In this document: positions 1 through 64,000 of the stretch, one piece after another
Layout of the letters: every line of letters begins with the position of its first letter
How positions within the stretch are numbered: the stretch's first letter is position 1
Program-made: the position numbers and the translations under genes
NCBI GenBank assembly: GCA_050287085.1
Contig: JBNKBE010000003.1
Coordinates: 15,252-79,251, forward strand
From: Polyangiaceae bacterium
GTDB lineage: Bacteria; Myxococcota_A; Polyangia; Polyangiales; Polyangiaceae
Direction of reading: 5' to 3'
Length of the DNA stretch: 64,000 nt
Notes under the pieces: model-generated
The model's database searches: none
What the model was told of the DNA's origin: nothing
What the model saw: the letters and a program-made list of their open reading frames with translations, nothing else

Positions 1-177
1 TGTTGAGCCGAGAGACGAGATCGAGGTGGCGGAGGCGCCCTCCGTCGTTTTGCTCGGCCCACTTGTCGCGCCCGCCAGCGAAGAGCCTTGCGCGCCTGCT
101 GATGGAGAAGGTCTGGGCCATTCACGCAGGCAAGCGAGGGCGAGGAGCCCCCACGCCGCCGCACCCAATAGCCTCAT
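1..177 (-). CDS. Partial CDS running off the window edge; probable lipoprotein
   Basis: Not in the ORF track. ATG at 177 reads MRLLGAAAWGLLALACLREWPRPSPSAGAQGSSLAGATSGPS..., a lipobox-like LALAC followed by a Ser/Thr/Gly-rich linker, open to position 1. Confidence 0.5.
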   Translation of the reverse strand, partial: MRLLGAAAWGLLALACLREWPRPSPSAGAQGSSLAGATSGPSKTTEGASATSISSLGST

Positions 178-719
178 ATGCGAGCCACCCACGACAAGAC
201 CCTACCATATTCGTCGACCTATCCCACCCAGCGCAGACGACTTCGCCGGCAGTGGGTTTGCTGCGCCATACGAAGAGCGGCTCGAACCGCGAACGAACGA
301 ACCCCTAGCTCCCCTCAGACTAACTGCCAGCTGGACAAATTCTCTGGAAACGAGACATCCGCTGTGGCCGAACCAACTGCCCGGTAGGAACGGCTGCGAC
401 GACAGGCAATCGCGTTCTGGACCCCGAGTTTGTCCTATTTCGGCACACGTGCGAGATCACCTTCGCAGCCCATCCTGAGCCAATAAGCAGTGCAACGACG
501 CTAGTAGCCAGCGCACCAGTGCCCATGCCGCTGCCCTGGAGCGGGCAAAGAGCAGGCAAGCGCTGTGCGAGTGCCACTGTCACCGACTGTCTCAGACAAC
601 GGAATGCGTGGCGCACGCCTGCTCCAGGAGTGCCCACCCGAGACAGTGGAGCTTCCGACCTAAGCAGATCCGCTCTGTGCGTCTGGTCTTTCCTCAGGCA
701 GCTCGGTAGCCTCGCTCCG

Positions 720-1901
720 ATGACGATAGGTTCGATGCCCGACTTTCCCCAGCGCCGCAATAGGACTGGGCTGGCGGCTTCCTTGGTGCTCGGCCTGACC
801 GCAGCTATCGGCTGCTCCATCGCCCTGGATAAGACCCGCCTTCAGTGCTCGGTAGCGGCCGATTGTCGCGCCCGTGGTGCCGGGTTCTCCGACAGCGTCT
901 GCATTGACAGCTTGTGTGTCGATAAGCACTCACCCGACGCACCAATGAGTGCAAACGACAGCGGCGCCGGAGGTGACGCGGCGCCTGCGGGGCGGGGGAC
1001 AGGTGGAAAGGACCCCGCCGATGGCGGCAACGCTGACTCCACCGCCGATGGCGGCCCCACGCCCGCCGATGGCATGACCGACGGCGGAGCCGAAGCTCCC
1101 GCGAAGGACGCAGGGGAACCGTCCGTCGAGCCGCCTCCCGACAAGCCCACCGAACCTGACGGCGGCTCGCTGACGCCAAGCGTAGAATGCACTGCGGATG
1201 ACGAATGTCCGGGTGTTGAGCTGTGCCAAGCGCAGATGTGTATCGACCCCTTCGAATGTGAACTTCCGCCAGTCCCGGAGCCGGGCATGTCTGCGATCCG
1301 GGTGCCGGTTGTCGATGTCTTCCAGGCGCCGATGGCGAACATTCCGGTCAAAGCATGCCTCAGCCTGGACACGCAGTGCACCACCCCGTTGGCGAGTGGG
1401 AATACGGACGAAAGCGGCGTCCTCTCACTCACGCTTACTAGCCATTTCACGGGCTACCTCGAGTTCCAGGTTCCGGGCTTCTTCCCAACCCTCGAATTCC
1501 TACCGGAAGACTTGCCGGACGGGACCACGCTGGCGCCGGTTTCACTATCACCGGTGCAGGTGATCGACGGTCTGGCGCAAGCGGTCGGGGGCGCCGTCGA
1601 CCCGGAACGCGGCCACCTCCATGTGCAGATTGCCAACTGCCTCGGAGGCGCGGAGGGGGTGGCGTTGCGCACCAAGGCGGCCGACGACAATACGATCGGC
1701 TACTACACCACCGCCGGTATCCCGTCTGCGGACACCGCGGAAACGAGCGATGGTGGCGCCGGGTTCCTGAACCTCCCCGTGGGCACGGCTGTGGTAACGG
1801 TGGTAGACGCGGCAACAGAACGTCGATTCGGTCAATACGGCTTCGTGGTGAGAGCGGGCTTTATCTCCAGCGCAACTCTGCGCCCCATTCACGCCAACTA
1901 G
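720..1901 (+). CDS. Lipoprotein with Cys-rich motifs, Gly/Asp/Pro linker and C-terminal carboxypeptidase-regulatory-like beta domain
   Basis: Within ORF 519-1901. Signal peptide LAASLVLGLTAAIGC, CxxxxDC motifs, low-complexity linker. Start uncertain (720 or 736). Confidence 0.7.
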   Translation: MTIGSMPDFPQRRNRTGLAASLVLGLTAAIGCSIALDKTRLQCSVAADCRARGAGFSDSVCIDSLCVDKHSPDAPMSANDSGAGGDAAPAGRGTGGKDPADGGNADSTADGGPTPADGMTDGGAEAPAKDAGEPSVEPPPDKPTEPDGGSLTPSVECTADDECPGVELCQAQMCIDPFECELPPVPEPGMSAIRVPVVDVFQAPMANIPVKACLSLDTQCTTPLASGNTDESGVLSLTLTSHFTGYLEFQVPGFFPTLEFLPEDLPDGTTLAPVSLSPVQVIDGLAQAVGGAVDPERGHLHVQIANCLGGAEGVALRTKAADDNTIGYYTTAGIPSADTAETSDGGAGFLNLPVGTAVVTVVDAATERRFGQYGFVVRAGFISSATLRPIHAN

Positions 1902-1923
1902 GACAAGAAAAGGACTTACCAAC

Positions 1924-2889
1924 ATGGCCACCAGCTTGCGCGCCCTGTGCTGCCTTTGCTTCGCGCTTGCGCTCGCGACCCCCAACGCCTGGGCTCAAGA
2001 AAGCAGCACTCGCTCTGCTTCTGAACACTTCGATCGAGGTGTGGAGCTGTACCGAGAAGGCAGTTTGGACGCCGCACTCGTCGAGTTCGAACGAGCCTAC
2101 GAGCTCATGCCCGACTACCGCTTGCTCTTCAACCTCGCACAGGTACAGGTGGAACGCGGGGAATACGTAGCCGCCCACAAGCTCTTCGAGCAGTACATGG
2201 ACCAGGGCGGCTCGAATATCGAGCGCTCACGACGGGACGCCGTGACGCAAGAGCTCCAATCGCTACGCAAACGCATTGGCGAGGTGGCGGTAGATTCCAA
2301 CGTCCCCGACGCCGAAGTCTTGGTCAATGGCGTCAACGTCGGTACAACTCCGCTCAAAGAGCGGATAAGGGTGAACGCCGGCACCGTGGAGCTCACGGTG
2401 CAGAAGCGCGGATACTCCGCACGGAGCCACACGGTGAAGGTCGCCGGCGAAGAACGAGCCCGTGTCGTTTTCCAGCTTGAGCAAGAGCTGAAGGAGCCGC
2501 CTGCGCAACGCGAGCGCTCCGGCGGTGTCCCCACCGCGCCGCCGCCCCGCACGCCCAACTATCTGCCATTTTGGATCAGCACAGGCGTCACCACGACACT
2601 CGCCGCCACAGCCGGAGTTTTTGGGTACTTAGCCATTAAGGCGGACAAGAACCTGAGTAAGGAGTACGACAAGCTACCGGCCGATCCGAAGCGAGTCCAC
2701 GACTTCAAACACCAGATCTCCACCTATGGCGCGACCTCAGATGGAGTGGCCGCCGGTGCAATAGTCGCTGCTGCCATCGCCATCTACTACCTGGTTGACC
2801 CACCACTCGAACGAGCAGAACCACAATCAGCCGGTGCTCTCGAACTCGTCCCCCAATCCGGTGGGGTTGCACTAAAAGGCGTGTTCTGA
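1924..2889 (+). CDS. TPR + PEGA domain protein
   Basis: Signal peptide; HFDRGVELYREG...AALVEFERAYEL TPR; VDSNVPDAEVLVNGVNVGTTPL PEGA; C-terminal hydrophobic segments. Confidence 0.85.
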   Translation: MATSLRALCCLCFALALATPNAWAQESSTRSASEHFDRGVELYREGSLDAALVEFERAYELMPDYRLLFNLAQVQVERGEYVAAHKLFEQYMDQGGSNIERSRRDAVTQELQSLRKRIGEVAVDSNVPDAEVLVNGVNVGTTPLKERIRVNAGTVELTVQKRGYSARSHTVKVAGEERARVVFQLEQELKEPPAQRERSGGVPTAPPPRTPNYLPFWISTGVTTTLAATAGVFGYLAIKADKNLSKEYDKLPADPKRVHDFKHQISTYGATSDGVAAGAIVAAAIAIYYLVDPPLERAEPQSAGALELVPQSGGVALKGVF

Positions 2890-2894
2890 TCCCC

Positions 2895-4547
2895 GTGCCC
2901 GCTGTGTCGTCGATGCCGCCCCACACGCCTGCTCCATATCTCGGTCGCTACCGACTTCTCGCTGAGCTTGGACACGGCGGAATGGGGACAATCCACCTTG
3001 CGATCGCGACTGGAACCGGAGATTTCCAGAAGCTAGTCGTGCTCAAGGAGCTCCGTTCCGAACGAGCCACCGATCCCGCGTTCGTCGAGTTGTTCCTGCG
3101 CGAAGCCATGCTCGCAGGTCGGCTCAATCACGCCAACGTGGTGCAGACTATCGAGGCGGCGCAAGACGACAATCGCTTGTTCTTGGCTATGGAGTTCTTG
3201 GACGGGCAACCCATGACGCAGTTGATGCGTGCCCAAGGGCTGACGCCGATCGTCTCCGATCGGTTCATGTTGCAGGTACTGTGCGACACGCTTTCGGGCC
3301 TTCACTACGCTCACGAGCTGCAGGACTACGGAGGAGAGCCACTGGGCGTCGTGCACTGCGACGTATCTCCGCATAACGTTTTCGTGACCTACGACGGTCG
3401 CGTCAAAGTGGTCGACTTTGGCATCGCTCGGGCGGCGGGTTCCGGAGACGCCGAAGGAGGATTCAGGGGACGCCTCGGGTACGCAGCTCCAGAACAGATC
3501 CTAGGTACGCCCGTAGATCGGCGCGCAGACATCTTCGCGGTTGGCGTCATGCTTTGGGAGCTCCTGGCGAAGCGCCGTTTCGTGCAGCCCGGTTCGGACG
3601 AGCGCGAGACCGTGAGCCATCGCATCGCCGGAGCAGAGCCCAGAATATCTGCGTTAGTGCCCACACATCCAATGCTGGCTCGCATCTGCGACAAAGCCCT
3701 GGATGTGGATCCGGCGAAGCGCTTCCACTCGGCGGAAGAGTTCCGTCAGGCGCTCAACCACTACCTCCAGGTCTTGGGTGGTCCACTTGATGCCGCCGGC
3801 ATCGGCTCCTTCATGTCACTCAAATTCGCAGGCGAACGACGCGCGCTGCATCAGCTGATCCACACGCACACACGCACCGACGAAACCGAGATTAAGAGTC
3901 GTTATGTCACGCTCGATCCGCAAGTCGGCTGCGATGAAGCGACGCGCATGGGAGATCTCTCTCCGCTCGTCGAACTCACGCGCGCCGACGCCATCCCATC
4001 AGCGCCAAGCACTCCGCTGATCTCCCGCCGACGGCGGATCTGGTACGCATTGGGGGGGGCAGCGATCGGCATGGCCGTGCTGGCGGCCGGAGTGTTCGCT
4101 TCTAAGGACTACACGCCCGCGGCGCAAACGACAGGCTCGCCGCTCTTGTCGACAACCCGTCACGCCCTGAAGCCAGCCCCTCTTGCATCGTCGTCAGCGG
4201 CCACTATGAACCCGCCCCCAGAACAGGCTCTGCCGTCGGGAACGGCGGATGCGTTGCCTCGGCAGGCTCCTTCAGCGCCGCCGGAAGCGGCTCAACCTGA
4301 GCGCCGCGAAGCGCCGCCACCCCGTGCCTCTGAATACACCCAACGCCCGCGCGCCGATGCCGAGCGGGAACGCCCAAGGTCAAAACGTGCGCCCGCCTCA
4401 GCGGCTTCCGCGTCCAGCACCGAGAATTCGACCGGCGGCGCCGTCACTCCGCCCGCTCCAAGCGGCATCGCAAGCGCTGGTCACGATCTCAAGACCCTGG
4501 CGCCACGACAGCGCCGACACCTGGATTCTGCCAATCCATTTCGCTGA
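2895..4547 (+). CDS. Membrane-anchored Hanks-type Ser/Thr protein kinase
   Basis: LGHGGMG, VVLK, HCDVSPHN, DFG, APE, DIFAVG motifs; TM helix WYALGGAAIGMAVLAAGVF; Pro/Ala-rich tail ending NPF. Confidence 0.92.
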   Translation: MPAVSSMPPHTPAPYLGRYRLLAELGHGGMGTIHLAIATGTGDFQKLVVLKELRSERATDPAFVELFLREAMLAGRLNHANVVQTIEAAQDDNRLFLAMEFLDGQPMTQLMRAQGLTPIVSDRFMLQVLCDTLSGLHYAHELQDYGGEPLGVVHCDVSPHNVFVTYDGRVKVVDFGIARAAGSGDAEGGFRGRLGYAAPEQILGTPVDRRADIFAVGVMLWELLAKRRFVQPGSDERETVSHRIAGAEPRISALVPTHPMLARICDKALDVDPAKRFHSAEEFRQALNHYLQVLGGPLDAAGIGSFMSLKFAGERRALHQLIHTHTRTDETEIKSRYVTLDPQVGCDEATRMGDLSPLVELTRADAIPSAPSTPLISRRRRIWYALGGAAIGMAVLAAGVFASKDYTPAAQTTGSPLLSTTRHALKPAPLASSSAATMNPPPEQALPSGTADALPRQAPSAPPEAAQPERREAPPPRASEYTQRPRADAERERPRSKRAPASAASASSTENSTGGAVTPPAPSGIASAGHDLKTLAPRQRRHLDSANPFR

Positions 4548-4570
4548 GTGGCGCAACGATGGGGCTCTCG

Positions 4571-7438
4571 TCACCGATCGGTCCCAGGGAAGACATCCCC
4601 GAGCGAGGCCACCTTGCCATATCTGCGGCGCAGGGCGACGCAACGATCAACCCACTCCAGCGCCTTCGCCAAGTTCTCTTTCGCCCCGGGGCCCAGGCGC
4701 TCGACGTTAGCGAACAACCTCACCGCGCGCTGTCGGCCGTCAACAGTACAATGCCCTGCAGCATCAAAGGGCAAGTGTGAAGTTCCGCCTCGTCCCACGA
4801 CCGCAATCACCCGCTCGAGATTAGCCTGCAACCACGAGAAGTAGTGCTGGTAGCGTTTCGGGGATGAAAAGGCTCCACGACGCAGACTCCATAGCTCCGT
4901 GGGCCGAATGACGCCGTCCAGCAGCAGGTCATAGGAATGCCGCAATAGTTCTGGCTCCTCAAAGTGGCCGAGCGCGACGATCAAGGCCTCGCGCACGCTG
5001 GGAGTGGCAGTGGGCAGCAACGAAATCATCTTCTCGTGCAGCGCCTTGTCCCCGACCACAGCAGCTAGCGGGAGCAGAATCTGGAGCTGTTCGACGTCCA
5101 CCTCCGCGGGGTGAGTCAGTAGCTCTGTTACGAGTGCGCTTCCCTGGGCGCTCAGTGTGGGATCGCCCACCAACTCACCATACGCCGAAAACAACTCCGC
5201 TCGTAGCAGGCCATCTCCGCTAGCTTCGTTCGGACGGGCGCGAGTCCCCACCCGGCGCACGTGAGGCTCGAGCAACGCGCGTGCGAACTGACGAAACTGC
5301 GCCTGGGTCGTGCCCTCGGCCGCCACTCTTCGCACCAAGCGCAAGCCAGCGATGACACCTGACAAGACGAAGCGATGCGAGTCCTTGGCGCTCTGCGCCA
5401 GAACCCGTAAGAAATCGGGTAGCGAGACTTCGCCGGCCTCGAACAATGCTTGCACTTGCCGCGGCAAGGCCACGCGCTCCTTGAGCGACAAGCGCTTTCC
5501 CGCTGACGCCCCCAACGCCGCAAGCCCAGCTTGCGGCAACCGCCAGTGGAAGTAGCCGGCCTCATCGGCGTTGGGATAGACCGCAGTCGGACACGCAGAT
5601 ACGCGGATACGCGTCTTCGCCGTCGGCGACGAGAGCAGCTCGCAGTGCACAGTCGACGCGCCGGTATCGGGCAATAGCCGCACGCACATCGGTATCGTCC
5701 AGGGACGCCCTCCCCGACGACTGCGCTTTCCATCGACCCCCAGGGGGACATATCGTTCTTGGCTGAGTGCAAGCACGAGTTCATAGCCCCCTGAGGGCCG
5801 GGCGTGGCACTGGGTGTCAAGAGTGACCAAAGGGGTCCCCGGCTGCTCTATGAACCCGGATGCGACCTCCGCGACGGGCAGTGCTGTCTGCGCAGCAAGC
5901 GACGTCAAGAAATCGCTCATGGTGGCGTTGGAGAATTGGTGAGCCCGCAGGTAGTCACGCACGCCCTCACGGAAAGCCTGCGGGGTGATCCAGCCTTCGA
6001 GCATGCGGAGCACCGCCAAACCTTTCTGATAGGTAATGGGATCAAACGCATTTGTTACGTCGCCAGCATTCCGAATCTGCTTTCTGATCGGTGTCGCGAA
6101 GCTGAGCGCGTCTTCCTGCATGACCTTCAGCATATCGGCCACAGCCCAGACCTCCGACTCTAGCTCTGGAGCCAAGCGCGTCAGGACCTTATTCGACATC
6201 CAAGTTGCAAACGCCTCGTTCAACCAGACGTCGTCCCACCACTGCATCGTGACCAGGTTGCCGAACCACATGTGCGCCAGTTCGTGGGCCACAACCGATC
6301 GAGAGATGAGGGTATCGTTCCAACTTGCGGTCTTCGGATCGAGCAGAAGAATGTTTTCGCGATAGGTGACCAGCCCTACGTTCTCCATGGCCCCGGCGCG
6401 AAACACGGGAACCGCGAGTTGGTCAAGCTTCTGGAAGGGGTACGAAATGCCGAAATAGTCCTCCAGCGCCGCGAGAATAGGCCCTGTCTGAGCAGCAGCG
6501 TACGCCGCCTGGGCCGACTTGCCGGCGGTTGTGTATACATTGTGCTGGAGATGCAGGAGCGGGGCTGAGTACAGCTCGAACTCTCCGACGGCGAAGGCCA
6601 CTAGATAGGTCGGTAGTGGCGCCGTCTCGGCAAAATCGAAAACCAAGCTTCCGCTGTCTCTCGCGACGTGTGATAGGGGAGCGTTGGAGAGCGCGGTCAT
6701 CCCCTCCGGCACACGCAAACGAATGCGAAATGGGGTTTTGAACTGTGGCTCGTCGAAACACGGAAACGCGCTGCGCGCCTCGAGCGCCTCAAACTGAGTA
6801 AACGCGTACCACTTGCCTCGCTCGCGGACGCGGTACAACGAGTCCGGGGCTTCGGAAAGGGCCCCTTCGTGCTGTAAACGCAACGTCGCGCTACCAGTGA
6901 GCGGCTCCTCAAAATGCAATGCGAGTCCACCGTGGCGCCCCACTTCCACGCGAGCTCGATGAACGCTGCCCGCTAGTGATATGGCGTCGGCGGCCGTGAC
7001 GGAGATACTGCCCGCGTGAAGAACGATCCGTCGCGTCGGCTGCGACATACTCACGTCGATATTGGTGATGCCCGTGAAGCTATCCGTGCGCGGATCGACG
7101 TCGAGCGCGATGTGGTAACGCCGCGGCCGAATCGCCGTCGTCAGACGCTGCTCGCCGTCAGGTGCCAGCTGCTCCCCCGTGTGCGCTGGGGTCAAGCTCG
7201 CTCGGGTCAAGCTCGCGTCCGGGGTCACCGCTTCGCGCGGAAGGGCGACCGGAGGCTTTGGCGCAACGCAACTGGGCGCGACGCAATTGGGTGCGGTCCC
7301 AACCGATGGAACACAGGAGCCTCCTCCCTGGAGCAGTGCAAGCCCGAGAAGCCACCTCGCCCACGGACCTGACCTGCCCTCCCGAGCGTGCCTCGTTGTG
7401 CCCCCCACACCCCGCGCTGCGTGCTTCATGGGAAGCAA
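4571..7438 (-). CDS. M1 family aminopeptidase (aminopeptidase N-like, ERAP1-like C-terminus), probably exported
   Basis: TQFE...AR.AFPCFDEP, GAMEN, HELAH-x18-E (WLNEAFA), YQKG. Start may be the ATG at 7429. Confidence 0.95.
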   Translation of the reverse strand: MLPMKHAARGVGGTTRHAREGRSGPWARWLLGLALLQGGGSCVPSVGTAPNCVAPSCVAPKPPVALPREAVTPDASLTRASLTPAHTGEQLAPDGEQRLTTAIRPRRYHIALDVDPRTDSFTGITNIDVSMSQPTRRIVLHAGSISVTAADAISLAGSVHRARVEVGRHGGLALHFEEPLTGSATLRLQHEGALSEAPDSLYRVRERGKWYAFTQFEALEARSAFPCFDEPQFKTPFRIRLRVPEGMTALSNAPLSHVARDSGSLVFDFAETAPLPTYLVAFAVGEFELYSAPLLHLQHNVYTTAGKSAQAAYAAAQTGPILAALEDYFGISYPFQKLDQLAVPVFRAGAMENVGLVTYRENILLLDPKTASWNDTLISRSVVAHELAHMWFGNLVTMQWWDDVWLNEAFATWMSNKVLTRLAPELESEVWAVADMLKVMQEDALSFATPIRKQIRNAGDVTNAFDPITYQKGLAVLRMLEGWITPQAFREGVRDYLRAHQFSNATMSDFLTSLAAQTALPVAEVASGFIEQPGTPLVTLDTQCHARPSGGYELVLALSQERYVPLGVDGKRSRRGGRPWTIPMCVRLLPDTGASTVHCELLSSPTAKTRIRVSACPTAVYPNADEAGYFHWRLPQAGLAALGASAGKRLSLKERVALPRQVQALFEAGEVSLPDFLRVLAQSAKDSHRFVLSGVIAGLRLVRRVAAEGTTQAQFRQFARALLEPHVRRVGTRARPNEASGDGLLRAELFSAYGELVGDPTLSAQGSALVTELLTHPAEVDVEQLQILLPLAAVVGDKALHEKMISLLPTATPSVREALIVALGHFEEPELLRHSYDLLLDGVIRPTELWSLRRGAFSSPKRYQHYFSWLQANLERVIAVVGRGGTSHLPFDAAGHCTVDGRQRAVRLFANVERLGPGAKENLAKALEWVDRCVALRRRYGKVASLGDVFPGTDR

Positions 7439-7761
7439 GGGTAACGCATAGGAGCGCGGAGCACGCCCGCCGCCCGGCGCTCAACTGCGATCTATCGAGT
7501 CCTGAGCCGGGTTCTAGGCCGCAGCGCAAACGTTCATCACGTCCCTGCCGCCGCGCCGCGGCCACGGGCGATCGCACTCGACTGGCGGCATTTCCGTTTG
7601 GACTAGAGAGATCGGAAACGCTGTGCTCAGTGCGAAACACGCGGCAGGCAGCTACTTCGCCATCGCTTGAGCCGCCGCGGGCAAGACACTACGATCTAGG
7701 CCTAGTTATGGGCCAGTCGCAACTACCTACCTTGCCGTACATATCCTCCTCTGACGTCGCC

Positions 7762-9093
7762 ATGCGCAATCGAAAAGCCCCAGTGAACGAGGGTAGCCCC
7801 AAGGAGGCTTGTCGCGGGGCTTGGGTAGGCCTGGGTCGCACTACGCGCTTTGTCGCGCTGGCCGCTCTCGCGAGCGCCGCGGCCTGCTCCGCTGGCGACG
7901 CGGGCGAAGATGGACCGGGACGAGGCAAGGGCGGCCCAAGCGGCGCCGGTGCCAATTCGCCGGGTGCTCCATTCCAAAGCGACGATACGGACGACGTGAT
8001 CGTCAGTGGTGGACCTGACTCGCCAGGGGGAACCATTGTCCCGCCGGGCAGCAACAACTACATGGGGGGCGAGCTGCTTTGCGACGGCGTTGACGAGAAT
8101 AACAACGGCATCATTGACGACGTCGACGTGGGCATGGACGGGCTCTGCGACTGCATTCAGCTCGGCTTCTTCGGTAAGATTGCCTCTGACGCGGGCAGCA
8201 ACACAGGGCAATTCGAGGCGTGGCTCGATGAACGCGCAGGTGGAGCACAAGACTTCAAGCAGCTGGGTGCCACCGACACCCTCACAGCCCAATGGCTGTC
8301 AGACTTGCAGGTGCTGATCATCGGTGGAATGCAGGATCGCACGCAACGGCCGGCGTTTTCCAGCGATGAGATGAAAGCGATTTCCGACTGGGTAAACCAG
8401 GGGGGCGGACTGGTCACTCTTGCAGGCTACACCGCAAACAGCGATGCCGCCGTTCCCACTTCAGATCTCCTGAGTAACTTCGGCTTGAGCTACGATATTC
8501 AGTCCGCTCCTGGGGCCGGCATCATCAGCGAGACGGTCAACGCGGGGCCGCCAGTGTGGTTGACAGGCATTACCGCACCCGACCATCCCACCGTCAGCGG
8601 CGTCTCGCAGATCGGGTTCTTCTACGGCTACCCCGTCAGCGGCGAGGGAACCGTCATCCTGGAAGACAGGGGCTACGCGCTGGCCGTAGCCAAGCAGGTT
8701 GGCAACGGACGCGTGTTCGCATTCGGAGACGAGTGGATCACCCAAGACCAAACGTGGTCGGGTGTCAGCCTGGGCCAGAGCGCTGACTGCCAAGCGTGCA
8801 ACGAAGCCACCGGGCGCTGCGAAGGTGCCAAGAACCGATGCGAAAGCTGCGAAATGGAGCCGTGCTCCGATCCCAACGACTCGCTACCGGACTGCCAGAA
8901 AGGCTGTACTCAGGGCTGCGAGCAGGAAACGCAGAGTTGTACGGATCTGCAAGACCAATGCGACGCGTGCAGAGAGGTCGCCCTCCGACGCGCTGATGCC
9001 ACCGCGCGACTCTGGCTCAATACCCTTCGGTGGCTAACGCCGGAGACGGTGTGCCAGGTGCCAATTCCCCCGCCCGACGTATTCATCCAATAA
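7762..9093 (+). CDS. Lipoprotein with acidic metal-binding-like motif and GATase-like/DUF4350-like domain with Cys-rich insertion
   Basis: Within ORF 7162-9093. Lipobox ASAAAC; ELLCDGVDENNNGIIDD; LQVLII...ISDWVNQGGGLV...GNGRVFAFGDEW; Cys-rich helical insert. Start uncertain. Confidence 0.65.
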   Translation: MRNRKAPVNEGSPKEACRGAWVGLGRTTRFVALAALASAAACSAGDAGEDGPGRGKGGPSGAGANSPGAPFQSDDTDDVIVSGGPDSPGGTIVPPGSNNYMGGELLCDGVDENNNGIIDDVDVGMDGLCDCIQLGFFGKIASDAGSNTGQFEAWLDERAGGAQDFKQLGATDTLTAQWLSDLQVLIIGGMQDRTQRPAFSSDEMKAISDWVNQGGGLVTLAGYTANSDAAVPTSDLLSNFGLSYDIQSAPGAGIISETVNAGPPVWLTGITAPDHPTVSGVSQIGFFYGYPVSGEGTVILEDRGYALAVAKQVGNGRVFAFGDEWITQDQTWSGVSLGQSADCQACNEATGRCEGAKNRCESCEMEPCSDPNDSLPDCQKGCTQGCEQETQSCTDLQDQCDACREVALRRADATARLWLNTLRWLTPETVCQVPIPPPDVFIQ

Positions 9094-9144
9094 CGTCGGA
9101 GTCAAGGCCAGGACTGGGAGTCCACCGTTCAAAGACGGCTTCCG

Positions 9145-9217
<73 letters not shown>

Positions 9218-9759
9218 GGAGTGTCCGCATCTAGATGTGGCCTCTCCTGAAAGTCAAGCGCAGAAGGGCCGGATGTCGCCATGGGACGGGTTTCCCTGTC
9301 GGTGTCCATGGTGCGCGCCGGTCACCGCCTTCGGTCACGCAGCCAGGTAGTCAAACACCCCGGGCGCTCGCGACATCCCGATGTGGGTGCTCCTCCGCCC
9401 TGGGCTCCCGCGAAAGCCCCCAGCGCAGCCGAAGGTCCCGGATGCAAGCGCCCGCGGGACCGACGCGTCCAGCTCCAACTCCCCCGTGGGAGACGCTTAT
9501 AGGAGATTGTTGTGGTGCGTTCTCCCAAGCCGACGGCGCACCGCGCCGCCTCTTCAACGCCGGACGCCCGTGGGCCGCCAGGCGGAGGGGCTCCGGATGC
9601 GTTGCTCGACAGAACGCATTCTCTGCTTGCGCCGAAAAGCCTGGAAAAGCTAGGACATGCCAGATCTTGCGGAACTGCTACGGTGCCCGCGCCAAGGCAG
9701 TGTGGAGAGCCGCGCCGCGGCACCGGCCCTGTGGGGCGTTAACCTCAACCAGACTCCTC

Positions 9760-10545
9760 GTGAAGCCCCTACTTTTTGGCCAGGCCGAAGCTCCGCTATT
9801 CGGCGTCTATCACCCCACGGGCTCGAGACGCCAACCCCGCTTGGGCGTGCTGCTTTGTTATCCCGGCCCGCGCGAATACAACTCTGCCCATTGGGCGTTT
9901 CGCAGGCTTGCCGGCTTGTTGAGCAAGGCCGGGCTCCCGACACTTCGCTTCGACTACCGCGGAACAGGTGACTCCGCGGGAGAGCTCGACCAGACCCGCA
10001 TAGCCGACTGGAGTGAGGACGTGGCTGTAGCCGCGCATGAGCTACGGGCTCAGTCCGGATGCCGTGAGCTCGCCATCGTTGCCATGCGCCTGGGCGCGCT
10101 CCCGGCCATGATGGCCTGCAACGCCGGACTGGGGCTCAACTCGCTTGTGCTCTGGCAGCCGGTCATGAGCGGCGAAGAGTACCTGTCTGAGCTTCGTCTG
10201 AGCCACGAGCGCCGGCGTATCGTACTCCTCCATGCCGCAAGAGAAGCCCATGGCGACCGTGAATTGCTCGGTTTCAACATGAGCGACGCCCAACGACAAG
10301 AATTGGCCGCACTGCGTGCTGAAGCGCATTGGCTGCGAAATGTTCCGCGCGTGACGATCGTTCATCCCCCAGCGAGTTTCGCCTTCTACCGTTATCTTGG
10401 AGCTGCCCCCCGCGAGGCCACCCAGCCCACGGTTATCGAGGTGACGGGAAGTGCCGCACCGAGGACGGAAAAGGCAATGCTCTCTAATGACGCCCTGGAG
10501 GCGATCGTCTCGGCCTTGCAGGCGGGAGGGCACTCCAATGACTGA
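9760..10545 (+). CDS. Alpha/beta-hydrolase-fold protein lacking the nucleophile Ser (exosortase-A-associated hydrolase 2-like)
   Basis: GTG 9760 VKPLLFG...LFGVYHP; LRFDYRGTGDS; nucleophile elbow reads AMRLGA; LVLWQPVMSG. Confidence 0.8.
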   Translation: MKPLLFGQAEAPLFGVYHPTGSRRQPRLGVLLCYPGPREYNSAHWAFRRLAGLLSKAGLPTLRFDYRGTGDSAGELDQTRIADWSEDVAVAAHELRAQSGCRELAIVAMRLGALPAMMACNAGLGLNSLVLWQPVMSGEEYLSELRLSHERRRIVLLHAAREAHGDRELLGFNMSDAQRQELAALRAEAHWLRNVPRVTIVHPPASFAFYRYLGAAPREATQPTVIEVTGSAAPRTEKAMLSNDALEAIVSALQAGGHSND

Positions 10546-11395
10546 GCAGGTGCTGGTGTTCGGAACCAGCAAGAACCTCGTGGGCCTCCTGACTCAACCT
10601 TCGGGCCAGAAAGAGTACCCCGTGGCCTTCGTCATGTGGAACGTGGGGATCAACCATCGCGTCGGCCCCTACCGCGTGTTCACCCAGTTGGCGCGTCGAT
10701 TGGCGTCTCTCGGCTTCACGGCCCTGCGCTTTGATGTATCGGGCCTTGGGGATAGCGAAGTGGCACGTAGCGACCGACGCCCGGAAGCCGAACGGCCTGC
10801 AGGGGACGTGCGCATGGCCTTCGACGCGATCGCGGCGCGCACCGGCATTGAGCGCTTTGTCGTCATCGGTTTCTGCTCCGGCGTCGACGCCGCCCACAAG
10901 CTAGCACTCGAAGATGAACGCGTGGTGGGAGCTGCCTTCCTGGAGGGATACGCGTTTCAAACACGGGGCTTTCGCATGAGGTACCCGAAGCGATTCTTCA
11001 ATCGACAGCGCTGGGAGCGCCGGCTGCGCATGCACTGGCCGCGCTTGTTCGGAGAGGTCCCCGGCTGGGAACAACAGCTCATGGCCCGCGAGTCCATCTA
11101 CGAGCGCAACTACCCGACCCCGGAAGAGTTCGGCCGCGAAGTTCGAACCATGGCCACTCGCGGCAAGCAGCTGCTCTTCGTGTACGTCGGAGGAGAATCC
11201 TCCTACGCCTATCGAGAGCAGTTGTTCGAGCATACGGGTCGTGGTGACTTCGAGCGTATGATTGATCTGGACTTCTTTGGGGATGCCGATCACACCTTTT
11301 TCTGTGAGGCGGATCGCAAGCGGATGGTGGAGCGCGTCTTGAGCTGGGCTCGGGAGCGCTTCAGCCTGGTGAGTCCCGCCTCCAGTGACGACTGA
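10538..11395 (+). CDS. Alpha/beta-hydrolase-fold protein with Cys elbow (exosortase-A-associated hydrolase 1-like)
   Basis: ATG 10538 overlaps the upstream stop; NVGINHRVGPYR, LRFDVSGLGDS, GFCSG elbow, ADHTF catalytic His. Confidence 0.85.
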   Translation: MTEQVLVFGTSKNLVGLLTQPSGQKEYPVAFVMWNVGINHRVGPYRVFTQLARRLASLGFTALRFDVSGLGDSEVARSDRRPEAERPAGDVRMAFDAIAARTGIERFVVIGFCSGVDAAHKLALEDERVVGAAFLEGYAFQTRGFRMRYPKRFFNRQRWERRLRMHWPRLFGEVPGWEQQLMARESIYERNYPTPEEFGREVRTMATRGKQLLFVYVGGESSYAYREQLFEHTGRGDFERMIDLDFFGDADHTFFCEADRKRMVERVLSWARERFSLVSPASSDD

Positions 11396-11468
11396 TGCCG
11401 GCCAACGATTCGTCTCGCTGGTCGCACGACATGACAGCCTGGATCCGTTCCGGGAGGAGAGCAGCTAG

Positions 11469-14400
11469 ATGCCGAATCTAAGTGAGGCCGAGCAACACCA
11501 TTTGGTTTTCGAGCTCAATCAGGGCGCAGACGACGGCGTTCCAAGCCGCACCATCGCCGAATTGTTCGCGGCTGAGCTGAGAGCCGGGCCCGAACGAATC
11601 GCTGTCGCGTGGCACGGTGGTAGCCTCAGCTACGCGGAGCTCGACGCAGCGAGCAGTCACCTTGCAGGGCGACTCAGCGACGCGGGTGCAAGCGAAGGCA
11701 AGGTGGTCGCGCTTTGCCTGGAACGAGGGCCGCTCGCCATCGTTGCGCTGCTGGCTACGGCGAAAGCCAGCGCCGCCTACATGCCGATTGAACCGACGTA
11801 TCCCGAAGATCGGATTCGTTTCATGCTCCAGGACGCAGCCCCCGTCGTGGTCCTGACGAGCACCGACTTGCGCTCGCAATTGCCCGGCGACTACGCCGGG
11901 ACGGTTTGGGAGCTACCGGCAACACCCGAGGTCGATGGCTCATCGCGACCAGCCCCGACGCAGCTCAACGGGCCCGAAAGCCCGGCGTACGTTATGTACA
12001 CCTCCGGCTCCACGGGCCAGCCGAAAGGTGTGGTGGTCCCTCAGCGCGCCATTGATCGCCTGGTGAAGCAGGCCCCCTTCGCCAAGCTCGACAGCGACAC
12101 ACGGATCCTGCAGGCGGCACCCATCGCATTCGACGCGTCAACCTTCGAGATCTGGGGCGCCCTCCTCAATGGCGGCACGGTCGTGCTCCACGACGAAGCA
12201 TTCCCGACGCCCGCTGGCCTCCGGCGCTCCATTCGGGAGCTGGGGGTCACCACCATGTGGCTGACGGCGGGTCTCTTCAACGCCGTCATAGATGAAGATC
12301 CACAGGCGCTCAGTGGCCTCTGCGAGCTGTTGACCGGAGGAGAAGCACTCAGCGTTCCACACGTCAGCAAGGCGCTGGCGGAACTACCCACGACGCAGCT
12401 GATCAACGGCTACGGCCCCACGGAAACGACAACGTTCGCGACTTGTTATCGCATTCCGCCAGACCGCGCACTGCCGCCCACCGGTGTGCCTATCGGCTAT
12501 GCCATCAGACAGACGCGGCTCTACGTGCTCGACGAAGAGCTACGCCCTGTTCGCGCGGGCGAGCTGGGCGAGCTCTACGTCGGCGGACGCGGCGTTTCGC
12601 TGGGTTACCTCAACCGAGACGACCTCACGGCGGAGCGCTTCTTCGATGACCCCTTCGTTGCTGGTGAGCGGCTCTACAAGACTGGCGATCAAGTCAGAAT
12701 GGACAACGATGGTCTGGTTCACTACGCAGGGCGGGCTGACCAACAGGTGAAAATTCGCGGCTTCCGAATCGAGCTCGGTGAGATCGAAGCCGCGCTGGTA
12801 GCTCGCCCTGGGGTGGCCCGAGCGGCCGTCAAGGTGATTGAGCAAGCCGGAAATAAGTCGCTGTGTGCGTACCTGGTGCCCGCCGACGGTCACCACAAGG
12901 ACGCGAAAGCGGTCATGGACGCGCTGCGGCAGTCGCTACCGGACTACATGGTCCCGTCGCGACACGTCTGGATCGACGAGATTCCGATCACGGCCAACGG
13001 CAAGACCAACTATGCCGCGCTGCCCGCTCCAGAACTTCAAGGAACTGAAGTACGCGGCGCTACTTCGGCGGCAGGCACCGCAGGCGCAATAGCGGCCGTC
13101 TTCGCCGAGCTGTTGGGCTTCGCTCAGGTCGACCCTGACGCCAACGTCTTCGATTTGGGGGCCAATTCGCTTCTCGTTGTGCGAGCGGTCACTCGCTTGC
13201 GAGATCGCGTTGGTATCGAGGTACCGGTCACAAAGGTCTTCCAGTATCCAACGCCGCGAACGCTGGGTGACTTCCTCGACGGGAACACGACGCAGAAGCG
13301 CAGCTCCACCAGGCAGCCAGCGCTGGCACAGCAGGATGGGCAGATCGCCATCATCGGTATCGCAGGTCGCTTTCCAGGCGCACTCAGCGTGGAGCAGCTC
13401 TGGGACAACCTCGTCGCCGGCAAGGACACCGTCGCCCATTTTGGACGCCATCAGCTGGATCCTTCTATTCCAGACGAGCTTGTCGCCGATCCACGCTACG
13501 TGCCCGCCCGCGGCGTCATTGACGAGCCTGAACACTTCGATGCTGCCTTCTTCGGCATCACGCCCAAAGAAGCCTTGCTCATGGATCCCCAGCAGCGCCT
13601 GCTCTTTGAGATTGCGTGGGAGGCTCTCGAATCATCCGGGTATGTTCCCGAAAAGTACCCTCGCCCAATAGGTGTCTTTGCAGGGAAATACAACGACACC
13701 TACTATGCCGAGCGTGTCCTCCAGTATCCTGAGCTGATCGCGGAACTCGGTGAGTTCCAGGTGATGGTCGCCAATGAGAAGGACTACGTCGCAACCCGAC
13801 TAGCCCATCGTCTGAATCTGCGTGGCCCCGCGGTGAGCGTGCATACCGCCTGCTCGACGTCGCTCGTGGCCATCACCATGGCCGTCTCGGCGCTCAGAGC
13901 CGGACAGTGCGGCATCGCCTTGGCGGGCGGCGCGTCGCTGACGGTCCCGATCAACAGCGGGCATCTCTACCAAGAGGGAGCGATGCTGTCTGCCGACGGC
14001 AAGACTCGCACTTTCGACCAAGACGCCAGCGGAACCGTCTTCAGCGACGGCGTCGCGATGGTAGTTCTGAAGCGACTCGGTGAAGCTGTGGCGGATGGCG
14101 ACACCATTTACGGGGTCATCCACGGCATCGGGCTGAATAACGACGGCGCCGACAAGGCGAGCTTCACAGCCCCAAGCATCGAGGGCCAAACAGACGTCAT
14201 CGCCATGGCCCAAGCCGATGCCGGATTGACGCCGGACGACATCGACTATGTCGAGACCCACGGCACCGCGACGCCTTTGGGCGATCCGATCGAGGTCGAA
14301 GCCTTGTCTCAGGCCTTCGCCGAACGCACGTCCGACCGTGGCCCAGTCCTGATCGGCTCTCTGAAGAGCAACATGGGGCATCTTGTCATCGCGGCCGGCG

Positions 14401-17400
14401 CCGCCGGCATGATCAAGACCGCCCTGGCCCTACAACGGGAGCTCATTCCGCCGAGTCTCCACTTCAAGAAGCTCAACCCGCGGATTCGTTTCAAGGAGGG
14501 AGCGTTTCGTGTCGTTGCGACCAGAACGCCGTGGCCGCGACGGTCGACCCCGCGCTTTGCCGGCATCAGCGCCTTCGGGGTGGGCGGTACCAACGCGCAT
14601 GTGGTGCTGGGCGAGCCACCACTAACAACGGCCACGGAGTCCACTCGCAGCAGCGAGCTACTGGTGTTGTCCGCTCGCTCCGATCAAGCACTGCAGCAGG
14701 CTTGTTCGCGCCTAGCCGACGCGCTGGACGCAAGCGAGCTGTGTCTGGCGGATGTAGCTCTGACCCTACACGCTGGACGGCGCGAGTTCCCGTTTCGACG
14801 CTACGTGGTCGCAGGCGATGGTCAAGAAGCGGCAAAGAAGCTGCGACAAGCGCAGGTCGTCAAGCGCACGCCCGGCGGTGCGCCCTCGGTGTTGTTCATG
14901 TTTCCCGGCCAAGGAAGTCAGCACCTCGGCATGGGAGCTCAATTGTACAGCGAATCGAGCACCTTTCGTGGCCATGTCGATCACTGCCTGACGCTCCTGG
15001 ACCCGGCGACCGCGACCCGGCTGCGAGAGCTCGTGTTCACGCCCTCGCCCGACGACGCCGCCGCTGCCGAACTGAACCAGACTTCATTGGCGCAGCCGGC
15101 GCTCTTCATCATGGAGTACGCAGTCGCGCAGTTGTGGTTGGAGCTCGGACTGAAGCCGCGGGCTCTCATCGGGCACAGCGTTGGAGAGTTCGTTGCCGCC
15201 GTCATCGCAGGCGTCATGACCCTCGAAGACGCCGTAGTCCTGGTCGCCGAACGAGGCGCGCGAATGCAGGCCCAACCCCCAGGGGGCATGCTTTCCGTAC
15301 GCCTACCGGCGTCGGCAGTCGAAGCGCGACTCACCGGCGACCTGGCGCTCGCGGCAGACAACTCGCCGCGCCTTTCGGTCGTGGCGGGTCCAAACGATCA
15401 AATCGACGCTTTCGCGGCCCTATTGGAGCGCGAGGGAGAATTGGCGAAACGTCTTCACACGTCACACGCTTTTCACTCGTCGATGATGCAACCCGTCGTC
15501 GAACCATTTCAGACGCGACTGCAGGCGCTCTCGCTCCGCCGGCCGCAGATTCCGATCATCTCCACGGTAACCGGACAGCTCATGAGCGACGAGGAAGCGA
15601 CCAGCCCGGCGTACTGGGCGGATCAGTTGCGCCTCGCCGTACGCTTCGGTCCCGCCGTCGCCGAAGCTCAGGTGCGGTATGACGCGCCATTGCTGCTCGA
15701 GGTCGGTCCTCGGCGAAGCCTGGCAACCTTGGCTCGGCAGCAAAACAGCAGCGGTACCAAGATCAATGCGGCCAGTTCACTGGGCGACAACAGCACAACC
15801 AACGGCAGCGCCTTCCGTGAAGCCTGTGGGGTGTTGTGGACTCAAGGCGTCAAGCTCGACCCGGAATCACTACACGCTCCCGCCCGTCGCATCCCGCTTC
15901 CCACCTATCCGTTTGAACGCCGCTTGTTTACCCTCCCGGCTCGGAGCCCCAGCCCGCCGCGTTCTCCCCTCCAAGACGCCGCAGCTCCCATAGAAAGCGG
16001 ACACGGTCAAACCTTCACCCCCGAAGTCGAGCCTTCCACCCCCAATAAGGACCGCCCTACCAAGATGAATGCCGCCGATCCACGCCACGACCAGACCCTG
16101 ACTACGCTCTGTGAGATTCTGGAGGAGACATCGGGTATCGATGTGACGCCGGACGACGCGGACGCACCGTTTCTCGAATTGGGACTGGATTCGCTCTTCT
16201 TGACCCAGTTTGCGATCACTGTGCAGCGCAAGTTTGACGTCGATGTCACCTTTCGCAAGTTGCAGGAAGACTGCCCCACCATGGCCACCCTTGCAGACTT
16301 GATCGTGGCAGAGCTGCCGCCGATGGCCGTGCGGACGCCCCCTATCTCGGAAGCCGCCGTCGCCCAGCCCAAAGCTCCAGCGCCCGGCCCCATCGCGGCC
16401 CCCGAAGTTCCCGCTGCCCAAGTTCTAGCCGCCCAAGTTCCAGCTCCGGCGTTCATGGCACCGACCACGCCGTCGCCACTGCCCACGACAAGCGCTGCGG
16501 TCAATACCGGGGTGCTTGGACTGATCGAACAACAGCTGCAACTGACAGCGCAACTGCTCAGAGCCGTTTCGGGCGGACAAGCGCAGGCAGTACCGGTCCC
16601 TGCCGCGACCGTCGCCGCACCGGTTCCCCAACCCCTACCTCAAACCCAGGCCCCAGCACCCACCCCGGCCTTGCCGCCCCAGCGCGAACTGCTTGACGCC
16701 CCCGAGGGCCCGCCCCTGAGCACCCGCTCCGTTCGACGCTCCGATGGGGTTGGCGCAAACGATCTGGAGGCCCCCCCAAGCACGCGCAGCGCTCGCACCA
16801 TGATGAAGTACGACGTCAAGAAGGCGTTTGGTGCCATTGCGCGCATTCACACGGCGGGCGACGATATCGCCCCGCAGCAGCGAGCCAAACTGGACGCCTT
16901 CATTCGCCGATACACCGAGCGCACGGCAGGGTCGAAGAAGTTCGCGCAGGACAACCGCGAACAAATGGCCGATCCACGAGTGGTCACAGGCTTCAAGCCG
17001 ACCACCAAGGAACTTGTTTACCCGATAGTAGTAGAGCGTTCGAAAGGCGCCCATCTTTGGGACGTCGACGGCAACCGCTACGTGGATGCTCTCAACGGTT
17101 TTGGCCTGAGCCTTTTTGGGTGGCAGCCGGACTTCGTCACGAAGGCCATCGAAGAACAGCTGCATCGTGGGCACGAAATTGGCCCGCAGCACCCACTGTC
17201 CGGCGAAACCGCATCACTGCTGTGCCAGCTAACAGGATTCGATCGCGCCGCGTTCTGCAATACCGGCTCGGAAGCGGTAATGGGCTGTACCCGAGTTGCC
17301 CGCACCGTAACCGGACGCAAGACCATCGCGCTCTTCACTGGCGCCTACCATGGTATCTTCGACGAGGTGCTCGTGCGGGGCACCAAGAAGCTGCGTTCAA

Positions 17401-18365
17401 TCCCCGCGGCGCCAGGGATTCTGCCCGAAGCGATGAGCAATACGCTGGTGTTGCCCTATGGCACCCCCGAGTCGCTCGAGATCCTGAAGAATCGAGCCGA
17501 TGACCTCGCCGCCATCTTGGTAGAGCCGATTCAAAGCCGCCGTCCCGACTTCCGACCGAAGGAGTTCCTCGCTGAACTGCGACAACTGACGGAACGAGCC
17601 GGGGTCGTCTACATCTTTGACGAAGTCGTATGTGGCTTCCGCCTATGCCCTGGCGGAGCCCAGGAGTACTACGGCATCAAGGCGGACATCGCTTCGTACG
17701 GTAAAGTCATTGGTGGCGGCCTGCCGATCGGCGTGATCGCGGGACAGCGACGTTTCATGGATGCGCTGGATGGTGGCTTTTGGCAATTCGGTGATGCATC
17801 AAGCCCACCGGTTGGCGTCACCTACTTCGCCGGAACATTCGTACGCCACCCGCTGGCACTGGCCGCGTGTAATGCCGTTTGCAAGCACCTTCTACAGGAA
17901 GGCCCAGAGCTGCAACAACGACTCAATGCCAAGGTTGAAGCGTTCGTCGGCAACGTGCGAGACTTTCTCTCAGAAGTCGGCGCACCGATCGAAATCAAGA
18001 GTTTCGCGTCGCTTTGGCGGCTGGTGTACACCGAAGACCAGCCACTGGGAGACGTGCTGTTCTATATGCTGCGCGATCGCGGGATACACATCTACGATGG
18101 GTTTCCTTGTTTCTTCACGACCGCGCATACCGACGAGGACTTCGCAGCACTGCAGACGGCCATTCAGGAGAGCGTCAAAGAGATGCAAGCATCCGGCTTT
18201 CTCTCATCAACGGGGCGAGCCCCAGCCGGTCTCCCTGCCGCTTCGGCCAAGCCGCCCGTGCCTGGTGCCCGACTGGGTCGCGACCGTGATGGCACACCGG
18301 CGTGGTTCGCCCCCCACCCAGATAACCCGAAGAAGTTTGTGAAAGTCGGACCAGCGGGAGCCTAG
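11469..18365 (+). CDS. Hybrid NRPS/PKS: A-PCP-KS-AT-ACP-class III aminotransferase
   Basis: A: YTSGSTGQPKG, NGYGPTE, YKTGD, NGK. PCP: DLGANSLL. KS: TACSTS, HGTATPLGD, NMGH. AT: GHSVG and HAFH (malonyl type). ACP: LGLDSL. Aminotransferase: NTGSEA, YHG, DEVVCGFR, YGKVIGGG. Confidence 0.95.
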   Translation: MPNLSEAEQHHLVFELNQGADDGVPSRTIAELFAAELRAGPERIAVAWHGGSLSYAELDAASSHLAGRLSDAGASEGKVVALCLERGPLAIVALLATAKASAAYMPIEPTYPEDRIRFMLQDAAPVVVLTSTDLRSQLPGDYAGTVWELPATPEVDGSSRPAPTQLNGPESPAYVMYTSGSTGQPKGVVVPQRAIDRLVKQAPFAKLDSDTRILQAAPIAFDASTFEIWGALLNGGTVVLHDEAFPTPAGLRRSIRELGVTTMWLTAGLFNAVIDEDPQALSGLCELLTGGEALSVPHVSKALAELPTTQLINGYGPTETTTFATCYRIPPDRALPPTGVPIGYAIRQTRLYVLDEELRPVRAGELGELYVGGRGVSLGYLNRDDLTAERFFDDPFVAGERLYKTGDQVRMDNDGLVHYAGRADQQVKIRGFRIELGEIEAALVARPGVARAAVKVIEQAGNKSLCAYLVPADGHHKDAKAVMDALRQSLPDYMVPSRHVWIDEIPITANGKTNYAALPAPELQGTEVRGATSAAGTAGAIAAVFAELLGFAQVDPDANVFDLGANSLLVVRAVTRLRDRVGIEVPVTKVFQYPTPRTLGDFLDGNTTQKRSSTRQPALAQQDGQIAIIGIAGRFPGALSVEQLWDNLVAGKDTVAHFGRHQLDPSIPDELVADPRYVPARGVIDEPEHFDAAFFGITPKEALLMDPQQRLLFEIAWEALESSGYVPEKYPRPIGVFAGKYNDTYYAERVLQYPELIAELGEFQVMVANEKDYVATRLAHRLNLRGPAVSVHTACSTSLVAITMAVSALRAGQCGIALAGGASLTVPINSGHLYQEGAMLSADGKTRTFDQDASGTVFSDGVAMVVLKRLGEAVADGDTIYGVIHGIGLNNDGADKASFTAPSIEGQTDVIAMAQADAGLTPDDIDYVETHGTATPLGDPIEVEALSQAFAERTSDRGPVLIGSLKSNMGHLVIAAGAAGMIKTALALQRELIPPSLHFKKLNPRIRFKEGAFRVVATRTPWPRRSTPRFAGISAFGVGGTNAHVVLGEPPLTTATESTRSSELLVLSARSDQALQQACSRLADALDASELCLADVALTLHAGRREFPFRRYVVAGDGQEAAKKLRQAQVVKRTPGGAPSVLFMFPGQGSQHLGMGAQLYSESSTFRGHVDHCLTLLDPATATRLRELVFTPSPDDAAAAELNQTSLAQPALFIMEYAVAQLWLELGLKPRALIGHSVGEFVAAVIAGVMTLEDAVVLVAERGARMQAQPPGGMLSVRLPASAVEARLTGDLALAADNSPRLSVVAGPNDQIDAFAALLEREGELAKRLHTSHAFHSSMMQPVVEPFQTRLQALSLRRPQIPIISTVTGQLMSDEEATSPAYWADQLRLAVRFGPAVAEAQVRYDAPLLLEVGPRRSLATLARQQNSSGTKINAASSLGDNSTTNGSAFREACGVLWTQGVKLDPESLHAPARRIPLPTYPFERRLFTLPARSPSPPRSPLQDAAAPIESGHGQTFTPEVEPSTPNKDRPTKMNAADPRHDQTLTTLCEILEETSGIDVTPDDADAPFLELGLDSLFLTQFAITVQRKFDVDVTFRKLQEDCPTMATLADLIVAELPPMAVRTPPISEAAVAQPKAPAPGPIAAPEVPAAQVLAAQVPAPAFMAPTTPSPLPTTSAAVNTGVLGLIEQQLQLTAQLLRAVSGGQAQAVPVPAATVAAPVPQPLPQTQAPAPTPALPPQRELLDAPEGPPLSTRSVRRSDGVGANDLEAPPSTRSARTMMKYDVKKAFGAIARIHTAGDDIAPQQRAKLDAFIRRYTERTAGSKKFAQDNREQMADPRVVTGFKPTTKELVYPIVVERSKGAHLWDVDGNRYVDALNGFGLSLFGWQPDFVTKAIEEQLHRGHEIGPQHPLSGETASLLCQLTGFDRAAFCNTGSEAVMGCTRVARTVTGRKTIALFTGAYHGIFDEVLVRGTKKLRSIPAAPGILPEAMSNTLVLPYGTPESLEILKNRADDLAAILVEPIQSRRPDFRPKEFLAELRQLTERAGVVYIFDEVVCGFRLCPGGAQEYYGIKADIASYGKVIGGGLPIGVIAGQRRFMDALDGGFWQFGDASSPPVGVTYFAGTFVRHPLALAACNAVCKHLLQEGPELQQRLNAKVEAFVGNVRDFLSEVGAPIEIKSFASLWRLVYTEDQPLGDVLFYMLRDRGIHIYDGFPCFFTTAHTDEDFAALQTAIQESVKEMQASGFLSSTGRAPAGLPAASAKPPVPGARLGRDRDGTPAWFAPHPDNPKKFVKVGPAGA

Positions 18366-18433
18366 ATGAACAAGCACGACGGCCGGCGCGCTCTTGCTTC
18401 TGTAAGCGAAAGCGACGCGAAGGACTGCTACCG

Positions 18434-19321
18434 GTGAGAGGGCACCTGCTCGTGGCGGCGGCCGGCCTCAGCTTGCTCGCATTGGCCGCCTCCGGGCTGG
18501 TTGGGTGGCGCGCCTTCCGAGCCGAGTACAACTGCTTTCATCCTCGCCCTCGCCCTGAGCCTGCCCTCGTCGATTACTTTGCCCCGGAGCTGAAGGTTGA
18601 GAACGCCGTCTTCTCGGACGCTCGCGAGCCGGTATTGACGGGCTGGTACCGAGCCTCCACCAATGGAAGGTGTGTGATTCTTGCACACGGCTCGCTGGGC
18701 GACAGAGCCTCGCTCGCCGCCGAAACCCGTTTGCTAGCGCAGGCCGGCTTCGGCGTCGCGACGCTGGATCTACCTGGCCATGGTAGCAGCCACGGCAAGG
18801 TAGAGTGGGGCCAGGCGGAGCGGAACGCTCTCTCGACCGCATTGCGTTTCGTTCTTGCGCAACAACCAGAGCTGCAGGTGGGGGTGCTGGGCTTCTCAAT
18901 GGGGGGCCACATCGCCATTCAATGGGCCGCTCGAGAGTCGCGTGTTCAAGCGATTGCTGTGATGGGTACCCCGCCCGACCCCACAGAGTTCACGCGTTAC
19001 GAATACCGCCGATTCGGACCGCTCACACAGTGGCCAGCGTTCGCCGGCATATACCTGGGTGGCATGGACTTAGGAGAGCCAACCCCCCTGCAGCTCGCGG
19101 CGAGCTTGGCGCCACGCCCACTGCTGGTCATCATGGGCGAGCAAGATCCGCACTTGCCAGCCACGATGGCCCGGAAGCTATTCGATGCGGCGCTCCAGCC
19201 CAAACAATGGTTCGTCGTGCCAAAAGCGGGCCACGGCCGCTACGCGGACGCCGCCCCAAGCCAGTTCAAGGCAGCGCTGATATCGTTCTTCAGCGCCAGC
19301 CTCTCGCCTCGCTCCGAGTGA
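18434..19321 (+). CDS. Alpha/beta hydrolase with N-terminal membrane anchor or signal and canonical triad
   Basis: Hydrophobic N-terminus; LAHG, DLPGHGSS, GFSMGG, GEQD, AGH. Confidence 0.88.
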   Translation: MRGHLLVAAAGLSLLALAASGLVGWRAFRAEYNCFHPRPRPEPALVDYFAPELKVENAVFSDAREPVLTGWYRASTNGRCVILAHGSLGDRASLAAETRLLAQAGFGVATLDLPGHGSSHGKVEWGQAERNALSTALRFVLAQQPELQVGVLGFSMGGHIAIQWAARESRVQAIAVMGTPPDPTEFTRYEYRRFGPLTQWPAFAGIYLGGMDLGEPTPLQLAASLAPRPLLVIMGEQDPHLPATMARKLFDAALQPKQWFVVPKAGHGRYADAAPSQFKAALISFFSASLSPRSE

Positions 19322-19340
19322 ACGTTTCCGTCCTGCGCCC

Positions 19341-22300
19341 TTAGGGACGACTCAAGAAGCCTTTCACTCGGCCCTTCACCTTGCGCAGGAGACGGTCGCG
19401 CAGACCACCTTTCGCGTCGCCTTCCCGTACCTCAGGTATGGGGCCGGTGCCGGTCTTGACGGCCGCGGAGTCCATGTCCTTGGCCACAGGCTCGTCGACG
19501 CTTGTCGCGCCGCCATCGCGAGCAGACGAGCCGCTAGCCAGCTCGGGCTTCTGACGTTCAAGCTCGGCGGCCACTTGCTCCAAACTGCTCAGCAGTACTA
19601 CTCGCGGGCTTAGTCGAACGCCTGTTTCGCGTTCCAGCTCGGTCAACAAGCGGAAGCACAGCAGCGAATGGCCTCCCAGATCGAAGAAGTTGTCGTGGAT
19701 ACTCACGTCGGAGCGCTTCAACGCGTCGGCGAACAACCGCCCCAGCAAGCGCTCCGTGGAGCTACGAGGTGGCGTGAACTCGGGACCCGCATCGACTTCA
19801 AAGGGCGACGGCAGCTCGACATCCGGTACTCCTGAGAGTGCCAGTTGCTCCACGAATTCGACAGGAACCAATGCCTCCGGCGCCGCCTTGCGAACGTACT
19901 GCCGCAGCTCCGTCTCGGTGTAGCTCTTGCCAGCCTCAGGTTCTACATACGCCACGAGGCGCCCCACGCCCAGCTCGTCGGAGACCACGCAGCACCGGCA
20001 CGCGTGTACACTCGGGTGGGCACGAAGAGCCTCCGCAACTGCGGACAAGTCGGTCCAGAAGCCGTTGACACAAGACAACTCTTCGGGCCACGTGCCGAAG
20101 ATCTCGCCCCGTCGATTGCAGTATGCGGGCGGAGGGTCGCTGGGCGGCATCGCGCCCAAATCGGTCTCGTTGATAGGAAGCCAGCGACCGTCGAGCCACG
20201 CGACAAGTTGTCCGCGAACGCCACTCGGAACATCGTGGCCAGCAGGATCGACAATCCGCAGCGAGGTCCGTCCCAGGGGACGACCTAGCTCTGGCACCAA
20301 GAAACCCGGACGCACCTCGGAGAGCAACAAGGCGCGGCCGCCCAGACGCGTCGTCGCCTGCAGCACCAGGGGACCTAGCTGCCTCAACCGACGGCCAAGT
20401 GCATCCGATGACGGTTCAAGGATGAGCGCGGCCCCCAAGCGCGCCAGCGCTGCCTTCTCTTCGAGCGCGGCTCCAAGACAAGCCTCCGGGGCAAGGGCAA
20501 GCGCCGCCCCACCCGCCAGCAGCGTTGCTATCGCATCCTCGGTTGGAACGTCAGCGCCTGCAAGCAAGAGCGTGGCTCCCGCCGCCAGTGGAGTCAGAAG
20601 CTCCAGCAACAGTGTGTCCGAGCCGGGAGCGGCTGCAGCCGCACAGCGGTGCTCCCCTCCCAACTTGGCCGCAAATGCCAGTGCGCGCAGCTGAGCGCTG
20701 AGCTCCGCCTGACTTAAGCCCTGCCGCTGGCCCTTCCCCCTCACAGGCAACAGCCCGGCCCTACCCTGTAGCGCCGGCGGCGCCCCGCTCGCTCCGCCCG
20801 AGAGACTCACGCAGCGTCCGATACCCCAGTCCCGTAGTCGCGCCTGCGCGTCGTCAACAGCCGCGTCGTCAGCGCTCGCGTCGACAACAGCCACAACCCC
20901 CTCGAAGTCACGAACCTGGCGCTCCGTACGGGCGCTGCTGTCCTCTGGATCCACCGAAAGAACCCGCAGCCCTGCCCGAAATCCCGCAACCAATGCTGCC
21001 ACCAAAGCCGTCGAGCGGGGCAACGCCACGACCACCCCATCCCCTTCGCCTGCGTGCTCGCGGAGCTTCGCGGCGAGAGCACAGGCCTGTCGCATGAGCT
21101 CTTCGTAGCTGAGCGTCGCTCCTGCGCACTCAACAGCGACAGCCTGTGGGCTCTGCGCCGCAACAAGCTGATGGACGTATTGCTCGGCGGTCACCGAAGG
21201 CGGAGCGTCTTGCACCTCGCCCTGAACCAAACGCAGCTCCTGCAGTTTCCGCTCGGGGTCATCAGCCGCATCTTCCAACAGGCAAACAAAGCTCTCCAGC
21301 AAAGAGGCGATCGTGGACTCCTCGAATAGCTCCGAACTGTAGTTCGCCACCGCCACCAGCGAGTCGACCCGTTCCATCAACCACACCATCAGGTCGTTGG
21401 CGGCCTTGGGCGGCTCGACGTCTACCTGGGAGACAAGCGCAGTTCCGATACGTTGCGCGCGCGCTCTGGCGTCTTGAAATGAGAAAAACGCACGGACCGG
21501 GGGTGGCTCGATCCCAAGGCGTTCGAGCGGCATTTCTTCGCGGCTGAACGCGTCCAGGGTCACATCTCGAACGTGCTTGATGTGCTCTGCAAAGGTCAGT
21601 TCGGGGTCGACTGAAATGCGCAGCACAACGGCATTGATGAACGGTCCGAGGAGACCCTCGACCTCCGGCAAGACACGCGCTCTTACGGGCGTACCGATTA
21701 GGATGTCCCGCTGCCCCGAGAAGCGATGAAGCAAGACTGAATACGCGGCACACAATACAGTAAACAGCGTCCCACCGTGGCGCTGCCCGAGCTCCTTGAG
21801 CTTCGAAACCGCCTCAGCCGACATGGACCGCTTGAGATTGCCACCCAGATACTGCGTCTCAGCGGGCCTCGGATGGTCGTGCGGAAGCGTCAGCTCGGAC
21901 GGTGCGTTTTGCAGCTTCTGCTGCCACCAGGCAACCTGCTCGGCGATCTCTTCGCTGTCCAGCCACGTCGCTTGCCAACGAGAAAAATCCGCATATGTGA
22001 CCGGAAGCGCTGGCAACTCGGGCGCTCTTTGTGCTGCAAGCGCACTGTAAACCTCGCACAGCTCATTGAGAAAGAGATCGAAGGACCAGCCATCCCAGAT
22101 GATGTTGTGACGCAGCGTATAGTACAGGTAGTCTTCGTCACCGAGGCGAAATAGCGTGGAGTGGAAGAGCGGGCCTTCAGCCAGGTCGAAGGGTATCGTG
22201 TTGCGCTCCTGAATTTGCAACAACGCCGCCTCCTCTCGTTCCCCCGCAGGTAGCGCCCTCAAATCGACCGCAGCAATGGGCAGATTAACTGTCTTGGCAA

Positions 22301-25300
22301 TGCGCTGAACCGTTGTTGCACCCGAGCCCGTGGCGCCTTCGCCCTCGGAAGAAGCCCCCGAGCTCACGTCGGCATACCCCACCGTCATGCGCAGCAACGC
22401 GTGGCGAGAAACCAACACGTCGAGCGAGCGCTGCAGGAGCTCCAGGTCGATGGGGCCGCGAAAACGCCACGCCGCTGGCAAGTTGTGCACGATACGCTGC
22501 GCCGGATGCATCTCCTCGAGCAAGAAGAGCCGCTGCTGCACTACTGAAAGCGGCGCTGGTTCAGACTCGTCACCCTTGACGATGGGAGGTCGTGCTGCCG
22601 TCGGCGGCGCGTCGCTGCGTGCGACGGCCAGCTTCGCCGCCAAGCGACGCACGGTAGGCGCCTCGAAGAAATCCCGAAACGACAAATGCAAGTCGTGCTC
22701 TTGGCGCAACCGGGCCACTACCTGGGCCGCCAAGAGCGAATGCCCGCCGAGCGCGAAGAAGTCGTCCTCAACACTGACACGCCCGACTCCCAGCACCTTT
22801 GCCCACAGCTCAGCGATGGTCGTTTCCAACTCACCGCTGGGCGCGACGAAAGCTCCGGCTCCCGACGCCATTGACGCTTCAGTCGGCGGGGGCAGCGCCT
22901 TGCGATTGATCTTGCCGCTTGGCGTGAGCGGCATCTCAGCCAACACGACAAAGGCGCTGGGAATCATGTACTCTGGCAGGCGCTGGCCAAGATGGGCGCG
23001 CAGCTCTGCAGGCTCCGGTGCTGGCGCAAGCGTCGACACATAACCCACGAGACGCTTGTCCCCTGGGCGGTCCTCGCGCAGCACCACCGCGGCTTCGCGT
23101 ACAACGCCGTGACTGCGCAGGCCCTCTTCGATTTCTCCCAGCTCGATCCGAAACCCTCTCAGCTTGACCTGATAGTCGTTCCGCCCCAGACACTCGATCT
23201 CACCGTTGGCCACGAATCGTCCGAGGTCGCCGGTACGGTACATCTGGCAGCCAGGTCTAAACGGGTCGGAAACGAAGCGCTCCGCGCTAAGCTCGGGCCG
23301 TCCAAGATAGCCCAATGTTACGCCGTCGCCACCAATGAAGAGCTCGCCCACGGCCCCCGGGGGCACGCGTTGTCCCGCTTCGTCCAGGATATAGATCCAG
23401 GTATTATCCACCGGAGTTCCGATCAACACCCGCTCTGCGTTCTGCGGCACTTGCCAGAAAGAGGACCACACGGTCGTCTCAGTTGGGCCGTAGCCGTTGT
23501 ACACAGCGGCCGCTCGCTGCGTTAGGTCGCAAGCGAGATCGCGCGGCATGGCTTCGCCGGTGCAGATCAAACGAAGCGACGAACTACCCTCCCAACCCGC
23601 CGCCAGCAACAGACGGTAGGTCGCGGGCGTAGCATCGACGAAGGTAATGCCGCGTTGCTCGATAACGTCTCTGAGCACGGCACCGTCGGAAGCCTGCTCC
23701 CGAGTAACCAGCTCGATGCGCGCGCCCACGCTGAGCGGCAGCCACAGCTCAGAGACGGCAATGTCGAAAGACAAGGTCGTGATCGCCAACACGACGTCGC
23801 TCTCCGTCAGACCAGGTCTGCGCGCCACACTACACAGCAAATTGACAGCCGCGCGGTGGGGAACGAGTACGCCCTTTGGCTTGCCCGTCGACCCGGACGT
23901 ATAGATCACATAGGCAACGCTCTCGGGCGTCGCTCTTCCGGTCGCAAGCTCGTCATCTGCAGCAGCTGCATCATCCAGCTCGCTCGCGTCGACCGCGACC
24001 ACGGAAGCCACCGGCAGCGCCAGCGATTCGGCCAACTCGCGGCTGGTCACGAGCACGCCCAGTGCGGCGTCTTGCACCATGAAGACTAGACGGTCCGGTG
24101 GATAGTCAGGATCGAGCGGGACATACGCGCCTCCGGCCATATGAGTAGCCAAGAGACTCACCACCAACGCCGGCTTACGCTCAAGACAGAGCCCGACGAG
24201 CACCCCCTCGCGAACGCCGACGGCGCGAAGCCGTTGCGCCAGGCTTCGCGCTTGCGCCACTAGCTCACCATAGCGCAACACCTCATCGCCACAGCTGAGC
24301 GCAACCGCATCCGGCCTAATGGACGCCTGGCGCAATACCAAGTCGTGCATGCAAGCGTCCCGCGGGAAGTCCACTTCGCGGCCACTCCATCGCTCGAGAA
24401 GCGCCGCGTCCTCCGCGGTCAGCAGGTTCAAGTGCGACACGAGGCGCTCCGAGTTGCCGACAAAATCCTCGAGCAGCGTTCGGTAGCCCGCGAGCCAACG
24501 GCGGACCGTGATCTCGTCGAAGAGCTGGGTGCTGTATTGGCATTCGAGCGTCACTCTCCCGTCCAGCTCCACCGCGTTGAGAAACAGGTCGAAATTCTCG
24601 AAATGACGTGGATTGGTCCGCAGCTCGGTCTCTAGGTCGTCAAAGCCGATAGCCTCCCCCGAGAGGCCCCGGTCCAAGTTGAAGACAATATTGACCAGCG
24701 GCGGCCGGCTGGGTTCGCGGGGCACGGGCAACTTGGCCAACAGTTGCCCATAGGTAAACCCCTGGTGGTCTTGCGCATCGAGCAGCGACGTTCTCACACG
24801 TTCCAACGCGGAGCCAAAGGACTCTTCAGGGTCCCAAGTCGTTCTGATCGGCAGAAGGTTAACACAGTGACCCACTAGCGAGTGCAGCCCCGAAACCGAT
24901 TGTCCTGCGGTGGGAATGCCCACAACGATGTCATTGGCACCTGACAAGCGATGCACCACCGCACCAAACCCAGCAAACAAGGTCGCAAACAGGCTAGCTC
25001 GATGTTTGGCCCCGGCTTTTCTCAGTGCGGAGACCAACTCCGAGGGCAACTCAACGTCTAGACGCCGAGAGTCGTAGCGCCTTTGCGGCGGTCGCGGACG
25101 ATCGAGCGGCAGATCAACAATCGGAATGCCATCACCGAATAGTGATATCCAGTAGGCTTCGTCCTTCGCTTCCGTGCCGGCCCCCAGGGCCCGACTCAGC
25201 GCGTAGTTCTGCCAGGAGTCCGCCGCTGGAAGCTCGGGTTCAAGCTCGAACTGCCGAGCGTTGTAGTAGGTCGCCCAGTCCTGAACAATAACGGCCGTCG

Positions 25301-25787
25301 ACCAACCGTCACACACGATATGGTGTGCCGTGAAGACCAGGAAATGCTCGTCACTGGCGAGCTTGAGCAAGTCAGCCCGAAAGAGAGGCCCCTGCTCGAG
25401 GTCGAATGGCTCCTCGACAACCGCAGATAGCCATTGCTGCACTCGTGCGTCGCGAGCCTCAGACTCGAGGTCCGTCAGATCGAGGGTGCGGAGCGCGGGC
25501 TCCAGGGCCGCCACGATACACAGCGAGAGGCCGTCCTGAGTCACCGTTGAGCGCAAGGCCGCATGGCGCTGCACCACGTCGGCCAGTGCTCTGCGCAGAG
25601 GCGCCTCGCGCAGCGGGCCACGCAAGACAAGTGTTACAGACTCGTTGTAAGCCAGGGACGCGGCGCGGTCGACTTGACACGCGGTCCAGATCTCTCGCTG
25701 GGGCGCGGTCGTGGGGACCAGCTCCTCGATTTCAGGTCCCGCAAAAGGATCAAAGTCAACGCTATCTGGAGGGTGAGATACGGTCAT
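19341..25787 (-). CDS. NRPS: C-A-PCP-C(atypical)-A(degenerate)-PCP, no thioesterase
   Basis: C1 HHIVCDG; A1 YTSGSTGKPKG, YGPTETT, YRTGD, SGK; PCP LGGHSL; C2 RHNIIWDG; A2 lacks core motifs; terminal PCP FFDLGGHSL. Start 25787 or 25808. Confidence 0.95.
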   Translation of the reverse strand: MTVSHPPDSVDFDPFAGPEIEELVPTTAPQREIWTACQVDRAASLAYNESVTLVLRGPLREAPLRRALADVVQRHAALRSTVTQDGLSLCIVAALEPALRTLDLTDLESEARDARVQQWLSAVVEEPFDLEQGPLFRADLLKLASDEHFLVFTAHHIVCDGWSTAVIVQDWATYYNARQFELEPELPAADSWQNYALSRALGAGTEAKDEAYWISLFGDGIPIVDLPLDRPRPPQRRYDSRRLDVELPSELVSALRKAGAKHRASLFATLFAGFGAVVHRLSGANDIVVGIPTAGQSVSGLHSLVGHCVNLLPIRTTWDPEESFGSALERVRTSLLDAQDHQGFTYGQLLAKLPVPREPSRPPLVNIVFNLDRGLSGEAIGFDDLETELRTNPRHFENFDLFLNAVELDGRVTLECQYSTQLFDEITVRRWLAGYRTLLEDFVGNSERLVSHLNLLTAEDAALLERWSGREVDFPRDACMHDLVLRQASIRPDAVALSCGDEVLRYGELVAQARSLAQRLRAVGVREGVLVGLCLERKPALVVSLLATHMAGGAYVPLDPDYPPDRLVFMVQDAALGVLVTSRELAESLALPVASVVAVDASELDDAAAADDELATGRATPESVAYVIYTSGSTGKPKGVLVPHRAAVNLLCSVARRPGLTESDVVLAITTLSFDIAVSELWLPLSVGARIELVTREQASDGAVLRDVIEQRGITFVDATPATYRLLLAAGWEGSSSLRLICTGEAMPRDLACDLTQRAAAVYNGYGPTETTVWSSFWQVPQNAERVLIGTPVDNTWIYILDEAGQRVPPGAVGELFIGGDGVTLGYLGRPELSAERFVSDPFRPGCQMYRTGDLGRFVANGEIECLGRNDYQVKLRGFRIELGEIEEGLRSHGVVREAAVVLREDRPGDKRLVGYVSTLAPAPEPAELRAHLGQRLPEYMIPSAFVVLAEMPLTPSGKINRKALPPPTEASMASGAGAFVAPSGELETTIAELWAKVLGVGRVSVEDDFFALGGHSLLAAQVVARLRQEHDLHLSFRDFFEAPTVRRLAAKLAVARSDAPPTAARPPIVKGDESEPAPLSVVQQRLFLLEEMHPAQRIVHNLPAAWRFRGPIDLELLQRSLDVLVSRHALLRMTVGYADVSSGASSEGEGATGSGATTVQRIAKTVNLPIAAVDLRALPAGEREEAALLQIQERNTIPFDLAEGPLFHSTLFRLGDEDYLYYTLRHNIIWDGWSFDLFLNELCEVYSALAAQRAPELPALPVTYADFSRWQATWLDSEEIAEQVAWWQQKLQNAPSELTLPHDHPRPAETQYLGGNLKRSMSAEAVSKLKELGQRHGGTLFTVLCAAYSVLLHRFSGQRDILIGTPVRARVLPEVEGLLGPFINAVVLRISVDPELTFAEHIKHVRDVTLDAFSREEMPLERLGIEPPPVRAFFSFQDARARAQRIGTALVSQVDVEPPKAANDLMVWLMERVDSLVAVANYSSELFEESTIASLLESFVCLLEDAADDPERKLQELRLVQGEVQDAPPSVTAEQYVHQLVAAQSPQAVAVECAGATLSYEELMRQACALAAKLREHAGEGDGVVVALPRSTALVAALVAGFRAGLRVLSVDPEDSSARTERQVRDFEGVVAVVDASADDAAVDDAQARLRDWGIGRCVSLSGGASGAPPALQGRAGLLPVRGKGQRQGLSQAELSAQLRALAFAAKLGGEHRCAAAAAPGSDTLLLELLTPLAAGATLLLAGADVPTEDAIATLLAGGAALALAPEACLGAALEEKAALARLGAALILEPSSDALGRRLRQLGPLVLQATTRLGGRALLLSEVRPGFLVPELGRPLGRTSLRIVDPAGHDVPSGVRGQLVAWLDGRWLPINETDLGAMPPSDPPPAYCNRRGEIFGTWPEELSCVNGFWTDLSAVAEALRAHPSVHACRCCVVSDELGVGRLVAYVEPEAGKSYTETELRQYVRKAAPEALVPVEFVEQLALSGVPDVELPSPFEVDAGPEFTPPRSSTERLLGRLFADALKRSDVSIHDNFFDLGGHSLLCFRLLTELERETGVRLSPRVVLLSSLEQVAAELERQKPELASGSSARDGGATSVDEPVAKDMDSAAVKTGTGPIPEVREGDAKGGLRDRLLRKVKGRVKGFLSRP

Positions 25788-25977
25788 GAATGGAACTCGA
25801 TGGGGCATGACGCCGTGTCCACCGCCCCCCGCGGACGACGCGATCTTTGGGCGCCGGGAAGGCGATGGCTGTGCAAAAGGCGGGTATGTTGGCGGACCTC
25901 ACTTACGACCGCCCCGCGCGTTGGGCTGCCGCGTTGGCATCAGTACACGCCGAGGTCGCGTGCGCTGAAGAAAGCGT

Positions 25978-26892
25978 CTAGGAAAAAAGATGTGGCGCGT
26001 ACGCCGCCGTAGGTGGGTCAATCGACCTTCCCACGAGCTTCTTGAGCCGCATTTTTCCGCCCGACAGTGCCGTCATGGCGGTCGACATAAGCTGATCACG
26101 CCACACGGTCTCACCGATCGGGGGCGGCGTCAGCCCCAGCCGCCGAAGTTTGAAGTTGGCCTGGTAGGCGGCCCTACGCCGACGTGTCGAGTCGGTGTAG
26201 AAGGTGAAGCTCATCGTGACCGACGGGCCATCGCCGTTTTCGACCATGTGCGGACTTGTGCTCGGCATGAAAGCCCCTTGTCCCGGCTCGAGGTCGAAAA
26301 CCATGGCTCGCTCTTTCATCCGCTCCGCAAAGGTCACGAGATCTCGCGAGTGCCAGCCGTGGAAGCGTTCCAACGCGGCTTCCGAAACGACCTCTCGGTC
26401 CATGGGGTCCCAAATGTAGACACGTTTGCGGCCCTGAAGCTGAACCAAGAAATTGTGTTCGGCGTCGATGTGATAGGGTGTGATGGCGCCCGGCGAGGTG
26501 ATGAAGATCCACCCACCCCGGTAGGACATACCGGGATCGGTGACGTCTACGAGGGGCTTGACGCTGTCGAGCACCTCATCGACAAGTGTGCGGTACACCG
26601 GGTCGGTCTGGACGTTCAGGAGCGACATCCAAGCTTGGGCCGCGGCCACGTCGGCAAGCATGTCACTGGCGCTCTTCTTCGTAGGATGAATCTTCGGCGC
26701 ATCGTGAAACGATGTACCAGCCTCGGCGGCCGCTGAATGGCTCCGCACCTGGTTCTGCGCGTCCAATCGGCTACCCAGTTCACGAAGCTTATCGAGCTGC
26801 AAGAGTGGGTGCTCACAGAGGTCGTGAGTCACAGGGGTTACTACCCACGGTTCAAAGCGGCTGTTCGGGAGTTTTATTCGCGGCGTCGTCAT
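25978..26892 (-). CDS. Cupin-like/JmjC-type Fe(II)/2-oxoglutarate oxygenase family protein
   Basis: FITSPGAITPYHIDAEHNFLVQLQGRK (HxD) and PHMVEN (distal His). Start at MTTPRIKL. Confidence 0.8.
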   Translation of the reverse strand: MTTPRIKLPNSRFEPWVVTPVTHDLCEHPLLQLDKLRELGSRLDAQNQVRSHSAAAEAGTSFHDAPKIHPTKKSASDMLADVAAAQAWMSLLNVQTDPVYRTLVDEVLDSVKPLVDVTDPGMSYRGGWIFITSPGAITPYHIDAEHNFLVQLQGRKRVYIWDPMDREVVSEAALERFHGWHSRDLVTFAERMKERAMVFDLEPGQGAFMPSTSPHMVENGDGPSVTMSFTFYTDSTRRRRAAYQANFKLRRLGLTPPPIGETVWRDQLMSTAMTALSGGKMRLKKLVGRSIDPPTAAYAPHLFS

Positions 26893-27022
26893 GGTCACCC
26901 CATCGCTCGAGTGAGGCACAGGGTTGCCCGAGCCCGCGGCCGCGTCAAGAGGAGTTATCCCCGCCGTCGATCCGCAAACAGACTCCGCTGCAGGATCTAA
27001 CCGTGTTAGTCTCGGTCGAGAA

Positions 27023-27823
27023 ATGTTTTCGCGATTGCAGACTCTTCCCGGCGTAAAGCAAGTCATCAAGGCACGCTTCAACCGCGGGTTCGAAGGCGAC
27101 TGGGCCGGCAGCTTCCGTGGCGTCTTCAGTACCTTCGAGCAAGCGTCTCTCAGTGCGCCAGGCACCAAACCGCTCGGCTACAACCATGACGCCGCCAGCG
27201 AAATGTATGCGGAGCGCCTGCGAGAAGTAGTGGCGAGCGACTACCCCGTCATGTTTTGGCTGGGCAAGTTGATGGCCGGCGGCGCCCGGAACCTCTTCGA
27301 CCTCGGCGGACACGTCGGACTGGCCTGTCACGCCTACCAGCGCTACCTCGACTTCCCGGACGACTTCAGCTGGACGGTCTATGATGTCCCCGCGGTTCGC
27401 GCCACGGGCGAACGCCTCGCCGGGGAGCTGAGTTCGCGCATTTCGCCGCGGTTCACGGGCGACACGGCAGACGGCGCTGGCGTGGATGTCTTGCTCAGTG
27501 CTGGCGCCCTACAATACATCGACGAACCCCGTTTCGACGCGTATCTGGCGTCTTTGAAGCGGCTTCCTCGCAACATTCTTCTCAGCAAAATACCCCTTGG
27601 ACACAATCCAGAGTTCGTAACACTGCAGAATATTGGCACAGCCTATTGCCCCTACCGCATCTTCAACGACCACGAGTTCGTCGCAGGGCTGAAGCGCCTA
27701 GGTTACGAGGTACGTGACCGTTGGTTGAATGCTGAGGGCTGCAACATGGCGCTCAACCCCGAGCTCAGCGTGCCCAACTACACCGGCATGCTGCTGCAGC
27801 TGCCAATCGCATCGACGAGCTAG
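27023..27823 (+). CDS. Putative SAM-dependent methyltransferase (TIGR04325-like)
   Basis: FRGVFSTFEQA, DYPVMFWL, LFDLGGHVG motif I, WTVYDVP, SAGALQYI, FVTLQ. Confidence 0.8.
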   Translation: MFSRLQTLPGVKQVIKARFNRGFEGDWAGSFRGVFSTFEQASLSAPGTKPLGYNHDAASEMYAERLREVVASDYPVMFWLGKLMAGGARNLFDLGGHVGLACHAYQRYLDFPDDFSWTVYDVPAVRATGERLAGELSSRISPRFTGDTADGAGVDVLLSAGALQYIDEPRFDAYLASLKRLPRNILLSKIPLGHNPEFVTLQNIGTAYCPYRIFNDHEFVAGLKRLGYEVRDRWLNAEGCNMALNPELSVPNYTGMLLQLPIASTS

Positions 27824-27920
27824 GCTCGACGGGCTGGGCTCGACGGGCTGGGCTCGACGGGCTGGGCTCGACGGGCTAGGCTCGACGGGCTGGGCTCGAC
27901 GGGCTAGGCTCGACGGGCTG
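27823..27920. repeat. Tandem repeat, 7 x 14 bp GGCTCGACGGGCT(G/A)
   Basis: Seven contiguous copies counted directly, plus a degenerate copy at 27809-27822 overlapping the methyltransferase stop codon. Confidence 0.95.
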
Positions 27921-28092
27921 GGGGCTCTAGCCCGGTACCTGATCGGGATGCAGCTGGGTGCATCAGCGTCATCACCGGGTAAACGGCTGCCAGCAAGCAG
28001 ACGCAGAACAGAACTGCGCCTCATCATCTACGCGCTCTGCGCGACAATCGCTCACGGAGCTTGGAAGCCACAAACGCGGCCGGGAATAATCC

Positions 28093-29040
28093 ATGAAACA
28101 AGCCTACCTTGGAGACGAACGACTGAGCGTCATAGGACTGGGAGCGATGCCGCTAGCGATCGCGGGCCGCCCCTCGGAAGCGGACGCACGAAACGTCATC
28201 AGCGCCGCTTTGGACGCGCAGATGACCTGGATCGACGTGGCCGACTCCTACTGCCTCGATCAAGACGACACGGGTTATGGCGAGCAGCTCGTCGCTCGAG
28301 CGCTGCGGGACTACGGCACGAGCAAACGGGTGCTCATCGCGACCAAGGCAGGGTACGTTCGCCCCGGCGGCAACTGGGAGCTCTGCGGACGCCCGGAACA
28401 CCTGCGCGCCGCGTGCGAACGCAGTCTACGCACGCTCGGGTTGGAAGCGCTGCCGCTATTTCAGCTCCACGGGGTGGACCCCAAAGTCTATTACCCGGAT
28501 TCCGTGGGGGCGCTGGCAGATCTCCAGCGCGAAGGCAAAGTCATCCACATCGGGCTATGCAACGTAGACGTGGGTCATCTGGAGGATGCTCGCAAGATCA
28601 TCCGCGTCGCCACGGTGCAAAATCGATGCAACATCCACGAGCGCTGGTGCTTCGAGAACGGTGTGGTGCCGTGGTGTGAACAACACGGCGCCCTGTTCAT
28701 CGCCCACAGCACCATGGGGGGACACCAGGGACACAAGCGCACCGCCAGCAGCGTCACCCTCGCCAATGTCGCCGCCCGACACGAGGTATCGCCCTACCAG
28801 ATCGCGCTTGCGTGGCTATTGCGCCAATCCCCCGCGCTGCTCGCCATCCCGGGAGCAAGTCGTCCAGAGAGCGCAATCTCCAGCGCGGCAGCCGCCGAAC
28901 TGAAGCTCACCACTGCAGACCTTGAAGAACTCGCGAGCGAGTTTCCTCCGCCGCGGCGCCTGGTCAAGGAACTCAAGCGCGTCAAACAGATCGCGAAAGC
29001 CACCCTGCGCCGGCTCAAGGACGCTCGCCGCAGACTCTAG
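28093..29040 (+). CDS. Aldo/keto reductase
   Basis: IGLGAM, IDVADSY, IATKAG, LFQLH, HIGLCN, VQNRCN, IPGAS. Confidence 0.92.
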   Translation: MKQAYLGDERLSVIGLGAMPLAIAGRPSEADARNVISAALDAQMTWIDVADSYCLDQDDTGYGEQLVARALRDYGTSKRVLIATKAGYVRPGGNWELCGRPEHLRAACERSLRTLGLEALPLFQLHGVDPKVYYPDSVGALADLQREGKVIHIGLCNVDVGHLEDARKIIRVATVQNRCNIHERWCFENGVVPWCEQHGALFIAHSTMGGHQGHKRTASSVTLANVAARHEVSPYQIALAWLLRQSPALLAIPGASRPESAISSAAAAELKLTTADLEELASEFPPPRRLVKELKRVKQIAKATLRRLKDARRRL

Positions 29041-29058
29041 TGCACCCGCCGCCCCTTG

Positions 29059-29208
29059 CCGGCACGCAACCGGCCGGCACAACACCGGCCGGCACAACAT
29101 CGGCCGGCACAACATCGGCCGGCACAACATCGACCGGCACAACATCGACCGGCACAACATCGACCGGCACAACATCGACCGGCACAACATCGACCGGCAC
29201 AACATCGG
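29059..29208. repeat. Tandem repeat, 10 x 15 bp CCGGCACAACATCG(A/G)
   Basis: Contiguous copies between convergent genes; the first two copies are diverged. Confidence 0.95.
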
Positions 29209-29322
29209 GAGCGCGCCCTCGCCGCTTTGGGTCGCTGGTGGGGTCTTGAGTCGAACCCTGCCGGCGCGCCGCAACGCCTCCCAAGCAGAAGGACGTCGCG
29301 GCCTCTCCGATCTGGCTGCGAG

Positions 29323-30210
29323 CTACGGTGCCGGCAACACGATGCGCCCGGGGGCGCCGGTGTCTCCGTCAGCGGTGTGGCAGCTATTGCAGTCGCCGTC
29401 CGTCTGCGGGGAGTACATCGGTCGTTCACCTTCCGCGGTCACGACCTTGGCGGTATAGGGCATGGCAATCGGCCCGTTCGCGAAGAAGTTGCCGGAAGTA
29501 TTCGGCATCAACGTGAGCTCCATGCCATTGGCGTCAGTGATGACGATCGTCGCCCCCGAATCCGGGCCCGCACCCACGCAGTCATTGGGTTCATGCCCCG
29601 TCGGAAAGAGCGTCCCGGCGATAGAAAAGCGAGGGCCTTCCCCCCGCGAGTGGCAGGCTATGCAAGCCTCTCCGGGCCGCATCCGGGGACTTTCCCGGTC
29701 GTTGTTGAACTGCCCACTGGTGCACTGGGCCTCCGCACGTAGTGGATCCGGAGTCGCACTCGAGTCGTCCGGCGGCATCATATCATTGCCCGCTCCCGCG
29801 GTCTCCGCGCCAGCGCCCCCAACGTCGGAGCCTGCGCCGGCCGCTTCCGGGCCGGCCCCCCCTTCGGAGGCGGTACCCGCCGTACCGGGCTCAGCAGTGG
29901 CGCCGCCATCCGAGCCGATGCCCGCGACGCCTTGTCCCCCGCTCCCATCCGGGCCCGAAGAAGCCCCGCCTGGGCCCCCGCTTTCGTCCGGCGCTCCCGC
30001 CTGGCCCCCAGCTGCGGAGCCGGCCATCACATTCGCACCGTCACCATTCGGCGAGGTTGCCCCTCCCCCTTGCGGGGCTCCCCCCCAAGCTGTCAGCTCA
30101 TCGGTATCGATGTTTGGATCAGCGCCGCAGGCCGTCAGCGACAACGCAACGCCCAACGCGACACAGACGCCGCAAACCCCAATTCGGGGTGCTCCAACTA
30201 ATTCGGTCAT
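29323..30210 (-). CDS. Diheme c-type cytochrome lipoprotein
   Basis: Lipobox LTAC, Gly-rich tether, two CxxCH motifs (CIACH, CNSCH), nearby Met residues (MRPG, RPM). Confidence 0.85.
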   Translation of the reverse strand: MTELVGAPRIGVCGVCVALGVALSLTACGADPNIDTDELTAWGGAPQGGGATSPNGDGANVMAGSAAGGQAGAPDESGGPGGASSGPDGSGGQGVAGIGSDGGATAEPGTAGTASEGGAGPEAAGAGSDVGGAGAETAGAGNDMMPPDDSSATPDPLRAEAQCTSGQFNNDRESPRMRPGEACIACHSRGEGPRFSIAGTLFPTGHEPNDCVGAGPDSGATIVITDANGMELTLMPNTSGNFFANGPIAMPYTAKVVTAEGERPMYSPQTDGDCNSCHTADGDTGAPGRIVLPAP

Positions 30211-30564
30211 TGTACTCCATCAGAACGGTCGTCGCTGCCGCCATCGGCGCGGCCGTTCAACGTGCCCCACTGACACGAAGTCACTATCGACCTGAGCCAA
30301 GCGGGACATTTTCTCTCGGCGGAACCCCACCACGTCGGCAGTCGAGCGCCGGCGTCCAGGGTCATTGGGGGGAGCAACGCGGTACCTACACCGGCTCCTC
30401 TGCGAGGAGCCGTGGCCGCACCCATGCCGATCTGTGTCCGCAATTCACGAAAACATGCACACGGAAATTTGATACAAAAGCAGGAAATTCCCGAACGTTG
30501 ACTGCCACGTGGCAAAAACGCACCGGCCCGCTCCCGCCAGTGCCGTAGCGACGCCAGCGCAGGT

Positions 30565-31413
30565 TCAAATATTGTTGCAGAACAATGCGACGTCTCGAGG
30601 GCTATCGTCCTGCAACTGAATGAAGATCTCGCAGGACGTGTCCAGCCCCGACAATGTCACCGTAGGCCAACTCGCATTAGCCTCGAAGCTGGCCTGCGCC
30701 GCCGCATCGCAACCGTCACCGACCAGAAACCACACAAGGGGCAACTCGGTGGCATTCTCCTGAGCCAACTGAAGCTTAACTCCCCGCGCTGCCTGATCGG
30801 TCCACCATGATGGTGGCGTCAGATGAACACAGTCAACAGACGAGACCTGAGTCGTCACGTTGAATTCCACCGACGTCGCAGACGCCTGCTCGCAACCTTC
30901 GGGAACCGCAACCTGATTCAATCCGGCGTCCGCAGCGCCCGCAGTGCCAGCCCCCGCAGTGCCCCCGCCCGCGTCGCCGTCGGACGGTGACTCGTCCATC
31001 CCGGAAGCGCCGGAGGCACCGCCTGCATCGTCGTCCGGCGCACTCGTATCACCCGCAGCGCCCGACGTGCCCGCAGCACCCGCTTTATTGCCGCTTTCGT
31101 CATCGGCAGCGCCAGCCCTACCGCCGCTGGCGGCTCCGCCACCATCGTCTTGGCCATTGTCCTTGTCGCCGCTGCCCGCGGCCGCACCGCCGTTGTTTGA
31201 ACCTTTTCGGCCCGCTGAAGCGCTCTCATCGTCGACCGCGCCGATCACGCCGGGATTGTCCCCGCCGTTCGCGCAACCCACCGCCCCCAATGCCAGCGCC
31301 CCCCCAGCTATAACCGTGGCTATGAGCCCTGGCCCCACGCCGGCACGCCCAGCTCTAGCCGAGATATTCCTGACCCTGTCTGCTTCCGAAACTACGCGCA
31401 TCAACCGTCCCAT
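30565..31413 (-). CDS. Hypothetical lipoprotein (Gly/Asp/Ala linker plus small Cys-containing beta domain)
   Basis: Lipobox LGAVGC within ORF 30565-31656. Start uncertain. Confidence 0.65.
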   Translation of the reverse strand: MGRLMRVVSEADRVRNISARAGRAGVGPGLIATVIAGGALALGAVGCANGGDNPGVIGAVDDESASAGRKGSNNGGAAAGSGDKDNGQDDGGGAASGGRAGAADDESGNKAGAAGTSGAAGDTSAPDDDAGGASGASGMDESPSDGDAGGGTAGAGTAGAADAGLNQVAVPEGCEQASATSVEFNVTTQVSSVDCVHLTPPSWWTDQAARGVKLQLAQENATELPLVWFLVGDGCDAAAQASFEANASWPTVTLSGLDTSCEIFIQLQDDSPRDVALFCNNI

Positions 31414-31779
31414 TCCGATTCTCCACACTGGCGAGCGAGAGGCACGCTGGCAAAGGGCCACAAGCCCGCGACGAGTGTGTGTTGCACCGCCTACCCCCGA
31501 CATGCCACATGCACGCGCAGAAGGGTCTTGGTTCACCACGTAGCGTTCAGGGCAGGACAACCGCTGCCGACAAAGCGCCACCCAGCTAAACTGCTTCAAT
31601 CCACCACGCAAAGCAAGCCGGCTTGATATGACGCCCCTCGACCGGGCAGTGCTCACGGATCGTCTGGATCGCGCCTGAGTCGGAATTGACTATCGCGCAA
31701 GGGGATCTGCAAAGCTGGACGTATCGATCAGGGACGCCCCCACCGCTTTTTCGGTGAACTCTGACTGGGCCAGCAGGTG

Positions 31780-34332
31780 CTACTGGGTAATCGCGGGTGA
31801 TGGCTGTCCCGAATAGACAGCATTGCACCGCGGATGCACTAGGTCGCTTCCCGGACAATCGAGGCCCTGAAAATCTGCGAGGGAGCGGGTGGGCTCTGCG
31901 TACCCGTCCGGAATCGCCAAGTTAGCGAAGGTGCGAAAGTACTGCAGGCAGGCATCCCGCCACCAACGGGCCTCGTAGTGCTGAATCTGCAGCAACTCCG
32001 AGACCTCCGCGAAGCGGCGGACGTCCACCCGACTTTCCACGGAATCCCAAGCAGCGCGCATGTCGCCAACAGCATCGACCCCTCGACTGTAGCGGTGGAC
32101 CAGCTCCTCCCACAGGGTGCGTCCTGAGCTCAGAGGCTCCTGCCAGCCAACGTGGTGGAAGAACAGGAGCAGGTCCTCCGGCACGGTATCCCGATTGGCC
32201 AGCATCTCGCGCAGGGGTCCGGCATATTGAGACACTGCGTTGCTTCCTGAAGCGGTACGATCAAAACCAAGCCCTTGCGCATCCGCCTTGTGGAAGTAGA
32301 CCGGATTCCATTCGGGCCGCCCCAGATTGCTCACCCACGGCCCCGGTCCGTAGTGATGATCGCTACCCATGATGTGTGCGAGCCCCAAGGGCGTCATGTA
32401 GTCGACGAGTGCTTGGCGGGACGCCATCATCATCGTGACGACGGGCATCAATAACGCAGGATCATTGCCGAAGGTCTGACGTGCCCATTCGGTAGCTACA
32501 GCCTCCGCACCCAGATCGGGATCCCAAGCCATACGCCCAAACGCGTACCAATTGGCCTGATTGAAGTGAGATCCGCTCCAATTCTCATCGCTGCCGACGT
32601 TGGCAACGCCCGCTATCACCGACCTGTCGTAGCCATGGAGCGAGCCGTCCACGACCCGCGCAACCGTAGAGCCCTCGCCGTCCACGTGAGTATCGCTTTG
32701 CAGCACCTCTTCGAAGACAGAGCCCACGTAGGCCAGATGCGAATCCTGCCCCAGGTACTCTTTGGTGATTTGGAGCTCCAGGGCCAAGGGGGTGTCGGGC
32801 ATCGCTCCAAAAAGTGGCGAAAACGGCTCTCGCGGCTGAAAGTCCAAGGGACCGTTTTTTACCTGAACAACGACATTCGGCAAAAACTGCCCGTCCAGCG
32901 GCTTGAACTCGTCGTAGGCCTCCCTGATGCGATCGATCGAGCCCCCCTCCGAATAGACAAAGGCCCGCCACATGACGATCCCACGGTCTCCCAGGGCCTC
33001 GGCCAGCATGTTGGCCCCGTCCGCATGAGAGCTTTGGTAGGTCTGCGGCCCCGGTTGTCCTTCGGAATTCGCCTTCACCAGAAAGCCCCCAAAATCAGGG
33101 ATCCGTTCATAGATTTCGTCGGCTTTCGACGCCCACCAAGCGCGAACCCCGGCGTTCTTGGGATCTGCCGTACCTTGCCCTCCGATTTCCATCGGTGCGC
33201 TGAAGCGTGCAGTGAGGAATACTCGAATCCCATAGGGACGAAAGACATCGGCCAGCGCAGCCACTTTGTCCAAGTACTGCGGAGTGAGCACTTGTGCGTC
33301 CGCGTTCACATTCGTCAACACCGTGCCGTTGATCCCAATCGACGCGCAGGCCCGCGCGTACTCGGTGTAGCGGGGAGATAAGGTCCCAGGCAGGTTGCCC
33401 CAATCCCACAGCGAGCGCCCCGCGTAGCCACGCTCAACGCTGCCGTTGAGATTGTCCCAATGATTCAACAGGCGATGCTCGATCTTCGGCGCGCCTTCCA
33501 GCATCAAGTTGCTGAGGGGGCGATGGCTTTGCAGATGACGCAGGAGCGCAAAGGCGCCGTACAACGCGCCAACCTCGGTGTTGCCAACAATCACCGTGGT
33601 TGGGTGTCCTTCAACTTCGGCATTAGTGACGACGTAAGCGTCGTCAGCGAGAGCGTCGAGGCTTACGTCCTGCGGTAGCGACGCCACTTCTGCCAGCGTC
33701 GCGGGGGTGCCGACCAACACCCCACCCTCGGCGTCCACGGCCGCGTTGACCGCGATTTGCTGACCGGTGAGGCCAGCCAGTCCCAACACCAGCTCATCGC
33801 GTGCCGCCCGCAGGGTCTCGGTCTGTCCCGGCTCGACAACGTAGCGGAACGCGTCCTGGTACTGGCCTGCACGAGGCGCCACGGTGACCGCCGGATAGCG
33901 CAGCCATAGCTGCTCCCCACTCTCGTTGGGCGCGGGCCTGGACGGCGGGTCGTATACCAACTCGTCCTCATCATCGCCCCCTACCGCAGCGCCACCAGCG
34001 TTGGGCTCCACCCCGGCACTTCCCGCGAGCGGCCCTGACCCGGCGGCTCCCTCGCCTCCGGTGTTGGCGCCGCCCTGCGACTGAGCGCCGCCCTGCGACT
34101 GAGCGCCGCCCTGCGACTGAGCGCCGCCCTGCGACTGAGCGCCGCCCTGCTGGCCACCGCCCTGCGACTGAGCGCCGCCTCCCCCGCCCGAAACGTGGGT
34201 CGCGCCCGACGTCGCCCCTGCCGTGGACATCGCGCCGGGACTAGGAGCCATCGAATCGTCCGAACAGGCCGGCACGACACACACGCACGATACCACGACG
34301 ACAAGGCGCGGCAGAAAGGATCGAATGGACAT
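31780..34332 (-). CDS. aguA: Alpha-glucuronidase (GH67), lipoprotein
   Basis: LWLRY, LNHWDNLNGSVERGYAG, FLVKANSEGQPGP, KNGPLDFQPREP, ELQITKEYLGQ, YMTPLGL..HHYGP; lipobox VPAC. Confidence 0.95.
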   Translation of the reverse strand: MSIRSFLPRLVVVVSCVCVVPACSDDSMAPSPGAMSTAGATSGATHVSGGGGGAQSQGGGQQGGAQSQGGAQSQGGAQSQGGAQSQGGANTGGEGAAGSGPLAGSAGVEPNAGGAAVGGDDEDELVYDPPSRPAPNESGEQLWLRYPAVTVAPRAGQYQDAFRYVVEPGQTETLRAARDELVLGLAGLTGQQIAVNAAVDAEGGVLVGTPATLAEVASLPQDVSLDALADDAYVVTNAEVEGHPTTVIVGNTEVGALYGAFALLRHLQSHRPLSNLMLEGAPKIEHRLLNHWDNLNGSVERGYAGRSLWDWGNLPGTLSPRYTEYARACASIGINGTVLTNVNADAQVLTPQYLDKVAALADVFRPYGIRVFLTARFSAPMEIGGQGTADPKNAGVRAWWASKADEIYERIPDFGGFLVKANSEGQPGPQTYQSSHADGANMLAEALGDRGIVMWRAFVYSEGGSIDRIREAYDEFKPLDGQFLPNVVVQVKNGPLDFQPREPFSPLFGAMPDTPLALELQITKEYLGQDSHLAYVGSVFEEVLQSDTHVDGEGSTVARVVDGSLHGYDRSVIAGVANVGSDENWSGSHFNQANWYAFGRMAWDPDLGAEAVATEWARQTFGNDPALLMPVVTMMMASRQALVDYMTPLGLAHIMGSDHHYGPGPWVSNLGRPEWNPVYFHKADAQGLGFDRTASGSNAVSQYAGPLREMLANRDTVPEDLLLFFHHVGWQEPLSSGRTLWEELVHRYSRGVDAVGDMRAAWDSVESRVDVRRFAEVSELLQIQHYEARWWRDACLQYFRTFANLAIPDGYAEPTRSLADFQGLDCPGSDLVHPRCNAVYSGQPSPAITQ
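34067..34178. repeat. Coding 18-bp tandem repeat (GGAQSQ units) in the GH67 linker
   Basis: GCGCCGCCCTGCGACTGA repeated about 5 times with one interrupted unit. Confidence 0.85.
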
Positions 34333-34742
34333 GAGCTTACCCCGGGGCTGCATACCAAGTCTGCGCCAGTAGGAACACATTCTCCCGCTCGCGCCGACCG
34401 CGGTGCCATTGTAGACGCGCGCCCCGGCCCAAAGCAGCCTCCGCACGCCGATCGTCCGCTGGATATCCTGTTCGTGACGCAATTTGCCTGTAGTTCCAAG
34501 ATTCTAAGGGCAGCGGCGCAGCTCTCATACCCTGCGCGAAAGTCCCGATGGACGCCTGGCGCCGGTGTCGAAGTCACCCGCGTGTCCCTTGCACACGACC
34601 GCGAAACGCCGCCGGCGACGCTGGCACGTCGACTCCTCCGGCCTTTTGGGGCGACCGCCGTTCTCGGTCATAGGCTGCCTTGCGACCGAGCGCATGGGCC
34701 ATAGCGCTCAAGGCTGCCCGGGCTCTGCCGTACGTCTCGGGC

Positions 34743-37700
34743 ATGGGTTGGAGCGACTACGAGATAACCAAGACGCTAAGCAAGGGCAGCGTCACCGCCG
34801 TCTACCGCGCCGTGCGCAAGCACGACGGGGCAAGACTAGTGATAAAGACATTCGTCACGGAGTATCCACCCGCGCACCTCCGCGCACGTCTCGAGCGCGA
34901 GGCTCATAGGCTCCGTCGCGTGCAGTCATCAAATGTCGTTGAGTTGATCGCCTATGAGCCGAGCGAATCCCTTCCGTTATTAGCGCTTGCGGACGTAGAC
35001 GGAGTCCCCCTGTCGGGATTGGGACCCTTCCCGATCTCGAGCTTTCTGTCGATCGCGCTACAACTGACTCGCGGCCTGGCGGCTCTGCACGCGAGCGGCA
35101 TTATCCACCGAGATGTAAAGCCGGACAACGCGGTGCTCAACCAGGCGACGGGCAGGGCCTATTTGATCGACCTCAGCAGCGCGAGCCTGGAGGGGGAGCA
35201 CGAGCTCACCACCAAGAGTGGTACCGAACCGGTCTCTCCACCCTACATGTCACCCGAGCAGAGCGGACGTATGAATCGCTCGGTCGACTACCGCACCGAC
35301 TTCTACTCACTCGGGATCACGTTCTACGAACTCCTGAGTGGATCGCTTCCCTTCGAAGCAGAAGACGCGATGGGGTGGGTTCACTGCCACCTGTCGCGAG
35401 CAGTACCGGACGTCCGCGAACGCATGGCCTCCGTCCCACAAACGCTGGCCCTCATCATTGCCAAGCTGACGGAAAAGGACCCGGATGCGCGATACCAGGG
35501 TTGCGCCGGCCTGCTAGCAGATCTCGAGCGCTGTCGCGACGGCCTCGAGCGTAGCGGGGAAGTGCCGCACTTCGAACCTGGCGCCTCTGACCTTTCCCCG
35601 GTGTTCAGATTGCCTACGCAGGTCTTCGGCCGCAACGCGGAGATACAGGACTTGGTGGAACAGTTCGAGGCATCACGGTCTTCGAGCGCACGCCTTCTCT
35701 TGGTTGAAGGAGCCGTTGGCGTGGGCAAGAGCGCAGTGCTAAGCGCCCTGCAGCCCAACGTGCAGTTGGCCGGTGGCTTCTTCGCACGCGGCAGCTTTGA
35801 TCGACTGGGTCAGGCCATCCCCTACAGCGGTGTCTTGAAAGCTTTAGACCAAGTCATGTCAACACTGCTTGCGCTCTCAGAGCAAGAGTTGGACGTGCAG
35901 CGCTCCAGAATCTTGAGCCGTGTTGGCCCCAACGGACGTGTTCTGACTGAGTTGCTACCGAGCAGCGAGCTGGTGCTGGGAGCTCAACCCGCATTGGCAG
36001 AGCTTGGACCCGCTGAGGCGCTGCGCCGTCTCAAGGCCGTGTTATCGGGCTTGCTTCAAGCACTCGCCACCGCAGAACATCCTCTCGTCCTTCTGCTCGA
36101 CGATCTCCAATGGGCCGACCCGGGAACGCTCGAGTTGCTACGGGATTGGTTTGTGGAGCAACAACTCGAATGCCTACTGGTGGCAGGTGGCGTACGCACC
36201 GACGAAGATGAGAACCAAGCCGTCACCAAGTCCCTGGCTCAGCTACGGGGTGAAGCCCCCAGCGCGGTCACCGAGCTCAAGCTTGGTCCCTTGTCGCGCC
36301 CTGCACTCGAGTCCCTCGTCGGTGCCGCCATCGGGAAAGACTCCCCCTTGCGCAGTCCCCTCGGCGAGATGTTGGAGCAGAAGACGGCGGGAAACCCATA
36401 TTTTGCCGGTTCACTGCTCCGGGAGCTCGCCCGCCAAAGCATATTACGCTTCGACTCCGAGGCGGCGCATTGGACCTGCGACCTAGCTGCAGCCAGCGCC
36501 ATCCGGGTCAGTGACAACGTAGCAGGCATGATGCTTGACCGGCTGCGCTCTCTCCCCGAAGCAGTCCTACACCTACTTCAAGTCGCCGCCTGCTTCGGCA
36601 TCCAAACTCAGATGGATGCCCTGGCAAGAGTAGCAAAGCTCGAGTGTACCGACGTTGAGACCATCAGTGCCGCGGCGGTCAAGGAAGACTTGGTTGTCCT
36701 CATACGGCAAGAGGATCGTTCGATCTTGCGTTTTACGGACGAACGCGTGCAACAAGCCGCCTACGACCTGTCGACGCCAGACAGACGAGCCGAAATTCAT
36801 CTTGCCATTGCACGCTATCAAAACACGCAGCCGACAAGCCACGGCCTCCTGGAGCGGGTGAATCACTACAATAGAGGCTGCCAGCACATCACGGATGCGG
36901 CGGAATTCGACACGCTGGTCGAGCTCAACCGCAAGGCGGGCGACCAGGCGATGCAGAGCGCCGCCTATCCGAGCGCCCTCAGCTACTTCCAGCAAGCCAG
37001 TCAGGCCCTGACAGACGCAAGCGACGAAGTCCGAAAGCGAAACAGCTTCATCGTCGGCCTGGCGCTAGCGGAATGTCTCTATCAGACGACGCAGCTGGAC
37101 GCAGCCGCACGCCAATGCGAACGGCTATTGGAACACGCTGCGGACGAGCTGGAACGTGCCCACGTGACGGTCTTCCAGGCACGGCTAGCGGAGCATGCCG
37201 GGGACTTTCAAGGTACCCTGGACCTCTTGCGCGCCGGACTCGCGCAGCTGAAGATCGAACTGCCCGCCGATCATGATGCCATCGGCCAAGCTATCGGCGG
37301 CGGCATTGAGAAGATGCAGGCGCACCTCGCCCAGACACCGCTGGCGGACATTCCCAAGCTGCCTCTGATGGAAAACCAGGCGATGGCCCTGGCAATGCGG
37401 ATGCTCTACCACGTCGTGCCAAGCGCGATCCAGACCTACCCGCCCCTCTTCATTCTCGCTGAGCTGCTGATGTTCGATCTCACGCTACGAGAGGGACTCA
37501 CGCCCTACGCCTGCAAGAACGTCATGGACTGCGGTATTATCCAGGGCTCCGTTCTGGGTGACTACCGCCGCGCGTTCGACTTCGGACAAAGCGCTTTCGC
37601 CCTGATCGAACGGTTCCGGCCGACCGCGATCGAGTCCTCCGCGGCATTCGTCCAGGCGGCATTCATCGCTCATTGGTCCATGCCCGTGGAAGAGTCCTTA

Positions 37701-40655
37701 ACAACATTCGACCACGCCGAAACGATCGGGCGACAAACAGGAGACGTACAACACACCTTATACGCTCAAACGCATCGCTTGCATCGACTGCTCTTGATCG
37801 GACGCCCACTGCCCCAGGTTCAGGAGGAGCTTGAGCGCCTAGTTCCTGCATTGGAGGCCGCAAAGAGCGTCAACCACGTCGTGGGTGCCCAGGTCGTCAG
37901 AGCGACACTGGAACGCCTTCAAGGGAGCGAGAGAGACACAGAAGCACTCGCTGCGCGGCGCCTGGGGCAATGGGCGGAACTCGAGAACTGCGGCAACGCA
38001 CAATGGCTCTTCGCCTTCGCAGAAATGCAACTCTTCAACGCCGTCATTCTGCAGCACTGGGACGAAGCCCACCAATGGTTGGAGAAGCTGGCGCCGCTGG
38101 CACCAGCGGGCAGCACCCTCATATCCGTACCCGAATACGCCGCGTGCGAGACGATTGCCTTGTGTGCCAACTGGGACACGATGACTCCGGAGGCGCGCGA
38201 GCAAGTCCAGGCTACGGTAACAGCCAATCTAGCCCAGCTCGAGGATTGGGCTAGCTGCTGCGCCGCCAACTTCGAACACAAGTATCTGCTGGCGAAAGCG
38301 GAATGGGCTCGTTGCCACAAAGAGCCGGCAGACGTGGTTGCCAGCCTCTACGAAGGTGCGGCCGAGACCGCGGGAGAAAACTTCACTCCGCTGAAGGCAT
38401 TCGCCCTGGAGCGACATGGCCGCTACTGGCAAGCTCGTCAGCAAACGAGACTAGCAAGGGCCCTGCTGCGAGAGGCCTATCAGCTCTACGCTCGCTGGGG
38501 CGCGAGGCTCAAACTGGAGCACCTCTCCGAAGAGTATCCGGGATGGTTTGCTGAAACGATGGTTCAATCAGGTCCGAGTGCGACGCAGCGCCTCGCCCGG
38601 AGCACCAATGCCACTGCGACGGCTGCGCTCGACCTGGCAGCGGTCATGAAGTCCACCCAGGCGATATCGGGCGAAGTCAAGCTGGAGCGCCTATTTGCCC
38701 GCCTCATGGAAACCATCATTGAGAACGCGGGCGCTGAGTGTGGCTACCTCATGCTCCTGGACGCCGACGGTCACTTGCAGGTCGAGGCCCGCGCGGACCT
38801 TCACGAGGCTAGCGGATGCCTAGCGTCGAGAAGCCCCGAAGACTATTCGATGTGTCTGAGTGTGGTCCGTTACGTAGCCCGCAGCGGGGAAACCTTGGTC
38901 CTCGACGACGCCGTCAGCGACCCACAACATGGCTGCGATCCGTATTTTCAGGCCTCCAAGGTGCGTTCGGTCCTCTGCTTGCCTATCAAGTCCGGCGGCA
39001 AGCTGGTTGGCTTAGTGTACGCCGAAAACAATGCAACGAGCCATGCGTTCGTTCCGGAGAAGCTCGCGGCACTCAGCATGATAGCGAGTCAGGCCGCCAT
39101 TTCCATCACCAATGCTCGATTGTATGATCATCTAGAGGAAAAGGTCGCGGAGCGTACGGTGGCCCTACGGAAGAAGACCGACGACGTCGTCAAGCTGCTG
39201 GAGAATATCCAGCAGGGAGTCTTCACTGTGTTGAACGACGGTACCATCCACCCCGAGTATTCGCACCATCTTGAGGAAATTCTGGAGACGAACGCCATCG
39301 CCGGAAAGACTCTCAGAGAAGTCTTGCTCTCAAACACGAACTTGGCCCCGGCACAATTGGCAGCGGTGGACGACATGGTCACGCTAGCGGGCGGCACACC
39401 GCTGTTTCTATTCGAGGTCAACCAGCACTGCCTGCCGACCGAGGTCCAGCTTGAACTCGGGGACGGACGCAGGAAGCTAGTCGCTCTCGAATGGATCCCG
39501 CTCACCGACGAGGACGACATTGTAACCACGGTCATGATCACGGCCAAGGACACGACCGAGCTGCGCGCGCTCCAAGCAGAAACGGCACGACAGCGTAGCC
39601 AGATGCTGATGGTTGAGGAGCTACTTCGCCTCAGTGGAAGCGACTTCCTACAGTTCGCTGAGACCTGTGACCTTCTGATGCGACGCAACCGCGAGCTCAT
39701 ACAGCAACCCGGCTCGCGAGAGGGCGTAGTCGCGGAGCTATTCCGCAACACCCACACCATCAAAGGAAACGCCGGCGTCGTTGGGTTGAGAAGACTGGTA
39801 GACGCAGCTCACGAACTCGAAGAGCTCTACTGCAAACTCCAGAACGGCGATACGTCGTGGGAACAGGAGGACGCCTTGGCCGCCGAAGACCGCGTGCAGA
39901 CGAGTCTGCAAGACTACCGGGAGGCATACTACACGCACCTGGCGGGTCGTGAGCGATACGCCGATCAGAGCGTTCCCCTCGCCGAGCTGCGACACGTCAT
40001 GGACGTTGCATCATCACCCGACGCGCTCGCCGCCGAGCTCAAGTTCCTGGTAAACAAGGCCAGCAACAACACCCTTGAAGCCCTCCTTGCGGTTCCCATT
40101 CAGAGCACGCGCCGCATCGCCGAGAACCTAGCCAAGAACCCTCCTGTCTTCAAACTCGAGGCGGCTGACCTGCACATTCCGGAGTCCATTGGTCCAACGC
40201 TGAGAAGCGTATTTACCCACGTGTTGCGCAACAGCATTGACCATGGTCTCGAAACGCCAGCAGAACGTCAAGCTGCGGGCAAGTCCGCCATCGGCGTGAT
40301 TGTGATAGAAGGACACCAACGCGCCGACATGTTGGAGTTTCGAGTCACCGACGATGGCCGCGGATTGGCTCTCGAGAAGCTACGTGCCCGCTTCGTGAAG
40401 ACACACCCCAATGCGGTGCATCCAACGGTCGGAGAGATCGCCGATTCCGTATTCGGCGCGGGCAACTCCACCGCAGCCCAAGTCACGGAACTGTCGGGGC
40501 GTGGCGTGGGGCTAGACGCGGTGCGTAGTTTCCTACGAGCCGCTGGCGGAGACGCCCGCATCGAGTTGCTGAATGAAGAGAAGAACGGCTTTGCGCCCTT
40601 CTGCTTGGTGCTCACCTGCGCTGCCGAACAAAGTGCCATACAAGCAGCACAATGA
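34743..40655 (+). CDS. Multidomain Ser/Thr kinase-AAA ATPase-TPR-like-GAF-PAS-like-Hpt-HATPase (CheA-like) sensor kinase
   Basis: HRDVKPDN, YMSPEQSGRMNRSVDYRTDFYSLG; Walker A GAVGVGKS; LLLDDLQWAD; GAF (SVLCLPI...VYAENN); Hpt LFRNTHTIKG; HVLRNSIDHG, DDGRG, SGRGVGLD. Confidence 0.92.
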   Translation: MGWSDYEITKTLSKGSVTAVYRAVRKHDGARLVIKTFVTEYPPAHLRARLEREAHRLRRVQSSNVVELIAYEPSESLPLLALADVDGVPLSGLGPFPISSFLSIALQLTRGLAALHASGIIHRDVKPDNAVLNQATGRAYLIDLSSASLEGEHELTTKSGTEPVSPPYMSPEQSGRMNRSVDYRTDFYSLGITFYELLSGSLPFEAEDAMGWVHCHLSRAVPDVRERMASVPQTLALIIAKLTEKDPDARYQGCAGLLADLERCRDGLERSGEVPHFEPGASDLSPVFRLPTQVFGRNAEIQDLVEQFEASRSSSARLLLVEGAVGVGKSAVLSALQPNVQLAGGFFARGSFDRLGQAIPYSGVLKALDQVMSTLLALSEQELDVQRSRILSRVGPNGRVLTELLPSSELVLGAQPALAELGPAEALRRLKAVLSGLLQALATAEHPLVLLLDDLQWADPGTLELLRDWFVEQQLECLLVAGGVRTDEDENQAVTKSLAQLRGEAPSAVTELKLGPLSRPALESLVGAAIGKDSPLRSPLGEMLEQKTAGNPYFAGSLLRELARQSILRFDSEAAHWTCDLAAASAIRVSDNVAGMMLDRLRSLPEAVLHLLQVAACFGIQTQMDALARVAKLECTDVETISAAAVKEDLVVLIRQEDRSILRFTDERVQQAAYDLSTPDRRAEIHLAIARYQNTQPTSHGLLERVNHYNRGCQHITDAAEFDTLVELNRKAGDQAMQSAAYPSALSYFQQASQALTDASDEVRKRNSFIVGLALAECLYQTTQLDAAARQCERLLEHAADELERAHVTVFQARLAEHAGDFQGTLDLLRAGLAQLKIELPADHDAIGQAIGGGIEKMQAHLAQTPLADIPKLPLMENQAMALAMRMLYHVVPSAIQTYPPLFILAELLMFDLTLREGLTPYACKNVMDCGIIQGSVLGDYRRAFDFGQSAFALIERFRPTAIESSAAFVQAAFIAHWSMPVEESLTTFDHAETIGRQTGDVQHTLYAQTHRLHRLLLIGRPLPQVQEELERLVPALEAAKSVNHVVGAQVVRATLERLQGSERDTEALAARRLGQWAELENCGNAQWLFAFAEMQLFNAVILQHWDEAHQWLEKLAPLAPAGSTLISVPEYAACETIALCANWDTMTPEAREQVQATVTANLAQLEDWASCCAANFEHKYLLAKAEWARCHKEPADVVASLYEGAAETAGENFTPLKAFALERHGRYWQARQQTRLARALLREAYQLYARWGARLKLEHLSEEYPGWFAETMVQSGPSATQRLARSTNATATAALDLAAVMKSTQAISGEVKLERLFARLMETIIENAGAECGYLMLLDADGHLQVEARADLHEASGCLASRSPEDYSMCLSVVRYVARSGETLVLDDAVSDPQHGCDPYFQASKVRSVLCLPIKSGGKLVGLVYAENNATSHAFVPEKLAALSMIASQAAISITNARLYDHLEEKVAERTVALRKKTDDVVKLLENIQQGVFTVLNDGTIHPEYSHHLEEILETNAIAGKTLREVLLSNTNLAPAQLAAVDDMVTLAGGTPLFLFEVNQHCLPTEVQLELGDGRRKLVALEWIPLTDEDDIVTTVMITAKDTTELRALQAETARQRSQMLMVEELLRLSGSDFLQFAETCDLLMRRNRELIQQPGSREGVVAELFRNTHTIKGNAGVVGLRRLVDAAHELEELYCKLQNGDTSWEQEDALAAEDRVQTSLQDYREAYYTHLAGRERYADQSVPLAELRHVMDVASSPDALAAELKFLVNKASNNTLEALLAVPIQSTRRIAENLAKNPPVFKLEAADLHIPESIGPTLRSVFTHVLRNSIDHGLETPAERQAAGKSAIGVIVIEGHQRADMLEFRVTDDGRGLALEKLRARFVKTHPNAVHPTVGEIADSVFGAGNSTAAQVTELSGRGVGLDAVRSFLRAAGGDARIELLNEEKNGFAPFCLVLTCAAEQSAIQAAQ

Positions 40656-40826
40656 CTTGCACCGTCCCGATCGGGACGAAATCGCCCTCTTCCGCACGCG
40701 GCGAACACTCATGCGGCTCGCTCGCAGCGGACTCCTTCTGCATGCGGCTCCCAGTGGACGCTGGTAAGTGTGCGAGCAATTAGGGCTCGGACTTCGATGC
40801 ACTCGCGCCGCCAAGGGCACGCTGAA

Positions 40827-40844
40827 CTGGCACAGCTCATGCAA
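40827..40844 (+). promoter_or_regulatory. Candidate sigma-54 (-24/-12) promoter
   Basis: CTGGCACAGCTCATGCAA has GG-N10-GC with TGGCAC and TGCA, about 16 bp upstream of ATG 40860. Confidence 0.55.
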
Positions 40845-40859
40845 CGAGCCGATGCAGCA

Positions 40860-42272
40860 ATGAACACCGACAGAATACTGTTGCTTGAGGATGAGATTAC
40901 GCTGCGGGATTCGTTGTGCCGAATGCTGCGAACACAGCTGGGCTTCGAGACACACGCGACCGGTTCCTTGGAAGAGGGACTCGAATTGGTCGAGTCCCTC
41001 TCGCCGGCGCTAGTTCTCACCGACCTGGAATTGCCAGACGGTTCCGGACTCCAGTTGCTAGACAGTCCATCGATCCAAAGCAAGCAGACCCCCATCCTCT
41101 TCATCACCGGTGAGCTGGAGCGTTTCGCAGCCGACATTCCTGAAGCGAGACGGCTAGATGTACTGAGCAAACCGCTCGACCTGAGTGATCTCGGAGGTCG
41201 GATTGAGAAGAAGCTGCGGCTACGGCTCAGCAATCCTCCCCCCAAGTCCGCGTTCACCGTAGCCGACTACCTGCAACTGGCCGGCATGGCACGCCGGAGC
41301 GTCATGGTGGGCATCTCGTCCCCGAGCGGCGCAAGCGGCAAGATATTCGTCGAGGAGGGGCGTCCCGTTTGGGCCGAGGATGACGAGGGCAGCGGGCCAG
41401 AGGCATTCGCACGCCTCGCCGTACTCGTCGGCGCCGACATCGCGTGCAAGCCCTGCAGCGAATGGCCCGCCGAACCCAATCTCAATCAAAGCCTGGAGTC
41501 CATGTTGCTCGAGGCCGTTCGGGTCAGCGACGAGCGAGCGCACAAGTCCGCGCCCTCGGGCCGCTCACCCGCACCGCCGTCTGCAGCGAAACGCCCGGGT
41601 CCACCCCGCCCGGCTCCGCGCGCCCAGGCGACCGGGGCAAGCTCGAGCGAAGAAGCCATCCCGCCCACCGATCGGCACCCTGGCAACGCAGCCTTAGAAG
41701 TGAAGCCGACAGGGGCCAACCCGCAGACGAGCACCTCCGCCGACCCGCGCGGAATCCAAGCGCAAGCGCCCGCTGCGGAGACAACAAGCCCGCCACCGTC
41801 GCCTGCACAACCGGCCAGCGCTCAGCGCCGCCCGCGCCAGGCGCTCACGACGCCACCCAGACCAGGACACGGACTGGGTGTCCCGCAGGCGCCTTTTAAC
41901 GCCCGTGGCGTCCCCTCGGGCGCCGCCCCGCGGTCGACGCGCAGAGCTCCTTCTCTGGAAGAGCTCTCCGCCGCGTGTCCCTCGCTACTCGGTTTCACCC
42001 GAGCTGATAGGCACGGCAGTGTGGTAGCCATGACTGGGGAGCTCGACGCTGAGACAACATGTGCTGTCGCGACGTTGGCAAGACAAAACACGGCGGCCAT
42101 GGCCGCCGAGCTCGGGCTGGGAGAAGTTCGTTCGTGGCAGATATCCATGGGCGAAAGCACCTGGTACGTGGTCGAGGAGGCAGACGGAATGGTCATCGCC
42201 CGCGGTGAAGTCACCAAGAACCCATCGGCAATACTCAACAAGCTCAACAAATTGCTCCTCCATAAGCCATGA
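40860..42272 (+). CDS. Response regulator: REC-DUF4388(PatA_N-like)-Pro-rich linker-roadblock/LC7-like domain
   Basis: RILLLEDE, LTDLELPDGSG, FITG, SKP; VADYLQLA...GKIFVEEGRPVWA...MLLEAVRVSDE; C-terminal LLGFTRADRHGSVVA...DAETTCAVA. Confidence 0.82.
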   Translation: MNTDRILLLEDEITLRDSLCRMLRTQLGFETHATGSLEEGLELVESLSPALVLTDLELPDGSGLQLLDSPSIQSKQTPILFITGELERFAADIPEARRLDVLSKPLDLSDLGGRIEKKLRLRLSNPPPKSAFTVADYLQLAGMARRSVMVGISSPSGASGKIFVEEGRPVWAEDDEGSGPEAFARLAVLVGADIACKPCSEWPAEPNLNQSLESMLLEAVRVSDERAHKSAPSGRSPAPPSAAKRPGPPRPAPRAQATGASSSEEAIPPTDRHPGNAALEVKPTGANPQTSTSADPRGIQAQAPAAETTSPPPSPAQPASAQRRPRQALTTPPRPGHGLGVPQAPFNARGVPSGAAPRSTRRAPSLEELSAACPSLLGFTRADRHGSVVAMTGELDAETTCAVATLARQNTAAMAAELGLGEVRSWQISMGESTWYVVEEADGMVIARGEVTKNPSAILNKLNKLLLHKP

Positions 42273-42937
42273 ACAACGAAGCGATCGCGAGTCTCAGCGC
42301 AACGTCCGGTGTCCGCGGGGTTGCCATCTTCGACGACAACGGTGGATGCCTAGCCAACGAGCTTCCGCCCCCCTATGAGCCCAACTTCGTACGGGACGCG
42401 TTAGATCATCTTTCCAGAGCGTTTGATGTCTTTGCTTCCCTCGATGAAAGCGACGCGGCAGGTTTCTCCATGAACTGCGACGAAGGCTGTCTGGTGCTAC
42501 GGCGCAGCGGTCCTCACACCGTGATTGCCCTCACGGAGCCTGACATCAACATGAACATGCTGAGCGTAGCGCTCAACGTAGCCACGATGAATCTCAATCG
42601 AAGCATGTCTCATCCAAGCACGCCTGAGTCCACGCGCGCGTTCAGCTCACAACTAAGCCACGGCAGTCAGCTACTTTCACCCTTGCCTGATGATGCCGTT
42701 GGACTTCCCCCGGACGCGCTCGATCGCGCGATCGTGCAACAGCTATTGACACTCTACCGCGACTATCTCGGTCCAGCAGCGAAGATGGTCCTAAAACAGC
42801 AGCTAGATGAGTTGGGGGTCACCTCCCGCACCCTTCGGTACAGCCAATTCGGCGACCTCCTGGTGCGCCTATCCAGAAAAATCCCAACCGAGGACCGCCA
42901 GCAGACCTTCTTGCATTCCGCACAGAAGCTCCTCTAG
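42269..42937 (+). CDS. Roadblock/LC7 (MglB-like) domain protein with C-terminal helical domain
   Basis: IASLSATSGVRGVAIFDDNGGCLANELP...; ATGA overlap with the upstream stop. Confidence 0.75.
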   Translation: MNNEAIASLSATSGVRGVAIFDDNGGCLANELPPPYEPNFVRDALDHLSRAFDVFASLDESDAAGFSMNCDEGCLVLRRSGPHTVIALTEPDINMNMLSVALNVATMNLNRSMSHPSTPESTRAFSSQLSHGSQLLSPLPDDAVGLPPDALDRAIVQQLLTLYRDYLGPAAKMVLKQQLDELGVTSRTLRYSQFGDLLVRLSRKIPTEDRQQTFLHSAQKLL

Positions 42938-42962
42938 TACCCCCCTCTCGCCGTTCGACAAC

Positions 42963-44726
42963 ATGTTGCCGCAACCGCAGAATCCCCCGATACGCGAACT
43001 CGCGTCCACGGGAACGATCCTTCGCGGTCGCTCCCTTGGAGCGCTCGGTCCTGGCACGCACCTCGGCGCCTATGTCATCGAACGACACTTGGGCCAGGGC
43101 GCCGAGGGCAACGTCTTCTTGGCGCGAGACAGTGTCCTCGGTCGTCGTGTGGCTCTCAAGACATTGCGAGCGGGGACTGCAGGGGCCACGCGTGGCGTCG
43201 AAGAGGCTCGGATGATGGCCAGTCTCGAACACCCCAACATCGTTCGAGTTTACCACGTCGAACGACACCAACTGGTTTGGTTCGTCGCGCTTGAGTACGT
43301 GCCCGGGGGCAGCCTACATTCATATATCCGTAGGGTCGGCCCCCTTCCCATCTCCGAAGCAGTAACGCTATGCGCTCAAGCCGCTGATGCCTTAGCCCTG
43401 GCGCATCAGCTTGGCCTGACCCATCGCGACGTGAAGCCGCACAATCTGCTGCTCACAGACGAAGGTTCGTTGAAGCTTTCCGACTTTGGTCTCGCGCGAG
43501 TAGACGGTACGCGAGGTGGCCATCAGGGCCCTATCGGAACGCCCGCGTTCTTGGCGCCCGAGTGCTGGAATAATGAACCAGCTACGCACGCGGTCGACGT
43601 CTACGCTCTCGGCGCGTGCCTCTACTACATGCTTGCAGGGCGCACTCCCTTTCCTTTCCGAGACATGGACCAGCTGTGCCATGCACATCAGCGGCTGAAT
43701 CCAAAGCTGCCTACGTCTCTTCCGACCGCCGTCCAAGAGCTCATCCTGCGCATGATGGCCAAGCTCCCGGAAGAACGTCCTCAATGCGATATCACACTCG
43801 TCGATGAGCTCCGACGCCTGGCCCGGGATCCCCTAGGAGCCTGCTTAGCCACGGCTAGCCCTGAACCTAGGAGTAGTCCGCTGGTCACAGATGATCAGCA
43901 GAACTTGCTCGACTCCGTAATGCTCTACGGCCCAGAACGCGAAGCCGTGGGGGCGCTGATAACCGCACTCCAGGCAAACCATCCCGTGTGCATCACCGCC
44001 CCTCGCCTGGCTGAAGCCGTCTCACTCTTGCATGCCGCGCTTCGTCAGCTGGCACCGGCCATACGGACCTGCGCTATCGTGACCCTCAACGAGAGCACTG
44101 GGTCTCTCCGGCAAGCTATCGTCGGTCAAGCCTGCCCCGAGGCACCGCAAGTGCTGGGACGTGCGCTGGCGCGGATCGGGGAATCGAGTCGCCATCAGGC
44201 CCTGCTCGAGATTCGCACCGAACGTCCCTTGAACGCCGCACAAACTTCGGAACTCAACGCAGTGCTCCGAGAAAGCCGGGCGCAAGGTACAGCCTTGGTA
44301 CTGCTCGCCGGAAACGCCATACAAGCGCCTTCCGTTAATGACAGCGATGACATCTACGTGCTGGCGCTGCCGCCACCCGACTTTGAGACCTTTGCCCTGC
44401 GCGTCCAGGCTTGGTTTGCCTTCGCCACCGAAGGTCGATTGCGCTGCACGAGAGACGCGCTCGTCTTGTTGCATCACATCGAACGGCAGGGGGGGCTGCC
44501 GTGGTTCACGGTATGTCGTGCTAGCGCCCTGATCGCAGCGGCCGCCAAGCTGCGACTGGTTACCACCTGGGCAGTTGACGCGGCCCATGCTCTCCAGGGG
44601 CCTCTGCGCAATCTCGCAGATGTGCCTGCTAGGTACTTTCGACCACCCAAACGGTGGCCCGATGAGACGATGTCCGCCCGCCTTGAGGAGCTTCGCACAA
44701 GTGTAGCCCAAGCGGGGTGCGACTAG
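42963..44726 (+). CDS. Cytoplasmic Ser/Thr kinase fused to a degenerate ExeA-like AAA domain
   Basis: LGQGAEG, VALK, HRDVKPHN, DFG, GTPAFLAPE; C-terminal ExeA-like pattern without Walker A. Confidence 0.85.
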   Translation: MLPQPQNPPIRELASTGTILRGRSLGALGPGTHLGAYVIERHLGQGAEGNVFLARDSVLGRRVALKTLRAGTAGATRGVEEARMMASLEHPNIVRVYHVERHQLVWFVALEYVPGGSLHSYIRRVGPLPISEAVTLCAQAADALALAHQLGLTHRDVKPHNLLLTDEGSLKLSDFGLARVDGTRGGHQGPIGTPAFLAPECWNNEPATHAVDVYALGACLYYMLAGRTPFPFRDMDQLCHAHQRLNPKLPTSLPTAVQELILRMMAKLPEERPQCDITLVDELRRLARDPLGACLATASPEPRSSPLVTDDQQNLLDSVMLYGPEREAVGALITALQANHPVCITAPRLAEAVSLLHAALRQLAPAIRTCAIVTLNESTGSLRQAIVGQACPEAPQVLGRALARIGESSRHQALLEIRTERPLNAAQTSELNAVLRESRAQGTALVLLAGNAIQAPSVNDSDDIYVLALPPPDFETFALRVQAWFAFATEGRLRCTRDALVLLHHIERQGGLPWFTVCRASALIAAAAKLRLVTTWAVDAAHALQGPLRNLADVPARYFRPPKRWPDETMSARLEELRTSVAQAGCD

Positions 44727-44777
44727 CCGCTCAGGGGAGCGCTGCGATTTCTGTCTATTGCAGGGAGTAGAGAAGTA

Positions 44778-45584
44778 ATGTTCAGGACCATTCAAAGCCG
44801 AATGTTGGCGATCTTCATTGGGTTCCTAGTGCTACTAGCAACCACCGTCATCATCAGTCGCATCGTGCTTACAATACAAGCCAACGACAGCCTGATTATC
44901 AACCTAGCGGGCCGTCAGCGCATGTTGACACAGAAGATGACGAAGGAGAGCCTGCAGCTTGCCAACGCCGCGACGCTCCAAGAGTCCGGGGCGGTGGCCA
45001 CGGCAAAAGACGAACTATCGCAGACGATGCGGGTGTTCGAGGCGACATTGCTGGCCCTCAAGAACGGTGGCTCCGCGCCTATTAACCTGGAAATGACGCG
45101 CATGCGGGAGACACCGGCTGCAGGCGATCAGGACTTGCAGCGACAACTGGCCAAAGTCGCGAGCCTCTGGGAGCCGTTCAAGGCGCACCTTCAGACCATC
45201 ATCCAATCTGGCGGAGCTGACCGTGACGCCACAACCGCCGTCGGGAGGGCCAATCTCGAACTGCTGTATGAGACCAACGCTGCGGTAACCCTGATGCAGC
45301 TCTCCTCCGAAAGAAGGGTGGACCTCTTGTTCCTCGTCCAAACCCTGGCCCTGCTATTGGGCGTTGCTTTGGTCGGCGTCGGCGCGTGGCTTGCACGCGC
45401 TAGCATTGCAACACCGATCAGCGAGTTGGCAGAGGCCGCTCGCAAAATGAGCACAGGGGACTTGTCAGTGGAGTTCAGCCTCGCCGGCACCGATGAGGTC
45501 AGAACCCTGAGCGCCTCGTTCGACCGAATGCGGGCGAGCTTGCTCGCCACCGTCGGGGCGGGTGGCTCCGATGACGACCTCTAG
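44778..45584 (+). CDS. NarX/PilJ-N-type membrane sensor with HAMP and no output domain
   Basis: TM1, P-box INLAGRQRMLTQKM, helical periplasmic domain, TM2, HAMP (PISELAEAARKMSTGDL...DEVRTLSASFDRM), then stop. Confidence 0.88.
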   Translation: MFRTIQSRMLAIFIGFLVLLATTVIISRIVLTIQANDSLIINLAGRQRMLTQKMTKESLQLANAATLQESGAVATAKDELSQTMRVFEATLLALKNGGSAPINLEMTRMRETPAAGDQDLQRQLAKVASLWEPFKAHLQTIIQSGGADRDATTAVGRANLELLYETNAAVTLMQLSSERRVDLLFLVQTLALLLGVALVGVGAWLARASIATPISELAEAARKMSTGDLSVEFSLAGTDEVRTLSASFDRMRASLLATVGAGGSDDDL

Positions 45585-45817
45585 TCCCAGAGTCGCGCAG
45601 CGTTGAACACATCCGCACACCTTGCGGCCCGCCTGGATAAACCGCGCCCCAGCTCGCGGCCCGGCCCTTTTTTGCTCACGACCTTAACGAATCGCGCGTC
45701 ACCGCCGCTCCCTTCCTCATGGCGCCCCCGAAACAGCGCTGGTAGCCCCATTCGCACCCGCGCGCTGCTCCCAGCGGCTCGGAGGGCTGCGCTGGCTCCG
45801 CAAGGTTGAGCGAGCAT

Positions 45818-47305
45818 ATGGCCGCAACAAAGGACCCCATCGACAGCATTCCGTCCAGTCGCCTCCACGCGGCAAAGCGTTCCTGCTTGCGTGCCGCTGA
45901 AAGCCCCGAGCTCGACGACTGCGAGACCTCAAAGGTGCTGCGGCGCTCCTGGATGCACGGCGTAGCGACAATCCGGAGCGCCAACAACATCGACAACGTG
46001 GGCGCCCTGATCAGTCGCACAGCGCAGCCGCTCTGTGCGTCGCTCCATGCCAACGATCTATACGAAGCCGAGTTACATCTGACCGAGCTCACCTTCGACC
46101 TACGCGCTTCGGGTGAACCGCGACTTGCGGTGCTCGCTGTGGGGCGAGCGCTGCAACGTGCGCTCCAGGGACTTCCCGAACGCTGCGGCGATCTGCGAAG
46201 ACTGGACTCAGCGCCGCTCTATGGGCGGGCCGTCGCCGCCGCCTACGAGCCCACTGCGTCGACGCCGGTCTTGGAAAGCACGGCGCGTGCGATCCGGCCG
46301 AGGGCACCCGCTCAGCGCGGGAACAGCGATGCCCTAGCCCGACTGCTGGTCGGTTCAAGTCCTGCCATGGTGCGCCTTCGTTCCGAAGTCGCGGCGATTG
46401 CTCGCACATCGGGAAACGTCTACATCATCGGTGAAAGCGGCACCGGCAAAGAACTGATCGCTCAGGCATTGCACCAGCTCGGCGCACCCGCGGGAAGTCC
46501 GTTGCAGTGCATCAACTGTGCAGCCCTGCCGCGGGAGCTGATCGAAAGCGAACTCTTTGGCCATACCGCGGGAGCCTTCACAGGCGGACAGCGTGCGTCC
46601 CAAGGGCTGATGCGCGCCGCGGGAAACGGAACGCTCTTTCTGGACGAATTGGTCGATATGCCGCTGGAGCTACAGCCCAAGCTGCTGCGTGCGTTGGAGC
46701 AGCGTCGCGTCCGACCGGTTGGTGGCTTGACGGAGCTGCCGATTCAGGCGCGTGTCGTAGCGGCCAGCAATCGCGACCCGCACGCTGCGCAGCAGGCAGG
46801 CTCGCTGCGTTCCGACCTATTCTTCCGGCTCTGTGTCCATCGCGTCGATGTGCCTCCGCTGAGAGCGCGACGCGACGACATTCCGCTGCTGCTCGACTAC
46901 TTCGCGCGGCGGCTCAACCAGGAAGGACGCGCCACCCCGCGGCGGATCGCCCCGGAGGCGATGGAGTTGTTGTACAACTACTCCTGGCCCGGCAACGTTC
47001 GAGAACTTCGCAATGTCGTCGAACACTTCTCCGCTTTCGCAGATGACGACACCGTCCACGTCGAAGACGTCCCGTCCTACCTGCAAGAAGGCCATGCCCC
47101 GTCCAAAGCGACGCCAGTCCGAGGTGGCACAGGGCCCATGCCCGAAGCGTCGAAGCTCGAGTCCCTCGACAGTGTCATCGCTCAACACTTGCGCCGCGCG
47201 CTTCAGGTAACCGGTGGTAATAAAACACGAGCGGCAAAACTGCTCGGCGTATCTAGACATCAGCTCTATATTCGACTGCAGCAGCTGCAACTTGTCGATG
47301 ACTAG
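45818..47305 (+). CDS. Sigma-54-dependent transcriptional activator (AAA+ and Fis-type HTH)
   Basis: GESGTGKE, INCAAL, ESELFGH, GAFTGG, LFLDE, WPGNVREL, GNKTRAAKLLGVSR. Start uncertain (45806 or 45818). Confidence 0.93.
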   Translation: MAATKDPIDSIPSSRLHAAKRSCLRAAESPELDDCETSKVLRRSWMHGVATIRSANNIDNVGALISRTAQPLCASLHANDLYEAELHLTELTFDLRASGEPRLAVLAVGRALQRALQGLPERCGDLRRLDSAPLYGRAVAAAYEPTASTPVLESTARAIRPRAPAQRGNSDALARLLVGSSPAMVRLRSEVAAIARTSGNVYIIGESGTGKELIAQALHQLGAPAGSPLQCINCAALPRELIESELFGHTAGAFTGGQRASQGLMRAAGNGTLFLDELVDMPLELQPKLLRALEQRRVRPVGGLTELPIQARVVAASNRDPHAAQQAGSLRSDLFFRLCVHRVDVPPLRARRDDIPLLLDYFARRLNQEGRATPRRIAPEAMELLYNYSWPGNVRELRNVVEHFSAFADDDTVHVEDVPSYLQEGHAPSKATPVRGGTGPMPEASKLESLDSVIAQHLRRALQVTGGNKTRAAKLLGVSRHQLYIRLQQLQLVDD

Positions 47306-47314
47306 ATGCTCGGA

Positions 47315-47960
47315 CTATTCTTCCGTAGCCCTCCGCAACGCTTCCACATCTAGCAGCCTGACCTGTCTCGCCAGCCCGCCCTCGTGCTGTATCCGTCCTC
47401 GTGCGACGAGACGCCTGAAGCCTCGACTCAACGTCTCGCCAGTCAGGTTGAGATGACTGTCCAGGTGACGCTTGACTACGTGGAGTTCCAACACGGGCCC
47501 CTGGGCGCTCAGCTTCTGCCAGCAGAAAGCGAGCGAGGCGCCCGTCAGCGGTCCGAAGGGACATCCTGAAGCAAGACGACCCAATGATGAAGCCAGTCGG
47601 CCATCGAAGCCATGACCCGTAGGCCAAGTCGCGGACGAGTTTCCAGCACCCTTAAGAGTTCAGCCGAAAGCAGTAAAACCCGCGCATCCACCGTCGCCTC
47701 ACAGCTCGCAAGGGTGGCAAAGCCCCCAAGCGCCGCCGCTTCGACAAAAACGTCTGGCACGGCTCCACCCAAGGTATTACCTGCACCTTGCCGCTAGCCC
47801 CCACAGCGAAGACCCGTTCCTGACCTTCCGCCACGATGAACATGCCGGGCGGTGTCTGACCGGCATGCACCAACACTTCACGCGCCCGGTAGGTCAGCGC
47901 GTGCGCGATGACGGCCAAGGCCTCAAACTCCCCTAAGGCACGCGCCCCCTGCCGAAGGCC
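47315..47960 (-). pseudogene. Frameshifted Crp/Fnr-family regulator
   Basis: Consecutive Crp/Fnr segments lie in different frames: YRAREVLVHAGQTPPGMFIVAEG / VFVEAAALGGF...CEATVDARVLLL / ADGRLARFLL / HLNLTGETLSRGFRRL. Confidence 0.8.
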
Positions 47961-48006
47961 TCCCGCCCCGGCCGGTTGCCACCGCCTAGGGCGTCATGCT
48001 CCGCTT

Positions 48007-49935
48007 CTACCAGTGAAACGCGGAGAGAAGCGCGTCGACGAGTCGCCGCTGTGTGTCTTCAAAATGCGCGACCCAGCGAGCCCCGGCGCGAACGGCTCCT
48101 GCGTCGAGCTGGAGTTCAACCTCAATGGACTCAGGATGGTCGGCAACGGGCGCGCCGATGGCCGAGACCTCAGCCTTCAGGGTTGTCTGTTGACTTTCGC
48201 GCTCCTCTGAGCCCCAGTCCGACAACAGGCTGAGCTGAACCGGCATACCCACTCGGAGATAACGCGCTTCGGATTCCGGAACATACGCTACACCTCGCGG
48301 CGGCCCGCTTTCCGAGCTGATCCATATCAGTTCGGTCCCCGGCTCGATCGCAGCGCCGATCCCCAATAGAATGGCCTGGACTGTTCCTGGCTCACTTGCC
48401 TTCACTGTCGTCTGCTGTGCCCATGCTCGAAGTCCGTCCAGCGCAGCGTCAGCTTGAAGGCGCTCATGGCGAACGTTCAAGCGGGCCTCTTGCATCTGCC
48501 GCTTTCGATCGGCGATTTGGAGCGCCACTTCGGCGCTATCCGCGCGCACCTGGAGCAGGCCTTCCTGCGCCGCCTCGACGGCTCGCTGAGCGTCGCCTAC
48601 GTCGCGCTCCTGACCTTGGCCAGAAGCCAACTCTCCGCGCCGTTTCGCCAGCACTGTTTGCCAACGCTCCAGCTGCTCAGACTTGAGTTTGCCCCGTGCC
48701 CAAATGGCCGCCTGCTTGTTTTGCAAAGCCTTCAACCCGGCTTCGTGCAACCGCTCGCCCGTCGCAGCCATGTCTTGATCAGCCTCGGCGAGTGCGTTGG
48801 CCTGGGCGCTGTGCACAGCCAGCTCTTGGCCCAGGCCAACGGCGTTGATTTCGACCAAGGCATCCCCCGGAGCGACGCTATCGCCGAGAGCTACTGCGTA
48901 GCGTGAAAGGGTTCCTTTGACCGGGCTCACGACCGGCTGGGCCCCTCCCGTGCGTAGGAACCCCTGCGCGTGAATATCAACCCCCACGGGAATCCAGCTG
49001 ATTGCCAGAACCAGTGCCGCCGAGACCGCGCCCAGCCCCCACAACCAGCCACGTCCTCCGACGCGGTACTGGACCGCGGTCTGAGCCCGCGGGGAATGCG
49101 GCCGCGCCGTCACGGACTGGAGCAAGCCATCGTCGTCTTCTTGAGCGAGGCCCGGCGCATCGTCGTTCGCGGGTCGTTTGGCGCTGACTGAGGCCCTGGA
49201 TGCATGCGAGATCCCGGCGCTTGATTCCGAGCTCGCACCCAGGTCGCGCCTCGCCGCCATATCTTGACCCGTTGAGCGTTCCTTGATCGCGCTGCGTTCA
49301 GCCGCCGCCCGCTCAACCCCAGCACGCGTCGGCACGGAGCGTCGAGCCGCGGAACCCGATCCAATGAAGGATATCTCGCTCGGCGCAGCGCCCGCGCTGG
49401 GATCTCGCTCTCGACCTCGCAGGGTCCGCACCGGCGCCGCACCCAGCGGCCCCGCGGGCTGCCGACGGTCATCTCGTGCGCGTGTCTTGGCGCGCTCGGG
49501 CGCTACCCCCGGCAGCGTGGACGAGGGCGACTGCTCGCCTTCCGGTGTCACCGCGCGCCGAACCCCAGATTGACGAGCAAAGCCGATCGGGGGCGCAAAT
49601 CCCGCGAGGGTCTTGCTCATATCCTCGTCGTCGGGAGCGGCGACCACACCGCTCTCACGACGGAGGCGCGCCTGAGCAGGTCGCGTTCTGCCCTCGGCAG
49701 ACCCCGTCTCGCGCGCGCTTTGGTCGGTCGCCGGGGTCGCCTGAGCTTCGCGCTCCGCGGGTCCGTAGCCTCCCGGCCAGGTCGCCGGCACCTCTTGAGC
49801 ACCAGACCACCGCGCCTCGGCCGCTGCTGGGAAAGGCCGGCACCCCGACTGCTCCGACGCGTCCAGTCGTACCTCGGTCGCGCCATAACGCGCCGTTGTG
49901 GGTTCGCCTGCTTCTGACGTCTCTCTGCTCTTCAC
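48007..49935 (-). CDS. HlyD-like membrane fusion protein with long disordered N-terminus
   Basis: TM helix, PVVSPVKGTL...GDSVAPGDALV lipoyl-like half, coiled coil, VKASEPGTV, AYVPESEARYLRVGMPV; GTG 49935 preceded by AGGGGAGG. Confidence 0.75.
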   Translation of the reverse strand: MKSRETSEAGEPTTARYGATEVRLDASEQSGCRPFPAAAEARWSGAQEVPATWPGGYGPAEREAQATPATDQSARETGSAEGRTRPAQARLRRESGVVAAPDDEDMSKTLAGFAPPIGFARQSGVRRAVTPEGEQSPSSTLPGVAPERAKTRARDDRRQPAGPLGAAPVRTLRGRERDPSAGAAPSEISFIGSGSAARRSVPTRAGVERAAAERSAIKERSTGQDMAARRDLGASSESSAGISHASRASVSAKRPANDDAPGLAQEDDDGLLQSVTARPHSPRAQTAVQYRVGGRGWLWGLGAVSAALVLAISWIPVGVDIHAQGFLRTGGAQPVVSPVKGTLSRYAVALGDSVAPGDALVEINAVGLGQELAVHSAQANALAEADQDMAATGERLHEAGLKALQNKQAAIWARGKLKSEQLERWQTVLAKRRGELASGQGQERDVGDAQRAVEAAQEGLLQVRADSAEVALQIADRKRQMQEARLNVRHERLQADAALDGLRAWAQQTTVKASEPGTVQAILLGIGAAIEPGTELIWISSESGPPRGVAYVPESEARYLRVGMPVQLSLLSDWGSEERESQQTTLKAEVSAIGAPVADHPESIEVELQLDAGAVRAGARWVAHFEDTQRRLVDALLSAFHW

Positions 49936-50149
49936 GCGCACCTCCCCTACACCCTGTGCGCAGCAGACGCGCACGTCAAGCTCGCGCACGTGCGCGCACC
50001 CAAAACATTGCCTATCGCAGTCTCGACACCGCCCGTGCCACCGGCAGTGAAACACCCCGCTCGCGGCCGCGAACCAGGCGACGCGAGCCACAGCCCGGCA
50101 CCATTCAGCCTTTACAGCTCGCAACGCGGCGTGTTCGAGTTGGCGCGCC

Positions 50150-51616
50150 ATGACATCACCGATGCGCCAGGCGCCGGACGTTCTCCCAGCGCCGGACGTT
50201 CTCCCAGCGCCGTGCCGGCTCCGAGCGCCCTTGCGCCCCCGGAGCTATCGGCTCTTGCGCTCTTCCGGCACCTGGTGGACCCAGGGGGGGGTGCGGCTCG
50301 CGCACAAACTGGCGGTGACATGCAGCTTGTTCGGGGCGACGCCGCTCGCCCGCGATGCCCAAGCAAGTCCCGCCCGCATATCCGGAGCAGTCCAGCAACG
50401 AAGTCGCGTCGAAGCCCTCGCGCCCTCCTATCGGCCTCCACTGGGCGCAACCCACCGTGGCCTGATGTTGCGGACACTCCTGCGCCTCGACGTCGTCGCT
50501 TCATCCTACGAAGTTGTCATGGAGGGAATCGACTCGCGCCTGTACTTCAACGACGACAATGGTCCACTCGATACGGCGCTGGTGAACCCGCTCGACCTGT
50601 TGCAGCTCGCCTTCACCGTGCGAGCCCGCCAACTCTTGGGCTCCAAAGATGAACTGCAACTCCGGATCGGTCGCCAAACGCTGGACCTCGCATCGCGACG
50701 CTTGGTCGCGCGCAACGCATTCCGTAACACCATCAACACGTTCGATGGCGTCTACCTCCGCTACGACAGACCGGCGCTGCGAGGTCGACTCGAAGCCATT
50801 GCAGTCAAACCCGTTCGGCGCTTCCCACAGACTCGTGACCTGCTGCAGCGCAATGCCCCTCGCTGGGACTCTTCGTCGGGGGCCCGAATGCTGTACGGCG
50901 CTGTCTTGTCGTTGGAGCCTTATCCGGGCGAAATGCAGACCCAGATCTACGCGCTGGCCGTAGATGACCGCGCAGAGGACACCCACCAGCGACGTCTCTT
51001 GACCCCCGGAATCATCGTTCGGCGGCCAGCGATGCCGGGACGTACGGACCTCGAATTCGAAGTTACGTTGCAGGGGGGTCGGAGCGAGGATACGTCGGGA
51101 AAGCTTGCTCGGCACCGCGCTTGGTTCACCCACTTCGAGCTCGGACACTCCTTTGCTGGCCCCTGGCAGCCACACGCATCGCTGCTCTACGACTATGCGA
51201 GCGGCGACGATCGACCCGGTGACGGCGCCCAGGGACGCTACGATACCTTGTACGGCGCAAGACGCTTCGACCTCGGACCGACCAGCCTCTACGGGCTCTT
51301 CGCCCGTGCCAACCTTCAGACCGCTGGCGTTCGACTCGAACTGGCGCCGTCCGCTCAAACCGCGCTGATGTTCACCTACCGCGACCTATGGCTCGCGAGC
51401 ATTGCCGATGGCTGGGTCGGCGTGAGCGCCCCCCCCAGTTCGGCCAGGCGCCTCGGTAGTCAAGAAGAGGTGCGTGTGCGACAAAACCTATGCACAGCGC
51501 TTGCTCTGGAATTGGGGGGAGCACTGCTTCACCCCGGAAGCTCGGCCAGGGCATCGGTCGCCTCCGGAAACCGAATGCTCAAGTACGGTTATGCAGCCAT
51601 GACACTCTCGCTGTAG
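50150..51616 (+). CDS. Alginate-export-family outer-membrane beta-barrel
   Basis: LRIGRQTLDLASRRLVARNAFRNTINTFDG, YDYASGD...YDTLYGARRFD, C-terminal YGYAAMTLSL. Start uncertain. Confidence 0.8.
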   Translation: MTSPMRQAPDVLPAPDVLPAPCRLRAPLRPRSYRLLRSSGTWWTQGGVRLAHKLAVTCSLFGATPLARDAQASPARISGAVQQRSRVEALAPSYRPPLGATHRGLMLRTLLRLDVVASSYEVVMEGIDSRLYFNDDNGPLDTALVNPLDLLQLAFTVRARQLLGSKDELQLRIGRQTLDLASRRLVARNAFRNTINTFDGVYLRYDRPALRGRLEAIAVKPVRRFPQTRDLLQRNAPRWDSSSGARMLYGAVLSLEPYPGEMQTQIYALAVDDRAEDTHQRRLLTPGIIVRRPAMPGRTDLEFEVTLQGGRSEDTSGKLARHRAWFTHFELGHSFAGPWQPHASLLYDYASGDDRPGDGAQGRYDTLYGARRFDLGPTSLYGLFARANLQTAGVRLELAPSAQTALMFTYRDLWLASIADGWVGVSAPPSSARRLGSQEEVRVRQNLCTALALELGGALLHPGSSARASVASGNRMLKYGYAAMTLSL

Positions 51617-52047
51617 GAAAACGCCTAGTACGCGTGTGTTATCGATTTCGCATATCCGCTGCGCCGGATTGAACCACAAACGAGGCGCCGCCGTTCGCGC
51701 ACACTGTGTGCAAGAGCGGCTCGTACCGGTACTACCATAGTATTTCAGCGCGAGCTGGGCGCCTTGACAGCAAAGCCGTGACGAGAGCGCCAAGCACGTG
51801 CATGGTGCCTACAATCCCCCAAGCTATGAAGACAGTGTTCGGGCGAACGCAACATCCGCCCTGTGTGGCGCATCCCCCTTGCGCTCTCTAGGAACTTGTC
51901 CTTCCCACCGCAAGCCCGCAAATCGCCGCATCGCATATCGCAATGACCCGCTCCGCATCCCCTCGCCGCTTCCGTCTGTCTAGCCATCGCCCTGGCCGCC
52001 CTTCCTTGTGTGTTCGACGCGTCCTGCAGGCGCCCTACGCACTGGCG

Positions 52048-53229
52048 ATGGCTGCCTCCGTATCGGTGTTCGCCACAGGCTGCGTGGGTTCCCCCTTCAC
52101 GAGCACCGACGGTTCGGGCGGAGGCCAGTCTATGGCAGACCGGAGCCTGCGCGACGATCCCCCAATTGGCGGAGGGGCCGCGACGGACACGGTCTCCCAA
52201 GGCGAGCAGGTCGTCCCCGGCACCCTCGACGGAGGGCTTGCGCCAACACACCAGGACCCGACTGACCCTTCCACCGGCGGCGGCGGGACCGGTGCGCTGG
52301 TGGATGGCGGCAGCGGCGGCGCTCCGCCGAGTGACTCGACCAACCCCGACCGCCCCATCGACGGCGGCAGCACGATGCCTCCCAATGGCGGCCAGGCCAG
52401 CGCCGACGCAGGAAGCTCTGCGGGAGGCAGCGCCTCGGCGGGAAGCGACGACGAACCATCTCAATCCGACTGCGCCGAGAGCGACTGCAGTTGCTGGGCC
52501 GAGCGGGGTATGGTCTGCGCAATACTCAACCAGGCTCTGACGCATCGCTACAGCTTCGAGGGTCGAGGCAGCACCGCTATTGACAGTCGCGGAGGGGCCA
52601 ACGGGCGCACCATCGACGTCGAGCTCAACGGAAATGGCTCGGTCGAGCTGGACGGATACGAACAGTATGTGGAGCTTCCTAATGGGCTTCTCGACAACCT
52701 CAATAGCGCAACGCTGGAGGCCTGGATCCGCTGGGAAGGCGGCTACATGGAGCAGTCCATTTTTGCCTTCGGTCAAACGCAGCGCTTTCCGGCATTCGGC
52801 GCGAAACAGCTCTCGCTGATCGCGGGGCGAGGACCCCAGCAGGTGGTCGCATTCACCCTGAACACAACCAACAACGGCGTCGCCCAAGTCGACGGCGCAT
52901 CGCTCCCTACGGGAGCGATGATTCATGTGGCTACAGTGATCGACGCCAATACTCACGAGGCTCGACTGTTCATCGATGGTGCCCGCGTGAACGCCATCCC
53001 GCAAAACCACCCGCTTACGGGGCTAACCGACGACCACAGTTGGCTCGGGCGCCCCCTCGCCGAGCAAAGTCCCTATTTCTACGGGGCCATCTTCGAGTTC
53101 CGGACGTACAATACAGCCTTGACCGACGAGGCTATCAAGGCCAGCGCCCTACTCGGTCCGGATGCGCCCCTCGGCTCGACCGCCGACGCGAATATGAGCG
53201 CGACCTCTGTTCCCGGAAAGTCCAACTAA
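52048..53229 (+). CDS. LamG-like jellyroll domain lipoprotein
   Basis: Lipobox FATGC; HRYSFEG, YVELPNG, TLEAWIRW, HVATV, LFIDG, EFRTYNTAL. Start may be 51943. Confidence 0.82.
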   Translation: MAASVSVFATGCVGSPFTSTDGSGGGQSMADRSLRDDPPIGGGAATDTVSQGEQVVPGTLDGGLAPTHQDPTDPSTGGGGTGALVDGGSGGAPPSDSTNPDRPIDGGSTMPPNGGQASADAGSSAGGSASAGSDDEPSQSDCAESDCSCWAERGMVCAILNQALTHRYSFEGRGSTAIDSRGGANGRTIDVELNGNGSVELDGYEQYVELPNGLLDNLNSATLEAWIRWEGGYMEQSIFAFGQTQRFPAFGAKQLSLIAGRGPQQVVAFTLNTTNNGVAQVDGASLPTGAMIHVATVIDANTHEARLFIDGARVNAIPQNHPLTGLTDDHSWLGRPLAEQSPYFYGAIFEFRTYNTALTDEAIKASALLGPDAPLGSTADANMSATSVPGKSN

Positions 53230-53274
53230 GGACCCGCGGGTGGGAGTCGCGAGCCGGTCGAAACCGCCACGAGC

Positions 53275-53774
53275 GAGTGGGAGCCTGGGCAAAGTCGATC
53301 TTTCGCAACACCAAGACGTTCAATGATCGGGCGGTCGGAGCCGTGCGGCCCAATCAACTCGGCCTTCCCGGACTATCTCTCGAACGCCGACTTTGAGGCC
53401 CTCTACACCGAGTGTCGAACCCGCTCGGAGGCGATCCACGAGCAGCATCCGCTGACAACCAACCTGAACTGGTACCGGACACAATCGCCGCTTTGAAGGC
53501 GGTGTCGAGCGCTACGACGGAGCCACGGACAAAGGGCGGAGCCTGCCGCGCCACCCCTGAGCAACTAGGGCAGATGGGACTGCCAGCGCTGAAGTCCATC
53601 ACGGCTCGGCGCAATACCCTACTGATCGCCGACACACGAGGGTTTCACTGTCGAGGGCCAGCTCAGCCTGGGGCTCGCCGCTTCGCTCTTTATGCGACGC
53701 TGCGCCCCGAGGCGTTTCCAAGCGTACCGGGCCTTCTCGACCGAAAACGAAGTCGCCAACAGAAGGCTACATAG
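53275..53774 (+). pseudogene. Remnant of a phytanoyl-CoA-dioxygenase-like (2OG-Fe) gene
   Basis: C-terminal-like NTLLIADTRGFHCRG in ORF 53412-53774, and an N-terminal-like segment IFRNTKTFNDRAVG..NQLGL ending at a stop at 53396. Family assignment is from recalled motif resemblance. Confidence 0.5.
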
Positions 53775-54840
53775 GGGGCGTCACGTCGGGAGTAAAGATC
53801 GGCTCGCAATTGGTGAACTCGATATTCGTCTCAACGTGGAAATTCGACTGATCCGTATGGCGCTCGGCATGAAATAGGTCGAGCGCGTATGTTTCGCCAA
53901 CAACCACGCCTAGCCGCGCTGCCTCCGCATCCAGGTCGACGCTGGCCGTCTGAGCGGAGTGCAAGCCGCCGACATCGACTGCGAGTTTTCCGTTGATGAA
54001 AGCCCAGAGGTCGTCGTCGCCGACAAACGTGAACACTTGTCCTTCTCGATAGGTGAACTCAGTGTGGAGCTCAAAGGTGAACGCGAAGTTGTGCTCGCCC
54101 CCCTCCCCCTGGCCTTCGTTTCCGAACCCCATATCGTCGATCGGAAAGAATTGGGTGCTGTCAAATACCAGTCGCCCTTCTTGTCCCGCAAGAGGCAGCG
54201 TAAACAAGACCTCCCGGTTGACGTCTGACGTTCGATACCACTGATCGAAGAGCTCCTTCGAAGTGGTTTGCTGCCCCCACTCCGGATGGATGTAGGCGCC
54301 CCCCACCATGCGATCACCTGTTTCGTTGTAGACGGGCTTTCGATCGGGCCCCAGCTCTTCGGCAACGATCCCAGCGCTGATCCCCCGTCCGGCGAAGGCC
54401 TCAAAGTCAGGATGGGAGAACTGAAAGTCGCGAACAACCCCTGTGAAGTTTGGAGCGCAGTCCTTGCCCGCATCACCGCCCGTCGGAACACCCGAGGACG
54501 GTGGCTCCACACCGTCCTCGACTATCACGTCGTCCGGCTCGTCGACGGGCTCGGGCCTGCCAACAACGCCCGGACCGACCGAGGCCATGCCGCCTGTGCC
54601 TAGGTCGGCGCCGCCAGCCCCCGGCTTCCCTGCCTCGACGCTTGTCTCGGTCGCATTCTGACAGGCTGCGATACCAGCGCACGAAAGGAGACCCCACGCA
54701 ATCAGCGGAGCTCGTGACAACCGAACGTCATTTGTCCCTATGCCAATGCCAAGCCTCCCCTCAAGCCGGTGCTTGGCGACAAGTCGGGCTCCACCGACCC
54801 AACGTGACAACCGAACGGATGCAGACACAGCTTCAAGCAT
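53767..54840 (-). CDS. Fibro-slime (PA14-like) domain lipoprotein
   Basis: VVRDF..HPDFE, FDQWY, FFPIDD, HNFAFTFELH, GDDDLWAFING.LAVDVGGLH, FHAERHT..SNF; lipobox IAAC. True start probably downstream. Confidence 0.9.
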   Translation of the reverse strand: MLEAVSASVRLSRWVGGARLVAKHRLEGRLGIGIGTNDVRLSRAPLIAWGLLSCAGIAACQNATETSVEAGKPGAGGADLGTGGMASVGPGVVGRPEPVDEPDDVIVEDGVEPPSSGVPTGGDAGKDCAPNFTGVVRDFQFSHPDFEAFAGRGISAGIVAEELGPDRKPVYNETGDRMVGGAYIHPEWGQQTTSKELFDQWYRTSDVNREVLFTLPLAGQEGRLVFDSTQFFPIDDMGFGNEGQGEGGEHNFAFTFELHTEFTYREGQVFTFVGDDDLWAFINGKLAVDVGGLHSAQTASVDLDAEAARLGVVVGETYALDLFHAERHTDQSNFHVETNIEFTNCEPIFTPDVTPPM

Positions 54841-54965
54841 GCCCTAGTCTAGCAGGCTAGTGTGGATCGGCGCACGTCCACATGCACCCGAGGTCGACGC
54901 GAAGGCCAAAACAGGCCCGAAAACCCCTTGCGGCCTGGCTGCGCGTGGCCCAGGGACCAGGGCCG

Positions 54966-57293
54966 CTACGGGACCAGCGCCTCTCCAGCGGCCCAGCCGA
55001 CGAGGAACGCACGCCAGTCGCCGCGTGCTGCCTCGTTGCAGGTGTAGGCGAAGTGGTCGTCGCTGCAGCCCGCCCCCCCCACGTATTGTCGAAAGCCCCG
55101 CGTGACGCCAAACCAATTCCCGCTCAAGGGCGCCTCAACGACCCCCAGCGGTCCTTCGTGGAGTTGGCCTATGAGTTGCTGTTGCAGACTGAGCTCCAGC
55201 GCTGGCGCCGCTTGCGGCAAGGGTAGAGCGGCCATCAGGGCCTGCTGCGAGCTCGGGGGCGAGTAGTGATCCTGAAGGCCAGCCATCGCAAAGATCGCGC
55301 GCTCCGGCACGGCTGCCAGTCGCGGCGCATGAAGCACCCCCTCAATGGGCTCGAGTACCTGTCCCAACAAAGAAACAAGAGGATGAAGAGTGTCGAGTTC
55401 CTCGGCTGGATCACATGTCACGTAGCGCAGCATATTGCTGGTCGTCACGCGATCGGCCGGAAGCGTCTTATCCAACAACAGGTCCTTGATGCTCCCGCTA
55501 GCCCCCGACAGCACGTAGGCCGTAGCCACCGATGGCCCCGTCAGCGGTCCCACCGAGGCGCCCTGCGAGTGCCCCATGAAAGCGACACCTGAGAACCCAA
55601 GACCAGCACCCGGGATCTCGAACCCGCTGAGAAGACTGCTCTGCCAAACGTAGTCGAGGGCGGCCTGCATCGAATTGCCGCGGGCCGCGCGCAGGTTCAG
55701 GGGATTGAAGAACAGATCCCCCGACTGCACCACCTGCTCAAGCTCCGCGACGTAGCTGGAGCCAGTGAGCTGATCAGACAATGCCAATACACCGACCAGC
55801 TCGGGATCAATGCCTTCCACGTGCGCGCGGTTGCCGTGCATCACGCTCTCGGCGACAAATAGTGCCATGCCCTCACCGAGGAGCTCGTCCGCGATGCCGG
55901 AGTCAAATGGGGACTCCAGCCCCCCGCCTGTGCCAGGAGCAAAAACCACCACCGGCGTTGCCGCCCCATCATACGCGCTTGTCGGCACTGCCAGGCGAAA
56001 CTGAATACGCTCGCTCCTAGGCTGCTCCTGCCCCCCATCGTCTCCTCGCCATGCCCCTTCGTCGAGGAAGTCGCCGGCCAAGTCCGTTGCGTCGAAGCGC
56101 ACGGCCACGCTACCGCTTAGGCCCAGGTCGATCTGCGGCAGATACGGCGGCTTCCCGCGTTGATGGATAGGAGTGGTGAACGTCCCCTCCAGCAGATGGG
56201 ATCCATCCGCAAGCACTTCGTCCACGCTGACGCTGACCGCAGCCAGCGCGGGAGTCTCCGACGCCCGAGCCAGCGACGCTTGCACGGCGGCCAGACGGTG
56301 CGCCGGATCCGCCGTTTCGAACACTGTCATGGCCGCGACGTCACCGACGGCGAGGTCGAGCTCCGATTCCAGCAGTGCCAGCACGGACGTGTAGTCGCTC
56401 TCGCCGCAATCCTTTCCCTGCTTTGCGGCTTCGAGCGCGGCCGGAACACCCAGCGGCTGCCCGGAAACATCTCTCAGGCCGCGGCGAACGACCGCTGCGT
56501 AGCGGGAGGCAGGTTCGAGAGGAAAGCCGGCTACGGGCTGAAGAGCAAGCGTGTGCTCGGGCAGATAGAGCGAACGCTCAAAGACCCGGACGCGGATGGG
56601 CACCGGGCGACCCCAAGCAGGGCTATCCGGATCGACATTGATCAGCAGAACTGGAGAAGCGTTGATATCCAACGTCGCGTCGGGCGTCGGCAACTGGGCC
56701 GACAAGCCGCCGTCAAAGGCAAAGTAGATAGCACCCGTGGGCGACGCGCCATCTGGCTCGAGAGCGGCCAGCGCTGACACATAGGCACGGTATTCTGGAG
56801 GTGATATGGCGCCCACCACTTGACCGACTAGACCGCCCGAAACGCTGGCTTCGCAGCCGCGGGCCGCACTGGGGTTTGGAAACCCGCGCAACTCCGCGTG
56901 GCCGCGCGACTGCTCTGGCCAAGGAAAGGCGAAGAAGTCTTCACCCCCCGCTAGACTGCGATCGCGATCGAAAAGCACGGCGGTGCCCGGAACAGCTTCG
57001 GCGCAACGTGGAAGGAAAGGGCCGCTCCCACCGTCCTTCTGCTCTTCCTGCGGGGAAGGAGTCCCTGCGTCGTCCTGCGCAGCGAATTCACCGGCTCCCC
57101 CATCTGCAGGAGCCTCGAGCGGAGCGTTGTCAGCGTCCCCCCCCGCCGGGCTCGCATCCACAATGGGGGCCGCATCGCGTCGTGCCCCCATCTTCCGTGT
57201 TGCTTCGTCGCCCGAGTCGTGGCCTGAGCACCCCACGAGCGCGAGCGCCCCAAGGGGCACGACTCCAAACGACAGCCCCCTGAGCACCCCCAT
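54966..57293 (-). CDS. Lipoprotein with Ig-like region and C-terminal lipase-like alpha/beta hydrolase
   Basis: GGAGG RBS, lipobox LVGC, FFAFPWP, GFPLEPASRYAAVV, GHSQG, GLQD, DHF. Confidence 0.78.
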   Translation of the reverse strand: MGVLRGLSFGVVPLGALALVGCSGHDSGDEATRKMGARRDAAPIVDASPAGGDADNAPLEAPADGGAGEFAAQDDAGTPSPQEEQKDGGSGPFLPRCAEAVPGTAVLFDRDRSLAGGEDFFAFPWPEQSRGHAELRGFPNPSAARGCEASVSGGLVGQVVGAISPPEYRAYVSALAALEPDGASPTGAIYFAFDGGLSAQLPTPDATLDINASPVLLINVDPDSPAWGRPVPIRVRVFERSLYLPEHTLALQPVAGFPLEPASRYAAVVRRGLRDVSGQPLGVPAALEAAKQGKDCGESDYTSVLALLESELDLAVGDVAAMTVFETADPAHRLAAVQASLARASETPALAAVSVSVDEVLADGSHLLEGTFTTPIHQRGKPPYLPQIDLGLSGSVAVRFDATDLAGDFLDEGAWRGDDGGQEQPRSERIQFRLAVPTSAYDGAATPVVVFAPGTGGGLESPFDSGIADELLGEGMALFVAESVMHGNRAHVEGIDPELVGVLALSDQLTGSSYVAELEQVVQSGDLFFNPLNLRAARGNSMQAALDYVWQSSLLSGFEIPGAGLGFSGVAFMGHSQGASVGPLTGPSVATAYVLSGASGSIKDLLLDKTLPADRVTTSNMLRYVTCDPAEELDTLHPLVSLLGQVLEPIEGVLHAPRLAAVPERAIFAMAGLQDHYSPPSSQQALMAALPLPQAAPALELSLQQQLIGQLHEGPLGVVEAPLSGNWFGVTRGFRQYVGGAGCSDDHFAYTCNEAARGDWRAFLVGWAAGEALVP

Positions 57294-57559
57294 AATACCT
57301 CCCGAACGGGTCAAGCCGAACGTTGAAGTGCTATCCTCGAAACACCTGACCTCAGATTCACTCCACACGTTCCTCAGGCTACCACGATCGACGGGCAGCG
57401 GCGCCCCTTTTGCCGCCCCCTGACAGCGCGTACAAGCCAAACGCTTCGTTCTGTTGCACTGCGCCGCGCCTCGCACCGTCGAACTGGAATCAACGGCCCG
57501 CAATGCAGCTCATGCGCCCGAGGATAGCGGCCGGATTCGGGTCATCTCTCCCGCGGAGC

Positions 57560-58006
57560 CTACGGCTCCGGGAGCGAAGTGGCCTCGGTGAGCGTCTCGG
57601 CCCCGAGTTGCACCGAATAGCTGACACGCACGTTGGAGCGGAGCATCGCGATCACCGAGCAATACTTCTCGACCGAAAGAGCCACGGCACGGGCCGCCTT
57701 GTTCGGAGCGATTTCGCCTTCAAGCAGAAAGCGAAGATGAATGCTTTCGAAGACCGCCGGCACGGCGTCCGCTCGCGTAGCCTCAACTTCAATACGAAGC
57801 CCTTCAAGGGGCTGTTTCTGCTTGTTCAGAATGAGCGCAACGTCGACACCGCTGCAGCTCGCAAGCGATGCGAGTACCCCCTCCATGGGTCGGAGAAATG
57901 TCGGATCCCCTCCGAGTGTTTCGTTGCCGTCCAGCCGCAGTGTCGACCCGCGTTCGGTCTCAGCCACAAATGCCATCGGCGCCTGATATTTCACGAGCAA
58001 CTTCAC
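57560..58006 (-). CDS. OsmC/YhfA family protein
   Basis: RPMEGVLASLASCSGVDV and LSVEKYCSV (two conserved Cys); overlaps the cysM stop. Confidence 0.9.
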   Translation of the reverse strand: MKLLVKYQAPMAFVAETERGSTLRLDGNETLGGDPTFLRPMEGVLASLASCSGVDVALILNKQKQPLEGLRIEVEATRADAVPAVFESIHLRFLLEGEIAPNKAARAVALSVEKYCSVIAMLRSNVRVSYSVQLGAETLTEATSLPEP

Positions 58007-58896
58007 GCGCTTGCCTCCTCATTAAACAGATTACTGGAAAGATATCGATCGCCGCGATCGCAGATGATGACAACGATATGTCCAGTATCCAGCTCCTTGG
58101 CGAGCTCAATGGCCGCCCACAGCGCTCCGCCACTCGACACGCCTCCCAGAATGCCTTCCGTTCGAGCCAGGTTTCGAGCCGTGGCTTCCGCATCAAGCTG
58201 AGATACCCGTATGATGCGATTCAGACGTTCCGGCTCGTAGATCTTGGGCTGATACTCAATAGGCCAAGCCCGAATTCCGGGAATGCTGGCCCCTTCCGCC
58301 GGGTGCACTCCCACGATCTGAACATGAGGAGCGGTGGCCTGAAAGAAGCGTGCCGTCCCCATGATGGTGCCCGTCGTACCCATCGCGGAGACAAAATGCG
58401 TGATCTGCCCCCCGGTATCCCGCCAGATCTCTGGACCCGTCCCCAGCTCGTGAGCGCGCGGGTTGTCCGGATTGCTGAACTGGTCCAGCATCACCCCCCG
58501 ACCGCGCGCCACCTCTTCGCGCGCATAGTCAATCGCCCCTTCCATGCCCCGCTCCTTCGGCGTCAGCGTCACAGTAGCACCGTAGGCGCGCATCAACTGA
58601 ACGCGCTCAGCGGTCGCGTTCTCCGGCATGACCAACTCGATGGGGTATCCCTTGGCCGTGGCGATCATGGCCAGAGCGATACCGGTGTTGCCGCTCGTGG
58701 GTTCGATGATGCGAGTGCGAGCGTTCAGCAGCCCGCGGCGCTCGGCACCCTCGATCATGCTCAGAGCCGGACGATCCTTGACGCTGCCCCCAGGATTGTG
58801 CCCCTCGAGCTTGGCCCATATGCGCACTCCCGGTTTCGGGCTCGACCTCGAAAGCTCCACCAGCGGCGTATTGCCCACCAATTGCGTCAAACTCAT
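58003..58896 (-). CDS. cysM: Cysteine synthase B
   Basis: VGNTPLV, KLEGHNPGGSVKDR, PTSGNTG, MGTTGT, IPGIR.W, CDRGDRYLS. Confidence 0.93.
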   Translation of the reverse strand: MSLTQLVGNTPLVELSRSSPKPGVRIWAKLEGHNPGGSVKDRPALSMIEGAERRGLLNARTRIIEPTSGNTGIALAMIATAKGYPIELVMPENATAERVQLMRAYGATVTLTPKERGMEGAIDYAREEVARGRGVMLDQFSNPDNPRAHELGTGPEIWRDTGGQITHFVSAMGTTGTIMGTARFFQATAPHVQIVGVHPAEGASIPGIRAWPIEYQPKIYEPERLNRIIRVSQLDAEATARNLARTEGILGGVSSGGALWAAIELAKELDTGHIVVIICDRGDRYLSSNLFNEEASA

Positions 58897-59038
58897 AGTC
58901 ACGACGCACCACTTTGCCGATGCAGTGCGGACCATTCAAGGAAGAACGCGCGGCCGGAAGCCCCAGAGCCCGCTATCGGGCCGCCCGAAGCTCCCCCCCA
59001 CCGGTTCTCGCCCCTGCGCGGTCCGCGCACCCGGGCCA

Positions 59039-62000
59039 CTACTGAATCTCGACGAGCGTCATTTTGCACGTCGAACTGCAACCGTCCTGGCCGTCGCACT
59101 CTTCAGGGCCATTGACGACGCCATCACCGCAGCGCGGTCCCAAGACGCAACCGCCCGCACATTCTCCGTAGCCCCCCGCGTTTCGACCGTCATCACATTG
59201 CTCCGGACCGTTGACGACCCCATCTCCGCAAAAAGCACCGAGGAGACAGCGCGGCCCGCACTCACCATAGCCACCGTCATTGACGCCGTCGTCGCATTGT
59301 TCACCCAAGGATGACTGCAACACGCTGTCGCCGCACAACGCTCCCAGCCGACACGTGGTTGTGCAATTCTCTCCGCCGTCACATTGCTCGCCCCACTCGG
59401 CGGAGACAACGCCGTCACCGCAGTGGGGCCCTGGCGTGCAGTCCGCGTTGCAACTGCCGTAGGCGCCATCGTTGATGCCATCATCACAGGTCTCATCGTC
59501 GGTCACGCGACCGTCGCCGCAGTGAGGACCTAGCCGGCAATCCGCTTCGCAACCGCCGTAGCCGCCGTCATTGCCGTTAGCCCCTCGGTCACATTGCTCG
59601 GGTCCGTTGACAATGCCGTCGCCGCAATGAGGTCCCAGCACGCAGTGCGGCGCGCAAAACCCATATACTCCCTCATTCTGGCCATCGTCACACTCCTCGC
59701 CGAGAGCTGGCTGTACCAGCCCGTCACCGCAATAGGGGGCGAGCCGGCAATCCACCAGGCAGTCGGGCGTTCCGTCGCAAGCCTCGCCCCATTCCGACTG
59801 GACGATGCCGTCACCGCAGCGGGGACCCAGAACACACCCCGGCGCGCATTCCCGATAGCCGCCGTCGTTGACGCGGTCGTCACACTCTTCGCCAGCGGAA
59901 GCCTGCACCACACCGTCCCCGCAATACTCCTCCACGTAGCAATGCGAACCGCATTCGCCGTAGCCGCCGTCGTTGCCCCCAGGACCTTCGTCGCAAAGCT
60001 CGTAGGTCGGGTCGAGCTTGCCGTCGCCACAGAAGGGTCCAAACTCACACCCTAGAGCGCAGCGACCGTAGGTGTCCGCGCCGTCGGCGCCGTTCACGCC
60101 GTCGTCGCATTGTTCACCCGGGTCGAGCCGACCGTCGCCGCACAGCACACGGCATCCAGCTGCGCACCCGGGAGTTGAGTCACACTCTTCGCCCCACTCT
60201 GGCTGCACCGTTTCGTCGCCACAACGCGCCGCGTAGCCGCATTGAGCGCTGCAGCGACCGTAGCTACCATCGTTTCGGCCGTCGTCGCACTCCTCGTAGC
60301 CGGGCTCTACCATTCCGTCACCACAGCGCGGACCAATGAGACACGAGGTGGTGCACCCGCCGTAGCCGACCAAGGTGTTATCCTGGCCTTCATCGCATTC
60401 CTCGTAGCCGGCATCGAGTCGTCCATCGCCGCATCGCGGCGGAGAAACGCAACCTGGAGCGCAGCCGCCCTCCGTCCCCCAGATGCTTCGATTGACGCCG
60501 TCGTCGCATTGCTCGTCCCCGTTTACGACGCCGTCGCCGCAGAAGGCCCCAAGCTGTTGGCAATCGCTACTGCACGCGCCGTATTCTAGCTCCGCGCTCC
60601 CACTTGCAAACGTACTGTTGCCCGCCCCAAAGTCACAGACTTCGTCGCCCACCACCACCCCGTCCCCACATACTGGCTCACAGGAGCTCCTGGGGTTCTG
60701 GAAGTTGCGCAAAGTGATCTTGAAGTTGGAGCCACACGCGTGTCGCTCCGCATGAAACATCCTGACTTCATACACCTGCCCAGGTACTAGACCAAGCGCG
60801 ACGTAGCCTCCGTCGGCGCCATCACATGCCATATTGTCCGGGCAAGGTGCCGTCCCGAGACTGTCGTTGCCCGGCGGGAGGAGCCCGTTGCTTACGGTCG
60901 CGCCCCCCGCACTAGCATCCAGCAGAAAGGAGGCGCCCAGCTCAGAATGAAGGCCGCCCAAGTCGATCACGAGCTGGTCGCGAACGAACACCCAAACATC
61001 ATCGTCGCCGGAAAACTCAAAGGACTCGCCCCCTTGATACTCGAACCAGAAGCGCGTCTCGGTCGTAAATGAGTAGTTGCTGTTGCCGCTGCAAACGGAC
61101 GCCTCGTGAACCTCAGGCGAACAACCCTCACAGGCCGGCTGCGCCGCGGTCCACCCCTTGCCGTCCAGCGGCACGAAGTGGCCCCCGGCGACGTCAACAC
61201 TCGAATCAAATACAAACGCTTCGCCAACGCTTCGCAAAGGCAATTCATCGAAGACGGTCACGTTGACGTACGGCACGTCGTCATACCATTGCGCAAATGC
61301 AGCAACAGTCGAGAGGTTCGGGTTGTTGTTGAAGTCCCGATACAGCACCCCGCGGTTCTGCAAGCAGTCTCCGCCCGGACAACGAAATACAGGATCACCA
61401 TTGGTTCCGAGCTGACTGTCAACCAGTTCGAGCACTCCATTGCCATAGTTGCGATTGAAGTCGGCATGGGGGGAGGCTCCTCCTAGTTGCAAGTCCCAGC
61501 CGATGAAGTCCCGTAGCACGATGGGCAATGATGGGGTTGCATTCACCGCGCCGTCAACGCAAGTCCAGACATCGCCGGTCTCTCCCCCTGGCAACGCTGC
61601 CTCTTCGATCTGGCAGGTGTGGCTGCAGCCGTCACCATCTTCGTTGTTCCCGTCGTCACACTCTTCGCTCGCATAGCGTTGTCCGTCTCCGCATACCGAA
61701 AGACAAACGCCTGCCGCGCAGCTCGGCAGCACTACGCAGCGATAGCAACCATCGAAGGGAACGTCGATGTCGCCGGGCGCGGTATCGTCACACTGCTCCT
61801 GTGCTTCGCGCACACCATTGCCACACACGGCAAGCACACATTCTTGCCCGGCGCCCGCACAAACGTACCCTGGTTCAACCTTGCAATCGACCGAACACCC
61901 ATCACCTGACTCCGGGGTGATGTCGTTGTCTTCGCACGTCTCGGCGCCCGCAACCACACCGTCCCCGCATTCTCTGGCCCGACACGGGCGCCCAGGAGCG

Positions 62001-63799
62001 GCGCAAACGTAGCCAGCCTCGACCTCGTCGCAATCGGCGCTGCAGCCGTCGCCGGCAAGCTGGTTACCGTCGTCACAGACCTCGTCACCACTGAGGACTC
62101 CGTCCCCGCACACGACCGTGAACACGCAACCGCTATCGCTGCACGCCCAGTCTGCCTCAATTCGGCAGAGTTCAGAACAGCCATCGTCCGCTGCTTCATT
62201 TCCGTCGTCGCACTGCTCTCCCGTCTGACGGATGCCGTCTCCACATCGGGGCCGAAGACTACAGGGAGCGCCTGGCGTAGGGCAGACGAAGCCGTCTTCC
62301 AACTGACAAGTCTCACTGCAGCCGTCCTCAGCGTCCGCATTACCATCGTCGCACGTTTCACCGGAGGCCGGACTCACCCGACCGTCACCGCATAGGTAGA
62401 GACGGCTACAAGCCGCGCCCGGCACGCATACGAAGTTCGGATCCTGCTCGGTGCAATCCTCACTGCACCCGTCGCCATCCTGAGTATTTGCGTCATCACA
62501 ACGCTCCCCCGGATCCCGCAGCCCGTCGCCGCACTCGATCGTCGACAGACACGCTTGTCCTGGCTCCGGGCAACCAAAAAATGGCTCTATTGTGCATACG
62601 CCCGAGCAGCCGTCGCCCCAGACGGAGCCGTCGCTGCGCAAAGCATCCCCGTCGTCACACTGCTCGCCGGGCGAGAGCACGCCGTCGCCACAGACGACAA
62701 GCATAGCGCAAGGCGTGCCTGGTACGAGACACGAAAACCCTGACTCCAGCCGGCAGCTAGCGTTGCAACCGTCGCCGTCGTCAGTATTCGTATCGTCACA
62801 TTCTTCGAAGGCGTCGACGCGGCCATTGCCACATTCGATCACCCGCTCACACGGCTGCCCCACGGTTGGACAGGCGTAACGTGAGTCTTGAATGCAGTCG
62901 GCCGAACACCCATCGTCATCAAGAGCGTTGCCGTCATCACACGCCTCGCCGGGCTCACGGATGCCGTTGCCGCATGCGATGGTGTAGCGACACGGCTTAC
63001 CTGGCTCGTCACAGGCGAAGTAGGTCTCGAGCCCGCACTCCCGCGAGCAGCCGTCCCCCCCCTGGCGATTGCCGTCGTCGCACTCTTCCCCCTCATCCTT
63101 CGCTCCGTTGCCGCACTTCTCCTCGGGCGTGCAGAGCCGACCCGGCAGGCGACACTCGAACCCCTCCTCCAACTGGCAAAGCTCGGAGCAGCCGTCCCCT
63201 CCCACCTGGTTGCCATCGTCGCAAACGTCATCGCCGTTGATGCGCCCATCACCGCAGGCATAGAGCAGCGTGCAGGCCTGTCCTGGCACGACACACGCGT
63301 ATCGTTCGTCGAGCGTGGTGCAATCGGCGCCACAGCCGTCGCCGGCGACGAGGTTGCCGTCGTCACAATACTCTCCTGGATCCAGCTTTCCGTCGCCACA
63401 CGCAATCGTGGAATGGCATACACCTTCGTCATTGCATTCGAAAAAAGGCTCCGGCGTGCACGTGCCATTGCAGCCGTCCCCGGGCAGGGTGTTTCCGTCG
63501 TCACATTCTTCACCTGGGTCGCGGTGACCGTCGCCACACGCGGGCCCCGCATCAATCCTGACGTAGCGCGACCGCATGGCTCCGGCGTCCTTCTGCGAGC
63601 GTCCAACGGCAATGGCCTCGTCGTTCACGTCTCGCGCCCCGCTCTCATCCTCGGACGAGCGCCCCGCGTCGACGTCGCCCTGGTCAACCGGATTCTCCTG
63701 GGGGCCGCCCCCACCAAAGTCGACATAGGGAGTGTCGGTACACCCTCCCGACAGCGCCAATACCCCAACCAGCCCTGCGGTATTCAGAAATGATCGCAC
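59039..63799 (-). CDS. Large lipoprotein with myxobacterial Cys-rich (DUF4215-like) repeats flanking a fibro-slime domain
   Basis: Many CGDG...E.CDDGN...GDGCS repeats; central LRDF...FAQWY...GDDDVWVF...FHAERH; lipobox LSGGC. Start uncertain (63799 or 63931). Confidence 0.92.
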   Translation of the reverse strand: MRSFLNTAGLVGVLALSGGCTDTPYVDFGGGGPQENPVDQGDVDAGRSSEDESGARDVNDEAIAVGRSQKDAGAMRSRYVRIDAGPACGDGHRDPGEECDDGNTLPGDGCNGTCTPEPFFECNDEGVCHSTIACGDGKLDPGEYCDDGNLVAGDGCGADCTTLDERYACVVPGQACTLLYACGDGRINGDDVCDDGNQVGGDGCSELCQLEEGFECRLPGRLCTPEEKCGNGAKDEGEECDDGNRQGGDGCSRECGLETYFACDEPGKPCRYTIACGNGIREPGEACDDGNALDDDGCSADCIQDSRYACPTVGQPCERVIECGNGRVDAFEECDDTNTDDGDGCNASCRLESGFSCLVPGTPCAMLVVCGDGVLSPGEQCDDGDALRSDGSVWGDGCSGVCTIEPFFGCPEPGQACLSTIECGDGLRDPGERCDDANTQDGDGCSEDCTEQDPNFVCVPGAACSRLYLCGDGRVSPASGETCDDGNADAEDGCSETCQLEDGFVCPTPGAPCSLRPRCGDGIRQTGEQCDDGNEAADDGCSELCRIEADWACSDSGCVFTVVCGDGVLSGDEVCDDGNQLAGDGCSADCDEVEAGYVCAAPGRPCRARECGDGVVAGAETCEDNDITPESGDGCSVDCKVEPGYVCAGAGQECVLAVCGNGVREAQEQCDDTAPGDIDVPFDGCYRCVVLPSCAAGVCLSVCGDGQRYASEECDDGNNEDGDGCSHTCQIEEAALPGGETGDVWTCVDGAVNATPSLPIVLRDFIGWDLQLGGASPHADFNRNYGNGVLELVDSQLGTNGDPVFRCPGGDCLQNRGVLYRDFNNNPNLSTVAAFAQWYDDVPYVNVTVFDELPLRSVGEAFVFDSSVDVAGGHFVPLDGKGWTAAQPACEGCSPEVHEASVCSGNSNYSFTTETRFWFEYQGGESFEFSGDDDVWVFVRDQLVIDLGGLHSELGASFLLDASAGGATVSNGLLPPGNDSLGTAPCPDNMACDGADGGYVALGLVPGQVYEVRMFHAERHACGSNFKITLRNFQNPRSSCEPVCGDGVVVGDEVCDFGAGNSTFASGSAELEYGACSSDCQQLGAFCGDGVVNGDEQCDDGVNRSIWGTEGGCAPGCVSPPRCGDGRLDAGYEECDEGQDNTLVGYGGCTTSCLIGPRCGDGMVEPGYEECDDGRNDGSYGRCSAQCGYAARCGDETVQPEWGEECDSTPGCAAGCRVLCGDGRLDPGEQCDDGVNGADGADTYGRCALGCEFGPFCGDGKLDPTYELCDEGPGGNDGGYGECGSHCYVEEYCGDGVVQASAGEECDDRVNDGGYRECAPGCVLGPRCGDGIVQSEWGEACDGTPDCLVDCRLAPYCGDGLVQPALGEECDDGQNEGVYGFCAPHCVLGPHCGDGIVNGPEQCDRGANGNDGGYGGCEADCRLGPHCGDGRVTDDETCDDGINDGAYGSCNADCTPGPHCGDGVVSAEWGEQCDGGENCTTTCRLGALCGDSVLQSSLGEQCDDGVNDGGYGECGPRCLLGAFCGDGVVNGPEQCDDGRNAGGYGECAGGCVLGPRCGDGVVNGPEECDGQDGCSSTCKMTLVEIQ

Positions 63800-64000
63800 T
63801 GCAACAACAGGGTGGTTGCAGCTCTGCCGGGCACAAGGTGTTTCGCCGGCGCTAGCAGCCGGTGTGTTGGGACGTATCGATGCGAAGCAAGCTCCAGCCT
63901 TCCATCGCCCGACAGTCCAGCCTGAGTACAACTACGCTCCGTTTCGCTCCAGGCGCACACCGTCCCCTCGCACCCAACAAGGAGGCCGGTGTTTGGGTCT

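What the first reader, a model, noticed from the sequence alone, without database searches (positions are those of the whole stretch)
9760..29040. Thioesterase-less NRPS/PKS-aminotransferase cluster with a hydrolase pair: candidate uncharacterised pathway, possibly transferring its product onto an acceptor
Seen: A-PCP-KS-AT-ACP-aminotransferase, a convergent C-A-PCP-C*-A*-PCP, three alpha/beta-fold proteins, a cupin oxygenase, a methyltransferase and an aldo-keto reductase. No TE or reductase release domain and no exporter is visible. Known: in-line aminotransferases (MycA, McyE) convert beta-keto thioesters to amines, and hydrolase 1/2 pairs and TIGR04325-like methyltransferases are usually met near polysaccharide/exosortase loci. 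Inference: the line makes a short aminated peptide-ketide that is offloaded in trans, perhaps onto a surface glycan or lipid rather than released as a diffusible metabolite. I do not recognise a characterised product for this architecture.
Basis: partly seen in the sequence, partly recalled or inferred. Interest (0 to 1): 0.85.

Follow-up and report, generated by a model that had tools for sequence, protein, structure and literature searches.

The report
Peptide-polyketide line with detached release enzymes
A myxobacterium carries a small, intact peptide-polyketide assembly line with no built-in release enzyme but a separate two-protein unloading pair; in many relatives the same genes sit inside the slime (exopolysaccharide) gene cluster, so it probably attaches a small diamino-acid peptide to a surface sugar polymer, which is untested.

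Summary
Observation confirmed. The locus encodes A-T-KS-AT-ACP-aminotransferase, a convergent C-A-T-C*-A*-T, three alpha/beta-fold proteins, a JmjC cupin, a TIGR04325 methyltransferase and an aldo-keto reductase. It is one copy of a widespread cassette for which my searches found no characterisation; this scan has already reported it several times on other DNA. The hydrolase pair looks like a detached thioesterase: hyd1 has invariant Cys and His, hyd2 has Arg at the nucleophile site, and they model as a heterodimer (0.86, best control 0.00). Of 50 genomes, the 22 with a hyd1 homologue all have TE-less lines; 27 of the other 28 carry a TE. Twelve of 25 TE-less cassettes lie within 30 kb of Wzx or a priming glycosyltransferase (1.3 expected), and 6 of the 10 closest relatives lie beside myxobacterial eps-type genes. 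This copy has no glycan neighbours; a matching eps locus is on another contig. The last module keeps a His-to-Asn C domain and its carrier while its A domain has decayed. Best reading (0.55): a valine-derived 3,4-diaminoacyl-amino acid is grafted onto the exopolysaccharide repeat unit. Main rival (0.27): a diffusible metabolite. No product or acceptor is shown.

The parts
9760..10545 (+). hyd2: alpha/beta-fold pseudo-hydrolase (Arg110 at the nucleophile position); predicted partner of hyd1
   Evidence: TIGR03101 84 bits, under cut-off; Arg110 invariant in 23 of 23 aligned; modelled heterodimer
10538..11395 (+). hyd1: alpha/beta hydrolase with Cys113 in G-F-C-S-G, Glu136, His252; inferred trans-acting release/transfer enzyme
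   Evidence: TIGR03100 77 bits, under cut-off; Cys113 and His252 invariant in 25 of 25; alpha/beta-hydrolase fold, pLDDT 87.8
11469..18365 (+). Hybrid A-T-KS-AT-ACP-aminotransferase, 2298 aa; A1 code DAFWLGGTFK (Val type, assignment recalled)
18434..19321 (+). Third alpha/beta hydrolase (GFSMGG serine, N-terminal hydrophobic anchor); conserved beside the cassette in Polyangiaceae-type loci
19341..25787 (-). NRPS C-A-T-C*-A*-T, 2148 aa, no TE; A2 code DISDITGVWK (small residue, unassigned)
22089..22112 (-). C2 active-site motif HNIIWDG (His to Asn); domain conserved like C1
   Evidence: H-(N/S)-x-x-W-D-G in 8 of 8 family NRPSs; 46% mean identity vs 48% for C1
19839..21191 (-). Decayed third adenylation domain (approximate limits)
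   Evidence: core motifs lost; 24.5% mean identity, 7 of 450 columns invariant
19653..19676 (-). Terminal carrier T3 with intact phosphopantetheine serine motif
   Evidence: serine kept in 8 of 8; 50% mean identity
25978..26892 (-). JmjC/cupin oxygenase (H-I-D...H metal motif)
   Evidence: Cupin_8; weak match to JMJD5 structures; cluster seen in 17 of the loci clustered
27023..27823 (+). TIGR04325-family putative methyltransferase, divergent from the cupin
   Evidence: 179 bits vs cut-off 80; cluster seen in 14 of the loci clustered; atlas agrees
28093..29040 (+). Aldo-keto reductase; peripheral, membership uncertain
   Evidence: singleton; one 48% match inside the linked EPS locus of G041

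Best explanation
The cassette builds a short aminated peptide-ketide and transfers it onto the cell's Wzx/Wzy exopolysaccharide. Steps: (1) a phosphopantetheinyl transferase encoded elsewhere (G000:C17) primes the four carriers [inferred]. (2) A1 loads valine; KS-AT adds malonate; there is no KR or DH; the in-line aminotransferase turns the beta-keto thioester into an amine, giving 3,4-diamino-5-methylhexanoyl-ACP [domains and catalytic residues shown; chemistry by analogy with MycA; valine from a recalled code]. (3) C1-A2-T2 adds one small residue [domains shown; substrate unassigned]. (4) The conserved C*(HN)-A*-T module adds no residue of its own and serves as a relay or docking platform that hands the chain on [inferred]. 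(5) The hyd1/hyd2 heterodimer takes the chain as a Cys113 thioester, in place of a TE, and passes it to a hydroxyl or amine of the lipid-linked repeat unit, or of a sugar precursor, in the cytoplasm before Wzx flipping [trans release well supported; acceptor inferred]. (6) The cupin and methyltransferase tailor chain or sugar; the anchored serine hydrolase trims outside the cytoplasm [speculative]. In this genome the likely partner is the eps-type locus on contig C10.
For: hyd1 homologue in 22 of 50 genomes, all with TE-less lines; 27 of the other 28 have a TE. The label needs at least 5 changes on the aminotransferase tree of 54 rows, 3 of them forced by well-supported branches (quick tree). 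Cys113/His252 invariant 25 of 25; hyd2 Arg110 23 of 23; pair fused in L075. Complex score 0.86, best of 3 controls 0.00, runs agree in at least 84% of contacts, partner pLDDT at least 80; the mark was reached by 116 of 157 solved and 2 of 215 mismatched pairs. 12 of 25 TE-less cassettes lie within 30 kb of Wzx or a priming glycosyltransferase vs 1.3 expected; in 7 of the 12 it is the only priming transferase found in the genome. 6 of the 10 closest hyd1 relatives have eps-type genes in the fetched DNA; the closest, G223, has the same order hyd2-hyd1-PKS-hydrolase directly after Wzy_EPS-like and EpsB-like genes. Genes flanking the cassette in relatives have their best G000 matches on C10 and C5, up to 81% identity. 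It is the only NRPS or modular PKS among 4,598 called proteins, and no exporter is adjacent. A1 codes vary widely across the family, as expected of a variable surface epitope (inference).
Against: This copy has no glycan gene in the window and neither marker on its 384-kb contig. 13 of 25 TE-less cassettes, including all Comamonadaceae-type ones, and 4 of the 10 closest relatives show no such linkage. Kin are not independent, so the enrichment is overstated. Best matches to C10 are expected anyway if that is the genome's main EPS locus. In 2 of the 22 genomes the hyd1 match is on another contig than the line. An RND pump lies beside 5 loci. A Variovorax plasmid copy has no annotated hydrolase pair within 15 kb. 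Structure searches return only ordinary esterases and give no sign of transferase activity. hyd1 and hyd2 are paralogues, so the modelled dimer could echo a homodimer of the fold. No product, acceptor or expression is shown.
Confidence: 0.55

Rival explanations
1. The line makes a free, diffusible small metabolite (a linear or cyclised diamino-acyl peptide, perhaps glycosylated and exported through the Wzx pathway or an RND pump), and hyd1/hyd2 is simply a stand-alone thioesterase.
For: 13 of 25 cassettes and this copy are unlinked to Wzx or priming transferase. An RND pump lies beside 5 loci. Carenaemin needs both an aminotransferase-bearing PKS-NRPS and a distant Wzy locus yet is diffusible (PMC8313283). 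25 of 43 in-line TEs of the family are ordinary Ser type.
Against: Repeated placement inside polysaccharide loci in Xanthomonadales, Myxococcota and Alphaproteobacteria; no exporter, resistance or regulator gene in this cluster; hydrolase pairs also occur in polysaccharide loci with no NRPS nearby (L119, L120).
Confidence: 0.27
2. The chain is transferred in trans, but to a lipid, lipopolysaccharide or surface protein rather than to the exopolysaccharide.
For: Trans release is supported independently of the acceptor; a membrane-anchored hydrolase travels with the cassette; related hydrolase families are named for exosortase loci.
Against: The linked genes are Wzx/Wzy/Wza/Wzc polymer genes, similar to myxobacterial EpsB, EpsV, EpsY and Wzy_EPS; no lipid or protein-sorting gene recurs in the clusters.
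Confidence: 0.1
3. This copy is an orphaned relic that lost its glycan partner and is decaying; the dead last module marks the decay.
For: No adjacent glycan genes; 15 of 17 same-genus genomes lack a close aminotransferase match; C2 and A3 are non-canonical.
Against: All ORFs and other catalytic motifs are intact; the same C*-A*-T pattern is shared by 8 of 8 family NRPSs, with C2 and T3 as conserved as active domains; a matching PPTase and EPS locus remain in the genome.
Confidence: 0.08

Closest known systems
MycA (mycosubtilin) PKS-aminotransferase-NRPS
   Same: In-line Aminotran_3 domain after KS-AT-ACP that aminates a beta-ketothioester before an NRPS module (PMC3870968, passages).
   Different: Starter here is an amino acid loaded by an A domain, not a fatty acid; only one further active module; no TE; no lipopeptide cycle.
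Carenaemin (cpl cluster plus Wzy-dependent locus, Collimonas arenae Cal35)
   Same: PKS-NRPS with KS/AT and aminotransferase whose output depends on an unlinked Wzx/Wzy locus; the authors propose attachment to a repeat-unit sugar (PMC8313283; passages and first part of the discussion).
   Different: Different architecture (three A domains, PUFA-type genes, thioesterase, pyruvyl transferase); product is diffusible; sequence relationship to this locus was not tested.
Exosortase A-associated hydrolase 1 / hydrolase 2 (TIGR03100 / TIGR03101)
   Same: Best NCBIfam matches of hyd1 and hyd2; tandem pair; polysaccharide-locus context in relatives.
   Different: Scores under half the cut-offs; coupled to a megasynthase; no exosortase in the window.
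Glycopeptide X domain
   Same: Terminal C-like domain with altered HHxxxDG motif, kept while its module's A domain decayed; acts as a recruitment platform (PMC8949500, passages).
   Different: Here the motif is HNxxWDG, a carrier follows instead of a TE, and there is no P450; the platform role is inferred only.
Dlt system (D-alanylation of teichoic acids) and PhaC-type Cys transacylases (both recalled)
   Same: Thiotemplated building block moved onto a surface polymer (Dlt); alpha/beta-fold enzyme with a G-x-C-x-G nucleophile acting as a transferase (PhaC).
   Different: Dlt moves one amino acid by an MBOAT route; neither is a sequence or fold neighbour.

Membership tests
MycA-type PKS-aminotransferase hybrid | KS-AT-ACP followed in cis by an Aminotran_3 domain with PLP lysine, then a C domain | tested here: met
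   (the C domain is on the partner protein)
MycA-type PKS-aminotransferase hybrid | Fatty-acyl starter and TE-released cyclic lipopeptide | tested here: not met
   A domain starter (TIGR01733 414 bits vs cut-off 317); no TE
TIGR03100 hydrolase 1 | Score at or over 168.45 bits | tested here: not met
   77.4 bits
TIGR03101 hydrolase 2 | Score at or over 202.75 bits | tested here: not met
   84.4 bits
TIGR03100/03101 | Located in an exosortase A / PEP-CTERM locus | tested here: not met
   no such gene among the 30 window ORFs scanned; the rest of the genome was not searched for exosortase
TIGR04325 methyltransferase | Score at or over 80 bits | tested here: met
   179.3 bits
Trans-acting thioesterase/transacylase | alpha/beta fold with nucleophile-acid-His triad, replacing an in-line TE | tested here: met
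Trans-acting thioesterase/transacylase | Acts on the carrier-bound chain and transfers it to an acceptor | not testable with these tools
   needs biochemistry
Glycopeptide X domain | Inactive C-like domain between last T and TE that recruits P450s | tested here: not met
   no TE or P450 in the cluster; altered motif and conservation are shown
Carenaemin cpl system | cplA-E architecture with pyruvyl transferase and thioesterase | tested here: not met
   gene list
Glycan-decorating assembly line (proposed) | Cassette inside or beside a Wzx/Wzy locus | tested here: inconclusive
   not met for this copy; met for 12 of 25 homologues and 6 of the 10 closest

The most novel reading that the evidence does not exclude
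A cross-phylum class of NRPS-PKS megasynthases exists to decorate Wzx/Wzy exopolysaccharides with variable beta,gamma-diamino-acyl peptides, using a Cys-hydrolase/pseudo-hydrolase heterodimer as a peptidyl-to-glycan transferase and, in Polyangiaceae, a silent C(HN)-A*-T relay module; here it would act in trans on the myxobacterial eps-type polymer encoded on another contig.
Probability: 0.45. Interest if true: 0.88.

Novelty: new variant of a known kind. Interest (0 to 1): 0.66.

Why it matters
If true, a large class of clusters that genome miners count as orphan antibiotics would instead make surface-polymer decorations, which would explain why no free product has turned up. It would add a new release chemistry (a Cys enzyme with a dead partner in place of a TE) and an optional, variable modification of myxobacterial-type exopolysaccharide, a polymer tied to motility and biofilms (recalled). 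The idea is directly testable in cultured carriers. The family-level idea is not new to this scan; what this locus adds is the modelled heterodimer, the repeated TE/pair swap, the conserved silent module and the trans arrangement.

Tried and rejected
Literature: no paper describing this cassette in searches (0 papers each; 5 listed, unrelated; 2 listed, incidental mentions; no hit for the A2 code; 1, unrelated; 1, general). One search found carenaemin; one search found the X-domain review. The library lacks most subscription papers, MIBiG and antiSMASH were not available, and no supplements were read, so a described product could have been missed. Expression: no RNA holder listed; not evidence either way. 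Promoter and terminator scans were at chance level (2 vs 2.7; 15 vs 15.3). Island at tRNA-Ala: the cluster lies on the 5' side of the tRNA, no duplicated tRNA end was found on the contig, and GC matches the flanks; rejected. Solved-structure searches gave only generic esterases for hyd1, nothing useful for the methyltransferase and weak JMJD5 matches for the cupin. A formyltransferase start was considered: this PKS begins directly with A, and the roughly 200-aa N-terminal extension of 4 homologues had no Pfam match. A monobactam-like route (Cys TE acting on a diaminopropionate; recalled) was set aside because the cluster has no diaminopropionate or sulfotransferase genes. The deacetylases common in other loci have no close match in G000, although 3 PF01522 genes lie on other contigs, so an amide-on-glucosamine model is not favoured here. 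The careful tree did not finish; the quick tree is cited. Gene calls in scripts come from my own simple codon-bias caller and missed some genes (for example most of the G223 NRPS at a contig end).
Full report
Observation. Pfam gives A-T-KS-AT-T-Aminotran_3 for 11469-18365(+) and two C, two A and two T stretches for the convergent NRPS, with no TE or reductase. KS, AT, aminotransferase, A1, A2, C1 and all four carrier serines keep their motifs. C2 reads HNIIWDG and A3 has lost its core motifs. The methyltransferase is a true TIGR04325 member; the two tandem hydrolases only resemble TIGR03101 and TIGR03100, at under half the cut-offs. The host is an unnamed 6.2-Mb genome; its relatives include a Polyangiaceae record (G203 has the same hyd1 coordinates as G058, locus L043), so I read it as a Polyangiaceae-type myxobacterium. 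This cassette is the only NRPS or modular PKS among 4,598 proteins called by my script.

Distribution. Five of 40 relatives have a strong match to the aminotransferase region, 2 of 17 in the same genus. Recurrent neighbours among those 80 loci plus 8 stretches from relatives and the window were PPTase (26 loci), the hydrolase pair (21), cupin (17), TIGR04325 (14), GT2 (13), deacetylase (10), GT4 (7), priming transferase (7) and Wzx; 175 singleton proteins were not annotated. Earlier notes of this scan describe the same family on other DNA; I used them as leads only.

The hydrolase pair replaces the TE. The 22 with a match all have TE-less lines; 27 of the 28 without have a TE domain or TE gene; the last (L057) shows no NRPS module. 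In 2 of the 22 the match is on another contig. Two same-genus genomes with Cys-type TE lines have no hyd1 even by profile. On a quick tree of 54 aminotransferase domains the label needs at least 5 changes, 3 forced by well-supported branches, so the swap happened more than once. hyd1 has invariant Cys113 and His252 (25 of 25) and a mostly conserved acid; hyd2 has invariant Arg at the nucleophile site (23 of 23) and no conserved His. They are fused in L075. The modelled complex scores 0.86 against a best control of 0.00; runs agree in at least 84% of contacts, partner pLDDT is at least 80, and the mark was reached by 116 of 157 solved and 2 of 215 mismatched pairs. The interface includes many of the conserved residues of both proteins. 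This supports binding but does not show it, and since the two are paralogues the model may echo a homodimer of the fold. Of 43 in-line TE regions in the family, 18 have Cys and 25 Ser at the nucleophile position (5 of the 18 read by eye from the printed sequence).

Link to polysaccharide genes. For 25 TE-less cassettes (the 22 above plus G021, G024, G034) I compared the aminotransferase position with all PF01943 and PF02397 matches. Twelve lie within 30 kb, against 1.3 expected from copy number and genome size; 200,000 simulations reached at most 8. In 7 of the 12 the adjacent priming transferase is the only one found in the genome. Thirteen are unlinked, including all Comamonadaceae-type loci; some sit on short contigs. 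Kin are not independent, so the contrast is overstated. Within the family, 39 of 150 genomes have a hyd1 match. Of the 10 closest, 6 show eps-type genes in the fetched DNA and 4 do not; over all 16 newly fetched family genomes the count is 7 of 16, by BLAST label. G223, the closest, has hyd2-hyd1-PKS-hydrolase in the window's order directly after genes resembling Wzy_EPS and EpsB (both under the equivalog cut-offs).

This copy. No glycan gene lies in the window and neither marker lies on contig C3. The genome has a full Wzx/Wza/Wzy/Wzc-type locus on C10, resembling EpsY, EpsV and Wzy_EPS, a priming transferase and an EpsA-like gene on C5, and a PPTase on C17. Genes that flank or interleave the cassette in G184, G221, G227, G119, G192, G041 and G058 have their best G000 matches there; the acyl-carrier block at the end of the C10 locus is 41-81% identical to blocks beside the cassette genes in G184 and G221. 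This fits a system split over several places, but best matches to the main EPS locus are expected in any case.

The silent last module. In 8 of 8 family NRPSs aligned, C2 reads H-(N/S)-x-x-W-D-G and T3 keeps its serine. Mean pairwise identity is 48% for C1, 54% for A2, 46% for C2, 50% for T3 and 24.5% for A3. C2 and T3 are therefore maintained while A3 decays. Other lineages keep HH with an intact Gly-type A3, or keep HH with no A3 at all. The pattern recalls the glycopeptide X domain (PMC8949500, passages). I read it as a relay or docking module; loading of T3 by A2 is an untested alternative.

Product. The A1 code is of the valine type (assignment recalled). With malonyl extension, no reduction and MycA-like transamination (PMC3870968, passages) the ketide is 3,4-diamino-5-methylhexanoyl. 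The A2 code keeps the Trp of glycine-type pockets but differs at three positions; it recurs in 6 family members and in L025, L036 and G034 and is unassigned. A1 codes vary widely across the family. hyd1 and hyd2 have no hydrophobic segment, so transfer would be cytoplasmic; the third hydrolase has an N-terminal anchor.

Comparison and verdict. The chemistry works like MycA, but the system is not a lipopeptide line. The pair is a sister of, not a member of, TIGR03100/03101. Carenaemin (PMC8313283; outline, passages and the first part of the discussion read) is the nearest experimental precedent found for an aminotransferase PKS-NRPS that depends on a distant Wzy locus; its product is diffusible, which keeps the main rival alive. 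Eight literature searches found no description of this cassette; MIBiG and supplements were not seen. Glycan decoration 0.55, free metabolite 0.27, other acceptor 0.10, relic 0.08. Novelty: new variant of a known kind, with a 0.45 chance of a new class. Interest 0.66.

Noticed in passing
window 9144-9217 (-): tRNA-Ala(CGC) 543 bp upstream of hyd2; cluster lies on its 5' side and no duplicated end was found.
   Followed up: yes
window 27812-27922 and 29058-29208: Two intergenic tandem arrays (14 bp x 7.9; 15 bp x 10.1) bracket the aldo-keto reductase; the first has no copy elsewhere in the genome, the second a weak one on C13.
   Followed up: partly
L158 (G000:C10:78000-97999): eps-type Wzx/Wzy locus ending in a second carrier system: AMP ligase, SDR, ACP-sized protein and two hexapeptide acetyltransferases; same block beside cassette genes in G184 and G221.
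   Followed up: partly
L119:8532-10020 and L120:12842-14547: Hydrolase pairs inside polysaccharide loci with no NRPS in the fetched 20 kb (Lautropia-type genome G056), also under the TIGR cut-offs.
   Followed up: partly
L075:11652-13499: hyd2-hyd1 fused into one 615-aa protein in a planctomycete.
   Followed up: yes
L020:2-1906 and L018: Same-genus genomes carry a different line ending in C-T-TE with a Cys nucleophile; in G016 the aminotransferase lacks its PLP lysine and part of the domain.
   Followed up: partly
L057: Pedobacter copy with A-T-KS-AT-T-aminotransferase followed directly by PPTase and GT2 genes, with no NRPS module in view.
   Followed up: no
L026:4334-5233, L025, L038, L016: Roughly 200-aa N-terminal extension before A1 in many homologues, with no Pfam match; absent from the window's protein.
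   Followed up: partly
L022:9347-17281: In G041 the PKS is rearranged into separate ACP-aminotransferase, A-T-KS-AT(part) and AT genes; the NRPS is convergent as in the window.
   Followed up: no
L161:7888-25790: Variovorax plasmid copy with oxygenase, PKS, NRPS and two TIGR04325 genes next to IS66 and an RND system; no annotated hydrolase pair.
   Followed up: no
window 31780-40655, 59039-63931: Unrelated neighbours: GH67 glycoside hydrolase, a 1,970-aa kinase-AAA-GAF-Hpt-HATPase sensor, and a DUF4215-repeat/PA14 protein.
   Followed up: no

Follow-up and report, generated by a model that had tools for sequence, protein, structure and literature searches.

A hybrid NRPS-PKS cassette of a Polyangiaceae bacterium predicted to build a valine-derived 3,4-diaminoacyl unit

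Results

A seven-gene cassette around an aminotransferase-terminated synthetase

The window (the whole stretch of 64,000 nucleotides that was analysed) holds a cassette of seven genes, among them an intact open reading frame for a hybrid synthetase that runs from an adenylation domain to an in-line aminotransferase (Table 1). This frame begins with ATG immediately downstream of a GGAGG element, and scans for promoters and terminators gave results at chance level. When the domains of the window were used as queries, the hybrid protein and the convergently transcribed partner NRPS were the only NRPS/PKS proteins found in the 6.2-Mb assembly. The tRNA-Ala gene was considered as an integration site and not adopted, its 3' end facing away from the cassette. 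Elsewhere in the window lie a glycoside hydrolase family 67 (alpha-glucuronidase-type) gene (31780-34482, minus strand), a gene for a 1991-residue signalling protein with Ser/Thr kinase, AAA, GAF, Hpt and HATPase domains (34680-40655, plus strand) and a gene for a 1630-residue protein with seven DUF4215 stretches and a PA14 domain (59039-63931, minus strand).

Table 1. Features of the locus, in positions of the window
Feature	Position	Strand	Basis or remark
tRNA-Ala (CGC) gene	9144-9217	-	~540 bases upstream of H2
H2, alpha/beta-hydrolase fold, TIGR03101-like (below cut-off), Arg at nucleophile position; probable pseudo-enzyme partner	9760..10545	+	predicted start
H1, alpha/beta hydrolase, TIGR03100-like (below cut-off), Cys at nucleophile position and His; probable release/transfer enzyme	10538..11395	+	overlaps H2 stop
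Hybrid synthetase A-T-KS-AT-ACP-aminotransferase, 2298 aa, intact	11469..18365	+	ORF, Pfam domains, motifs
Starter adenylation domain A1, DAFWLGGTFK (Val-type code)	11544..13028	+	code residues, tree
Peptidyl carrier T1, LGANS, Ser567	13089..13277	+	Pfam and motif
KS, Cys795-His931-His971, NEKDY and HTACSTS	13341..14618	+	Pfam and motif
AT, GHSVG (S1237) and HAFH (1333-1336)	14895..15851	+	Pfam and motif
ACP, LGLDS, Ser1575	16104..16328	+	Pfam and motif; approximate bounds
Class III PLP aminotransferase domain, FDE (2050), YGKVIGGG (Lys2079)	16866..18206	+	Pfam, motif, structure match
C-terminal motif, probable docking element	18255..18362	+	common to aminotransferase-terminal family members
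H3, serine alpha/beta hydrolase, GFSMG, hydrophobic N-terminus	18434..19321	+	lies between the synthetase genes, also in L073
Partner NRPS C-A-T-C*-A*-T, 2155 aa	19341..25808	-	domains, motifs, tree
JmjC/Cupin_8 dioxygenase	25978..26892	-	predicted start; 53-54% identity with genes adjoining family loci L021 and L079
TIGR04325-family methyltransferase (above cut-off)	27023..27823	+	predicted start; recurs beside hydrolase-type family loci

The synthetase carries the parts expected for valine, malonate and transamination

In the hybrid protein, Pfam returned AMP-binding, PP-binding, KS, AT, a second PP-binding and Aminotran_3 domains in that order. None of the 11 Pfam families listed for the protein is a KR, and the stretch between AT and ACP is about 106 residues long, which leaves no room for one; the KR that follows KS-AT in a statine-forming module thus has no counterpart here. 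The HAFH motif of the AT, the missing KR and the retained PLP lysine within YGKVIGGG had been pointed out in the earlier note on this DNA, and all three were recovered, the two motifs at the residues given in Table 1. The NEKDY and HTACSTS motifs of the KS form what we take to be an NRPS-to-PKS signature, and an AT with GHSVG and HAFH is presumably of the malonyl type.

The code residues of A1 (222, 223, 226, 264, 288, 290, 314, 322, 323 and 512) read DAFWLGGTFK, with the positions placed by hand from PheA numbering and consistent with an alignment to LgrA. PMC9113097 prints the same ten residues for malacidin MlcM, where they are assigned to Val, so that the code described in the earlier note as close to a Val code is in fact identical to one at 10 of 10 positions. 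A1 scores 414 bits on the amino acid adenylation model TIGR01733 (cut-off 317), and in a quick tree of 83 rows picked out of 179 domains it falls within a 14-row clade (SH-aLRT 99) of mostly GGTF-type codes. The starter of the nearest relative, L073, has the code DALWLGGTFK, one position away. We regard valine as the probable substrate of A1.

The best PDB match of the aminotransferase is the MycA domain 6kfm (E 5e-127), far ahead of the best match to a GSA aminomutase (E 1.5e-52). HemL models are the top scorers for this domain in NCBIfam, all below cut-off (246 against 527 bits for TIGR00713), and the domain is embedded in a larger protein, unlike stand-alone HemL. As in proteins of the MycA/ItuA type, a class III aminotransferase with its PLP Lys and Asp follows in line right after the ACP of a module that has no KR; the fatty acyl ligase that starts such proteins is missing, and A1 carries an amino-acid code instead. 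Beta-transamination of the tethered ketone is, on these resemblances, very probable. With an exact Val code, a malonyl-type AT, no KR and a MycA-like aminotransferase that has the conserved Lys, valine plus malonate plus beta-transamination is the most likely chemistry of the synthetase. The 3,4-diamino-5-methylhexanoyl group that the earlier note had named as the product is a reasonable prediction, at somewhat better than even odds, for an ACP-bound intermediate; it would not be the end product, as the partner NRPS would take over.

The partner NRPS is predicted to add one residue

The first module of the partner NRPS is intact, with HHIVCDG in its C1 domain, and the code of its A2 domain (DISDITGVWK) belongs to a 5-row group that is sister to the Gly-type domains of the family in the quick tree. 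Judged by these features, the protein should add one Gly-like residue, the identity of which is uncertain. In the following module, C2 reads HNIIWDG and has lost the catalytic His to Asn, and the third A domain is degenerate, its core motifs gone, while the terminal T domain retains GGHS with its serine; no thioesterase was found in this NRPS. The third module is therefore predicted to be catalytically dead and at most a relay carrier. A dead third module with a retained terminal carrier also occurs in L073, L085 and L087, which points to an old, maintained state. The Variovorax partner NRPSs (L001:26666-31669 and L002:26630-31636) end C-A-T-C-T; they lack a third A domain altogether and thus retain a terminal relay carrier in a different way.

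The C-terminal motif of the hybrid synthetase is present in 65/71 family proteins that end at the aminotransferase and in 0/7 that continue into a C domain, and a DFDPF-like motif lies ahead of 54 of the 85 C1-type domains. Both of these probable docking motifs are found in the synthetase pair of the window, which supports the convergent NRPS as acceptor of the chain. The same convergent layout with five core genes recurs in L073, from another Polyangiaceae assembly, and the arrangement is thus not an accident of assembly.

A hydrolase pair probably replaces the thioesterase

The best NCBIfam matches of the two hydrolases ahead of the synthetase are TIGR03100 for H1 (77 bits, cut-off 168) and TIGR03101 for H2 (84 bits, cut-off 203), and a fold search with H1 returned only generic alpha/beta hydrolases at 13-20% identity. 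The Cys at the nucleophile position of H1 and a late His are invariant in 8 aligned sequences, and the nucleophile position of H2 is an invariant Arg in 10. A model of the H1-H2 complex scored 0.84, the best of 3 controls 0.00, on a scale whose reference mark is reached by 116/157 solved complexes versus 2/215 mismatched pairs and is rough for these proteins with their shallow alignments. Between runs, at least 79% of contacts coincide, and the partner pLDDT is at least 81. These models support binding of H1 and H2 to each other, although the score may partly reflect likeness to solved hydrolase dimers.

H1 was detected in 16/301 genomes of the phylum. Its surroundings were examined for 11 of the 19 matches outside the window's own genome, and in 11/11 they include NRPS or PKS genes without a match to the thioesterase query; H2 is present in 10 of them. 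In one locus (L129:3-4256), H2 is fused behind the last NRPS carrier and H1 is the next gene. An aminotransferase accompanies only 2/11 and a glycan gene only 4/11, which suggests that H1/H2 form a general release module of thioesterase-less lines. Across the 80 family loci described below, 56 have only a thioesterase, 9 only H1/H2, one has both and 14 have neither, many of these 14 being incomplete. The pair of a Cys-hydrolase and a pseudo-hydrolase is, by this pattern, a probable replacement for the missing thioesterase.

A homologue of H3 (36% identity) adjoins another H1/H2-terminated NRPS, in genome G230 (L118:12499-19577). An open frame of 2183 residues in G230 was considered as a fusion with H1 and ruled out, since the NRPS sits in a different frame.

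The cassette belongs to a family found in several phyla

A scan of GTDB genomes gave 147 candidate stretches, of which 87 were confirmed and 80 loci kept, from Bacteroidota, Pseudomonadota, Myxococcota, Verrucomicrobiota, Chloroflexota and Bdellovibrionota. Cultured members include Variovorax paradoxus, Pedobacter heparinus, Hymenobacter and Spirosoma. The window shares with the family the domain order, a partner NRPS with an A domain of the Gly clade, and the docking motifs. In sequence sets that also cover the window, four plasmid loci and the myxobacterial loci, the PLP Lys is kept in 77/78, the KS Cys in 86/86 and the AT Ser in 81/81, and the gap between AT and carrier is 82-160 residues wherever measured. 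This conservation argues for amino acid plus malonate plus amination as the common logic of the family, with valine as one variant.

The aminotransferase is present in 68/80 loci. In L009, L013, L060, L081 and L083 the ACP runs straight into a C domain with no match to an aminotransferase, and L017 has none either, so amination seems dispensable in parts of the family; L013 contains two consecutive KS-AT-ACP modules. Among 69 readable starter codes, 34 are Pro-type, three Val-type (GGTF), three Thr-type, three Asx-type and 26 other, the class names being taken in part from the table of PMC9113097. The building block had been called uncommon; it is not peculiar to this genome, the module being common and its starter variable among the 80 loci. 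The window is a further member of this family, to which it contributes a starter of the Val type, a second code that is altered, a third module that is dead and the predicted heterodimer of H1 and H2.

No described product of an amino-acid-primed, beta-aminating line was found in open-licence papers and preprints, a body of literature with most subscription chemistry journals outside it. One candidate, PMC12819058, concerns in its accessible part a fatty-acid-primed lipopeptide and does not fit.

Glycan genes recur beside the cassette in relatives

Genes for glycosyltransferases, flippases or sugar transferases flank 48/80 family loci. Where at least 8 kb of non-synthetase DNA is available, glycan genes flank 45/62 loci, compared with 25/279 windows of 20 kb from this genome, an inflated contrast in that these very loci supplied the profiles, the control comes from another taxon and kin are not independent. 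In Variovorax paradoxus the synthetases are followed, in order, by a PPTase gene, two hydrolase-like genes and genes for a polysaccharide export protein, a tyrosine autokinase and a sugar transferase, the last three co-oriented with the cassette; the Aliiroseovarius synthetase borders a polysaccharide cluster. In L088, L089 and L073, from the same family and order as the present bacterium, the cassette adjoins flippase, glycosyltransferase or acyltransferase genes.

Glycan genes are absent from the 64-kb window, including about 10 kb around the cassette, and the only glycan match on contig C3 is about 310 kb from it. Nor was a glycan match seen in the relative in genome G021 (L085/L086), in the Spirosoma plasmid copy or in 17/62 well-flanked relatives. 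Two neighbours of the L073 cassette have matches (45% and 24% identity) on contig C10 of the present assembly, where a polysaccharide locus (L094:6810-19998; G000:C10, ~79-92 kb) holds GT4, GT2, flippase, GH9 and Wzy-type genes. These matches would fit a past separation of the cassette from its polysaccharide locus; the C10 locus is a candidate source of the acceptor.

Discussion

From the domains, motifs, gene order and family patterns described above we infer the following substrates, reactions and acceptor. A1 would load L-valine (or a close aliphatic amino acid) onto T1, and the KS would extend it once with malonyl-ACP to 4-amino-3-oxo-5-methylhexanoyl-S-ACP. In place of a KR, the in-line PLP aminotransferase would turn the beta-ketone into an amine, so that the ACP carries a 3,4-diamino-5-methylhexanoyl group. 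The partner NRPS, transcribed convergently, would then dock, and its C1 domain would couple the diamino unit to the small, Gly-like residue of A2; the third module would elongate nothing and serve at most as a relay carrier. H1 and H2 together would replace the missing thioesterase: H1 would take the chain on its Cys and transfer it, the likeliest acceptor being a sugar or a repeat unit of some surface polysaccharide whose genes lie elsewhere in the genome. A diaminoacyl-peptide donor for a surface polysaccharide is our best reading of the locus, tentative as a whole path, with a probability of about 0.4.

The starter might instead be another small aliphatic residue (Ile, Abu or Ala) or a mixture, and the 3,4-diamino acid a different one. 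Ten-residue codes of the A1 type can admit these residues, and the specificity of such domains may be relaxed; moreover, the clade of A1 includes the divergent codes DILIIGGIMK, DALLLGCVIK and DVYVIGCVAK, and its terminal branch in the quick tree is long (0.79). With the complete match to a Val-assigned domain and the single difference from L073 on the other side, we judge this unlikely. The main weakness of the best reading lies in the gamma-amine, which, unprotected, could release the chain from the enzyme by cyclising. Gamma-aminoacyl thioesters whose amine is free can form a five-membered lactam, and such amines are usually protected; yet the Pfam search of the synthetase returned no formyl-, acyl- or methyltransferase domain before A1, no N-protecting domain or gene is visible at the cassette, and no conserved N-protecting enzyme was found in the family, where a single GNAT query matched 2/91 sequence sets and the N-terminal extensions of related synthetases are C-domain fragments or unassigned. 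The amine may therefore cyclise or be modified by an enzyme that escapes notice. The free vicinal diamine would then never accumulate, whether because the gamma-amine closes on the thioester (to a tetramic acid or 4-amino-pyrrolidinone), because it is masked, or because an aminotransferase domain whose best NCBIfam scores, though below cut-off, are those of HemL moves the amine so that a 3-amino-4-oxo acid results. We consider this improbable, since the C1 domain of the partner is intact and conserved, which argues that the tethered chain is passed on, and since the domain is much nearer to the MycA transaminase than to the aminomutases.

The same assembly chemistry could finish with H1/H2 (or H3) releasing a small diffusible molecule. 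This might be the diaminoacyl-amino acid in linear form, or a ring that one of its two amines has closed, such as a seven-membered diazepanedione. The window and G021 copies and the 17 well-flanked relatives without glycan genes would suit such a product, as would the widely varying starter code, which is usual in small-molecule families, and the JmjC and methyltransferase genes, which could tailor it once free. This outcome is possible, if on balance doubtful, in view of the flippase, glycosyltransferase or acyltransferase genes beside L088, L089 and L073 and the co-oriented polysaccharide export, autokinase and sugar transferase genes of Variovorax paradoxus. Alternatively, the cassette could be a decaying relic split from its polysaccharide locus, with a dead third A domain, a C2 that has lost its His, no adjacent PPTase gene (the one match in the genome is on contig C17) and a patchy occurrence among close kin (6/41 genomes, its own included). 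Both long frames are unbroken, however, the remaining catalytic motifs are intact and the same dead module keeps its terminal carrier in L073, L085 and L087, all of which makes decay very improbable.

The proposed donor can be compared with known systems. MycA (mycosubtilin synthetase A; 6kfm, 6kfr and 6kfu), which is primed with a fatty acid, likewise extends by a KS without a KR, and its ACP is followed by a class III aminotransferase in line and that by a C domain. The beta-amino fatty acid it makes goes into a cyclic lipopeptide, whereas the line in the window has an amino acid primer and a cis AT, is followed by one residue and lacks a thioesterase. According to the accessible part of PMC3870968, the MycA aminotransferase domain inserts the amino group with glutamine as donor. 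Table 2 of the same 2013 paper, again as far as its text is accessible, lists Pedobacter heparinus C6XWU5 with the layout A-CP-KS-AT-CP-PLP1 and the predicted product Nrp-Mal-Gly-Pk, uncharacterised. The domain order of C6XWU5 is identical to that of the window synthetase. In a P. heparinus locus of the family (L047) the starter is Pro-type, the second code Asx-type and a thioesterase is present, where the window has a Val-type starter and no thioesterase. Each chemical step has its precedent in MycA; for priming with an amino acid, the open-licence literature yielded no described product. Statine-type modules also make a gamma-amino acid from an amino acid and one malonate, the Val-derived unit of spiruchostatin being an example built with a KR; they reduce the ketone with that KR and act on an N-acylated chain, in contrast to the aminotransferase and free amine here. 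Exosortase A system-associated hydrolases 1 and 2 (TIGR03100 and TIGR03101) are an adjacent pair with the alpha/beta-hydrolase fold, like H1/H2, which differ in scoring far under the cut-offs and in lying beside thioesterase-less synthetases. The peptidylamido-glycan on type B flagellin of Clostridium difficile was considered as an NRPS-made decoration; the accessible part of PMC5207246 contains no NRPS term and names other enzymes, and it therefore offers no precedent.

A broader proposal, put forward with considerable reserve and in our judgement rather unlikely as a whole, is that the family is an undescribed multi-phylum route in which an NRPS-PKS line would build beta,gamma-diamino-acyl peptides for attachment to surface polysaccharides, with a thioesterase or a heterodimer of a Cys-hydrolase and its dead paralogue as transacylase. 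The myxobacterial branch would work in trans to a distant polysaccharide locus and use its dead third module as a hand-over carrier. Biocatalysis would gain a useful tool from an assembly-line route to beta,gamma-diamino acids, which are amino analogues of statine, and if the reading is true, an NRPS-PKS that adds a cationic peptide to a surface polysaccharide would represent a new job for such enzymes.

Follow-up and report, generated by a model that had tools for sequence, protein, structure and literature searches.

Af1503 of Archaeoglobus fulgidus has been a model HAMP for years. As described in the cited sections of PMC4834066, this receptor ends after its HAMP domain, and its gene is coupled, in a transporter-rich context, to that of Af1502, a stand-alone STAC protein of four helices with an LGPx(x)A motif. 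According to the cited passages of PMC13022988 and PMC5715377, neither the output of Af1503-type receptors nor what STAC does is known. A transporter-like or membrane input and a small cytoplasmic reader also serve nutrient signalling in the SLC5–STAC transceptors CbrA and CrbS and in the sensor Amts Ks-Amt5 and Sd-Amt1, which are single-chain kinase or cyclase fusions (cited parts of PMC13022988, PMC5715377 and PMC11152129). McpN of Pseudomonas aeruginosa and NarX/NarQ have a PilJ four-helix sensor with an N-box or P-box, two transmembrane segments and a HAMP domain (cited sections of PMC6381276 and PMC8199190). Finally, roadblock proteins with PATAN neighbours are described for MglA–MglB and the actinobacterial conservons CvnABCD, the latter with a HAMP-containing membrane sensor; the cited part of PMC4316618 counts 328 orphan MglB homologues, none of them characterised as of 2014.

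The locus analysed here, part of a 64,000-nt stretch of myxobacterial DNA (hereafter the window), shares features with each of these systems. Like Af1503/Af1502, it couples a receptor ending after HAMP to a gene for an LGPx(x)A four-helix protein; unlike them, it is bacterial, its probable STAC domain is fused to a roadblock, its sensor carries a nitrate N-box motif, and it adds a promoter and candidate outputs in the form of a Ser/Thr kinase–pseudo-AAA+, a PATAN–REC protein and a σ54 activator. Its receptor has the sensor architecture of McpN and NarX/NarQ, but neither a chemoreceptor signalling domain nor a histidine kinase, and there are no Che or NarL partners. In contrast to MglAB and the conservons, the cassette has no GTPase, its receptor lacks a CvnA-type histidine-kinase module, and two divergent roadblocks stand beside the kinase and the σ54 activator. 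Whereas CbrA/CrbS and the sensor Amts are fusions, sensor and relay are here separate and exchangeable. In a search of literature outside subscription journals we found no paper on DUF8082, on DUF4388 with roadblock or on Af1503 with roadblock, and, among the matches listed, one relevant paper on PATAN with roadblock; the supplements to surveys of STAC and of small GTPases may include these loci.

Results and discussion

An earlier, sequence-only reading had described six same-strand genes at this locus, and open reading frames together with domain searches bear out their coordinates and domains: all six (g1–g6) lie on the + strand, separated in order by 204, −4, 25, 51 and 233 bp. As to the six-gene combination that it proposed, a neighbourhood search recovered g2–g6 in the same order at 7 distinct loci besides the window, never accompanied by g1. 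G006 keeps g2–g5 in order and lacks g6, and the cassette persists without g4 in L023 and L056. Co-conservation of g2–g6 is far above chance and that of g1 is absent. The signalling system is a conserved myxobacterial cassette of five genes, g2–g6, from which g1 is excluded.

The upstream neighbour g1 (34743..40655, + strand) encodes a giant Ser/Thr kinase of the order Pkinase–AAA_16–TPR-like–GAF–PAS-like–Hpt–HATPase_c, without CheW; its Hpt His and HATPase boxes are present, and the kinase DFG reads DLS. Hpt–HATPase kinases that lack CheW are called class III, and the g1 tail, with its Hpt and CheA-like HATPase, resembles both these and CheA. This tail has at least five near-full-length paralogues in the host genome, which also holds 8 CheW matches, every one outside the window. 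Unlike CheA, g1 carries a kinase–AAA–GAF front end and is unlinked to the cassette; a CheW domain was found in 100% of CheA in the cited part of PMC10782961, and its absence beside HATPase_c rules g1 out as a CheA.

Among distinct homologous loci with 3 kb or more of flanking sequence, all 8 lack g1 upstream of g2. Sister genomes without the cassette contain full-length homologues, and a search of G016, a cassette carrier, gave none. Since g1 is not co-conserved and is independently distributed, we rejected it as a cassette member, and the His-Asp/CheA arm that the sequence-only reading had built into the system is a chance neighbour. A scheme in which all six genes cooperate, with g1 as the histidine kinase phosphorylating the g2 REC, draws on their common strand and 204-bp spacing, on the intact Hpt His and g2 Asp and on a cassette devoid of a histidine kinase; set against this are the same distribution data, a conserved promoter between g1 and g2, and a REC Asp that is intact in the window but changed in two copies (G096 and G006), so that we regard such a scheme as very improbable.

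Within the cassette, g2 (40860..42272, + strand) encodes a REC domain, for which the cassette holds no cognate kinase, a DUF4388/PATAN-like domain, a Pro-rich linker and a roadblock-like domain (about 41950–42269). The last of these matches the Robl_LC7 profile weakly, with 6 of 20 homologues scoring, the best of them at E 3e-4 and the window copy at E 0.058, has a PDB profile match at E 1.1, and aligns with the g3 roadblock in hhalign at P 63%, E 7e-5. In g3 (42269..42937, + strand) a roadblock domain (42269–42604) is fused to a four-helix PF26309 domain (42707–42934), a family that we take to be DUF8082. PF26309 was found on 27/27 homologues and PF03259 on 2/27; the g3 N-terminus matches roadblock structures in the PDB at E 0.011–0.48 and a known roadblock at E 7e-10 in a two-sequence test. 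Both cassette roadblocks are distant from MglB, and a tree built from 25 roadblock domains resolved little. The C-terminus of g3 is a helical domain of 60–90 residues whose first two helices flank an LGPx(x)A motif, the motif of STAC domains (PMC4834066, cited section), and its best PDB match is Af1502 (5A1Q), a weak one (E 0.03 over 28 residues). Judged by this match and the motif, the domain is probably a STAC. Its loop holds conserved Thr/Ser residues, candidate targets of the g4 kinase. It had gone unnoticed in the sequence-only reading.

The product of g4 (42963..44726, + strand) joins a Ser/Thr kinase, whose catalytic motifs are intact (HRD, K, N and DFG invariant in 13/13), to an AAA+-fold domain. 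In its AF2 model (pLDDT 86.9) the C-terminal fold matches Cdc6/Orc1/MuB/TnsC (Z 13–13.7, rmsd 4.4–5.5 Å, 214–255 aligned), and the C-terminus has AAA_16/AAA_22 look-alikes at 0.88–0.90; ExeA is absent among the fold matches listed. Against Pfam AAA, 13 members gave no match except one to a lid domain (E 0.25). Walker A, like the Walker A/B motifs together, is absent in 14/14, and a homologue in G234 retains Walker A; the domain in g4 is probably inactive. Kinase–roadblock gene fusions occur in G324, G003 and G714.

The receptor gene g5 (44778..45584, + strand) encodes a TM–PilJ sensor–TM–HAMP–acidic tail protein without an output domain, an Af1503-like architecture. A truncation or frameshift was considered and rejected; 79 of its 80 best non-self matches are PilJ+HAMP proteins of 257–275 aa, and its top PDB matches are McpN (6GCV) and the Af1503 HAMP. 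A predicted nitrate-binding N-box (44898..44933, + strand) matches exactly the 12-residue pattern published for McpN, which includes the nitrate-binding Arg (PMC6381276, cited section); in g5 this residue is Arg48, and the periplasmic domain spans about residues 32–180. The motif is exact in 79/91 aligned rows, its Gly and nitrate-binding Arg being invariant (91/91). Across 401 genomes of the order, HAMP-only PilJ receptors of this type are encoded at 10 places, each with a STAC-like gene in its cassette: 7 of these genes lie immediately upstream of the receptor and 3 across the kinase. Two of the 10 places were judged by eye (motif plus roadblock match). At five of the places STAC and receptor form a bare pair with no roadblock, an arrangement pointing to STAC as partner of the receptor.

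Downstream, g6 (45818..47305, + strand) encodes a σ54 enhancer-binding protein in which a helical, possibly globin-like (RsbR-N/MtR-like) input domain precedes a Sigma54_activat AAA+ domain with Walker motifs and a Fis HTH. Its GAFTGA motif is non-canonical, reading GAFTGG in the window and G[AS]FTGS in 7/7 homologues. In the AF2 model (pLDDT 74.6) the input domain resembles MtR 3ZTA (Z 9.6, rmsd 6.7, 123 aligned) and RsbR-N 2BNL (Z 8.7, rmsd 3.7, 115 aligned), both tied with unrelated helical domains and within chance helical likeness. The N-terminus has no conserved His; the ESM Atlas gave no usable match for it, Foldseek none at E ≤ 0.001, and profile searching only 7 family members and one weak match. 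This input domain was missed by the earlier reader.

Two elements lie between g1 and g2. A palindromic 14-bp enhancer-like site, GTCCCGATCGGGAC (40664..40677, + strand), predicted to be the probable binding site of g6, is the sole perfect copy in the host genome, single in the window and tandem in homologues. It is followed by a σ54-type −24/−12 promoter for g2–g5 (40828..40843, + strand), whose pattern recurs in 12/14 upstream regions, with a variant form in G096, and at 0/14 starts of distant cassettes. The GG and GC columns of the alignment are invariant, and the window copy reaches just 3 bits with the matrix built from homologues. Site and promoter would fall within 330 bp by chance with a frequency of ~1e-4, for a pattern taken from the same sequences. 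Both are absent exactly where g6 is absent (G006), and the host has rpoN. Searches for further targets gave no evidence of a nitrate-metabolism regulon, the enhancer–promoter pair upstream of g2 being the only one detected: scanning the host genome with a matrix returned no outstanding pair at a threshold that also missed the window's own promoter, the tandem pattern had 0 matches in 5 genomes, and no σ54 consensus was seen at the narG and narK loci. A σ70 and terminator scan stayed at chance level. Upstream of g6, a conserved bipartite motif (45684..45708, + strand) may be that gene's own promoter and is offered as a lead; it occurs in 7/8 regions against 0.4% by chance, with a pattern fitted after the alignment had been seen, the initial spacing having matched 0/8. 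The promoter and enhancer before g2 did not figure in the sequence-only reading.

The window might hold a decaying accessory cassette without current function, or one whose ligand is not nitrate. The cassette is patchy (9/401 genomes of the order), the g6 input domain and the promoter of the window diverge from those of homologues, and the amt at the host genome's second locus is frameshifted. However, all five cassette genes are intact and retain their catalytic motifs, N-box, promoter and enhancer, g3–g5 being 44–58% identical to homologues, and we give this explanation hardly any weight.

The earlier observation that no GTPase or CheW partner lies in the window was correct. Small GTPases were sought by tblastn and Pfam; tblastn found no MglA-like sequence in the window, and none of the 53 related roadblock/STAC loci has an MglA-like gene within 3 kb. 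Loss of a GTPase from this locus alone was rejected, since the homologous loci carry none. With g2–g6 co-conserved and the N-box exact, the suggestion of an undescribed GTPase-free roadblock cassette with nitrate-type sensing is upheld. The further idea that a kinase takes the GTPase slot applies to part of the family, with a kinase within 3 kb at 7/53 loci, and not to the rest.

What does lie within 3 kb of the 53 loci is Amt at 28, an N-box receptor at 7 and a rhodopsin at 3, while one locus, with a NirC-type protein plus Tll0287-HAMP, adjoins nirC/nirB. These loci are kin, so that 28 Amt links are not 28 events, and a tree did not resolve them; genomes carry only ~2–4 amt loci each. At most of the loci linked to Amt the roadblock comes with neither STAC nor a kinase. 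Other neighbours include nrfA and hcp flanking the Anaeromyxobacteraceae copy, a NarK-type gene after g6 in L042 and nirB after the G734 copy; the host carries narGH and narK.

This context bears on the Mgl/conservon-like polarity or motility role favoured by the sequence-only reading, for which we found no direct evidence: the surroundings are Amt, NirC/NirB, NrfA and NarK, and Af1503/Af1502 is a closer precedent than MglAB. With the same input, PATAN could act on the type IV pilus motor, or the roadblocks in trans on MglA, the second option of that reading, or both, giving nitrate-guided movement without a Che pathway, while transcription would set only the amount of cassette. PATAN is an output domain that binds PilB1/PilC in Synechocystis (bioRxiv 2021.06.11.447907, cited part) and PATAN genes lie near some mglA genes (PMC4316618, cited part); the host has mglBA and two further MglA-like genes outside the cassette, Arf-family matches occur elsewhere in 10/10 cassette genomes, and the enhancer stands only before the cassette itself. 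Yet a GTPase is near none of the loci examined, no pilus genes were among the neighbours scanned, both roadblocks are far from MglB, and nitrogen genes dominate the context; we consider a motility output somewhat unlikely.

The same neighbours would fit a post-translational control of nitrogen transport, in which nitrate receptor and kinase gate the binding of roadblock/STAC to Amt, NirC or NarK, in the manner of GlnK on AmtB. Amt stands in either orientation beside its 28 roadblock loci, among them a second PATAN–roadblock pair of the host genome, STAC has been proposed to regulate solute transport (PMC4834066, cited part), and the C-terminus looks canonical in 4/6 linked Amts inspected. But neither the window's cassette nor most nitrate-type copies contain a transporter, and two Amts adjoining a roadblock–STAC gene end in an acidic tail resembling that of the receptor, as would befit a sensor; Amts of that kind have been described, albeit as fusion proteins (PMC11152129, cited part). 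Transport control seems to us quite unlikely.

Conclusions

With a probability of about 0.5, we read g2–g6 as a GTPase-free nitrogen-status relay that runs from external nitrate through HAMP and STAC/roadblock to a kinase and a σ54 activator, and that regulates its own expression. By analogy with McpN, the N-box Arg would hold nitrate on the axis of the g5 sensor dimer, and the signal would pass via TM2 to a HAMP domain that has no output of its own. Gene coupling and the precedents of Af1503/Af1502 and CbrA suggest that the STAC-like domain of g3 docks on this HAMP or on the acidic tail. The STAC of CbrA binds its membrane partner from the cytoplasmic side (PMC13022988, cited part); counting against a STAC role, removing the domain from CbrA or CrbS had no effect on growth (PMC5715377, cited part). 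The g3 roadblock may then pair with that of g2 and recruit the PATAN–REC protein and the g4 kinase, with the dead AAA+ domain as a putative scaffold, a step modelled on kinase–roadblock and kinase–roadblock–STAC gene fusions. The resulting complex would control g6 through its putative non-heme, globin-like domain, and g6, the presumed activator, would act from the palindromic enhancer on the σ54 promoter before g2, closing a feedback loop. Every protein contact in this relay is inferred. Counting against it, besides the weak STAC, g2 roadblock and g6 globin assignments, are the non-canonical GAFTGA of g6, a REC domain lacking its kinase, the copies devoid of g6 or g4, the Amt-linked loci with neither STAC nor kinase, and an enhancer–promoter pair confined to the cassette. 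The same roadblock module appears to be plugged into other membrane inputs, chiefly Amt, which suggests that the family is mainly a nitrogen-status relay.

More tentatively, and with more doubt than confidence, roadblock(–STAC)/PATAN modules could form a third general route of bacterial membrane signalling beside two-component and Che systems, in which a single set of soluble adaptors docks on interchangeable, output-less inputs, with neither GTPase nor histidine kinase. Its inputs would be the nitrate HAMP receptor, stand-alone Amt transceptors, NirC, a heme-HAMP protein, an FeS sensor and rhodopsins, its outputs the Ser/Thr kinase–pseudo-AAA+ and the σ54 activator, and g2–g6 would be the nitrate version.

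The cassette allows a direct test: its ligand, nitrate, is predictable, a change of one residue provides the negative control, and a docking partner and outputs, all of them candidates, come together with a built-in σ54 reporter. The frequent link between this roadblock subfamily and Amt suggests that soil myxobacteria have a nitrogen-sensing route that has gone unrecognised, perhaps one with stand-alone Amt sensors.

Results

As the sequence-only reading had it, six open reading frames share the + strand: g1 (34743–40655), a giant Ser/Thr kinase (Pfam Pkinase, AAA_16, GAF, Hpt, HATPase_c); g2 (40860–42272; REC, DUF4388); g3 (42269–42937; no Pfam match); g4 (42963–44726; Pkinase); g5 (44778–45584; PilJ, HAMP); and g6 (45818–47305; Sigma54_activat, HTH_8), with gaps of 204, -4, 25, 51 and 233 bp. 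Using tblastn with 13 domain queries against 57 loci, we found the neighbourhood to be conserved for g2–g6, whose order is kept in genomes G016 and G096 and at loci L022/L040, L031, L033/L034, L039 (where a contig end cuts g2) and L042. Genome G006 has g2–g5 without g6, and L023/L043 lack the kinase and carry a PAS kinase and an NtrC-like regulator in place of g6. Named relatives come from Polyangiaceae, Sorangium and Anaeromyxobacteraceae, which makes a myxobacterial host very likely; the Anaeromyxobacteraceae copy (L023:3291-14687), in which the two-component pair replaces g4 and g6, is flanked by nrfA and Rrf2–hcp–hemerythrin genes.

The membership of g1, proposed in the sequence-only reading, did not survive this comparison. 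Its AAA/TPR, GAF and CheA-like parts matched none of the 57 loci (tblastn), eight distinct ones having at least 3 kb 5′ of g2. A search of 17 other genomes of the genus matched g1-like proteins in 14 at E ≤ 1e-30, and several of these matches are full-length and fall in genomes where g3 has none; G016 gave no match, and that of G006 sits on a different contig. The host genome holds at least five near-full-length paralogues of the Hpt–HATPase tail. From this lack of co-conservation, the separate distribution, the tail paralogues and the absence of CheW nearby, sequence comparison places g1 as a neighbour outside the cassette, and a six-gene system including it is very improbable. A CheA identity is ruled out, since CheA is always accompanied by CheW (PMC10782961, in excerpt) and all CheW matches of this genome lie elsewhere, away from g1. 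Host contigs C13, C16 (two), C9, C42 and C12 hold an expanded CheW-less Hpt–HATPase kinase family with varied N-termini. On the − strand, divergent from g1, lies a gene for a GH67 alpha-glucuronidase (31780-34482) whose N-terminal linker carries a short peptide repeated in tandem.

Two hydrophobic segments are present in the receptor g5, which ends about 15 residues past HAMP. Because 79 of its 80 best non-self matches are PilJ+HAMP proteins of 257–275 aa, the short protein is a stable form, and truncation is ruled out by this near-uniform size. Both g5 and 79 of 91 aligned rows match exactly the N-box described for McpN (PMC6381276, in excerpt), of which the Gly and the binding Arg are invariant; that of g5 is the sole N-box in the host genome. 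McpN and the Af1503 HAMP are the top PDB matches, and the same four acidic/Leu residues close 53 of the 91 rows. A different ligand, or decay of the cassette, is extremely improbable.

The adaptor g3 joins an N-terminal roadblock to a C-terminal PF26309 domain. Af1502 is the top PDB match of a 17-sequence profile of the latter (E 0.03), which also contains the LGPx(x)A motif described for STAC (PMC4834066, in excerpt); together these make it a probable rather than proven STAC domain. Receptors of the g5 type are encoded at 10 places in 9 of 401 genomes of the order, always with a STAC-like gene in the cassette (10/10): as bare STAC+receptor pairs at five, as roadblock–STAC directly 5′ of a receptor with a degenerate N-box at two (both judged by eye), and separated from the receptor by a kinase at three.

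Among the remaining parts, g2 ends in a weak-scoring roadblock match, and its REC Asp is intact in the window and altered in two of seven homologues. The kinase motifs of g4 are invariant (13/13); its C-terminus is modelled (pLDDT 86.9) as an AAA+ fold matching Cdc6/Orc1, MuB and TnsC (Z up to 13.7), with Walker A absent in 14/14 and a P-loop retained in a distant homologue (G234). Roadblock–kinase fusions occur in G324, G003 and G714. The g6 N-terminus is modelled as a helical domain like the MtR and RsbR-N globins, at scores reachable by chance for helical domains, and GAFTGA is changed at its last residue (8/8).

The earlier description of the locus was right in its genes and missed a promoter between g1 and g2. 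A -24/-12 element of the σ54 type precedes g2 in 12 of the 14 regions compared; it is present as a variant in G096 and missing from G006, a genome without g6, and the window's own element scores low against the homologue matrix. A palindromic 14-mer was matched in 10 of 14, the non-matches being two regions cut short, L022 with visible variants and G006 with none. Both elements would fall within 330 bp by chance at ~1e-4, with patterns derived from the same sequences. Among 14 approximate start positions of distant cassettes there was no promoter and one weak palindrome site. The pair occurs once in the host genome, where rpoN is present, and no wider regulon of it was found; autoactivation by g6 is the simplest reading. 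Host loci L127:5213-12751 and L126:9269-10873 carry narG, narH and then narJ/narI-like genes, with narK separate and no σ54 consensus found nearby.

Discussion

The absence of a GTPase near the cassette, noted from the sequence, extends to its relatives. An MglA query of 37 sources matched at the control locus only, and in all 10 cassette genomes every Arf-family match is either on a different contig or no closer than 80 kb. A wider profile for related roadblock/STAC loci gave 70 places, spread over 60 of the order's 401 genomes; this tally takes in unpublished G750 and G758, which underlie no other statement here. Outside the host there are 69 such places, and the neighbours within 3 kb, counted at 53 of them (10 with only ~1.5 kb of flank), were PATAN (37), Amt (28), kinase (7), N-box receptor (7), rhodopsin (3), NirC-type plus Tll0287-HAMP (1) and MglA-like (0). 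As the genomes are kin and the tree left the swaps unresolved, these counts reflect persistence, including through inversion, rather than independent origins. The cassette, proposed as an Mgl/conservon-like module, belongs to neither the MglAB nor the conservon family. The host does encode mglBA and two more MglA-like genes (L017:9483-10604, L128:7548-8282, L129:3034-4903); the MglA-like gene on contig C45 is extended at its C-terminal end and lies next to a roadblock-like gene. Motility output through PATAN, for which bioRxiv 2021.06.11.447907 (in excerpt) offers a precedent, or through MglA in trans, is a doubtful alternative.

Amt is also next to the modules found in G155 and G003, and next to a second PATAN–roadblock pair of the host. 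The majority of Amt-linked roadblocks lack STAC and kinase. Control of a transporter by the module is unlikely. That second module (L019:8968-11912; contig C10, about 44970-47900) runs amt, PATAN–roadblock-like gene, roadblock gene, its amt frameshift-split near L019:11153. Swaps are also seen in G375, to a Tll0287-HAMP without output, and in G229, to an FeS/hydrogenase-like protein. Individual copies are flanked by nrfA, hcp, nirB or a NarK-type gene; narGH and narK are encoded in the host genome.

Several related loci were seen. At L018:6835-11384 (host C15), a PAS histidine kinase, roadblock, REC–DUF4388, ParA-like ATPase, unknown gene and ODP-family protein form a roadblock module with ParA and without a GTPase. 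A microbial rhodopsin directly adjoins roadblock genes at L124:4768-8065, L125:1496-4632 and L112:5458-7801 (G666, G083, G577), possibly a light-sensing version; the G083 locus also holds an RPE65-family gene, and that of G666 a kinase. In G229, an output-less [FeFe]-hydrogenase-like FeS protein (L070:8296-10814) is translationally coupled to roadblock–STAC and convergent with a second roadblock/kinase–AAA set. The G734 locus (L108:5168-13999) has two divergent arms, one made up of roadblock–DUF4388, a kinase, a Tll0287-HAMP without output and a nirBD fusion, the other of roadblock–STAC and a NirC-type transporter. Distant roadblock/kinase modules repeatedly have a membrane protein with an OmpA domain next to them (L048:6373-10735, L067:6175-7476, L069:8111-9124). 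Elsewhere in the window are a secondary-metabolite cluster (11469-27168), in which PKS/aminotransferase genes converge with NRPS genes and are accompanied by hydrolase and JmjC/cupin genes, and a 1630-aa protein (59039-63931, − strand) that combines 15 cysteine-rich DUF4215 repeats with a PA14-like domain and is surrounded by PA14 and laminin-G genes.

A literature search, with most subscription journals outside its scope, returned no paper on DUF8082, DUF4388 with roadblock, or Af1503 with roadblock. The cassette brings together co-conserved parts, an N-box, no nearby GTPase, a promoter with enhancer and a nitrogen-rich context. We propose that g5 would bind nitrate, the STAC-like domain of g3 would dock on its HAMP, the roadblock domains would pair and kinase g4 be recruited, placing g6, which would bind the enhancer, under control; we give this whole chain a probability of about 0.5. 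The cassette would then work like Af1503 with Af1502, to which roadblock, PATAN, kinase and σ54 modules have been added.
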